Positions 1 through 40,539 of a stretch of 40,539 nt of DNA are shown here, piece after piece (positions within the stretch are counted from its first letter, which is position 1; every line of letters starts with the position of its first letter). A model generated the notes under the pieces. The model saw only the letters and a program-made list of their open reading frames with translations, was not told the origin of the DNA and made no database searches. This DNA comes from Reclinomonas americana ATCC 50394 (lineage: Eukaryota). The DNA lies in NCBI GenBank assembly GCA_048213135.1, contig PS015025.1, forward strand, positions 89,170 to 129,708, given 5' to 3'. Position numbers and translations under genes: made by a program.

Positions 1-48
1 TGTGTGAGATTTGCGGCGTTGCTTATGCGATTTATTGCATCTGTGTAG

Positions 49-1875
49 CCTCCATCTCCACGCTGGTTCCGAGCTCGATTCTCGCCGGCGTGGGTGTCAC
101 CCACCAACTCAGTGTATCCGGTGCAGGCTTGCTGCCACCGGGCATGCGCACCGGTGCGACAGACCCAGTGGCGTTGGTGGTCGACAGTGCCTCCAACCCC
201 ACATGTACCAATGCTGCCACGTCGACCGTGCGCTACACGACCACTCTGTCGTCCGCGAGCACGGCGCAGCTTGTGTTCGGATTCAACGCCACCGGGGTTG
301 CCGCAGGCGTGTACAGAGTGTGCTTGCGACTGTGGCCTACGCTTGGCTACGTGGACGCGGGCACACTCGGCATTTTTGTTGTCTCAGGCATCGTGCCCAC
401 TTCATACCGGCTGCCAGCAGCCAGTCTATTACTCTGAGCGGAACTGGATTTGGCGGAACTCTCATCGCCTTTGTGACGACCGATAACGCGTGCACTGCGT
501 CAACCACTGTTGGCGTCACAGTCGGGGCCTTGACGTCGACATCGGCCGTTCTCACGATCGACGCTTCTGGCCAGTCTGGAGCCGTCTACTACCTGTGCAC
601 GCAGATTCCCAACCAGCCGCCATCGCTGTTGTCGCCCCTCGGAGTCTTCACCACGGTTGGTATCGTCGGCAATCCGGCGATGCTCGTGCGGTACTCGACG
701 CCGGCATCGTTGACGGTCACTGGCGGCGGTGGCTACGTCGGCTCCACGGGAAGCACGGCATTCGTCCTGCGCAGTGTCTGTAGCACGGGTCCAGATATAT
801 CCGGGCTGACGCCGACATCCATCACCAGCAATTCTGTTGCGTTGAATGTGCCGTCACTGGCGGCCTCCACCGCCGCAGGCGTTGTTCAAATCTGTGCTGC
901 TTGGGGAACGGGAGCCGCCTACACAACGGTTGGCACTGTGGAAATCGGTAAGCTCGATGGTTGTTGTGCGCTCTGACACGATCACCAATGCCCGCTGACG
1001 CTGCTGCGCATGTCGCTCTGTAGGACCTACAAGCTCTGCCTTTTCACCTGCTGTCATCAACATTTCAGGCTCGGGTGCCGTATTTTCGATTACTGGACGA
1101 GCGCTGAGCGTGTCAGATGTGGTGCGCCTGCAGGTCAACTCGACAATGTGTGCCGCCAGTGGCGGCAGCTACCCGGTCATGGTCAACGTGAGCCTTTCGA
1201 CAGTCTCTGGGTTCACCAACGTACTGTCGGTGACGGCCAGCGGTGCCACAATCGCGCCTGTCAACGCAGGCTACTGTGCCGTGTGTATCCAGTTCGGTGG
1301 CTCCGGTTCCTTTTGGCAAGTTGGGTCGACGCAACTGGCTGTGGCGACGGCCACTGCTCTGGATCCGCCAGCCATGGCACCGCTTACAGGTCGCGTGATC
1401 CAGCTCACTGGTACCGCCATGCCAGACGTCAGCGGCGACAGCACGGCCGTCGTCCTTACGGCGGCGGCCAGTTGTGCGGGCACTCCCGCGAGCGTTGTGT
1501 CGCTTACGAGCGTGCGAACAAGCGACACGTTGATAGTGCTTACAATCGACGCTGGCGCAAGTGCTTCCGGCACTTATTTGGTGTGCGTCCGTTGGCTGCC
1601 AACCAGTCTGTACTCGCTAGCCAGCAGCGCCGCTGCGGCGATCAACGTCGGTGAGTTTTGCAAGAGCATGTGGAAATTTGATGTCTCTGCATGCACTGAC
1701 CGCCACTTTGCGCTCCGCAGCGTCGTGGACTTCGACGATACCACGTGCTATCTCTCCAGTGTCAACCCCGACACAAGTGTTGCTCGTCAGCGGCACTGCG
1801 CTCGTGGTGGTGAGCGGTGATGCCGCGGCGTTTAAAATTGCTTCTTCGTGCGCGTCGGCAGCCGCGTCGGCGTCG
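49..1875 (+). CDS. Partial surface protein made of tandem ~110-aa Cys-paired Ig/IPT-like repeats; probably the C-terminal continuation of the minus-strand NHL gene on an inverted contig
   Basis: Exons 49-947, 1024-1650 and 1721-1875 with GT-AG ends. The repeat pattern P..I......L.L.G.G...SC....G.Y.(V/L)C(V/L/I)R(W) matches the C-terminal part of the minus-strand gene. There is an apparent 1-nt frameshift near 403, and the reading frame runs into an N gap without a stop. Confidence 0.75.
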
Positions 1876-1923
1876 NNNNNNNNNNNNNNNNNNNNCAGTG
1901 TACGCCATGCGCAAGATCCTCAC

Positions 1924-4900
1924 CAACAGTCAGGCCGGCTGCAATTACATCCTCGTAGGCGACACCGGACGATGCCGCACGCACGCAGACACGGTACACT
2001 CCGCCAGCCAGCATCGAGCCAGGAGTCACAGTCACACTCATTGCAGTGGAGCCAGTGACGCTATCGACAGTGCCGCCTACTCCTGCAGTCGTGTCGCTGC
2101 TCGAACTGCAAGAGCCACTGGTGAGAACCAGGGCTCGGGTCACAGTCTGCAGCGATGAGATGAATCCGGTGCCAGCGAGCTGCAGCTGCGTGCCGGTCCC
2201 TGCTGGGATGAGTGGAGGGCTAATGCTTGACACAGTGGCCAGCGAAAGAGAACTAGCACTCTCGTAGGTGGCGGCACTAGGCGACCAGCGAATACCTGCG
2301 GTATGCAGTCTGTCAGAGCACAGAGAATAGGAGGCATGTGACGATACGAAAAAAACGCAACAAAGTTGATAGATGCCGGCAGGTGTGGTGGCGGACGAGG
2401 TCACAACGTCCACGGAAAGTGTCTGCGCGTCGATAAACTGCAGCGACTGTGTCGAAGTGGACATGACAGCCACCGGCGACATGGCGGCACACGAGGCAGA
2501 CAGCACGAAAAGCGCGCTATCGCCCACCAACGAGGAGATAAAACCGCCGCCCGTCACCAGAATCGTGTGGCTGTGGTGGATGTGGGAAGAACGAAGTGAG
2601 GTCCGTGGGCTCACCATCACGCGAAGAGGATTTCATCTTACATGTTGCTGGCGGCAATGAATATGATTGCTGGTTGTACTGCGGTGGCTCGAGCGACGTT
2701 GACAACGCCGAGAGGACCAGGGCTAGCCGACGAACTCCAGCGTATGCTGCGACATGGTTTCGGTTGGTCATGCACCGCGATCTCTCCACACACGAACACA
2801 GTAGACACGAACCACAGAGTGTAGGCTCCCGACGGAATGTTCCTCGTGTCAATCGTCACCGTGATTCTGGAAGCGCTGACGTATGTGCCACTGATTGGAG
2901 CGCTAGATGCCTGCGCGACACTCTCCTGGCACCCAAAGCTAAGTGCACTGCTGTCGGTGGCCAGCGCATTGACGAACTGTGTCCCGTTGATGGTCACCGT
3001 AGCCGACGCGGTGGACCCCACCACCACCGGCGTGAGGCTGAATGAGGGTATGACAATCGATGCCACGACACTCCAGCTTGTGCACGCAAACGTCGGTCTG
3101 CAGCAAGAGTGAGAGGATTGATGTTTTTTTTAGTCGCAAGAGTCAGCAACGGTGGAGACTGAGAGACACTCGCCTGACACAAAGCGTGTAGCTGCCCGTC
3201 GCACTCGTCGACGAGTTGAATGTAAGAGTTATAGACGTGCTTGTCGAAGCGGAGATGGTGATCGGTATGGAAGACGCGGCGGCGGCACACGTCGACCCAC
3301 TGGAGAGGGCAAAGGCCTGCGTATCCGCAGACAAGCTCGGCAACGACGTGCCTGTGACGGAGATTGTTTCGCCGACACGCCGATGCAGCGCAAGAGGTGC
3401 AACAAGGGTCACCGCGGCTACCATCGCGATGGGTATGTAAATGAGTGCGCGCAATGCGACGCGGAATTCACGTGCGACAGGAACGCACCTGCCGCTTGAA
3501 CCGGGCCAGCATCGTAGTACGGCGACGAAGCTGACATGCGACCGCAAACTCGATATGTGACCGACGGCATCAACGTGGAGCCATTGATCGAGGCCAGTAC
3601 CTGCGTGTTGGATACCACGGTAGTCGCTAGCGAGAAGGCCACCGTGAAGCTGCAAACAAAAAGTTGTCTGTGAATGTCGGAATGAAGGAAACACGCAAAA
3701 AGCCAGTGACCTCACCCTGTGGCACACGAGGTGGCACTCAGAACGACCGCTTGAGCATCGGTGGAGGTGTTTTGCGAGCTGTCGGTTCGTGTCAATGACA
3801 GACACTGCCCAGCCAGCTGAAAAATGGTAGAGGGTGTGGAGGCAGTGAAAGTGGCCTCGGCCACAAAGGTACGCAAGGTGCCGTACTGAACGGTAAGGCC
3901 AANNNNNNNNNNNNNNNNNNNNCGGTGGCCACCACACGGAAAAAGTAGGTACCGCGAAGGGTAAGCCCCGATGCGAATGCCGACACGGTGGTTGGGCCGG
4001 TGCCGCCCACAGTGACCGGCGATGCGGTAATTGATGTCGCAGTGGGTGTCGTGAGCGTGCGAAGTGTGTGGTTACTCTGGTCGGTGATGTACAGAATGGC
4101 ACTGGAGGGGTCAAACATGATGCCGTACTGCGCGACGCATAGACACTGTGTCGTGAGAGTCGTGCATCGTCAGTCGGAACGGCGAGAAGAAACAAACCGG
4201 GTTGTTGAACCGAGCTGCCACCGAGGCACCGTCCACCGAGTCGCCCGCAGACGTGGACGGCAGACCCGCAATGGTAGTGATAACGCCCGTGGGGGAAACG
4301 GCGCGAATGCTGTTTGAGTTTTGCTGCGCACATCACCAGAAAAAGACGTGAGAACAACGCGACTGAAGAGAGTGCAGGGAATGACAGGAAGCGCAACATC
4401 GGCCACGTATAGAATGCCGCGCGACGCGTCCAGGCTAGCTGATGTGGGATTCCGCAGCTTGCCAACTCCCAAGGCACCATCCGTAATTCCACTCGTGCCT
4501 TTCGTACCGGCAAAGGTTGACACAGTCATCGTGGAGGTGACAATCTTTCGAATGCAGTTGTTGCCTCGGTCGACAACGTAAATCACCGAATTGGCCTGGT
4601 CAAGTACGGCGTGGTAGGGGCCGTTGAACTTGGCAACCCCCGGTCCGCCGTCTGTTGAACCACTCGATGCCGTGCCCGAACCAAACAGTGTAGTAATGGT
4701 GCTGCTGGCCGTNNNNNNNNNNNNNNNNNNNNNNNNNNNNNNNNNNNNNNNNNNNNNNNNNNNCGCAGTTCCAGTACTGGGAGAAGGAAGTACATGGAGT
4801 GACATACACCTGTCAGCAACAAGAAGGGAAGAAATGCGTGGTCCACAGCAGCCAGCAAGGACGCAACCGAATGGCGTGATTGCCGGCGTCGGCAATGTAC

Positions 4901-7900
4901 AGTGTCTGGCTTGTCGGGTCCACATACACGCCGCGAGGTTGGTTGAACGCCGCAACACTCCCTGTGCCGTCAGCCCACAACGGGGTGCCCGATTGTCCGG
5001 CAATGGTGGTCACCACACCACCGCTATCAATGCGACGCAGTGCATGGCTCAACGTCTGTCAGTAACGCCACACACAGTATCAGCAAGTGTTTCTCCGCAT
5101 GCATAAAGTCGCGTGAGCGCATTGCACTTACATCGGCGACGTAAAGAAAGTTGGCGGAAGTGTCAAACGACACGGATGCCGGTCTGCATCGAGGAGTGAG
5201 AAAAAAACAAGGTGGAAGCGATACCGCGAGCCATGCCGCCACCAACTCACGAATTGAATCGAGCTGCACTGCCAGTGCCGTCTTGGTAGCCGCGCAGACC
5301 GGCCGTGCCGGCAAAAGTGGTTACTGCGAACGTGCTGAGCACAACTCGTCGAATGGTGTTGTACCTGTCCATGTTGCAAGCAAGCAACCAAAAAAAGAAG
5401 GAACGCTGTCAGCAGCTGGTCAACACGGATGAGTGGCGTGATGAGGGCGACCACACTCACGAGGTGTCCGCAATGTATGCGTTGCCGGCGCCGTCGAGCG
5501 TGATGCCCTGCGGGTTGTTGAAGCGAGCAGCAAGGCCGGTTCCATTGGCTGAACCCTGCACGGTGGCAAGGCCGGCGACTGTAGTCACACTCCACACAAA
5601 TGCCGGCATGGTGGTGGCGTACTCCATAGTGATTGATGCTGTGCCTACGCCGCTGGCGTCGACGGTTCCCATCATGGTGGCGGCACTGTCGGCAGTGACT
5701 GCGGAGCCGGTGGACGCCAGCTGAGGTGCACTGGTCATGGTGGTGAAGCCGAACACGTTGCCGACAATGGGCACGGCAGATGAGGTGGCCACAGCACGGT
5801 AGTAGTAAATGGTGTTCGACGTCAAGCCGGTGACTGCGGCAGATACCAGCGAGCTCGAAGAGCCAGTGAGTACACTCGGCGATGTGGCAACGACGCTCGC
5901 CTGCGGAGCCGTCATCTTTCGGATTACGTTATTGAGGCTGCGCGCAGAATGAGAACAGAAGCGCAGACCCTGTCGAGCTCAATGGTACACACCTGTCGGC
6001 GACATACACATCACCGCCGGCGTTCACCGCCACACCAAGCGGATAGAAGAAGCGCACAGCGGCGCCCGTACCGTCCGTATAACCAGGTCCATTGGAGCCA
6101 CCGGCGTATGTGGTCGTGACACCGGCAGCAGTGGTCACACGTCGGATTCCTTGATTATTGAAGTCACCGATAAAGAGTGCGTCCTCGGTGGGCGTCAGCG
6201 CGATGCCTACGAGAAAGTTGAATCGTGCCGCAGTACCGGTGGCGTCGGTATTTCCGCCCGCAGTGCTGCCCGCAAGCGTCGTCACCACACCGGCCGATGT
6301 AATGGCTCGAATGAGACGGTTCTGGGTGTCGGCCACATACACCGTGCCGGAGGACGCGACACAAATGCCCGAGGGCCCTGGAGGCAGTCGCGTATGAGAT
6401 AAAGACCGTGAGCGATGAGTGGCAACACGACAAAAACCATTAAAGGTGGCCGCAGTGCCGGTGCCGTTGGCGGAGCCGGAGGTGCCCGTCGCATTGCCGG
6501 CAAACGTCGACACGGCGCCGGTGGCCACGACCACTTTTCGAATGGTGTTCGAGTCCGTGTCCGCAATGTACAAATTGGTAACAGTTGAATCGGCATCCAC
6601 GTCACCGGGGTTCTTGAGGATGCCTGGTGTTCCACTGCCGATGCCGTAGGAGCCAGCGGTACCGACTACGGTGCTTACAATCGCCGTCGATGTGACCTGT
6701 CAGCATGGTGAGAAGACTGCAAGTCGTTGATAGAGCGCACGATGCACGCAATGCACCTTGCGAATCGTGTTGGAACCCGAGTCGGCCACCCACAATGTAT
6801 CCGTGGAATCAATACCAAGACCACGCGGTCCATTAAGCTGCGCCGCAGTGCCGGTGCCATCAGCAGTGCCGCTGACGCCAACCTGACCGGCAAAGGTGCT
6901 GGTGACTCCGCCGGAGGTCACTCGCCGAATGAGATGATTGCCGGTCTGTGTGCAAAGTATTGGTTGACGTCCAGTGAGAAAATGTAAAAAATGCAAAGGG
7001 GGAAACTACTGCTGCAGCGCAACATCGGCCACAAAGATATTGCCAGTGGAATCCACCACGACATCATTCGGGGTGTTGAAGCGCGCCGTGCTACCGTCCG
7101 TGGTACCAGCGTTGCTGACGGAGCCGGCAAACGTCGACACGGTGGAAGTGGAAAGCACGATCTTGCGGATAGCATTGTTGGTGCTGTCGGCCACATACAG
7201 CAGACCGGCCTTGTCGGAGCGCAAGCCTCGAGGATAGTAGAAGCGAGACGCGGTGCCGACACCGTCAGCGTTGCCCGAGTAGCCAGAGCGGCCTACACAC
7301 GGAGAGGGAGAGAGAGGGAGGGAGAGGGAGGGAAGGAGAGAGGACGCATGAAAACAAAGACTATAACTGATGCGGCGAAAGCCAACAGAGAGACGCAACC
7401 GCAAATGGTCGTGACTGTGTATGGCGCGGTCGTGGAGACACGGCGAATAATGTGATTGTTCTGGTCCGTGACGTAGAAGAAACCGGCGCCGTCGAGCGCA
7501 CCACCAGCAGGATTGGTGAATGTTGCAGCAAGGCCATTGCCGTCGTTGCTTGACGCTGCTCCCGAACCGGCAACCGTGGTCACCGTACCTCCGGGAATCG
7601 TCATCTATGGAAGCGCAGTGCGGTGAACGACAGCACACTTGTGGGTGCGAATACCAGAGAGATGATGACCGCAACTGTTCGGACGGTGCGGTTATTGTTG
7701 TCGACCAGCCACGCAAGGCCATTGGCCGAGTCGATAGAGATGCCCCAAGGCTACGCACGCAGCATGTATTCAGCTTGCGATAGACTCACCAGCGACGGCG
7801 CGACAAAGGAACACGCACCGAACTCAGTCGCGCCACACTGCCTGTTCCGTCGACATTGCCGGGGGTGCCTGCCGATCCCGCAATGGTCGTCACCACGGCA

Positions 7901-8701
7901 CCGGGCACCGTGACGCGGCGGATGATGGAGTTGTCGGTCTGTGTTGGTGTGCAGTCGTCAGCGAGAACAGCAACGAACTGAGCTGTGCATCGTCGTCCAT
8001 CACGCAACATCGCACACATACAACGACGAAGTGACACTGTCGTAGTCGATGCCGGCGGGATTCTGCAGCGGAGTGTGAGGAGAACAGAGACGGGTTCTCG
8101 CCAAGAAGAAGATGTGCGCGCGAGTGCACCTGGAACCTGGCGGCCGAGCCCGTGCCATCCACACTTCCGGAGGAGGCACAGGTGCCAGCAAATGTGGTCA
8201 CCGCGCCGCCGGGAGTCGTGACGCGCCGAATGCAGTGATTGGAGCCCTGGAGAGGGAGGAGGGAGAAGGAGGGAGGGGATAGGGAGGTAGAGGGGAAAGG
8301 GTACAGAGAAGAAGAAGGGTAAGGGTGCGTGGGAAGGCCACGGGAGAGAGAGAGAGAGGAGGGAGAGTGGAGAGAGCAGAAGTGTGAGGTAAGAAGTGAG
8401 GGGGATGGCAAGCACGAGTGACACGCGGATGGCAGAGTCCAGGGGAGAGAGACGATTGTACAGAGCAAACGGGGGAGAGGAGCAACACAGGAGTGGGAGG
8501 AGACAAGTGAGGGGGATGACAAGCACGAGTGATATGCGGAGTGGCAGAGTGCAAGGGCAAGAGAGAGAGAGGGGGGTGGGAACAGACAATTGAGGGGGAA
8601 TGCAAGCACGAATGCAACGTGGAGTCACAGAGTGCAGAGGAGAGAGAGAGAGAGAGAGAAGTGAGGAGAATGACAGAATGGAATGCGGAGCCACAGGGTG
8701 C

Positions 8702-8736
<35 letters not shown>

Positions 8737-9848
8737 GAGGACAAGAATAGCAGACGAACGGTATGNNNNNNNNNNNNNNNNNNNNNNNNNNNNNNNNNNN
8801 NNNNNNNNNNNNNNNNNNNNNNNNNNNNNNNNNNNNNNNNNNNNNNNNNNNNNNNNNNNNNNNNNNNNNNNNNNNNNNNNNNNNNNNNNNNNNNNNNNNN
8901 NNNNNNNNNNNNNNNNNNNNNNNNNNNNNNNNNNNNNNNNNNNNNNNNNNNNNNNNNNNNNNNNNNNNNNNNNNNNNNNNNNNNNNNNNNNNNNNNNNNN
9001 NNNNNNNNNNNNNNNNNNNNNNNNNNNNNNNNNNNNNNNNNNNNNNNNNNNNNNNNNNNNNNNNNNNNNNNNNNNNNNNNNNNNNNNNNNNNNNNNNNNN
9101 NNNNNNNNNNNNNNGCAGTGAGCGACGGACGACATGAAACGGACGGGGAGAGAGACAGCGATCCCCCCGCACCTGTGCCTGTGCCATCTGCTGTGCCGCT
9201 GCTGCCGACGTTGCCCGCGAGCGCCGTCACAACAGCGGCGGGTGAGATTACACTGTGCGTGAACGCCATTGACACCAAGAGGTCAGCTTTCGGAGAAGCA
9301 AGCGGCGAGGGAGTGAGACACACACCGAATAACATGATTAGCTCTGAGGGGGTTAGGAAGCGTGAGTGGCCGACAGAGACAGCGAGAACAAGCGACGACG
9401 AACGGACGAAGGACACGCACCGATCGGCGACATACACGTTGCCAAGCGAGTCGACGGCCACGCCGTAGGGACCGCTGAACTTGGCCGCGGTTCCCGTGCC
9501 CAGTGTGGAGCCCGCCGCCGGTGGTGTGCCCGCCATCAACGACGAGTACGAGTAGAATGTGGTCTGCGAGGTGCCATACTGTACCGTCACCGTGGTCGAC
9601 GGCGTGTCGTTGGCACTCGCGAGTGCACTCATCGTGGCTCCGTTGACGAGGATCTCACTGGGTGGCGCGGTGCCGATGGTCTGTGCGGCGTCGGTGCTCC
9701 GTGGCATCAGCACGATCAGCAGGAGGAGCGCGCAGAGAGCGAGCGCGCTGGAGGCATCGCGAAGTAATCTGCGTTGGTGTGACGGGGGTGAGGAGGAGGG
9801 GGAAAGGGTGGGGAGAGTGGGGAGAGAAGAGAGATAGCGCACACGCAT
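1924..9848 (-). CDS. Giant secreted/surface protein: signal peptide, many NHL (beta-propeller) repeats with FN3-like inserts, then Ig/IPT-like repeats (3' partial)
   Basis: ATG at 9848 followed by hydrophobic ALALCALLLLIVL. After removing about 20 introns there are repeated NHL motifs of the type AARFNxPxGIAVDxxGNLYVADxxNHxIRK(V/I) and FN3-like segments (LTSNTIYYYRAVAT, LTLRGTYFFRVVAT). The gene crosses three N gaps and ends in an intron at the 1876-1895 gap. Confidence 0.85.
8398..8633. repeat. Three degenerate ~41-bp direct repeats in a purine-rich intron
   Basis: Variants of gaggggatggcaagcacgagtgacacgcggatggcagagt at about 8398, 8509 and 8592. Confidence 0.65.
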
Positions 9849-10979
9849 TGCATTCGCGATTGCATCAGATCTGGACGACACACTCTCTGCGTTGTGTGTG
9901 TGTGCGTCGCGCTCTTCGCTGACTCTGTGGCTGTCTTACCTAAAGAAGCGCAAGGCCAGGCGAAGCATCGTCGTTGATCGGAGTGTTGTGTGTGTGTGTG
10001 TCTGTCTGTCTGCAAACTGTGCCGAGGTGATTGGCGAGCACGCTGCGCAGAGAGAAGCGTGGAGCGCTGATGACGGCAAAGAGCGAGGAGGGGGCAGACA
10101 ACACGAGGTACGCGCGACACGGAGCGAGACAATAAAATGGACGGAGCTGCTGATGCATCAATAATTAGACAATATCGTCGTCCATCGATTTGACACTTCT
10201 TTGAAACCACGAGGAAGTTCGGAGGGTGGACTGGGCTCCGGGTGCACGTTGTGGAGGAAAGGCTGCTGGCAAGCCCGGGAGGGAGGTGAACTGGAAAGGA
10301 AAAAATGCTTGCGTTCGAATTCTCGAGCTTGGTCATGTGTGGCATTGCATTGGGTGTTCGGAGGCGTGGATGGTGAATATTAGCGAAAGGGGAGGGGGAT
10401 CCCTAGTGGTCGGTCAGGCTCTTTCCTTCGAATCCGCGAAGGAAAAGTTCAACAGCGCTGCAATGGTGATCGTTGCTGAGCTCGAGCTGCTGCAAAACCT
10501 CAGCGCTGCGGTCCGAGCTCGAGATTGAACCGACTGAGCAAGTACACAACGACCAAGCAGTGATCGGTATTCTTAAACATTCGTATGCAGCTGGAACTGG
10601 TCTGCAAAGTCGCACCTGCGAGCCCCGGGCCCATCGAAGGTCGATTTCCGATAGCAGTTGCGTACGCGTGCATACATGCTCAAGCCTCTGCCATCTGACC
10701 TGGGTGGGGAATGTGTGTTGCAGTTTCAGATATGCTTGGTTTTCGTCGAGCACATGCAACGTTAACGTCGGTATCGACCGAGCTCGAAGTTGAATTGCAG
10801 CGAAGTTCCCGGTCCGAGAACGCAGCGATCGCAAGGGCCTTCACAGAAACCTCCCCCCAGCCGGACAGATATGTGTTTTGTTGGCGCCCGGATATGCCAA
10901 GGTGCGCTGGTCAAGGCGGGCAGGAGACACGCCTACTCGGACAAACGGGACAACTCTTTCGCACCACCTGCGCGCGACC

Positions 10980-12010
10980 ATGCTCCTCCTTCGTCGCCTC
11001 TTCTCAAGCTCTTCACTCAGTCAGCTAAAGCGCCTGCCGAAGCGTGGCAGCAACGCGGACAGGCAGGTGTGTGTGTGTGTGTGTGCGTCTCCCGCTTTCC
11101 TCCGCCCAGTCACTCTCACTCTCTCCCGCGCGCAGCAAGTGTACACCATCCTCGATGAGGGCCCTCTGCTATGCACGGTTCTCCGCTGCACACACACGCA
11201 TTGCCACTCGCTGCTCATCTCGTTTGCAGGTTGCCGTGATTGTCGATGGCCACCCAGTGATCACGTTGCGTGCATGCATGCACACACTGCGAGCGTGTGC
11301 ACGCGTGCTCGAGTCTCACCTCTCGCGTGTTTCTCCTGCTGCAGGCCGACGCTCTTTGCACGCGATGGCGATAGCATTCTCCTTCACGGTACAGTCAACG
11401 CGCCCAGTCTCGGTGTGGTGTGCGCATTTAGCACGCTCATTGTTCAGCAGGTCATGCCGCCTCTCGCACCCTCCGCGCGGTGGCCAGTGGCGCTCCGACG
11501 TGCATCAACGTGGCCGCCACCGACGGTCTGGTGCTGGCGCGCGCGCTCTTCCACCACAGTGTCAACTATCGCTCGGCGACCGTGTTTGGCACGGGCGAGG
11601 AGATCAAGGAGGCGGAGGCCAAGATGCGAGCTCTCACTCTCATCAGCGACCGCGTGGTGCCGGGTCGCTGGGAGCGTGCGCGACTGCCGAATGAGTTGCG
11701 CTCTCCTCGTCGTCGTGCCTTGCTTTCTTTCTTTCTTTCGATCTCACTGTGGTGCAGCGCCGAAATGCACCTGACGTCTGTGGTGCGTCTGCACATTCAC
11801 GAGGCTTCGTACAAGTGCCGCGCGGGTGTGCCGGGCGACGACAAGGTCGACATTGGTGCCGATGCGTGGGACAAGGCGTGGAGTGGCGTGATCCCGTTGG
11901 CCAACGAGGTGCCGGGTGCGGTGGAACTCGATCCGACCATGTCGGCGCAGCATGCAAAGACGCCGGACTACATTGCGCAGTGGTTGCCGCCGTACCGTCG
12001 TAATAAGTAA
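10980..12010 (+). CDS. Pyridoxamine 5'-phosphate oxidase-like flavin-nucleotide-binding protein (NimA-related split barrel) with a putative mitochondrial presequence
   Basis: Spliced product: MLLLRRLFSSSS..KRLPKRG..VYTILDEG.LCTVA..P.ITPTLFARDGD.ILLHG..DGLVLARALFHHSVNYRSATVFG..VVPGRWERARLPN..WSGVIP. Five introns; TAA stop. Confidence 0.85.
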
Positions 12011-12111
12011 TTTACAGCAAGTCCTCCTCCTTCATTCCTCTCCATTGATACTGCACACTAGTGCGCGTGGGCGGAGAACAAAGGGTAGGCAAGCAGCAGC
12101 AGGGGTGTCGA

Positions 12112-12189
12112 TCATATGCGCTTGGAGAGCCAGATGGCCACGGAGCAGCCGGCGGAGATGGCGCCCGAGATTAATGCGTTGGCCGGTGC
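12112..12189 (-). CDS. COQ7: COQ7 C-terminal exon
   Basis: After a cag acceptor it reads APANALISGAISAGCSVAIWLSKRI*, matching the COQ7 C-terminal AP....I.AGC..AI.LS.R(I/L) signature. Confidence 0.8.
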   Translation of the reverse strand, partial: APANALISGAISAGCSVAIWLSKRI

Positions 12190-12346
12190 CTGCGTGCGGA
12201 GGGATGAGATGCGACGAGAGGGAAGGAGGGAGGGAGGGAGGGAGGGNNNNNNNNNNNNNNNNNNNNGGAAACGAAGAGATTGCAAAGTGAGTGAACACAT
12301 CATCATGACGCTCTCTGTCTCACTTCTCTCTCTTGTGTGCATACAG

Positions 12347-12682
12347 CCTTCACTTGGTGTCGACGAGGACATTCCGCGGGATCCGCGCACGTTGGGAGCG
12401 AACCCGCACAAGCCGGAGCTGGTGTCTCCGCCGGAGACATATGCGGGTGAGGAGGTGCAGCCGCGTGTGGCGACGCAGGTGCAGGATCAGGGACCGCTGT
12501 GGAGCGGGCGTGAGCGGCAGGTGTACGAGCAGATGATTCGAGTGGATCACGCGGGAGAGTACGGTGCGGTGCGCATCTGTGAGGGACAGCTGGCGGTGTT
12601 GAGAGTGACGGATCCGGAGGCGGCGCGCGTGGTGGAGGAGATTGCGGCGCAAGAGAGGGAGCATCTGCGGACGTTTGAGAAG
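12347..12682 (+). CDS. COQ7: COQ7 (5-demethoxyubiquinone hydroxylase) internal exon, on the opposite strand to its C-terminal exon
   Basis: Diiron motifs MIRVDHAGEYGAVRICEGQLAVL...QEREHLRTFEK, bounded by cag and gtgagg. Confidence 0.9.
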
Positions 12683-13558
12683 GTGAGGAAGGAGGAGGGG
12701 AAAGGGGAGGGAGGGAATGGAGGGGGGAGAGAGGGAGGGAGGGAAGGGAAGGAGGGAAGGGAGGGAGAGAGGAAGAGGCAGGAAGGGATAGAGGAGCAGC
12801 AATGCTCTCTGTGAGACACATATCAAAGATGAGGCGCTGAGTGTTCATGCGCAAGCAGGTAGATACGCTCTGCGTGAGAGTGAGATTTGTTATCATCGAG
12901 ATGAAGAGGAACAAGCACGCGCACGGAGAGCGAATGAGATATGTGCTGTGGGCGACACAACAAGATGCCCTGTGAAACACTCCAAAGACGTTCACGCAGG
13001 CAGGGAGATATGCTCTGCAAGAGAGCAAGATGAGATGAAGAAGAACAGCATGTGTGTGAGAGGGAAGTTGCAGAAAGTGTTGTACTCTTGTCGAACTCTG
13101 CGCAGAGAGCAATGAAGAAGAATGCGCACATGGACGCACACGCAGAGAGAGGGAGAAACTGCTGGAAGCGCTCCACTCCTGTCAGTCTCTGCGCAGCCCT
13201 GCTCATCGAGAAAGAGAGCGATGGCGAAGATTGCGCACATGCACGCACACACAGAGAGAGAAGAGGCAATGCGCACGCAGAATGATTCGTCATGCGAATT
13301 CAGAGTCGTGCCATCGTGCAGTTGAGGAGGAACGGGCGTAGGCAGAGAGAGANNNNNNNNNNNNNNNNNNNNNNNNNNNNNNNNNNNNNNNNNNNNNNNN
13401 NNNNNNNNNNNNNNNNNNNNNNNNNNNNNNNNNNNNNNNNNNNNNNNNNNNNNNNNNNNNNNNNNNNNNNNNNNNNNNNNNNNNNNNNNNNNNNNNNNNN
13501 NNNNNNNNNNNNNNNNNNNNNNNNNNNNCTGATGATGATGACAACAATGCGCACACAG

Positions 13559-13803
13559 TCGGTGGCGGCTGCGCCCGTGTCGAGCATTGGCGCCGAGGCC
13601 GAGTACGTGATGGTTCCACGTGAGGGCGTGAAGGGCCTGAATGTGGACCTCAATTGGAGTCTGGTGCGTGATGGCGTCGCACCGTCGGGTGCCGCCTACC
13701 GCAATGCATCGGTCGCCGCACTCGCCGACGCCATTCCACCAGGAGTGCTCGGTGAGTGAGCAGGCAAGAAGAGAAAGAGAGGCGTGCGAGCTGTCATCAC
13801 CGA

Positions 13804-13850
<47 letters not shown>

Positions 13851-15302
13851 CGCGGGTCGATGCAGATGCGCAACAGGTGGCGTCAGTGTCGGCGGGCACG
13901 GCAGCGCCGGCGATTGCGAGTGTGTCGCTGGAGGGACCACCGGCGGCGGTGCGAGTGGCGCCTGGTGCGGCGGCGGCGGCGGTGACTCGCCTGTCACGGC
14001 GCCAGTTCAATCGCTTGTTCCGTTTGGCGACTGAGCATCTGTCGGCGTCACCCGAGGTGTTTGTCAATGATGGCGCTGTGGGATCGGCCCCGGCCACGGC
14101 GGTGCCTGTGCGTGCCATCTCCGACAATGCTCTCTCTTCACTGTCATGGAGGTGCGATGCAGTTGGTGCATACACAGTGGTGGTTATGCCGTTGGTGCTC
14201 ATGCGCGAATCCGCAGCAACTTTTTGAACAAGGTCTCCATGCGTGATCCCTTCAGCTTTGCACAACGTGTGACCGTGTACAACGTGCCGCTGTTTGCGGC
14301 GGCGGCCGAGGAGCTCGGTGAGCAAGGAGACAGCTCGCTCACAACACTCGTGTCCACGTGCTGTGCGTCTCATTATTGTGTGCATCTGTGTAGCCGCCGT
14401 GGGCATCAAGGGCACCGACGCTCTGGTGGTCAATGCGCAACGCGGTGCCGTGCTTGCTTTCGGCTCGTCCGCACAGCTGGCCACGGCCGCTGCACGGAAT
14501 GCAGTTTTCCAGTTGGCTGCTGCGGCCGGTGTGTTTCATTTGTTGTCTTTGTCCGCGCTTTTCTTTGATGCCCATGTGCGCGATTGCAGAGGATGGCGCC
14601 GTGGCTTTGCCCGATGCTGATGCTCGCATGATCGGTGGCAAGTTTGTGGCTGTCGTTGACGGATCATCGGTGGCCGGCGGCTATGGGTGCGGCTGAGACG
14701 CAGACAGAGAGAGAGAGTACTGTGGGAGATCATCATCTCATTCGTGCTGTGTGCAGCTACTCTGGCCTCTTCTGGTCCGACGCTGGTCTCTCGCGTGCCT
14801 GGATTGGTGCCGAGGGCGCATCAGTGGCCGCGCAGAGCGGTGCTGTGCTCAATCGCGACTCAGGTGCCGTGCAAGCCGCGGTGACTGCGGGCCAGGCCAA
14901 TCTGGTGCCGAAGCCTGACGTGCGTTGACACGTGTTGTGTGTGTTTTTCCCTTTATTCCAGCGTCATCAGCTCATTCCTCGTGTGCTCAGGCCGTGGTGT
15001 TTGTGTCGTCGGCCGCCAAGAAGAGTGGCCGTGTGGACTCGCAGGAGAAGCTGCTGTCGGTGCTGTTGGCACGGCCGGCGGTGCTGACAACGGATCCATT
15101 CCAGTTGTCCGCGGCACTGTGGTCCCGAGCGCAGGCCTCCAAAACACCACTTCTGGTGGTCAAGTCTAACGACGAGGTGGCCAACTTCTCAGGGATCGCC
15201 AACGCCACGGCCGACGTGAAGGAGAACCCCGCCGCTGTGGAGGCTTTCCGAGGCGTTTTCCCGGCGCCGGCTCCACCAGCCGCCGATGCTGCCAAGAAGT
15301 AA
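13559..15302 (+). CDS. Divergent PEP-carboxykinase (ATP)-fold-like protein, 5' partial
   Basis: Spliced product has PREG..LN.DLNWSL..GV...AYRN and LSRRQFNRLFRLATEHLS..EVFVNDGAVGS....VPVRAISD, resembling the PEPCK N-terminal domain. No GxxGxGKT P-loop is seen. Six introns; TAA stop. Confidence 0.65.
13807..13847. repeat. (GT)n microsatellite in an intron
   Basis: About 20 perfect GT units. Confidence 0.9.
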
Positions 15303-16212
15303 GCCTACAGCAGCAGCAGCAGCAACAACGTTGTGTCCTTGTATTCGCGTCTGGTGCACCCGCACCCCATTCTCTTCACATTAACAGTGAAAGTAACCTA
15401 TGCTTTTCTCACCTCTATCGCGGCTGAGCGCCTTTAATCGCGCACTCAGCGACACAATTTGTTCACCCGGTCTCTCACTACGCACACACAAACACACACA
15501 CACACACACTCGCCGAGAGTTGCACACACGCCACCACGCTCACACCCGCACAAAAACATAGAGGATACAGATTGCAGTGATGATGAACGAGGCGCCGCGC
15601 AGTTCGACACCTCCCGAGTCCCACATTTCTGCATGCCACGACCGGGTAAGCCAAGTGTGACACACAGGCGAGTACACGAGATGGTGCATTCACTACTCAC
15701 CCCCTCGTTTGAACATTTAACAACACACACACACATACGACAGATAACGCAATGCATACACAAGAAGAAAAGCCAAGCAAAAAAAAGACATCGTCGTCGT
15801 CGACTGCAAACATGGAGACAATAGAGAGACTGCCGCGGATTACATAAAGTCTGTGTGTGGCAAGCAATCTGTGAGCACGAATCGCAGCACGGAACATGAC
15901 GCATGTGTGTATCAAACAAACCATCGGGATCCCAGTCTGCATACGCAAGCATACACAAGGCGCAGAGTGAGACATCGAGTGACTGATATATCTATCATAG
16001 ATTCTTTGTCTTCCTTTCTCAAGATGACGATAAGAATGTTGCCCCCGTATAGTGCCAAGTATCCACGATAGTACACATCATTGGCTTGGTATGGAGTGAA
16101 TAAGAGCAGATCATTCTTGGCCATCTAGGTCGCTGATAACCGCACTAACGAACGGCTGCCAGCTGATGAGAGGCCTCAACAGGGGGAGAGAGAGAGAGAC
16201 AGGGGGGGGAAA

Positions 16213-16480
16213 GGTGGGCTCTTGTTCACACCGTATCTCTTCTTCTCTTTTCCTCTCTCATGCACAACCTCTTTCTCCTCCTACTCACTTCAGCCAAAGG
16301 AGGTGGCCTCTTGCTCACACGATATCTCTTCATCTGTTTTCCTCTCTCATGTACACCCTCCTTCTCATTTCATCCTATTCTTCTGTTTCACAGAAGGGAG
16401 AAAGTGAGACAGGAGGTGGTCTCTTGTTCACACAATATCTCCTCTTCTCCTTTCCTCTCTCATGCACATCCTCTTTCTCC
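16213..16480. repeat. Three degenerate ~68-bp direct repeats
   Basis: ggtgg.ctcttg(t/c)tcacac..tatctc...tttcctctctcatg(c/t)aca.cctc.ttctc at about 16213, 16302 and 16415. Confidence 0.7.
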
Positions 16481-16584
16481 TTCTTACCACCATCCGATCC
16501 CCTTCCTGTTCTTCCCAATATCTCTTCTTCTCTTTCCCTTGTATCACTCTCTTTCTCCTCCTCACTTCATCCTATTCCTCTGTA

Positions 16585-18979
16585 TCACTCACCGTCGTCC
16601 TCCTCCTTGCCCGTAATCTCCAGATACTCATTCAACTCCGTCAGGTCAATGGCGTAGCGCAGAATACCACCAATGCCACCAAAGCCGCGCACAAACTGCG
16701 AGCCCTCCTGGCTGAGGTTGGTGACGAATTCGAGATGGCAACCGAACGTCTTGTATGCGATCGTCAGCCAGTCGGTCATTGGGTCCGAGTCGACGACCTC
16801 CAGGTGGGAACCTGCGGCACGAATATTTTTCAGCCCCGACATTTTCTCTTCTCCAACACACAACACAAAACAAGTGACAACTCACCAGTCTCCGGGTCCA
16901 CAAAGTGGCTCTCGTCCTTGGCCTGCTCGGGGGTGAGGAACTTGAACATTTCATCTGCAAGCGCAGTTTAACAATCAGCATCGCGACATCACAATATCTC
17001 GTGACTCTCCCTCCTCTCACGAACCACCACTGGCAGTGTTGCGCATGACATAGCGCGTGCACTCGAGGTTTTCCCACACAATCAGCGTCTCCACGGCGCC
17101 GAGTTCGAGTGCCTTGAGTGTGTCGGATACACCAAACACGAACTTGTTCGTGTCTGCAGCACTATCCAGTCAGCAAGCGCACATTTCGCAAGACACAAGA
17201 CACACGGCGCTTCGCTCAATCAAGACCTTGGTGAATCTGCTCGAAAAAGTGATTGATCAACTTCTTCTCCTGCACAAACTTGACCGAGGACAATGATTCG
17301 GCAGCCAACTCAATGGCCTGGTTGAAGCCAGCCTCGCCACCGTACGCCACATCGACACTGCAAATGACCTTGCAGGCCAGGCGCGGATCAAACATGTCCG
17401 AGCCACCCAATTCTGTCTTGAAGTCGGCCGAACCAGCCAACACCAGTCCCGACACATTCGCTCGGTCGTTGGCGATGAAGAGTTGCGTGGCACACTCGGC
17501 CACCTTGCGCAGGTAGTTGTGACGCTTCTCCAGACGCAGACGGGCGAAACGCACGGCTGACTGACCACCACGACCGTGTTTCTGCAAATCGAACGAGTGA
17601 TGAATTCACCTGCAAAGTAAATGGCGAGCGTGCTGGCGCACACACACACACACAGACCTTGGGCAGGTCGACGAGGAACTTGTGAATGACCTCGCGCGAG
17701 TTGCCACGCAGTGTACCAAACAGGCAGCCATTACCGTCCATCACTGCAGTAATCGATCGATCAGCAAGGACACGCATCCACCCCGACAAATATGCACACA
17801 GCAACCCACCGATGAAGCCGAACGCCTGGTCGTCCACCAGCAGCTCCGACAGTGGCTCCGTGTGGAAGCGGTTGTCGCACAGGTACAGCGATGTGTTGAT
17901 GGGCTTGAATGGTTCAAAGTCATAAGTGACCTTCTTCTCCTTGCCATCCTCGGTCAGCACCGTACCGCAGTAGATCACCAACCCGTTCGGCGGTGTCTGC
18001 TCGCCACCTTGGTGAGAGTGCTGCGCGAGCGCCAGTGTGCTCTAACAGCAGTGCGTGCACACAAACCTTGTTGTAGAGCTTCAGACGCTGCATCACAGAT
18101 GTGATGGCATCGAGCACCGACTGACGATTCACACGACTCTTGATGTTGGTGGCCGTGCCCTGCTCTTCGGAAAGCATCTTGTTTGCACGCGAGATCTGCC
18201 AGTACACAAACACACAAACACACAATCAGTCTTCGACTGCGACGTAGGGCAGCAAGGCATCGTGTTGCCCACCTGTTCACCCGGCGGCAGAATCAAGGAA
18301 CTGACATTGCAAAAGAGGAGCAAGGAGTGAGACGGGGGTTATAGAGAGGGGAGGGACGGACGCCGCAACATCATGCTCTGCGTGCGGAGAAAGCAAGAGT
18401 GAGTGTGCGATGATGGCGGATTGGACAACAATAATAAGCACAACTCACCGTGCCTGACAACCGCCGCACACGCACACGCACCGAAGAACAGCACAGTGAG
18501 CATATACATAGAGAGGGAGGAGAAGCGACTGGTACTTGCACACACACACACACACACACCATTGCTGTGTTGCACATCAATGAGCATCATTATTATGTAC
18601 ACAACGAGAGAGTGGTCACATTTGTTGGAACTCACCCGCGTGCTTCGTCCAGCTTGCGAATCATCTTCTTCACACGGAATTGCTCTATTCACATATGTGG
18701 AACACAGTGAGCAGCAGGTGCGACGCATGAAAAGGAGAGCGTCGGAAGTAGTTGGTGATGTGCATGTACACCCGTCGCACTCAACACCAAGCACGTACAG
18801 CTTGAAACGCCGTTCGACAGACAGACAGAAAAGAGACAGAGCGTGGGAGACAGCAGCACAGACAAGCTCTCTGTTCTCTCTATTCTCTCTGTCTGTGCGC
18901 GTGCGTGTGCACACCATGCCCCAAAAAAGCACGCACCAATGTTGACATCGTACGCCGAGTTTGCCGAGGACGACGCCAT
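16585..18979 (-). CDS. ETF1: Eukaryotic peptide chain release factor 1
   Basis: Spliced product contains [35 protein letters not shown] and [17 protein letters not shown]. Micro-exons lie at 18560-18564, 18449-18453 and 18370-18377. The 3' end is uncertain: either TGA at 16585 or further acidic micro-exons down to about 15790. Confidence 0.97.
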
Positions 18980-19125
18980 GGTTAACGAAAGGAGAGTGGA
19001 GGAAGAGCGAAGCGGAGGGGGATAACAAAAGCGTGCGCCCAGCGCCGAAGTGAGTGAGAGGGACAGTCGCTCGCGCATCATCATCTGTCCCCGTTTCCAC
19101 ATCGCTGTCAACACACGAACGAGAG
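18980..19125. promoter_or_regulatory. Compact divergent (bidirectional) promoter region between eRF1 and LAMTOR1
   Basis: The two ATGs are 146 bp apart and point away from each other. No specific motif was identified. Confidence 0.55.
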
Positions 19126-20270
19126 ATGGGCTGCTCACAAACAAAGCAAGCTGGTGAGTGAAGGAGAAGGAGAAGGAAAAGGAGAAAGAGGAGGAGAAGA
19201 AGAGTGTGGCAAGTGTGTGTGCGGATATTTTTTCCTCATTGTGTGTGTTGTGTGAGGGGTATCTGCATCAACGTGTCACGCGTGTCTGTCTCTCCTTTCT
19301 CTACTCCAAATGGTGTGGACAACGCGCATGCTCGTGTGCGTGCATGTGTGTGCGCGCGTGTGTGTGTGTGTGGGGTTGTCGCGAGTGTGAACATCACGCG
19401 CCATGCCGCATGCCCTCGCGACTCACACACGCACACTACAGACGCTCAGGCAAGTCGGCAGCGTATTCCGGCGGCGGGAGATGGCTCCTCGGGCGCAGGA
19501 GGCGCCTCAGCAGCGCGACCGGCGGGTGGCGCAGGAGCGGGATCGTCGGGCGCAGTGGCGGGCTCTGTGAGCCGCAGGATAGGCAGCGGCGGAGCGTGAG
19601 TACACAATGACAAGCGAGTACGCGTGCGTGCAGCATGCTCATTTCCTTGTTGGATGGAACAGTGAGGAGGATGACACTCGCATGGGCACGTCGTACACGG
19701 ACGAGCGCATGGCACAGCAGTTCTACAAGGAGATTATCGACCGAACGGCGCAGTTTCGTCTTCTCTCGCGGCAGCGTGTTTGACGGACGGTGGAGTGCTC
19801 ATTGAGTCTCTGCACAGCAACTTTATCGATGTCGATCAGATGCCCACCACGTTTGACTCGGCCGATGCGTCGCGCACCCTGCAAGTGTACTGGTTGGTAC
19901 AAGTAATAATTCCTTGCTGCGTCCGCTTTTCCTTGTGCCTGACTCGTTGGGCGCTGTGCACAGCGATCGCATTCGCAATCCCGAAGTCATGGAGCTGGTG
20001 GCGCACTCGTTTGCGCTGCCGCCGTCCAACGTGCGCGACGTGAACAGCCTCGTGTCGGCGGCCTCGGATGCCTCCATCTCGGCCGACGAAGTGGCACTGG
20101 TGAGTTTCCCTTTGACATTTTTGCTCGCTGCCAACACAAGTCTCACGTTTTGTTATGTTGCGCAGTTGAACCGCATCTCCGAGTCGCTGTCGCACGCACG
20201 ACGAGACATGACGGTGCACGGCGCCGAGCGGGTGGTTGTCCTGCTGCCGGAGATTTCCGCGCGTGCGTAA
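19126..20270 (+). CDS. LAMTOR1: Ragulator subunit LAMTOR1/p18 (Meh1/Ego1 family)
   Basis: N-terminal MGCSQTK lipidation-type start, the family motif FYKEIIDRTAHNFIDV and a C-terminal V...ERVVV.LP. Five introns; TAA stop. Confidence 0.75.
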
Positions 20271-20415
20271 GAGTTTTTTTCGCAGTGAGAAGAGAGAAAA
20301 GTGGCGATTTGAGAATAGGCCCCGTGTGCGTCGGGCGAGAGGTGAATGCAGGAAGAGTTGTTGTTTGACGTCGTGCGTCCCACTGTCGATTCCATTTTTT
20401 GACAACAACGACGAG

Positions 20416-21289
20416 ATGAGGGAGAAAGATCGCGCCTTTCGTCGCCAGCGCAATGAGCAAGGCGTGTCACTGACGGCGCTTGCTCGCCGTGGTGTCGGCA
20501 GAAACGTAACCCGCTCAAAACGTTTCGTTGAGTACACGCACATTCTCACGTGGCGTCACCACCTCACACGTCATCACCCGTCGCACACAGAGTTGAAGGA
20601 GGCCAAGGATCGGAGATGGCAGACAGTCATGTCGTACCGCAAGATGATGAAGAAGCTGGAGGCGGAGACGACGGGGCCTGATCGAGGAGTTGCGCGCCAT
20701 GTGCACATTCACATGCACAGACACACACACAGCAACAGCAGAGACACACACGTGATGCTTCAACTATTATCTACATTGTTTGAGATCTCATGAGAACACA
20801 AATCTGTTGCCTGATGTTGATCGCTGTTGTTGTCACTGTCACTGGTGTGTGCGCGATGTTTCCGTGATGAGATGACTCATTGGAATCGCGTTGCTGCAGG
20901 TGGCCGTCTACGATCACCTTCGTGACGAGGAGCAGCGCGAGGATGTGCACGCGCGTGTGCAGCAGCCAGAGCAGCCAGAGCGTCAGCAGCAGCAGCAGCC
21001 ATCACGCTCACGTCACTCTGAGAAGAAGACGACAACAACAGCGCGTCCGAATCCATTTGCGCGCGCACTGGCGACCGCAGCGCAAGCCAAGGCGGAGCGC
21101 GAGGCCGACTGGGCCAAGCAGCGTGCGGAGGCTGCGGAGGCGGCGGGAAAGCGTCACGAGTCGGAGGTCAGGCGTCGCGAACGCAGATTACAGTCGCTGA
21201 AGAAGACGCGCAAGGGACAGCCGATCATGAAGCACGTGATCAATGACTTGCTGGCGCGGTTGCAGGCCGATGAGGGCGATGGGAAGTGA
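20416..21289 (+). CDS. CCDC59/TAP26/Fyv7-like basic coiled-coil rRNA-processing protein
   Basis: Two introns (donors at 20522 and 20689); C-terminal KKTRKGQPIMKHVINDLLARLQ motif. Confidence 0.75.
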
Positions 21290-21421
21290 AGGCTATGTAT
21301 ATTATTACGTGCGACTCGCATGTTCACCAATGCGTTCAGGCACGAAGGCGCAAAGAAAGCGCAGAGAGCGAAAATTGCATTTGTTCGTCGCGTTTGAGAG
21401 AGTGAGAGTGTGTGCACGCAG

Positions 21422-23746
21422 ATGTGAGTGTTGTCTTGTTATGCATGCGTGTGTGTGCGCTTCTGTCTCACATGCGACACAGGTGCGACAGCAATGGGCA
21501 GAACCCACTGGTGCCTCTTTCCGAGGAGCATCAGACTCTGAAGACTGTGACGTTTGCATTGTTTTGGGTGTGGGGTACGTGTCGCCCTCTCTCTCTCTCT
21601 CCCCTTCCCCTTCCCTCACACTCACACTCTCTCTCTGTCTGTGCGTGTCAGCGGCGGCATGGATCACTGTCGTCGCGCTCTTCATTCATCGACGAAAGCA
21701 GTTGGAGATCAGGAAGCGTCACTCTGGCTTGACAGTGTTGGGCGAGATCGGTGGATTCATCATATTACTCTTTGGTGCCACGACACAAAAGGTTTTCTTG
21801 TTTTCTTGATTGATCATGCTGTACTTGTATTTCGCGTCTTCTCGCAATCAAATCATCGAGTCGCGACTTGCACAGTGGCCCGACCTGCCGTGCCCTGTGA
21901 TTCTGTATGTGGCACTGGTGGCGTTCCCGTTGTACTCGATTCCGTCGCTGCTGAGGTGGCGTCGCGCGTGTGCCTTCCCTTTGTCGTGCTGAATCATGTC
22001 ATCATTGCTGTGCGCACGCAGATGCATCCGCCTGCTGGTGGTCTTCACCACGCAGTCGTCGCTGTCGGCCACGTACGCCATTGAGTCGTCGGCCTCTACA
22101 GTGTCGCTGCTGATGGCCATGGATGAGAACGACGATGGGATGCCGAGCAGTGCAAGTTTCTCGGCGCTGGCTGGTCTCGATGCGCACGCTGGCGGCGACA
22201 AGGAGACCACTCCGTTTGCGATGGGAGGAAGTGTGAACGACAGCGGCAGTGGTAGTGGTGGCGGCGGTGGTGGCGGGTACGGCTCTGTGAACAGCAGCAG
22301 TCAGCAGCTCGACGAATCGGGCGCGCTGTTGGATCCCATGGAGCCGCAGTCGCTGGGTCGTCTCAATCGCTCCATCAGCCGCACAAAGATGCTATCGGCG
22401 GCCTCACGGCGCTACACCACCGAGTTCCTGGTGGCTGTGCTGGCGGTGACGGAGTTGATTTTGCTGATTGTTGGTGCGTCTCACACGTGTCTGAAAGAAC
22501 GAAAGAAAAGACAGACAGACACGTGTGTTTGCGCGGACCCTCACATGAGTGTGCCGATGCGCAGCTGTCGTGGTGGAAATGGTATGGGTGCCGTGGTCGC
22601 TGGACGTGCTCAGCAACACCGATGAGTGCCTGTGCTTGCGGATAGGTGTGTGCTGAAGTGTTTCGTGCATCTTCCATCCGCCGTCGCTCACTGATTGCGT
22701 GTTTTTTTGTGCTTGCAGAGGAGGTGGGCAGCGTTCTTTTCCTTCCACGATCATGGTGTTGTGTGCTTACATGGATGTGTGCGTGCAGTGGACACTGAAG
22801 GCTGTTGGCCTGATTACGTTTGTCATCTTGTTGGCGTACTTTTGGTTTGCGTACGCCCTCCGACGAGTGCAAGACGAATTCAACATTCGCCGCGAGCTCA
22901 TGGCCCTACTGGCACTTGACACGCTGCTCCTCATTCCCTTCTTCATCCTCCAATGGTGGCCCGATCACCGATTCTCCTGGCCCGCCACGCCGGTGCCTGG
23001 GTGGCTGGTTGGCGTGCACATTGTCGGTCACTCGCTGGTCTCGCTGGTGTGGCCAGTGTGGCGTTCCTTCCGTATCGATGGTCGTGAGGTCGAGCACAAT
23101 GTCTCGCGCACACTTCTCAGCGGCTCATTTGAGGCCGTGTTGCTCAGTCCCGATGGCCGACAGGTGCGTGTGTTGTACCTCGCAAAATCCCGTGCGCTTC
23201 TGACTGACGAGTTGTTCGTTAATGCAGGCGTTTGCCAAGTACTTGACCAGCGAGTTCAATCTGGAGAGCCTCATGTTTTGCACGTTGCGTACTTGTGCAG
23301 CAGCGCTTTTTCGCAGCAGTTGACTCACGGAGGCGCAGCGAGGTGGAGAACTTGAAGAACTTCAAGACGCGCCGCACGTTGAAGCGCGCCTGCGCCAGAA
23401 TACGGCAGCGCTACATTGACTCGGGGTCGATGATGGAGCTGAATGTGACTGCCGACGAGCGAGCGGCAACCCTGGCCACGCTGGAGCGTGACGCCGGCGA
23501 TCGCAATGCGTTCGAGCCGTGTTATCGCTCAGTTTTGAACTCGCTGCGGACCGACAGCTTCCAACGGTATGCATACGCAGGGCAAGAGGGATGATCTTCG
23601 TTGTCGTCTCACCTTACACTCGTCTGTGCAGCTTCTCGGCCACCAGCGAGTATCGGCGATTCTGCGAGCGCGGTCGCGACTTGCACAGTCGCCTTTCGAT
23701 CGCCGGATTCGTGTCGGTCGAAGTCGGCGATTCAGGTAACTTGTGA
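21422..23746 (+). CDS. Multi-pass (7TM-type) membrane protein fused to a C-terminal RGS domain (AtRGS1-like architecture)
   Basis: About seven hydrophobic segments, with IRKRHS, LPC and VQDEFNIRREL motifs, followed by an RGS box (FEAVLLSPDGRQAFAKYLTSEFNLESLMF...IRQRYIDSGSMMELNV...LRTDSFQRF). The ATG is split by intron 21424-21482 and there is a 5-nt micro-exon at 22719-22723. Confidence 0.85.
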
Positions 23747-23887
23747 GGGAGGGAAAGAGAATAGGAGGGGGTGGGTGGGGGAAGGACTTGTTAAGCGAAA
23801 AAGCACCAATAATATAACGAAGAGCATGGAGGAAATTCGTGAAGTTGTCCTCTTGTCATGCATCATTGCGTGCTTTTTCCGATACAC

Positions 23888-26800
23888 ATGTCGAGCGAAG
23901 GCGCCTCCGCCTCAGCTGCGCCTGCTGGCGATGCTGCTGCTGCTTCACAACCTCAAGAAGCGCCTGTGCGCAACACAGCGCGTTTGGACCTGCTGCGTAG
24001 CATCGAGCGAGAGATGCAACAGCACTGGCGCGAAGAGCATGTGTATGAAGTGGATGCGCCTGCCGAAGGAGTTGCGTGCTTGTGGCCTGTCATATACAGA
24101 GATTATCCGGTGAAGAGCAACAAGTGTGGGGGGAGCCTTGTGTGAGTTGTCAGTCGGGCATCACCACCCACCTGTACCTCAAACACGTACTTCTATTTTG
24201 AGTCTGCGTTCGTCGTACCTGCTGCTCTGCACTCGAACAACACTCTCTCCTGCTCACACCACGGCACAGAGAAGAGAGAAAGGAGTGGGCGAGAGCGTCA
24301 TTTCCTCGCACATGCGCAACCTCACTCACTCACTCACTCACGTGCGTCTGTGCAGGAGGCTGCGCAAGATAAGTTCTTTGTGACCTTCCCGTTCCCGTAC
24401 GTCAACGGTCGTCTGCATCGTTGCGTCTCGTTGTTGTCGGAAGAAGTGAGCGAGTGTGCCGGATTTGACGAGCAGTCGTGTGCGCAGTTGGCCACGCCTT
24501 CTCCGCCATGAAGAGCGAGGTGGCGGTGCGTTTCCAGCGTCTCATGGGCAAGCGCGCTCTGTGGCCGTTCGGCTTCCACTGCACCGGCATGCCGATTGCT
24601 GTTGCGTAGCAATTGACTGTGTTGCCATGTTCGGTTGACCTGATCTCGTCGTCGTTGCGCAGGCGTCGGCCGTGCGTGTCAAGCAAGAGCTGGAGGCCGA
24701 GGCGGCGGCCAAGGCGGCGGNNNNNNNNNNNNNNNNNNNNNNNNNNNNNNNNNNNNNNNNNNNNNNNNNNNNNNNNNNNNNNNNNNNNNNNNNNNNNNNN
24801 NNNNNNNNNNNNNNNNNNNNNNNNNNNNNNNNNNNNNNNNNNNNNNNNNNNNNNNNNNNNNNNNNNNNNNNNNNNNNNNNNNNNNNNNNNNNNNNNNNNN
24901 NNNNNNNNNNNNNNNNNNNNNNNNNNNNNNNNNNNNNNNNNNNNNNNNNNNNNNNNNNNNNNNNNNNNNNNNNNNNNNNNNNNNNNNNNNNNNNNNNNNN
25001 NNNNNNNNNNNNNNNNNNNNNNNNNNNNNNNNNNNNNNNNNNNNNNNNNNNNNNNNNNNNNNNNNNNNNNNNNNNNNNNNNNNNNNNNNNNNNNNNNNNN
25101 NNNNNNNNNNNNNNNNNNNNNNNNNNNNNNNNNNNNNNNNNNNNNNNNNNNNNNNNNNNNNNNNNNNNNNNNNNNNNNNNNNNNNNNNNNNNNNNNNNNN
25201 NNNNNNNNNNNNNNNNNNNNNNNNNNNNNNNNNNNNNNNNNNNNNNNNNNNNNNNNNNNNNNNNNNNNNNNNNNNNNNNNNNNNNNNNNNNNNNNNNNNN
25301 NNNNNNNNNNNNNNNNNNNNNNNNNNNNNNNNNNNNNNNNNNNNNNNNNNNNNNNNNNNNNNNNNNNNNNNNNNNNNNNNNNNNNNNNNNNNNNNNNNNN
25401 NNNNNNNNNNNNNNNNNNNNNNNNNNNNNNNNNNNNNNNNNNNNNNNNNNNNNNNNNNNNNNNNNNNNNCGGCAAGAAGGGTGGCAAGAAGGGCGACAAG
25501 GCCGAGGCTCCCGCTGCTGCCGCTGCCTCTGCGGCTTCTGGCTCGTCGTCTACCGACCCGGAGGCTGCGCTCGGCAACTTCCGTGGCAAGAAGACCAAGC
25601 TGGTGTCCAAGGGCGGCAACATGCGTCAGATCGACATTCTGCGTGAAATGGGTGTGCCGGCCGAGGAGATCCCCAAGTTTGCCGATCCCTACCACTGGCT
25701 GCATTACTTCCCTCCGTTTGCCATGGTGCGCCGTGCTCGTGCATCGTCACTGTACTGCTGCTGCTGTTGTTCATTGTGGCGGTCTTTCGCAGGAGGATTT
25801 GCAAGACTTTGGCCTGCATGTCGACTGGCGCCGCTCGTTCATCACCACCGACGTGAATCCCTACTACGACTCGTTCATTCGCTGGCAGTTCCAGCACCTG
25901 CGCCGTCTCGACAAGATTCGCTTCGGCAAGCGCTACACGATCTACTCGCCGGCTGACGGTCAGCCGTGCCAGGATCACGATCGCCAGGCGGGATGCGAAG
26001 GTGTGCTGCCGCAGCAGTACACGCTCATCAAGATGCGTGTGCTGGAGCCGTATCCAGATGCGCTGTCGTCGTTGGCCGACTCTGGCCGCCCAGTGTTCTT
26101 GGCGGCTGCCACTCTGCGCCCGGAGACCATGTACGGTCAGACCAACTGCTGGGTGTTGCCGGAGGGCGAGTACGGCGCGTATGCCATGCGCTCCGGTGAC
26201 ATTTTCGTGATGACGGAGCGTGCTGCACGCAGTTTCGTGACTCTTGTTACAGTGTGCTCTCGCGCGCGTGTGTGTGTGTGATCAGTCTCTCACGACCGAT
26301 GCAGATGCCTCGTTCCAGGAGATGTTGGAGGGCGTTGTCGGCGAGTTCAAGCCGCTGGCCTCGTTCACCGGTCAGGATCTGATTGGCGCGTGGTTGAAGG
26401 CACCGCTGACGCCGCTGGAGCGTGTGCCAGTGTTGCCCATGCTCTCAGTGTCGACCGAGAAGGTGTGTACGCGTGTCTCTTCTTTTTCCTGACCAGGCGT
26501 TGTCGCTGACTCATCAACAGGGCACTGGTGTCGTCACCTGCGTACCGAGTGACTCACCTGACGACTACGCCAACCTGATGGACCTGAAGACCGACGCTGC
26601 TCTGCGCGAAAAGTACCACGTCGAGGAGAGCTGGGTGGCCGATCTGGAGCCGATCCCGATCATCACCATCCCAGGCTTTGGCCGCCTTCCCGCTGCCGAG
26701 GCCTGCTGGCGCCACAAGGTGATTTCGGGCAAGTCCAAGGAGGGTCTGGCCGCGGCCAAGGCCGAGGTCTACAACGCTGGTTTCTACAAGGGCGTGATGT

Positions 26801-29258
26801 CGGTGGGCGAGCACGCCGGAACGTGAGTACGACTAATCTTGCTGTGGAAGTGTGTGTGAGACTGACGTCGTGTATGCGTGTGGGTTGATGCAGGACCGTC
26901 ATGGCTGCCAAGGAGCGCATCAAGAGCGACTTGGTGGCCTCTGGCGACGCTGCGCTCTACTCGGAACCCGAGCGTGAGGTCACGTCTCGCTCTGGCGACG
27001 ACTGTGTGGTGGCGCTGTGCGATCAGTGGTACCTGACCTACGGCGAGGAGGACTGGAAGCAGGCAGCTGCCGCGTTGCGTCGCACCGTGCATGCAGGGGG
27101 CGGGTATTGTTGCCTGCGTTGGTTTCTGACTGTTGGTCCGTGTAGTGTGGTCTCGAAGCTGGAGACGTACCAGGCGATGACCAAGGAGCAGCTGGAGATC
27201 ACGGTGAACTGGCTGAAGGAGTGGGCGTGCTCGCGCACGTTTGGTCTCGGCACGGCCCTGCCGTGGGACGAGTCGTACTTGATCGACTCGCTGTCGGACT
27301 CGACCATTTACATGGCGTTCTACACGGTGTGCCACTTGCTCCAGGGCAACTCGTTGGACGGATCGGAGGTCGGCCCAGCTGGCGTGCGGCCAGAGCAGCT
27401 GTCACCCGAGGTGAGTGGGGAGGAGAGGTTGAGAAAAGTGCACCATCACGATGCAGTCTGTGCTTACGTTGGCATGTCCAACAGGTGTGGGACTACGTCT
27501 TCCTGGAGGGCCCGTACCCACCACAATCTGGCATTCCGGAGGAGTCGCTGGCCAAGCTGCGTCGCGAGTTCAAGTACTGGTACCCGGTCGACTTGCGCGT
27601 CAGCGGACGTGACCTGATCAACAATCACTTGATTATGTTCATCTACAATCACGTCGCCATCTTCCCGGAGGTGCGAGCACCATGTCAACCGCCGTGTATT
27701 TTATGTCCTTTTACTTATATTGTTTCTTTGGTGTCGTGCAGTGGGCGCACCCGCGTGGTATTTTCTGCAACGGTTTCATCCTGGTCGACGGCAAGAAGAT
27801 GTCGAAGAGCGAGGGCAATTTCATCACTGTCCAGAGTTTCGTGCGCCATGCGATTTTTTTCATTGCCTCGTCTTTCGCTGACTCTTTTTCTTCTTGCAGA
27901 CGCCGTGCGACAGTACGGTGCCGATGCTGCTCGCTTTGCGCTGGCGGATTCGGGCGATGGCCTCGATTTCGCCAACTTCCTGCCCGACTACGCCGATCGT
28001 ATCATTCTGACCCTCACCACCGAGCTGGCGTTTTTGGAGAATACCATGAAGGACCTGAGCCAGTGCCGTACGGATGGCCAGTTGTCGTTCTTTGACCGTG
28101 TGTTCCGCGCCGAGATTGCTCACGCCGCCGCGGCCACTCGCGGTTACTTCTCCAAGTTGCGTGTGTTGTGGGAGCGCGTGTTTCGACTCATCGACGCGTC
28201 GCTAATGGTGACACAGGATGGTTTTCCACGACGCCCTGCGCACCGGCTTCTACGACCTGACGAGTGCCATGAAGCGATATCTGCTCGTGTACAGTTGCGC
28301 CTCCGATGCTCTCGCAAAGTCAACGCCTGCACAACACGACTTCTATTGCTTATCACGTGCACACAGACCGCGACCTCAGCCGCATGCACCGCGACACCAT
28401 TTTGCAGTACATGGAGGTGCACGCCATCCTCATTGCACCGGTGTGCCCTCACTACGCCGACTATGTGTGGCGCAAGATTCTGGGCAAGGTATGTTGTCTC
28501 CCTGCCATGTGTGTCGCTCGAGAGAGTGTCTGACTCGTGAGCAGAGCGGCAGCGTTGTCAACGCACGGTGGCCGGAGCTGCCAGAGACCCCGGTGTTGAT
28601 GGTGCAGGCAACATTCCTCGACAAGGTGCTGCACGACTGCCGTGTGAATATCAAGGACGTGCTCACTCGCGGCGGTGGCAAGAAGGCCAAGGTGCGTCAG
28701 TGCGCGCGCGCACACACGCTCTCTGCTCTGGCGTCGCCACATATTCTCACTGTGTGGTGCACAGGTGGCGGCTGACGTGCCAGCTCCCGACTGTGGTTAC
28801 ATTTTTGTGGCCGACACGTTCTCCGAGTGGCAGCAAATCACTCTGGAGGTGCTGAAGCGCGAGTATCATGCCAACGGCAACAGCATTCCGCGCACCATTC
28901 GCTCGACGCTGGTCAATGTGCCGGCGTTGAGACCGCTGATGCAAAAGGTCATGTTCTTTGTGGATCTGGTGGCGGTGAGTACTACGTGTGAAAGAGGGAG
29001 AGGGGGGGGGGCACAAGTGTTGGTTGCTCATGTGTGTGTGTACAGGCCGCCATTCCGGAGCGCGGCGAGGAAGCTTTCGAGAACCGCGCAGTCTTCTCCG
29101 AGCGTGAGGTGCTGGAGGACAACCGTGCATTCATCTGCCAGAGCCTGGGCATTGCGGACTTTACGGTGTTCTCCGCCGACGACGCCTCGGCGCCGGAGCC
29201 GGACAAGCGCGCCAACGCCATGCCCGGCAAGCCGACCTCGCACTTTTTTCGTCGCTGA
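23888..29258 (+). CDS. LARS1: Cytosolic leucyl-tRNA synthetase
   Basis: [12 protein letters not shown] (HIGH motif), [49 protein letters not shown] (editing domain), [16 protein letters not shown] and [10 protein letters not shown]. About 16 introns; spans the 24721-25469 gap. Confidence 0.97.
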
Positions 29259-29516
29259 GCGGTCGCTGACGGCACCGCAGCATCCTAGCGAGGCCGTCGT
29301 GCAAGTGATGGAACCTGTGACAGAGCGTGGTGTAGAAGTGGTGGCCGCTGGGGAGGCGGCATCGGGAGTGGCGGCTGTGCCGTGGTGGGCCATTTTGTTT
29401 GCTGTGGTGATGGGAGGCACGGCGGTGGTTTCGCGTGTGTTGGATGAATGAATTGCATGCAGTGTAGTGATGTGGAGACTCTATACTACGACGACGACGA
29501 AGGTGCTGCTGTGCGG

Positions 29517-30178
29517 TCAACAAACGAGGGAGCCTGCAGAGGAGCGACCATGAGTGGCGATGACAAGTGAATGCAGAGGCGGCCGCACGCACCTGCTGCA
29601 ATGCCACCGAGTGCGGTTATCAGTGCGAGTTTCTTGCTCACCGGATCCTCGGCAAACAGCATCATCCCGTGCGACGTGTCACCGGCCATCTTGCGCGGCT
29701 GCAGATTGGCGACGACCACACCCTGTGCGTGATCACAGACATCGGCATTAGCGATTGTCATCCACACACACACAAGAGAGAGAAACCCCGATGCACCTGC
29801 TTTCCGACGAGATCCTGCGGTGCAAAGTGCTGCTGCACACCGGCGAGAATCGTGCGAGGAGCCGCCTCGCCCACATCCACTTGCATGCGCAGGAGTTTTT
29901 TGGATTTCGGCATGATCTCGCACGACACAATGGTGCCCACCAGCAGCTGCAGCTTGGTCACGTCGGCGAACTCGACGGGAGAGAACACGGGTGCAGCGGG
30001 AGAGGGAGGGGGAGAGGGCGAAGGAGACGGCTCTCTGTGTTGTCTTTCATCAGCCACTGTGCAGGATGGTGCAGAGGCAAGTCCAACGCAACGAAGTGAA
30101 CGCTCGAACGAGGTGGCGCAGAGGGAGGAGCTGCGATGGTTGACGAGAGAGGCACTGCAGGCGCGGCAGGAAGAACAT
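29517..30178 (-). CDS. Standalone tRNA-binding OB-fold protein (Trbp111/CsaA/MetRS-C-terminal type) with a putative mitochondrial presequence
   Basis: Presequence-like MFFLPRLQCLSRQPSQLLPLRHLVRAFTS, then EFADVTKLQLLVGTI..KSKKLLRMQVDVGE..RTILAG..VVANLQPRKMAG.TSHGMML..GSLVC*. Three introns. Confidence 0.85.
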
Positions 30179-30320
30179 GTTGATCGATTGTGTAAGGTGT
30201 CTGTTGGTCCACCGACCGCATCGTGCAAACAGATATGGCTTTTGTTTATTTCACACGCAGACAACTCACACACTCCACCACCGAGCGCAGTATACTCGGA
30301 CCAACCACCAGCTGCGATAA

Positions 30321-33300
30321 TCAGTGCGCGAATGCACGATCTTCAAACGAGATCAGCATGTTGACCTTGCGCACGTACGGGATCAGCGATGCGTTGCCGA
30401 GGATCTTCAACAGCTTGTCTTCGGTGACGTACTCCTCGCCCTCTTGACCCTCGATCTGTGTTGGTTGTTCAACGCGACACCGCAGTGAGTGGTTGGTTCA
30501 CCATTCGCTTCTTCTTGTGCACAAACCTTTCTGAGGTACTCGTAGAGGGCCAGGAAACGCGCCGGTCCAAGCAGGTCCTCGCACTCCTTTTGCAATCGCA
30601 CCACTCGCTCGGTGATGTCGCCGACCGGTGCACGAGCTGCAGCACGTGACAGTCAACATCAAGTCTTCCTTTTCTCATGCGTGCGCCAATCACACCAACC
30701 ATCGGGAGAGAACACGTGTGGCATGGGCCTTGGTCGTGACAGAGTGTCCTCCATCTCGTGTGCCACCTCGTCCCAGTCCTCGTCGGCATCGTCTCCATTC
30801 GCATCGCCCTGCAGAGCGACAAGGTGAGCCCACTGCAATACACAGCAAACAAGACCCTTGAGTGGTCAAGAACCTTATCAAACTCCGTGAGTCGGAATGG
30901 GGCGTTGCGAGTCGGCGGATCGAGCAGCACGTCAGCACCACTCGGCTGACGCTGCAGGCCCAGGCGAGCCTCCACACCTGTTCATCGACTCATCAGCATC
31001 AGCGTGCAAGAGAGAACCAACATCCACGCTTCGTTCACACATACCCGACAAGTGCGCCTCGATCTCGGCCAGTCGCGCACGCTGCTCATACTCGTCCTCC
31101 TCGTCATCGTAGTCGTCCTCATCGTCGTCGTCCTCCTCTGCCTCACTCGAATACTCGTCGTCGTCAGCACCTGACGAGTAGTACTCGACCGGCATGCTCA
31201 TCGCCGACGCAGCGCCGGCAGCACCAGCGGCTGCTGATGCGGAGCCGCTTGGTCTTTCCAGAGCCGACGAGTTCGGCGGGGGTGGAGCGCTTGGTCGCTC
31301 GAGTCGGTGTGGGTTACCTGAGACTGCGACATAATTGCCGGCTCGGTCACCGCCCGCCTCCATGGGGACCGGCCGAGAGAACTGCAGCAAACAACAAGTG
31401 TCGGCCAAAAGAGAAAAATATACTGTGCGTGGGAGAAGGCAGTACAGACCTGGGCAGGAAAGGGCCGCTTTCCAGCACCATTTCCGCGATCGACTACGCC
31501 CCCAGCTCCGCCGGCAGATGGGCGGCGGCCCACCTGCTCTTGCTGATAACCCTCGTCACTGTCCGAAGAACCGTCATCATCTCGTCCGCCCGCATGCGCA
31601 TTCGCCGACTTGCCCGCGCCCACCTGTGGTGCACAAGAGATGAGTGGCGTGGGAAGGCGGGAGATGGATATGAGCTTGCGTTCGCACCTCCAGCTTCCAA
31701 TTCTTGAGGTGTTCGCGTTGCTGGCGAACTTCCGCATTGGCCGACGACATGACGCGCTGTTCGCGTGCGAGACGCATCTCTGCAATGTTGTCGATCAGTG
31801 CCTGCACGAACGCACGCACACGAGATGGACAAAGCAGCACAGAACCTTCATCAGTGGATGCCTCGCGCTCCAGGAACTTCATGTGGTCCGGCAACACAAT
31901 CTCCACGCCAATGTCCTGGTGCGCGTTGCCTGCAGCCAGACACAAACAATCGTCAGTCTACCTTGCACGCAATCGTCTTCTCACTTGTTCACCGAGGAAC
32001 GAACCAGTCTCAGCTCGTTTCTTGCGGATTGCATCACGCAGCGAGCTCGACTCTCTGCACGCGACATGAGTATTCAGAATGCGTTAAACAACACGGCAGT
32101 CGTGATGCCGACGACAGACCTTCGGAAATGTTCGTGCGGCACACGCTTCTCGGTCAGCTGACCACGCGCCTTGCCTTGTGGTTCTCCTGCAGCGGCCGAC
32201 GGCGCCGCTTGCTTCTTGCCAGACGGACCACCCGCCATGCCAGCTCGCGCCGCTGCCACAGCAGCCGCAGCCGCGGCATTGGCCTGCCGACACAAATCAC
32301 CGCGTCAACATACGCACAAAACAAAAGAGCACTGTCAACCATGAGCGTGCATACCTGCGACGAAGGACCGCGCTCGCCCACCGAGTTGGATCGCGGTCTT
32401 GACTCGGTCGACACACTCGACGACCGCTTCCGCGCCACTCCATCATCGATGAGCACAGCCTCGCTTCTGCTGTGCTGCAGGTGTGATTCGTCGGCGCTGT
32501 TGGATTCGTGACTGCATCCGCGATGATGAAGTGAGCATCATGGAAAGTGATGGAGGACCAAAGCGAGAGCACATACCTTCTTGCACTGCCCAGAACATCG
32601 CCCTCGGAAGCTACCCGCTGCACCAGTTTTTGGTTGCCCACAAAAATCTCCACCTCCATTTCCTCTGCGCAGTCGAAATGAACACGGTCATTCCATCTCT
32701 CTCGTTCTTGACGTACACACTATGCTGTGCGGCTTACCATTCTTTCGCGCGTCGCCACGAGCGGCGCGGAACTGACTCTTCATCTCACGCAGCTTGGCCT
32801 GGTGCTGCCGAATCGCCTCCCTGTTGCGCGTGCGAGTCAGCATGGATGGATACACGTGGGCGTGTGTGTCAATGCCGGCGAGCGCAACTTCTTTTCTCGC
32901 TCAGCGGCCTCCCTCTCAGCACGCTGTGCCATCTCCAATTCCCGCCTCTCACGTTCCCGTTCGCGTTCGCGGTCGGCCTTTTGCTTGGCCGCCGCAGCCG
33001 CCGCAGCAGCTGCTGCTGCTGCCGCTGCCGACGCAGGAGGCGCAGCACCGGAGGGAGGTGCACCAGCGGGCGGACCGCTGGGTACCATCACTCCACCAGC
33101 ACCAGCCGCAGCAGCTGCCGCCTGACCTGGCGACGGCGCATTCAGCACGTGTGCCCTGGCCTGCCGCGCACGCTCCTTTTCCGCACGCCTGCGTCGCAGC
33201 ATACACGTAAGTGACATTCTCGGTGCAGATGCAAGCGCGACACAACGAGGTGACGTACACAGCCTCGGCGCGCTCCTGCACTTTTTGACGTTCACGATCC

Positions 33301-34006
33301 ATGCGCTCCTTGCGCTTTTCTCGCTCCCGCACAATCGCGTCGTGCTTCTGCTTCAGCTCGTCATTCTGGCCCACGCGTGCCAGCAGTTCCTGCTCCTTGG
33401 CCTGCCTCTCCTCCGCCGTCAGCCGCTTGCTTCGCGGCTTGGGGCGTCTGTGATGACCGTGCCCGTGACCGTGTCCGTGACTGTGGCTGCCGGAGCCGGT
33501 GCCTGAGTCATCCCCTGATTCATCATACGGCGATGCCGCGGCGGCCATTTGTTGTTGTTGCTGCTGTTGTAGTTGCATTTGTTGCTGTTGATACATCATC
33601 TGCTGCTGATGGTGTGCCTCGCCACCACGCGCACGATGCGCTTCTCGTGGTGCTCCTTGACCACCGCCACCACCACCAATCTGCGGCCGTGGATCCTCCG
33701 GGTGCAAAATGTTGCTGCGCGCGGAGAGGGAACACAGGGAAGGGAGAGGCTGGAGTCAGCAACGAAGCCCGTGATCGATAGCAAACAAAATAATGTTGAC
33801 GCAACTAAATGTCAATCATCTCCGCCTGCTTCTGCATGAACCAATCGTCGCCCATGACTGGCGGCGAGCGAGATGACGGTTGTGCTGGACCCACTGCAGC
33901 GCCGAGAGCCGGCGCCGAGATGCGTCGTGGAGCACCCTGGTTGGCTGCAGCTGCTTGCGATGGTGGTTGTGGTTGTGGCGCTGCTGGTGGTTGTGGTTGT
34001 GGTGGT
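30321..34006 (-). CDS. C-terminal, non-catalytic part of a NIMA-related (NEK1-like) kinase
   Basis: Multi-exon coiled-coil and low-complexity protein ending in RLQKECEDLLGPARFLALYEYLRK...LKILG...VNMLISFED, like NEK1/NEK11 tails. It starts in an N gap; there is a probable 1-nt indel near 31861. Confidence 0.7.
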
Positions 34007-34312
34007 NNNNNNNNNNNNNNNNNNNNNNNNNNNNNNNNNNNNNNNNNNNNNNNNNNNNNNNNNNNNNNNNNNNNNNNNNNNNNNNNNNNNNNNNNNNNNN
34101 NNNNNNNNNNNNNNNNNNNNNNNNNNNNNNNNNNNNNNNNNNNNNNNNNNNNNNNNNNNNNNNNNNNNNNNNNNNNNNNNNNNNNNNNNNNNAGGAGGAG
34201 GAGGAGGAGGAGGACAAGAAGAAGTAGAAGAAGAAGGAAGAGGAGGAAGGAGCACAAGAAGAAGGAAGAGGAGGATGACCATTGATGAAGCTCCCTTCTC
34301 CAACCACGCAAC

Positions 34313-34580
34313 GTCGGAGCAGGCACTCCCGGACCACCACGCGGTGCAAGCTTCCGGAACATATACTTGGCCGATGGCCTGTGCGTCACACTCTGCTTGT
34401 AGGCCGCCACCAGACTCTGCACACAAACAAACACATCAGTCAGCACACACACACACAAAAAAAGAAAGACTCACACACAAAGAGAGACGCAACTCGCGAG
34501 AACTCATCGCTCAGCTTGTTGACGCCAGCACGTCGCTGCTGCGTCGATGAGCTGCGCTGCGACAACAACGATGTCGCCAT
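34313..34580 (-). CDS. First two coding exons of the TPR protein, on an inverted contig
   Basis: MATSLLSQ...DEFSR|SLVAAYKQ...VPAPT ends in phase 2, which matches the phase of the TPR exon starting at 35437. The flanking (CCT)n/CTT intron sequence overlaps the next contig if this piece is flipped. Confidence 0.65.
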
Positions 34581-35116
34581 TGTCAAACAAAAGAAAAGAA
34601 AACGATCGCGAGCATCACTGTCACGTATTGTCACTGTCCCGCACGCGCGCACACTCAAGAGTCACACGCGCGCGCACACACACAGGTGAGACACCACTGC
34701 CTTGTCTCTGTTCTGCCTCGCACACGCACGCACGCACGCACGCGCTCTTGTGTTGTGTTGTCTCTCTCAGTCTCTCTCTGTCTCACTGTCTCTCTCTCTC
34801 TCTCTGTGTGGCATAGTTGTGCGTGTTAGTCAGTGAGTGTGTGTGTGTGAGCGGTTTGAGTGTGCGTGTTGAGTGGAGGCTCAATTTGCGCAACGAGTCA
34901 CAGTTGCGGGTGAGGACATCGCGCTCTTCCTCACTCTGACACACTCACACAGAGAGAGAAAGAACACGCGCGTCTCAGTGTGTCAGTTGTTATGAGTGTG
35001 TGTGTGTGTTTGGCCATGATCTCGACAACAACAACAATCATTCATTTGTTTTTTTTTCTGTTTGTTATTTTCTTGTGTGTGTTTTGTGTGTGTTTGTTTG
35101 TTTACAGGAAGAAAGC

Positions 35117-35223
35117 ATGTCGTCGGTGGCGACTAGCGACCGCTCGCTCGACTATGATCGACTGCAGGAGATTGGTCGTGGCAGCTTCGGCATTGCGTAC
35201 TTGGCGCGTCGCAAGGTCGATAG
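35117..35223 (+). CDS. First exon of the NEK-type protein kinase (subdomain I), on an inverted contig
   Basis: MSSVATSDRSLDYDRLQEIGRGSFGIAYLARRKVD, containing the Gly-rich loop, followed by a gtgagg donor. No kinase exons follow on the + strand. Confidence 0.8.
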
Positions 35224-35245
35224 GTGAGGAGATGGAGGAGAGGGA

Positions 35246-35247
<2 letters not shown>

Positions 35248-35299
<52 letters not shown>

Positions 35300-35420
35300 G
35301 AGAGAGAGAGANNNNNNNNNNNNNNNNNNNNCTTCTTCTTCTTCTTCTTCTTCTTCTTGTTCTTCTTGTCCTCCTCCTCCTCCTCCTCCTCCTCCTCCTC
35401 CTACCTCCTCCTTCTCCTCC
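35248..35420. repeat. (GA)n, (CTT)n and (CCT)n microsatellites around a 20-N gap
   Basis: Seen directly in the sequence. Confidence 0.9.
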
Positions 35421-35436
35421 TCACTTTCTCTTGCAG

Positions 35437-38296
35437 TGCCGCCGACACGCTTCGGGAGGCCGAGGCGACAATGACGCAGGGCAATCTGGAGGCCGCGTTG
35501 CACAAGATTGGCGAGGCGCTGGCGACCTCGGCTGGGGCGCAGGACTCGAATGCGTTCTACTTGCAGGGCGAGGCACTGCGTCGTACTGGTGACATGCATG
35601 GGGCGCTGGAGGCGTTTACGCATTCGCTGTCGCTGGATCCGATGGAGTACATGTGCTATCGTGGTCGCGCGCTGTGCTACTTTGCGGAGCAGCAGTATGG
35701 CGAGTGTGTGCGCGAGACGGAAAAGTACATCAAGATTGGCGATCCCGAGGCGGAGGTTTGTTGTTGTTGTTGTCTTCTCGTGACCTCCGATGACGGACAA
35801 CCTCTTATCCTCGTGCGGGAATTCGTAGGATTACCAACTGATGGCCAAGGCGCTGTTCCAGTTGCGCGACTTTGGTCGGGCGTTGGTGGCGTTTGAGGAG
35901 GCCAACAGTTGCGTCACTCTGCATCCGACAAGCAGTGTGATTCGTTGCGTGACAATTGCACTGCAGGAATGATGACGGCGCAAATGGGAGGCGGCAGCAG
36001 CAGTGATCTGTCACTGGATGGAGCCGGTGGTGGTGGCAGCGAGGCTGTGGAGCTGCAGTTCATGTTGGGACACTGTTACAATGCGTTGGAGCAGCCGGCC
36101 AAGGCGCGCGAGTGCTTCAACCGAGTGATGCAGTTGGATCCGTACTTTTTCCGAGAGCGCGTGGAGGACGCAGAGGCGGAGGAGAATGCTGAGAATTTCC
36201 ACTCGGCCATTGAGATTTACACGGCACTCTTCCCGCTGGCCTCGTCGGGATCGGCTCCACAGGTGCAGTGGGGGAGTGCGAAGGAGGTGCAGGTGATTGG
36301 AAGGTGCTCATTTCTTTACATGCTACAGGTTACCTTTGCCGAGGCTGATGAAGCTGGCAGTCCACCCTCGCAACCGGGCTCGTTGCGTACGCATTCTTTA
36401 TTCACCGAGGTTATCACATCAAACCAACACAATCCTTGCGTTTCCTTCTTCATCGACATCGCAGACCGCAAGACGCCGCTGCATCGCATGTGCGCTTCTT
36501 GTCGCCGACGCTGTGTGGCGCACCGTCGCTCATGGCCCCTGCGCACTCGCCGGCACTCATGATTTCACCCTTCAAGGGCGACGGCAATGTGGAGTTGTCG
36601 CCTGGCACTCGCGAGCGGTTACTGCTGACCGTCAGCGAGATGCACGCTTTGTGTGCGCGGTGTTGGCTGGCACTCTCCGAGCGCTCTGGTCACTTTGCCT
36701 CCATTCCCATGCTGCCTGGAGAAGGTTTGTGAAGAGGCAATGGAAAGTGAAGAGAGTCGAGCGAGGAGCTGATGGTGAGCTTTTTGGTCTGCAGGCGATG
36801 CGGAGAACCGACTGTACTTGGCGTTTGGCATCAGTGATTTGGAGGCTCGCATCGACGACGCTGCGGCGACGGAGGTGGAGAGCTCTGGTGCGCTGGATCC
36901 CGGTGCAGTGGCGTACGACGATGTCGCCACGGAGATCTTGCACGATGAAAACCTGTCCACGGCACTGCGCCACTTGTCGGATCGCGTCGATGCTTCGAAC
37001 CCGTCCGACACAATTCCGTTCATGGAGCGGGCACGAGTTGCGTGACGATCTATCTATCCCCTTCTGTGGTGGAGACAAGCTGCTGACTATTCGGTCAGGT
37101 GTACTTTGCGCATCGCATGTACAAGGAGGCCATTGGCGATTTCACCCTGTGCCTTCAAGCCGACCCGGTCAATGTGGAGGCTCTGCTCGGTCGTGCCGCC
37201 GCTCGTGTGCATCTGGCCGCAGCGACGCATCGTGGGCCAGTTCGCGCTGCGTTTGTCGATGCGCTGAAGCAGAGTGTTTCGAGGGTGCGTGAGAGGGAAA
37301 GGGGGGATGGGGGAAGGGAAATGAGGGAAAGGGGGAAGAGAGAAGGAGGATGTGTTTGAGGGCAAGAAAAATAATGAGAGAGAATGAGATTGGTGAGGCA
37401 TTGTGGGTGTGTGATATCGGAAGGTCAAGAAAAAATGAGGAGTCACAGTGTGTGTGTGTATGAATCAGGCAGAGTGTTGGAGTGTGAGAGAATGAGGGAA
37501 CAGTGCCTTGCCACGGATGCATTAGACTAATTGTGCATCACTTCCGCAGGACTTGTCGTCGGTGCTGATTGTGGACGAGTGGAACCTGTTGGCTCTCTCC
37601 GGTCAGCTGGCGGTGGCCTCGACCGAGGCTCACTCGATCGAGCGTGTCATCAAGTGTGTCATTCGACTGCTCCAGCTGGCTGCACGGTACGTGCCGTGAA
37701 AGGATGCGAGTGCCGATGGGGAATATTCATTCCTTGTTTCCTATGCAGCCGCGACGCCCCATCCTCCACCGTACACCTGGTGCAGCAGTTGCTGCACAGC
37801 GACAATGGCCGCAAGACCGTTCTCGCCATGGTGACCATGGGTCTGGAGATGCAAGACACGCTGATGGCGCAGGCTGGCGGCGAGGAGAGTGATGGTGCGT
37901 GTGCCTGCTGTTGCTGCCGGCATTCATTCACGTGTGATACTCACTCCAACTTCGCACAGTTCCGGTGCCACTGCGTGTGCCGACTTTGCTCTTCCTGGCC
38001 TTGCAGGCGGTGCTGGCCGCACATGCAGACCTGCTGGAGGGCACGCCAGCTCTGGATCTCATTCGGCAACGCGAAGGTGTGTGAGTGAATAGCAAAAGTG
38101 GGGGAGAGAGGTGTCGCTCTCTGACTTACTGTCGAATAACACAGAGGAGAGGAAGAAGGGAGTGGCCGACAACCTCGACGCATACATCAAGGTCAAGTCC
38201 AAGGGCTCAAAGGCGAAGAAGAAGGTTGGTGATTGTTGTCACACTGTCTGTGTTGTCTGTTTCGGCCAGTCTCTCACTCTTCCACACCCACAGTAA
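35437..38296 (+). CDS. Tetratricopeptide-repeat protein
   Basis: TPR motifs AFYLQGEALRRTGDMHGALEAFTHSLSLDP, LGHCYNALEQPAKARECFNRVMQLDP and YKEAIGDFTLCLQADPVNVEALLGRA. About 11 introns; the last exon may be only the TAA. Confidence 0.85.
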
Positions 38297-38361
38297 TCCA
38301 AGTCGAGCAACGTGCAATAAAATTTTGGTGCTACACTAAACACAATAATAATAATCTCTGA

Positions 38362-39511
38362 TCACCGATCCAGAAGCACATTGATGGCATCTGAGCACAA
38401 TTGCACATGTGAGCGCGATGTAAGCGCAATCAAACAAAGGCTGACTTGCACACGCAACTCTCCACGTTGTTGCCGGTCAGGCGAAGTGCCTGAGCGATTT
38501 CGTCGTCACTGGCCCACGGACACACATCACGCACACCAGCAATTGCCTCGGCCTGTGCGTGTAGTCATCACAGTAAGTATGGAGGCAGCAGAATCAGATG
38601 AGGGCAAAACACGGGGCGAACCGAAGGTGCTACTGCAAATGGTGGTCGAGGGGGCGCGGGTGCGGGTGCTAGTGGGGGTGCTTGTTGTTGTTGTTGAGGT
38701 GGTGGTGGTGCGCCAGGCACTGTGTGGATGCGGAGTGAGGAGGGGGTTAAAGGGGAAGGAGAGGAGAGAGGAAGGAGAAGGAGAGAGAGAGAGAGAGAGA
38801 GGAGGAGGGAAGGGAAGAAGGAGGAGGGAAGGAAGAGGAGGAAGAAGAGGAGGAAGAGAGAGGAGAGGAAGGGGAGAGAGAGAGGTGGAGGAGAGAGGCA
38901 AGCGAGAAAGGTGGAGAGTTAAGATATGAATTAGAAATGTGAATAACTTGTATGCAATCAGACAGGAGGAGGACAGAGGGAGAGGCATGTGAGAGAAGGT
39001 GCAGAGTGAAGATAGTCAGGGAGAGAGTAAGGACAGAAAGATGAGAGAGAGGAATGAGAGAGGAACAAGAGAAGCACATGCAATGAACGAAATAACAAAA
39101 AGAGTGAAGTGAGTGGAGGGACAGGAGAAAGAAGAACTGGCATGAATGGGGAGAAAGAGATGAGGCACCTGGAAACATTAATGAACAAGGCAGTGAATGA
39201 GAGAGGGAAAGAGAAGCGCGAGAGAACTGGGTGGGAGAATGAAAAACATGATGAAAAGCAGAGCATGACAGCACGGAGTGAGACAAGAGAAGAGAGACAA
39301 AGGCGCACGTATCGAGAAGGATGGGAGAGCGCAGTTGTGCTTACCATTTCGCCGTCGGAGTCCCTCAGCACCAGCACGTTGTGCTGCTGACTGGATGGTG
39401 AACTCGTCCCACTGAAGTGGTGGCGGTGGAGGTGGCTCAGCGGCAAACGCGGGCATCGGCGGTGGCGCGAATGCGTTGAACTGCTGTCCGCCCATGTGGA
39501 ACTGCTGCTGC

Positions 39512-39543
<32 letters not shown>

Positions 39544-40204
39544 CTGATAGCGCTGGAACATTTGTTGCTGTGCGAGCAGCAGCTGTTGCTGACGCAGTGC
39601 ACGCATCCGCTCCTGGCGTTGTCGGTCGAGAGCCAGCGGATGATTCGGTATCTCACCACGGCACACTGTTGGTTCAAGTCAGCGGAAGAGTGACGCTTCA
39701 CACGCACAGGCAGTGCGGACGCAACTTGGACAGATGGTGGAGGTCATCAACCATGGTCGAATGCACGCCCTACGCCTTGAGTGAGGAACGCTGCACGAGG
39801 CAACACGGGCAGAGTCACACAGCACGCAACTCATGGAACAAGTGGGAGCACGGGAGTTTCTTCGCAGCGTCCGTCATCTCCACGTGACAAATCGCACAAT
39901 CAGCGTGTCGTGCCAAGTCCTCTGGCGTCGCGTCGGCCGCACTGCACACATCCGCGCACACACACATGAGAGATAGGCGACAAGAGACAGAAACGGAGCG
40001 AGAAGGCACGCAACTCTCGCAGCAGCTGTATTACTTGGTTGCGAATCTGCCGCTGTCGCAGCAGTCGTCGAATGAAAAAGTACGAGCGGTAGCATTCCCA
40101 GATGACCATAATGTCGCGCGCCGTCAACTGGAAGCCGAAGAGCAGCCACACGTGGAGGAGGAACAAGGCGACCAGGGCGTGGCGGGTGATCGAGAGCATG
40201 AATT
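38362..40204 (-). CDS. Membrane RING-H2 E3 ubiquitin ligase with a C-terminal CUE/UBA-like domain (HRD1/gp78-AMFR-like), 5' partial
   Basis: A TM segment, then DATPEDL..DCAICHVEM..AKKLPCSHLFHEACIRPWL...CPMCR, a polyQ tract and VRDVCPWASDDEIAQALRLTGNNVENAINVLLDR*. Confidence 0.88.
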
Positions 40205-40539
40205 CTGTGAAAGGGGAAGAAAGGGGACAGGGTGAGAGGGGGAAGGGGGATGAGGGTGAAGGGGGGAGAGGGGAAGGGGAATGAGGGGGAAGGGGAATGA
40301 GGGGAAGGGGGAGGGGAAGGGAGAAGGGGGAAGGGGGCGAGGGGAAGGGGGGCGAGGGGAAGGGGGGAGAGGGGAAGGGGGAAAGGTGAGAGGGGAAGGG
40401 ATGAGATGAGAGAGAAGAGAACGAGAGGGGAACGGCGAGAGAGGAAAAGGAGGAAGAAGCGGAGAAGCGGAATGGGCGAGAGTTGCAGGGAAGAAGAGAG
40501 TAGGAGGAGTGGGGCGGGAAGGTGAGAAGGAAAATGGAA
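40205..40539. repeat. Polypurine (GGGGAA-like) low-complexity intronic tract
   Basis: Almost exclusively G and A on the + strand. Confidence 0.85.

Follow-up and report, generated by a model that had tools for sequence, protein, structure and literature searches.

Genes and introns of the window

The window, by which we mean the whole analysed stretch of 40,539 nucleotides, carries genes for cytosolic leucyl-tRNA synthetase (LeuRS), eRF1, a PF12900 protein and a RING-H2 protein, together with NHL-repeat, RGS-domain, TPR and rRNA-processing-domain genes, each of them interrupted by one or more introns starting with GTTGCG or GTTTCG (jointly GTTKCG). Such introns and their donors are designated here as class 2, and all others as ordinary or class 1 (Table 1). 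The LeuRS gene was delineated by Pfam matches, spliced alignment to 14 homologs and a gene model. The window is very intron-rich, and the eRF1 gene, in which splicing restores the GNGTSMISLI motif, contains three micro-exons of no more than 8 nt (5, 5 and 8 nt), the 8-nt one (AGCATGAT) directly preceding class-2 intron 18301..18369. In our reading, all homologs of the PF12900 gene for which the source names an organism belong to actinobacteria.

Table 1. Genes, class-2 introns and claimed donors of the window. On the minus strand the donor is the higher coordinate. Grades: P, pinned by protein homology or motif; M, supported by gene models; L, locally plausible only; W, no or weak support.
Feature	Position	Strand	Exon end	Intron start	Length (nt)	Phase	Grade	Context and evidence
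LeuRS gene	23888..29255	+						16 introns, 8 class 2; interrupted by N-run 24721-25469
eRF1 gene	16588..18979	-						12 introns, 1 class 2; spliced alignment to 16 homologs, model
PF12900 gene (NimA-like pyridoxamine-phosphate-oxidase family)	11001..12007	+						5 introns, 2 class 2; spliced alignment, 20 homologs
Class-2 intron	24071..24355	+	gga	GTTGCGTGC	285	0	P	LeuRS; donor in 7/14 homologs; model agrees; acceptor 24355 or 24358 by spliced alignment
Class-2 intron	24420..24487	+	atc	GTTGCGTCT	68	1	P	LeuRS; HLGH restored; 14/14 homologs
Class-2 intron	24601..24662	+	gct	GTTGCGTAG	62	0	P	LeuRS; in-frame TAG removed; 13/14 homologs
Class-2 intron	26232..26304	+	gca	GTTTCGTGA	73	1	P	LeuRS; 12/14 homologs; donor-blind model
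Class-2 intron	27074..27145	+	cgc	GTTGCGTCG	72	2	P	LeuRS; 14/14 homologs
Class-2 intron	27836..27899	+	aga	GTTTCGTGC	64	1	P	LeuRS; 14/14 homologs
Class-2 intron	28156..28216	+	caa	GTTGCGTGT	61	2	P	LeuRS; 14/14 homologs
Class-2 intron	28294..28366	+	aca	GTTGCGCCT	73	1	P	LeuRS; 9/14 homologs; donor-blind model
Class-2 intron	18301..18369	-	gat	GTTGCGGCG	69	2	P	eRF1; needed for SMISLILPP; donor-blind model
Class-2 intron	11265..11344	+	cac	GTTGCGTGC	80	2	P	PF12900 gene; 20/20 homologs
Class-2 intron	11695..11757	+	tga	GTTGCGCTC	63	2	P	PF12900 gene; 20/20 homologs
Class-2 intron	39942..40014	-	aga	GTTGCGTGC	73	2	P	RING-H2 gene; frame runs into ...ATPEDLARHADCAICH; model
Class-2 intron	39770..39830	-	tga	GTTGCGTGC	61	2	P	CSHLFHEAC restored; RING-H2 spacing C-x-H-x2-H-x2-C
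Class-2 intron	39666..39725	-	caa	GTTGCGTCC	60	1	P	CPMC restored, last RING-H2 cysteine pair
Class-2 intron	7939..8008	-	gat	GTTGCGTGA	70	0	M	NHL-repeat gene, after YVCD; product keeps NHL repeat register; self-trained model
Class-2 intron	7605..7675	-	aca	GTTGCGGTC	71	0	M	Self-trained model
Class-2 intron	7293..7399	-	gcg	GTTGCGTCT	107	1	M	-1G; donor-blind and self-trained models
Class-2 intron	6946..7023	-	gat	GTTGCGCTG	78	0	M	After YVAD; donor-blind and self-trained models
Class-2 intron	4777..4867	-	tcg	GTTGCGTCC	91	2	M	-1G; donor-blind and self-trained models
Class-2 intron	4324..4397	-	gat	GTTGCGCTT	74	0	M	After YVAD; donor-blind and self-trained models
Class-2 intron	19753..19817	+	gca	GTTTCGTCT	65	2	M	Donor-blind and self-trained models
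Class-2 intron	20689..20899	+	gga	GTTGCGCGC	211	0	M	rRNA-processing-domain gene; self-trained model, low-scoring gene
Class-2 intron	23284..23338	+	cac	GTTGCGTAC	55	2	M	RGS-domain gene; self-trained model; donor-blind model took in-frame GT 9 nt upstream
Class-2 intron	32821..32888	-	gaa	GTTGCGCTC	68	2	M	Self-trained model
Class-2 intron	35908..35966	+	aca	GTTGCGTCA	59	1	M	TPR gene; donor-blind and self-trained models
Class-2 intron	37037..37098	+	cga	GTTGCGTGA	62	0	M	Donor-blind and self-trained models
Claimed donor	2296..2361	-	ttt	GTTGCGTTT	66 or 162		M	Length depends on acceptor; low-scoring gene models only
Class-2 intron	38391..38458	-	aga	GTTGCGTGT	68	1	L	Local frame test; joined peptide ...LTGNNVEnAINVLL
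Claimed donor	20522..20590	+	aac	GTTTCGTTG	69		L	Plausible intron; local frame test
Claimed donor	30035..30092	-	ttc	GTTGCGTTG	58		L	Frame reading; weak codon score; would join ATG-started presequence to tRNA-binding-domain exon
Claimed donor	33715..33805	-	tta	GTTGCGTCA	91		L	Keeps frame open; local frame test
Claimed donor	34417..34493	-	cga	GTTGCGTCT	77		L	Plausible intron; local frame test
Claimed donor	34307..34312	-	gac	GTTGCGTGG			W	Acceptor not found before N-run 34007-34192
Claimed donor	36382..36464	+	ctc	GTTGCGTAC			W	Local score 3.2; models pair another donor with the same acceptor

A preliminary description of this DNA had listed 34 donors as sharing GTT(G/T)CG, usually followed by T, and all of them do start with GTTGCG (30) or GTTTCG (4), the next base being T in 26/34. 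The exon before them ends in A in 18 cases, in C in 8, in T in 6 and in G only at 4867 and 7399, the same two sites as were singled out there. Graded by evidence, 14 of these donors are pinned, 13 are supported by gene models, five are locally plausible and two are untestable or weak. For 11 of the pinned ones, intron removal restores a conserved protein frame in spliced alignments, which were given GT/GC-AG as the sole requirement and no donor motif, and three more are fixed by RING-H2 motifs; the other 13 of the 27 catalogued class-2 introns derive from gene models or local frame tests. The motifs proposed earlier as anchors, LeuRS HLGH for 24420 and RING HEAC and CPMC for 39830 and 39725, were borne out by the homologs and by the spacing of RING-H2 residues, respectively. 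At 33805, the claimed read-through TAG would indeed be avoided by an intron that leaves the frame open, the site itself being graded as locally plausible.

The GTTKCG hexamer shows no enrichment across the window (63 copies versus 58.6 ± 7.7 expected, 29/100 shuffles reaching 63), and this, along with the little or no support for 34312 and 36382 and the purely local support for five other sites, might be taken to mean that chance hexamers were picked while the true donors lie nearby. Against this stand the eleven donors chosen by motif-blind spliced alignment (18369 also by model and motif) and the three fixed by RING-H2 residues, as well as the threefold enrichment of the heptamer GTTGCGT in the window (27 versus 8.9 ± 2.8 expected, 0/100 shuffles). 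Moreover, in 17/27 class-2 introns the junction cannot be moved one base to the right because the next exon does not start with G. In the confident gene models of the self-trained model, 26/39 sense-strand copies of the motif lie exactly at an exon-intron boundary versus 61/1772 other GT sites, the real signal lying in the placement of the copies. We thus find an artefact exceedingly improbable and, as judged from the sequence, regard the GTTGCG/GTTTCG sites as confirmed genuine 5′ splice sites of short GT-AG introns.

Two donor classes and their introns

The catalogue comprises 90 introns of the window, 63 of class 1 and 27 (30%) of class 2, three of the latter (8008, 7023 and 4397) not being independent because they fall at equivalent points of tandem NHL repeats; this proportion agrees with the quarter to a third of introns estimated previously. 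Class 2 is a discrete second donor class with the consensus A/GUUGCGU, used almost only where the exon lacks a final G. An exonic G at position −1 (−1G) precedes 2/27 class-2 and 59/63 ordinary donors (Fisher p 6e-16), although all-intron statistics of this kind are inflated because the final model learned the donor mixture including position −1. The homology-only subset, free of the bias arising from the 60/90 catalogue introns that rest on our own gene models, has −1G at 0/11 class-2 versus 18/19 ordinary donors (p 2e-7). Viewed from the other side, 25/29 donors without −1G are GTTKCG and only 4/29 read GT[GA][AC]GT; the commonest −1 base of class 2 is A (16/27). Both the discreteness of the class and its anticorrelation with −1G, on which the preliminary description had made its claim depend, are therefore observed in the window.

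The same division emerges with a gene finder lacking any donor motif, which recovers 22/25 known introns: GTTKCG opens 14/71 of its introns versus 63/5158 GT sites (binomial p 2e-13), and an unsupervised two-component mixture splits these 71 donors into 21%/79% with all posteriors at ≤0.01 or ≥0.96. Within class 2, U+3, C+5 and G+6 are invariant (27/27), whereas the class-1 position matching C+5 holds C in only 21/63. The earlier statement that most other donors are GTGCGT, GTGAGT or GTGTGT was too strong, since together they account for 24/61 ordinary donors, GTGAGT being the commonest hexamer (9/61); the feature that ordinary donors, typically of the form G/GTG.GT, do have in common is the exonic G.

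Beyond the donor, class-2 introns use the machinery of ordinary ones, being alike in length and branch motif, points on which a comparison had been suggested in advance, and also in the 3′ end. Over the 90 introns the median lengths are 70 and 69 nt in the two classes; the YTNAY branch motif is present in 24/26 class-2 versus 56/61 class-1 introns at a median distance to the 3′ end of 17 versus 17.5 nt; all 27 class-2 introns start with GT and end in AG, and the 26 tabulated acceptors are CAG (22) or TAG (4). Phases 0/1/2 count 8, 8, 11 in class 2 and 29, 21, 13 in class 1, the difference being not significant (p 0.17). These properties bear on the idea that class 2 represents the U12-type introns of this lineage served by diverged U11/U6atac, as might be suggested by its long near-invariant intron-side motif, the missing exonic consensus G and the lack of a phase-0 excess. 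We rate it as very unlikely, given that class 2 shares both the branch motif and its spacing with class 1 and that both the [AG]TATCC donor and the CCTTRAY branch motif (scanned as CCTT[AG]A[CT] in the last 40 nt) occur in 0/27 class-2 and 0/63 class-1 introns.

A proposal compatible with any recognition mechanism concerns the origin of class 2, which may have been seeded by an introner-like mobile element ending in GTTGCG. The extreme intron density, as seen in the micro-exons, and the presence of five introns (two of class 2) in a PF12900 gene with actinobacterial homologs suggest ongoing intron gain. All-against-all blastn of 87 introns, however, matched only three class-1 introns to one another, through (GT)n, and yielded nothing for class 2, complementarity of 5′ and 3′ ends does not exceed that of cross-paired controls (p 0.30), and class-2 lengths are those of class 1, so that such seeding appears quite improbable. 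Nonconventional introns of the euglenozoan kind were considered separately and rejected, the GT-AG ends being present and the introns' own 5′-3′ duplex energies staying at the cross-paired control level (p 0.30).

Register and pairing partner

The impression that class 2 is an ordinary donor slid by one base, recorded in the preliminary description, holds quantitatively, the class-1 matrix fitting class-2 flanks only in the +1 register: intron positions +3..+8 score +142.9 bits there and −185.3 bits in the canonical one, and exon positions −3..−1 score +15.9 and −110.7 bits, respectively. The slid profile is mirrored down to the second choices, namely G then T at class-2 +4 versus class-1 +3, and T then C at +7 versus +6. 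As far as the intron side goes, the shift is indistinguishable from a bulge, whereby the same U1 would hold to the canonical frame at G+1 and U+2, U+2 or U+3 being bulged and GCGU pairing as +3 to +6; bulge +2/+3 registers are validated at a few human sites and predicted at 68 (PMC4856993). Under a bulge the exon stays in the canonical frame and −1G should therefore be favoured, but it is exactly this G that class 2 avoids in favour of A, and the exon-side fit likewise speaks for the shifted register. Since duplexfold also permits bulges and yet places class 2 no better on canonical U1 than random GT sites, we consider the bulge quite unlikely.

U1 duplex energies were calculated by duplexfold in any register or bulge with 600 GT sites as controls, the canonical U1 5′ end (ACUUACCU) being represented by an 11-mer. 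This canonical end gives medians of −6.9 kcal/mol for class 1, −1.6 for class 2 and −2.5 for control sites. When position 5 of the 5′ end is hypothetically set to G, class 2 falls below the controls (p 4e-5), the edge being modest (−5.5 or −7.5 versus −4.0 or −5.1, depending on the variant), and a hypothetical end complementary to GUUGCGU yields a class-2 median of −11.9 (p 4e-17). Thus, the recognition scheme outlined earlier is supported with respect to the shifted register, but a human-style shift on standard U1 is insufficient because canonical binding is at random level and C+5 never varies. The RNA that pairs here would therefore have to differ from textbook U1, in line with the variant snRNA that the preliminary description had offered as an alternative. 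On these modelled energies, the organism probably possesses an altered or additional U1-like RNA; an Rfam search of the window gave 0 matches.

From the observed donors and their class structure we infer the register and partner as follows. A U1-type snRNA would pair with class-2 sites in a register displaced from the ordinary one by one nucleotide, with intron G+1 standing in for exon G−1 of ordinary donors, U+3, G+4, C+5, G+6 and U+7 for U+2 to U+6, and exon A−1 for A−2, after which the U6, U5 and Prp8 steps would cut at the sole GU, one base upstream of the ordinary-donor cut. The partner might be the organism's single U1 with G opposite C+5, which is our slightly favoured guess, or else a U1 paralog reserved for these sites and complementary to GUUGCGU; a single altered U1 fits class 1 less neatly because GTGAGT, which suits canonical U1, is the commonest ordinary hexamer. 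Taken as a whole, a genuine discrete class served by one-base-shifted pairing with a noncanonical U1 partner has, in our estimate, a little better than an even chance of being the correct reading.

Canonical U1 having no predicted affinity for these sites, recognition might also be U1-independent or protein-assisted, UUGCGU being read by a protein specific for this sequence or through direct docking of U6/U5, and U1 pairing playing a minor part. The strictness of U+3, C+5 and G+6 would befit a protein-binding motif, and for one human site, pairing of U6 in flexible, noncanonical registers has been put forward (PMC11162779). But the slid mirroring of the class-1 profile, second choices included, is expected from shared RNA pairing and not from a separate protein motif, and the window offers no nameable candidate factor; we hold this mechanism to be unlikely.

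Returning to the shifted U1-type pairing, the shift alone does not account for the depletion of −1G (2/26 versus about 29% background, p 0.016), nor for the rarity of H/GTGCGT-type compensation (4/29). A two-key major spliceosome, in which ordinary U1 is accompanied by a dedicated U1-like snRNA complementary to GUUGCGU and serving about three in ten introns, is a tentative possibility that we place below the probable range. If true, such an RNA would join U1 and U11 as a third kind of RNA that recognises 5′ splice sites, and would allow introns to occupy exon positions without AG/G context, which could account for the extreme intron density.

Significance and comparison with known systems

Few RNA-RNA contacts of eukaryotes are as conserved as the one through which the U1 5′ end recognises the donor, and out-of-register donor pairing is otherwise known, to our knowledge, only as a rare human curiosity. 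A slid and strict donor at roughly 30% of introns thus provides a natural system for splice-site recognition and raises the questions of what sets the cleavage site if U1 is bound off-register, how far U1 and U6 pairing may drift, and whether a second recognition RNA permits intron colonisation without the usual exon context. In practical terms, gene finders employing a single donor matrix would get a third of this genome's junctions wrong; here, motif-blind models misplaced 24420, 23284 and 11265.

Splice sites of the +1 shifted register were reportedly described in humans by Roca and Krainer in 2009. Like class 2, they combine GU with an ordinary-consensus block displaced by one nucleotide, G+1 pairing at the usual place of exon G−1 while cleavage still occurs at GU, as is proposed likewise for class 2. 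They differ in motif, since the invariant C of GUUGCGU finds no partner in canonical U1, to which this motif is predicted not to bind. They also differ in abundance: all validated noncanonical registers together make up 1.5% of 201,541 human donors (PMC4856993), as compared to 27/90 introns for one class here.

The two-class system of AG//GU and //GURAG donors, as presented in a 2022 study (PMC9803359), resembles the window in that a strong intron-side motif goes with the lack of an exonic G and a degenerate one with its presence, the strengths of the two sides being anticorrelated at −0.17 to −0.38. The split found here is nearly all-or-none in comparison with these correlations, and the intron-strong class is //GUUGCGU, which, unlike //GURAG, fails to match the ACAGA box of U6 when aligned in the normal register.

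The diplonemid Sulcionema specki shows that a protist can have a second U1 gene with a noncanonical 5′ splice-site-pairing end; its alternative U1 snRNA has the 5′ end changed to a run of C, and both U1s are reported to be comparably complementary to the same donor logo (PMC12621601). The variant U1 of S. specki is tied there to no discrete second donor class, whereas here the donor class alone is what points to such an RNA. Finally, U12-type introns share with class 2 a second strict donor motif devoid of exonic consensus and intermingled with ordinary introns within genes; class 2, in contrast, has a donor other than RTATCCTT, an ordinary YTNAY branch at ordinary distance, and far greater abundance.

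Donors fixed by homology and the intron catalogue

The window (40,539 bases, 55% G+C, nine N-runs) is eukaryotic nuclear DNA, very rich in short introns, and the Rfam search of it returned no matches at gathering score. The best full-length identity to homologs amounts to 46% for LeuRS, and the best identity for eRF1 to 70%; in a quick tree of 24 rows, the LeuRS of the window falls outside animals, fungi, green algae and oomycetes, on a long branch (1.26) to which no sister is joined with support. The preliminary description, made from sequence alone, had proposed 34 donors of a second class opening with GTTGCG or GTTTCG (GTTKCG, hereafter class 2) beside the ordinary donors (class 1, typically G/GT, where the slash marks the splice junction). 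All 34 coordinates do carry the motif (30 GTTGCG and four GTTTCG), T follows the hexamer at 26 of them, and the last exon base (-1) is A in 18, C in eight, T in six and G in two cases, the last count being the one initially reported. The bare hexamer is not enriched in the window (63 copies observed versus 58.6 +/- 7.7 expected, with at least 63 in 29 of 100 shuffles); the heptamer GTTGCGT is (27 versus 8.9 +/- 2.8, 0 of 100 shuffles).

Junctions were fixed by means of a protein-to-DNA spliced aligner, which accepts any intron of at least 30 nt running from GT (or GC at a cost) to AG and uses no other splice-site information. Alignment with 14 full-length homologs gave 16 introns in LeuRS, eight of them opening with GTTKCG (see table). 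Donor 24420 is pinned, as had been suggested, by the HLGH motif (CAT C/GTTGCG...GCGCAG/TT GGC CAC), this junction being not slidable, and the RING-H2 motifs adduced for two other donors are likewise restored by their use. In eRF1, seven ordinary introns are fixed by 15 or 16 of 16 homologs, and the N-terminus, lying beyond the reach of the aligner, was solved by the gene model: three consecutive micro-exons together encode GNGTSMI, identical to homologs. This motif of eRF1 is universally conserved. The whole gene accommodates 12 introns within about 2.4 kb. Altogether, 14 of the 34 proposals are pinned, 13 are supported by models and five are locally plausible, with little or no support for the other two (34312 and 36382).

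Coordinates of donors, exons and other features in the window
Feature	Position (strand)	Observation
LeuRS, class-2 donors	24420, 27074, 27836, 28156 (+)	each picked in 14/14 homolog alignments
LeuRS, class-2 donor	24601 (+)	picked in 13/14
LeuRS, class-2 donor	26232 (+)	picked in 12/14
LeuRS, class-2 donor	28294 (+)	picked in 9/14
LeuRS, class-2 donor	24071 (+)	picked in 7/14; three alignments begin downstream of it
PF12900 gene	11001-12007 (+)	five spliceosomal introns, including two of class 2
PF12900 gene, class-2 donors	11265, 11695 (+)	picked in 20/20 homolog alignments
eRF1, micro-exon	18564-18560 (-)	5 nt
eRF1, micro-exon	18453-18449 (-)	5 nt
eRF1, micro-exon	18377-18370 (-)	8 nt, ends at GTTGCG donor 18369
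RING-H2 gene, donor	39830 (-)	restores CSHLFHEAC
RING-H2 gene, donor	39725 (-)	restores CPMC
RING-H2 gene, donor	40014 (-)	keeps frame open into CAICH
NHL repeats, class-2 introns	8008, 7023, 4397 (-)	same repeat point, after Y-V-(A/C)-D, same GAT codon, phase 0
Intron with donor gag/GTGGCGTCG	21956-22021 (+)	predicted by both models
(GT)n microsatellites in class-1 introns	13752-13886 (+), 18454-18559 (-), 17582-17657 (-)	directly at donor in two
Small gene	29480-30178 (-)	tRNA-binding OB-fold domain (…VVVANLQPRKMAGDTSHGMMLFAE…) after arginine-rich presequence-like N-terminus
Unclaimed GTTGCGT copies	836 (+), 1335 (-), 10657 (+)	regions without confident gene model; no clear or convincing donor in local tests
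Other unclaimed motif copies	35944, 4956, 35861, 34894, 34903, 40038	no convincing donor

Ab initio models were used as well. The first of them, with a linear length cost, was too noisy and split LeuRS, and a caller scoring local flanks was abandoned because many of its 134 candidates were false long introns. A donor-blind gene finder, fed with codon usage, a prior on length, YAG acceptors and a loosely defined branch motif and requiring only GT at the donor, recovers 22 of the 25 introns that homology supports. Its ten good genes contain 71 donors, and GTTKCG was picked for 14 of these, against a base rate in the window of 63 per 5158 GT dinucleotides (binomial p 2e-13). The self-trained model that includes a donor mixture predicts 25/25 known introns and 24/34 of the proposed donors; for the final catalogue one gene was corrected by homology and four junctions were added by hand.

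The PF12900 (NimA-like flavoprotein) gene has homologs which, wherever the source organism is named, all belong to actinobacteria according to our reading of the homolog table; the best matches among those with source not named (60% identity) could be eukaryotic. Had the gene been acquired by horizontal transfer, its five introns would all be later gains.

Two donor classes and the properties of their introns

An unsupervised two-component mixture fitted to the 71 donors of the donor-blind finder separates them into 21% and 79%, raising log-likelihood from -898.7 to -826.3, and all posteriors are either at most 0.01 or at least 0.96. Class 2 is therefore discrete. Its share, initially estimated as a quarter to a third, comes to 27 of 90 catalogued introns (30%), 60 of the 90 resting on our own gene models, the last of which had learned the donor mixture, and to 11 of 30 in the homology-only subset; it differs by gene (8/16 in LeuRS, 1/12 in eRF1 and 0/6 in the gene at 13.5-15.3 kb). 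The expected anticorrelation with exonic G is pronounced: G occupies -1 in 2/27 class-2 versus 59/63 ordinary donors (p 6e-16), and in 0/11 versus 18/19 if only homology-supported introns are considered (p 2e-7). Conversely, 25 of 29 donors devoid of -1G are GTTKCG, the remaining four showing the usual compensation (GTGAGT in two, GTGCGT and GTAAGT in one each). Ordinary donors are degenerate on the intron side, so that after G even GTTCTC, GTACAG and GTCTTG occur; class 2 is strict, with invariant U+3, C+5 and G+6, G or T at +4, and mostly T (18) or C (6) at +7 among the 26 tabulated. The donor at 21956, assigned by the mixture to class 2 (class-1 posterior 0.01), may be, on the models' evidence, a variant of this class with G at +3.

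Beyond the donor, the classes are alike. Comparison of lengths, suggested at the outset, gave medians of 70 nt for class 2 and 69 nt for class 1, and no difference was found in the branch motif and its distance, acceptor profile or pyrimidine content. The acceptor consensus is (G)CAG/, with G at -4 in 40/61 class-1 and 14/26 class-2 introns, and in introns as a whole a polypyrimidine tract is not marked, their Y fraction being 0.58-0.61. U12-type donor or branch motifs are present in 0 introns of either class, pairing between the introns' own 5' and 3' ends was not detected, and all-against-all comparison revealed no shared sequence apart from (GT)n among three class-1 introns. The NHL repeats hold three class-2 introns that are paralogous, evidently copied along with the tandem repeat.

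Register of recognition and the predicted pairing partner

Flanks of class-2 donors were scored against the class-1 position matrix in the canonical frame and slid by one nucleotide. Intron positions +3 to +8 obtain -185.3 bits in the former and +142.9 bits in the latter, and exon positions -3 to -1 change from -110.7 to +15.9 bits. The second choices match as well (G then T at class-2 +4 and class-1 +3, T then C at +7 and +6), and A at class-2 -1 corresponds to A at class-1 -2. Pairing had been supposed to be either shifted or bulged, and it is the shifted version that fits on both sides of the junction, following the pattern known in human as "+1 shifted"; a bulged U, which leaves the exon in the canonical frame, does not fit, because a bulge would keep -1G.

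Duplex energies were calculated with duplexfold, pairing being free to shift or bulge, for the canonical U1 5' end given in PMC4856993 and with 600 control GT sites. Class 1 binds this end with a median of -6.9 versus -2.5 kcal/mol in controls (p 4e-26); class 2, with a median of -1.6 kcal/mol, binds no better than controls (p 1.0) even with shifts and bulges allowed. As regards the variant U1 also proposed initially, it is hypothetical variant ends rather than the canonical one that bind class 2 in these calculations: with G at position 5 of U1, binding of either class exceeds that of controls, and if the end is made complementary to GUUGCGU, it binds class 1 weakly but class 2 strongly, at a median of -11.9 kcal/mol (p 4e-17). 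The position matching C+5 is C in 21 of 63 class-1 donors. Taken together, the missing affinity of canonical U1 and the invariance of C+5 lead to the prediction that class 2 would be read by an altered U1 or by a second U1-like RNA.

Comparison with known donor systems

Among the matches listed by a whole-word search of the literature, GTTGCG(T) or GUUGCG(U) does not figure as a splicing motif, and a search for divergent U1 5' ends in protists gave a single relevant paper, reporting a second U1 with changed 5' end in one diplonemid (PMC12621601). A noncanonical U6 register was proposed for one human site (PMC11162779). In human, all validated noncanonical registers together make up 1.5% of 201,541 donors, according to PMC4856993. 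In plants and animals, PMC9803359 distinguishes donors of the AG//GU and the //GURAG class, which are anticorrelated; the split observed here is of the same kind, although it is nearly absolute and its intron-strong motif is different and slid.

Follow-up and report, generated by a model that had tools for sequence, protein, structure and literature searches.

An eRF1 gene on the minus strand

The window, by which we mean the whole 40,539-nt stretch of Reclinomonas americana ATCC 50394 DNA that was analyzed (assembly GCA_048213135.1, contig PS015025.1, positions 89,170 to 129,708), contains an intact eRF1 gene on its minus strand, extending from position 18979 to position 15840. Reading the exons by eye and assembling them by coordinates gives 15 coding exons and a protein of 445 amino acids. 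All 14 introns are bounded by GT..AG, and the joined exons form one open frame of 445 codons that ends with TAA, followed by TCC. Coordinates within the gene are given here in the direction of transcription. The coding part of exon 1 (18979-18937) opens with an ATG at 18979-18977, encodes the same MASSS... N-terminus as P0121, a protein of a relative, and ends in phase 1. Exon 2 (18684-18636) is followed by three micro-exons and by exon 6 (18300-18273), all four of which are described below, and exon 7 (18195-18067, 129 nt) encodes the NIKS motif. The remaining coding exons are exon 8 (17996-17810), exon 9 (17743-17658), exon 10 (17581-17227), exon 11 (17153-17025), exon 12 (16954-16886), exon 13 (16811-16593), exon 14 (15936-15922) and exon 15 (15850-15840).

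Exon 10 alone, translated into 118 amino acids, matches eRF1 chains in the PDB with E = 3e-53. The three-domain architecture of eRF1 is recovered from Pfam matches to single exons, all of them above the curated cut-offs: eRF1_1 in exon 8 (2.7e-10) and exon 7 (2.7e-06), eRF1_2 in exon 10 (1.1e-31) and eRF1_3 in exon 13 (1.2e-11). The spliced model also contains the complete eRF1 motif set as given in PMC11277123, namely GTS, NIKS, YxCxxxF (here YLCDNRF) and GGQ, with GTS present only if the three micro-exons are included. Judged from its sequence, the identity of the gene as eRF1 is not in doubt.

Very short coding pieces also occur at the 3' end of the gene. Exon 14 is a fourth internal micro-exon of 15 nt, and it is separated by a 71-nt intron from exon 15, which consists of the last 8 coding bases plus TAA. 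Together they encode a C-terminal end that matches P0121 and a second predicted protein, P0005; without both, a stop would be reached two codons into intron 13. Tiny exons are therefore no one-off in this gene. Intron 13 (16592-15937) is the one long intron, at 656 nt, and blastn detects within it diverged direct repeats of about 72-73% identity, near 16588-16398 and 16391-16188. Tandem Repeats Finder, run over 15800-19400, reported two short arrays upstream of the eRF1 gene and none in its introns, the repeats of intron 13 included.

Three probable micro-exons and the GTS loop

The first-pass annotation of this DNA had proposed that the GTS motif is assembled from three consecutive micro-exons of 5, 5 and 8 nt, and every coordinate and flank that it gave for these pieces is borne out in the sequence. 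Exon 2 ends ...GCA CGC GG/gtgagt, in phase 2 inside the Gly31 codon. Micro-exon 1 (exon 3, 18564-18560; acacag/CAATG/gtgtgt) supplies the third base of Gly31, Asn32 and the first base of Gly33. Micro-exon 2 (exon 4, 18453-18449; gtcag/GCACG/gtgagt) supplies the remainder of Gly33 and Thr34, and micro-exon 3 (exon 5, 18377-18370; cgcag/AGCATGAT/gttgcg) supplies Ser35, Met36 and the first two bases of Ile37. Exon 6 (gtcag/TTCCTTG..., 28 nt, reading T TCC TTG ... CAG) completes Ile37 and continues with SLILPPGEQ, of which LILPPGEQ is shared with P0121 and P0005. Joined by coordinates, exons 2-6 read in frame as ...EARGNGTSMISLILPP..., and N-G-T-S-M-I is supplied only by the AG/GT-flanked pieces of 5, 5 and 8 nt. 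Each of the three has an AG upstream and a GT downstream (cag/.../gt) with a complete intron on both sides, and their inclusion restores both the reading frame and the conserved peptide. The uninterrupted motif is absent from every frame of the eRF1 gene, and a six-frame scan of the window finds a sole NGTS-type match, on the minus strand near 14025 and outside the gene. From this arrangement we infer that the three are very probably genuine, constitutively spliced coding micro-exons. In the proposed mechanism, 18 coding nucleotides would be split by four short introns, every one of them equipped with a 5' site, a branch-like motif and a CAG 3' site, and removal of these introns would rebuild Gly31(third base)-Asn-Gly-Thr-Ser-Met-Ile(first two bases).

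The introns that flank the micro-exons look like the other introns of the gene in both length and branch-site-like motif. Introns 2-5 measure 71, 106, 71 and 69 nt, and 8 of the 10 other introns measure 66-77 nt; the greater length of intron 3 is partly due to the (GT)10 with which it opens. In 12 of the 14 introns, including all four around the micro-exons, the motif CT[CG]A[CT] precedes the 3' site by 16-43 nt. As background, 156 of the 821 CAG sites on the minus strand have it 10-48 nt upstream; the enrichment is somewhat overstated because the motif was defined after inspecting these same introns. In intron 2 (18635-18565; gtgagt...acacag) it takes the form CTCAT, 16 nt before the 3' end. 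The form CTCAC is found 43 nt before the 3' end of intron 3 (18559-18454), 22 nt before that of intron 4 (18448-18378; gtgagt...cgcag) and 27 nt before that of intron 5 (18369-18301; gttgcg...gtcag).

Some features fit less well with constitutive splicing of all three micro-exons. The donor that follows micro-exon 3 (GAT/gttgcg) fits poorly with the gtgagt/gtgcgt type that is more common in the gene, intron 3 has its branch-like motif as far as 43 nt from the 3' site, and the donor of micro-exon 1 heads the (GT)10 run, which amounts to a ladder of alternative GT sites. The run occupies 18559-18540, opening at the first base of intron 3 and offering a GT every 2 nt; a later GT serving as donor would put the downstream sequence out of frame, except after a slip of 6 nt. 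Another AG/5 nt/GT piece is located further into intron 3 at 18534-18530, and it would keep the frame if it replaced micro-exon 1.

How exons of this size might be recognized is suggested by the genome of this intron-rich eukaryote, whose introns are short and uniform at about 70 nt. Splice sites are thus probably paired across introns (intron definition), in which case exon length would carry little weight. Neighboring introns would probably be removed one by one, each step joining a micro-exon to a longer exon, because a 5-nt exon leaves no room for spliceosome complexes on both of its sides. According to the account in PMC8378409, microexon inclusion is tied to intron definition, short flanking introns favor inclusion, and shortening a flanking intron lifts the need for a helper factor.

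Intron positions in other eRF1 genes

Comparison with a relative supports the spliced model. All 445 residues align with P0121, an uninterrupted ORF of 462 amino acids, with 328 of 445 identical and no gaps at the micro-exon junctions. Both proteins start with MASSS and end alike at the C-terminus, and both have the unusual LILPPGEQ after the motif. On exon 10 the nearest sequence is P0004 (86% identical), which was translated straight through genomic DNA and is interrupted where the gene in the window has introns 10 and 11. At least introns 10 and 11 are thus shared in position with this relative; the contig of P0004 does not extend far enough to include the N-terminus. P0005 and P0121, which belong to one cluster, are the next nearest proteins. 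No protein identical to exon 10 was found in a collection of 5.8 billion proteins, and the eRF1 gene therefore appears to be without public annotation in that collection.

Intron positions elsewhere, which the first-pass annotation had put forward as a check, were examined in 83 eukaryote-like eRF1 loci, 80 from metagenomes and three (L081-L083) from prokaryote bins. The latter came from a scan of prokaryote contigs in which 80 loci were kept; these three were eukaryote-like, none of them close, and the rest were archaeal aRF1 with 28-40% identity. The foreign loci include no close relative, the best reaching 80% identity on exon 10. The motif, as R-G-x-G-T-S-x-I-S, is found in one frame in 70 of the 83 loci, and nine loci stop short of it. 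Among the 70, 19 have 48-158 extra nucleotides between the motif and GGQ, which points to introns elsewhere in those loci, and a further 11 are located on contigs 4.4 kb or longer; the remaining 40, mostly short contigs with cDNA-like spacing, are uninformative on introns.

Four unrelated-looking loci (L002, L069, L077 and L083) have an intron exactly at the position of intron 2, in phase 2 within the Gly31 codon, and in L083 this intron is 33 nt long. Across all 74 loci that extend to the motif, the positions of introns 3, 4 and 5 are free of introns. Given the absence of these positions elsewhere, introns 3, 4 and 5 look like lineage-specific gains, and by this sequence comparison they would be three additions to a position, that of intron 2, that is either older or recurrent. 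The same comparison also counts to some degree against the micro-exon reading itself, as the motif is split in this way in none of the 83 loci from elsewhere.

Two possible sources of the introns were considered and rejected. An introner or transposon origin was sought by all-against-all blastn of the 14 introns and by blastn of the introns against the window, and only the GT microsatellite and the internal repeats of intron 13 were recovered. As a test for tandem duplication of exons, introns 2-6 were aligned locally with spliced exons 1-7, and the alignments were no better than shuffles, with 81-238 of 300 shuffles reaching the observed score.

Chance, gene copies and the idea of a regulated switch

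The peptide match was evaluated by a search of all paths from the exon 2 donor to the exon 6 acceptor that are built from AG..GT-bounded pieces, with introns of at least 30 nt and up to 6 exons. In this 335-nt stretch, eight canonical paths add 18 nt and only one of the eight encodes G-N-G-T-S-M-I; the runners-up match at 5 of 7 residues and include two of the three micro-exons. When in-frame additions of 3-30 nt are allowed there are 92 paths with GT donors, rising to 309 once GC donors are added, and none of these is a rival with the exact seven-residue peptide at the 18 nt that homologs require. The other paths that give G-N-G-T-S-M let micro-exon 3 run on to a later donor, adding 1-4 residues. 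Among 3000 dinucleotide-preserving shuffles of the stretch, none matched at 6 or 7 of the 7 residues and two matched at 5. The match of the micro-exon peptide is far beyond chance.

These results bear on the view that the match is coincidental, or that this copy is not the working gene. Exon 2 would then be joined directly to exon 6 or spliced through other sites, or else the locus would represent an assembly artefact or a paralogue in decay, with a normal eRF1 elsewhere in the genome. The seven further canonical 18-nt paths give this view some footing, in particular the one in which 18534-18530 replaces micro-exon 1 to give G-T-S-T-S-M-I. However, that peptide is seen in no foreign locus, so the site at 18534-18530 is probably a chance one, and more generally, among the 74 foreign loci that extend to the motif, not one has a peptide of the alternative paths. 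A coincidence is further opposed by the failure of all 3000 shuffles to approach the observed match. A dead copy is difficult to reconcile with 15 exons in one open frame, all catalytic and decoding motifs intact and 74% identity to a relative over the full length. Furthermore, N runs are absent between 13528 and 24721, and hence from the eRF1 gene, and no second eRF1-like stretch was found within the window. Overall, we regard a coincidental match or a non-working copy as unlikely. The micro-exon array might alternatively be real but act as a regulated switch, in which partial skipping yields mRNA targeted to NMD, full skipping yields a protein without GTS, and the balance of inclusion and skipping sets eRF1 output or alters stop-codon specificity.

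The arithmetic behind such a switch, as proposed in the first-pass annotation, is right: skipping one or two of the micro-exons leads to a stop at codons 33-43, whereas skipping all three keeps the frame, joins ARG to SLILPP and leaves 439 amino acids. Retention of any of introns 2-5 likewise leads to a stop, by codon 80 at the latest. However, these premature stops follow from exon lengths alone and are nonspecific, since any exon with a length not divisible by 3 shifts the frame when it is skipped. We also know of no route by which the level of eRF1 could steer the splicing of its own transcript. A weak donor at micro-exon 3 and the ladder of donors in (GT)10 could make inclusion leaky. Likewise in favor of a switch, the Met36 ATG within micro-exon 3 is the counterpart of the start of human eRF1 isoform 2, and the predicted ORF P0005 of the relative starts exactly at this Met, its cluster mate P0121 being full length; however, ORF calling on a contig truncated at its 5' end would explain the start of P0005 equally well. 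According to PMC11277123, human isoform 2 begins at Met34, has neither helix alpha1 nor the GTS loop, and shows a preference for UGA. Its start codon aligns with the ATG inside micro-exon 3, but as described there it is an N-terminal truncation produced by alternative transcripts or leaky scanning and not by micro-exon skipping. Dosage of eRF1 is under feedback control in plants, where, in the account of PMC5397192, eRF1-1 is subject to negative feedback through stop-codon readthrough and an NMD-triggering 3'UTR. This resembles the feedback on eRF1 level through NMD that had been proposed here; however, the plant circuit as presented in that source depends on the context of the stop codon and on the 3'UTR and does not involve coding micro-exons.

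The autoregulatory splicing/NMD idea is therefore unsupported at this locus, and a regulated switch seems very unlikely. The same holds for the notion that leaky recognition of 5-nt exons lets the three micro-exons gate the decoding end of eRF1 in a tunable way, which we regard as quite improbable. If it were true, a controlled share of transcripts would be directed to NMD, possibly along with forms that start at Met36 or lack N-G-T-S-M-I. An eRF1 without GTS would then have an altered stop-codon preference, as human isoform 2 does, and splicing fidelity would be coupled to termination efficiency. What the earlier proposal said of the GTS loop, that it has a role in decoding stop codons, agrees with the published accounts in PMC11277123, PMC3384315 and PMC4381064.

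Returning to the three constitutively spliced micro-exons, they are an extreme case of a kind of gene structure that is already known. In plants, exons of 1-15 nt have been confirmed by RT-PCR or RNA-seq, and a Peptidase M1 gene has an adjacent microexon pair of 5 and 12 nt (PMC8831610, PMC11096116). As described in these sources, the ultra-short plant microexons are, like those in the window, internal coding exons of a few bases with canonical sites, positioned inside conserved protein motifs; they too are essential for the frame, can lie side by side, escape de novo annotation and are attributed to introns gained step by step. Unlike the plant cases, the array in eRF1 consists of three consecutive micro-exons, none longer than 8 nt, that total 18 nt. 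In addition, the plant examples are RNA-confirmed and conserved across many species, whereas the eRF1 array is a prediction from genomic sequence. Human RPS24, also a gene of the translation machinery, has three consecutive microexons as well (3, 18 and 22 bp). However, these are described as alternatively spliced, whereas the eRF1 micro-exons encode an invariant functional motif and show no sign of alternative use.

In the literature surveyed, supplementary files aside, no report of micro-exons in an eRF1 gene was found. If the array were confirmed by cDNA, four introns within 18 coding bases would, to our knowledge, make this one of the most fragmented coding stretches known, and that stretch is an invariant functional loop of an essential gene. 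By themselves the micro-exons reveal no new biology of translation termination. They would lend themselves to studying how the spliceosome copes with 5-nt exons in immediate succession, and they would illustrate a cluster of lineage-specific intron gains next to an intron position of greater age.

They would also put gene predictors and spliced aligners to a hard test. It had been suggested that automated annotation would overlook these exons, and it is plausible that annotation software tends to do so. When the spliced model is searched against the window by tblastn, residues 2-31 and 38-180 are placed but residues 32-37 are not, and the HSP for residues 2-31 ends at 18635, one base into intron 2. 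In plants, most microexons of 15 nt or less are missing from reference annotations, as reported in PMC8831610. A gene model without the six residues would falsely suggest a release factor that lacks GTS or a variant genetic code.

Elsewhere in the window, nine N runs of 20 to 749 bases represent scaffold gaps, all of them outside the eRF1 gene. Rfam at gathering thresholds and ARAGORN returned no matches across the whole window. Of ten long stop-to-stop ORFs of the window that were compared with Pfam, a single one has a match; it is located on the minus strand at 5929-6699, and its matches are to NHL repeats and to the teneurin NHL domain, at 2.6e-15 and 5.2e-10.
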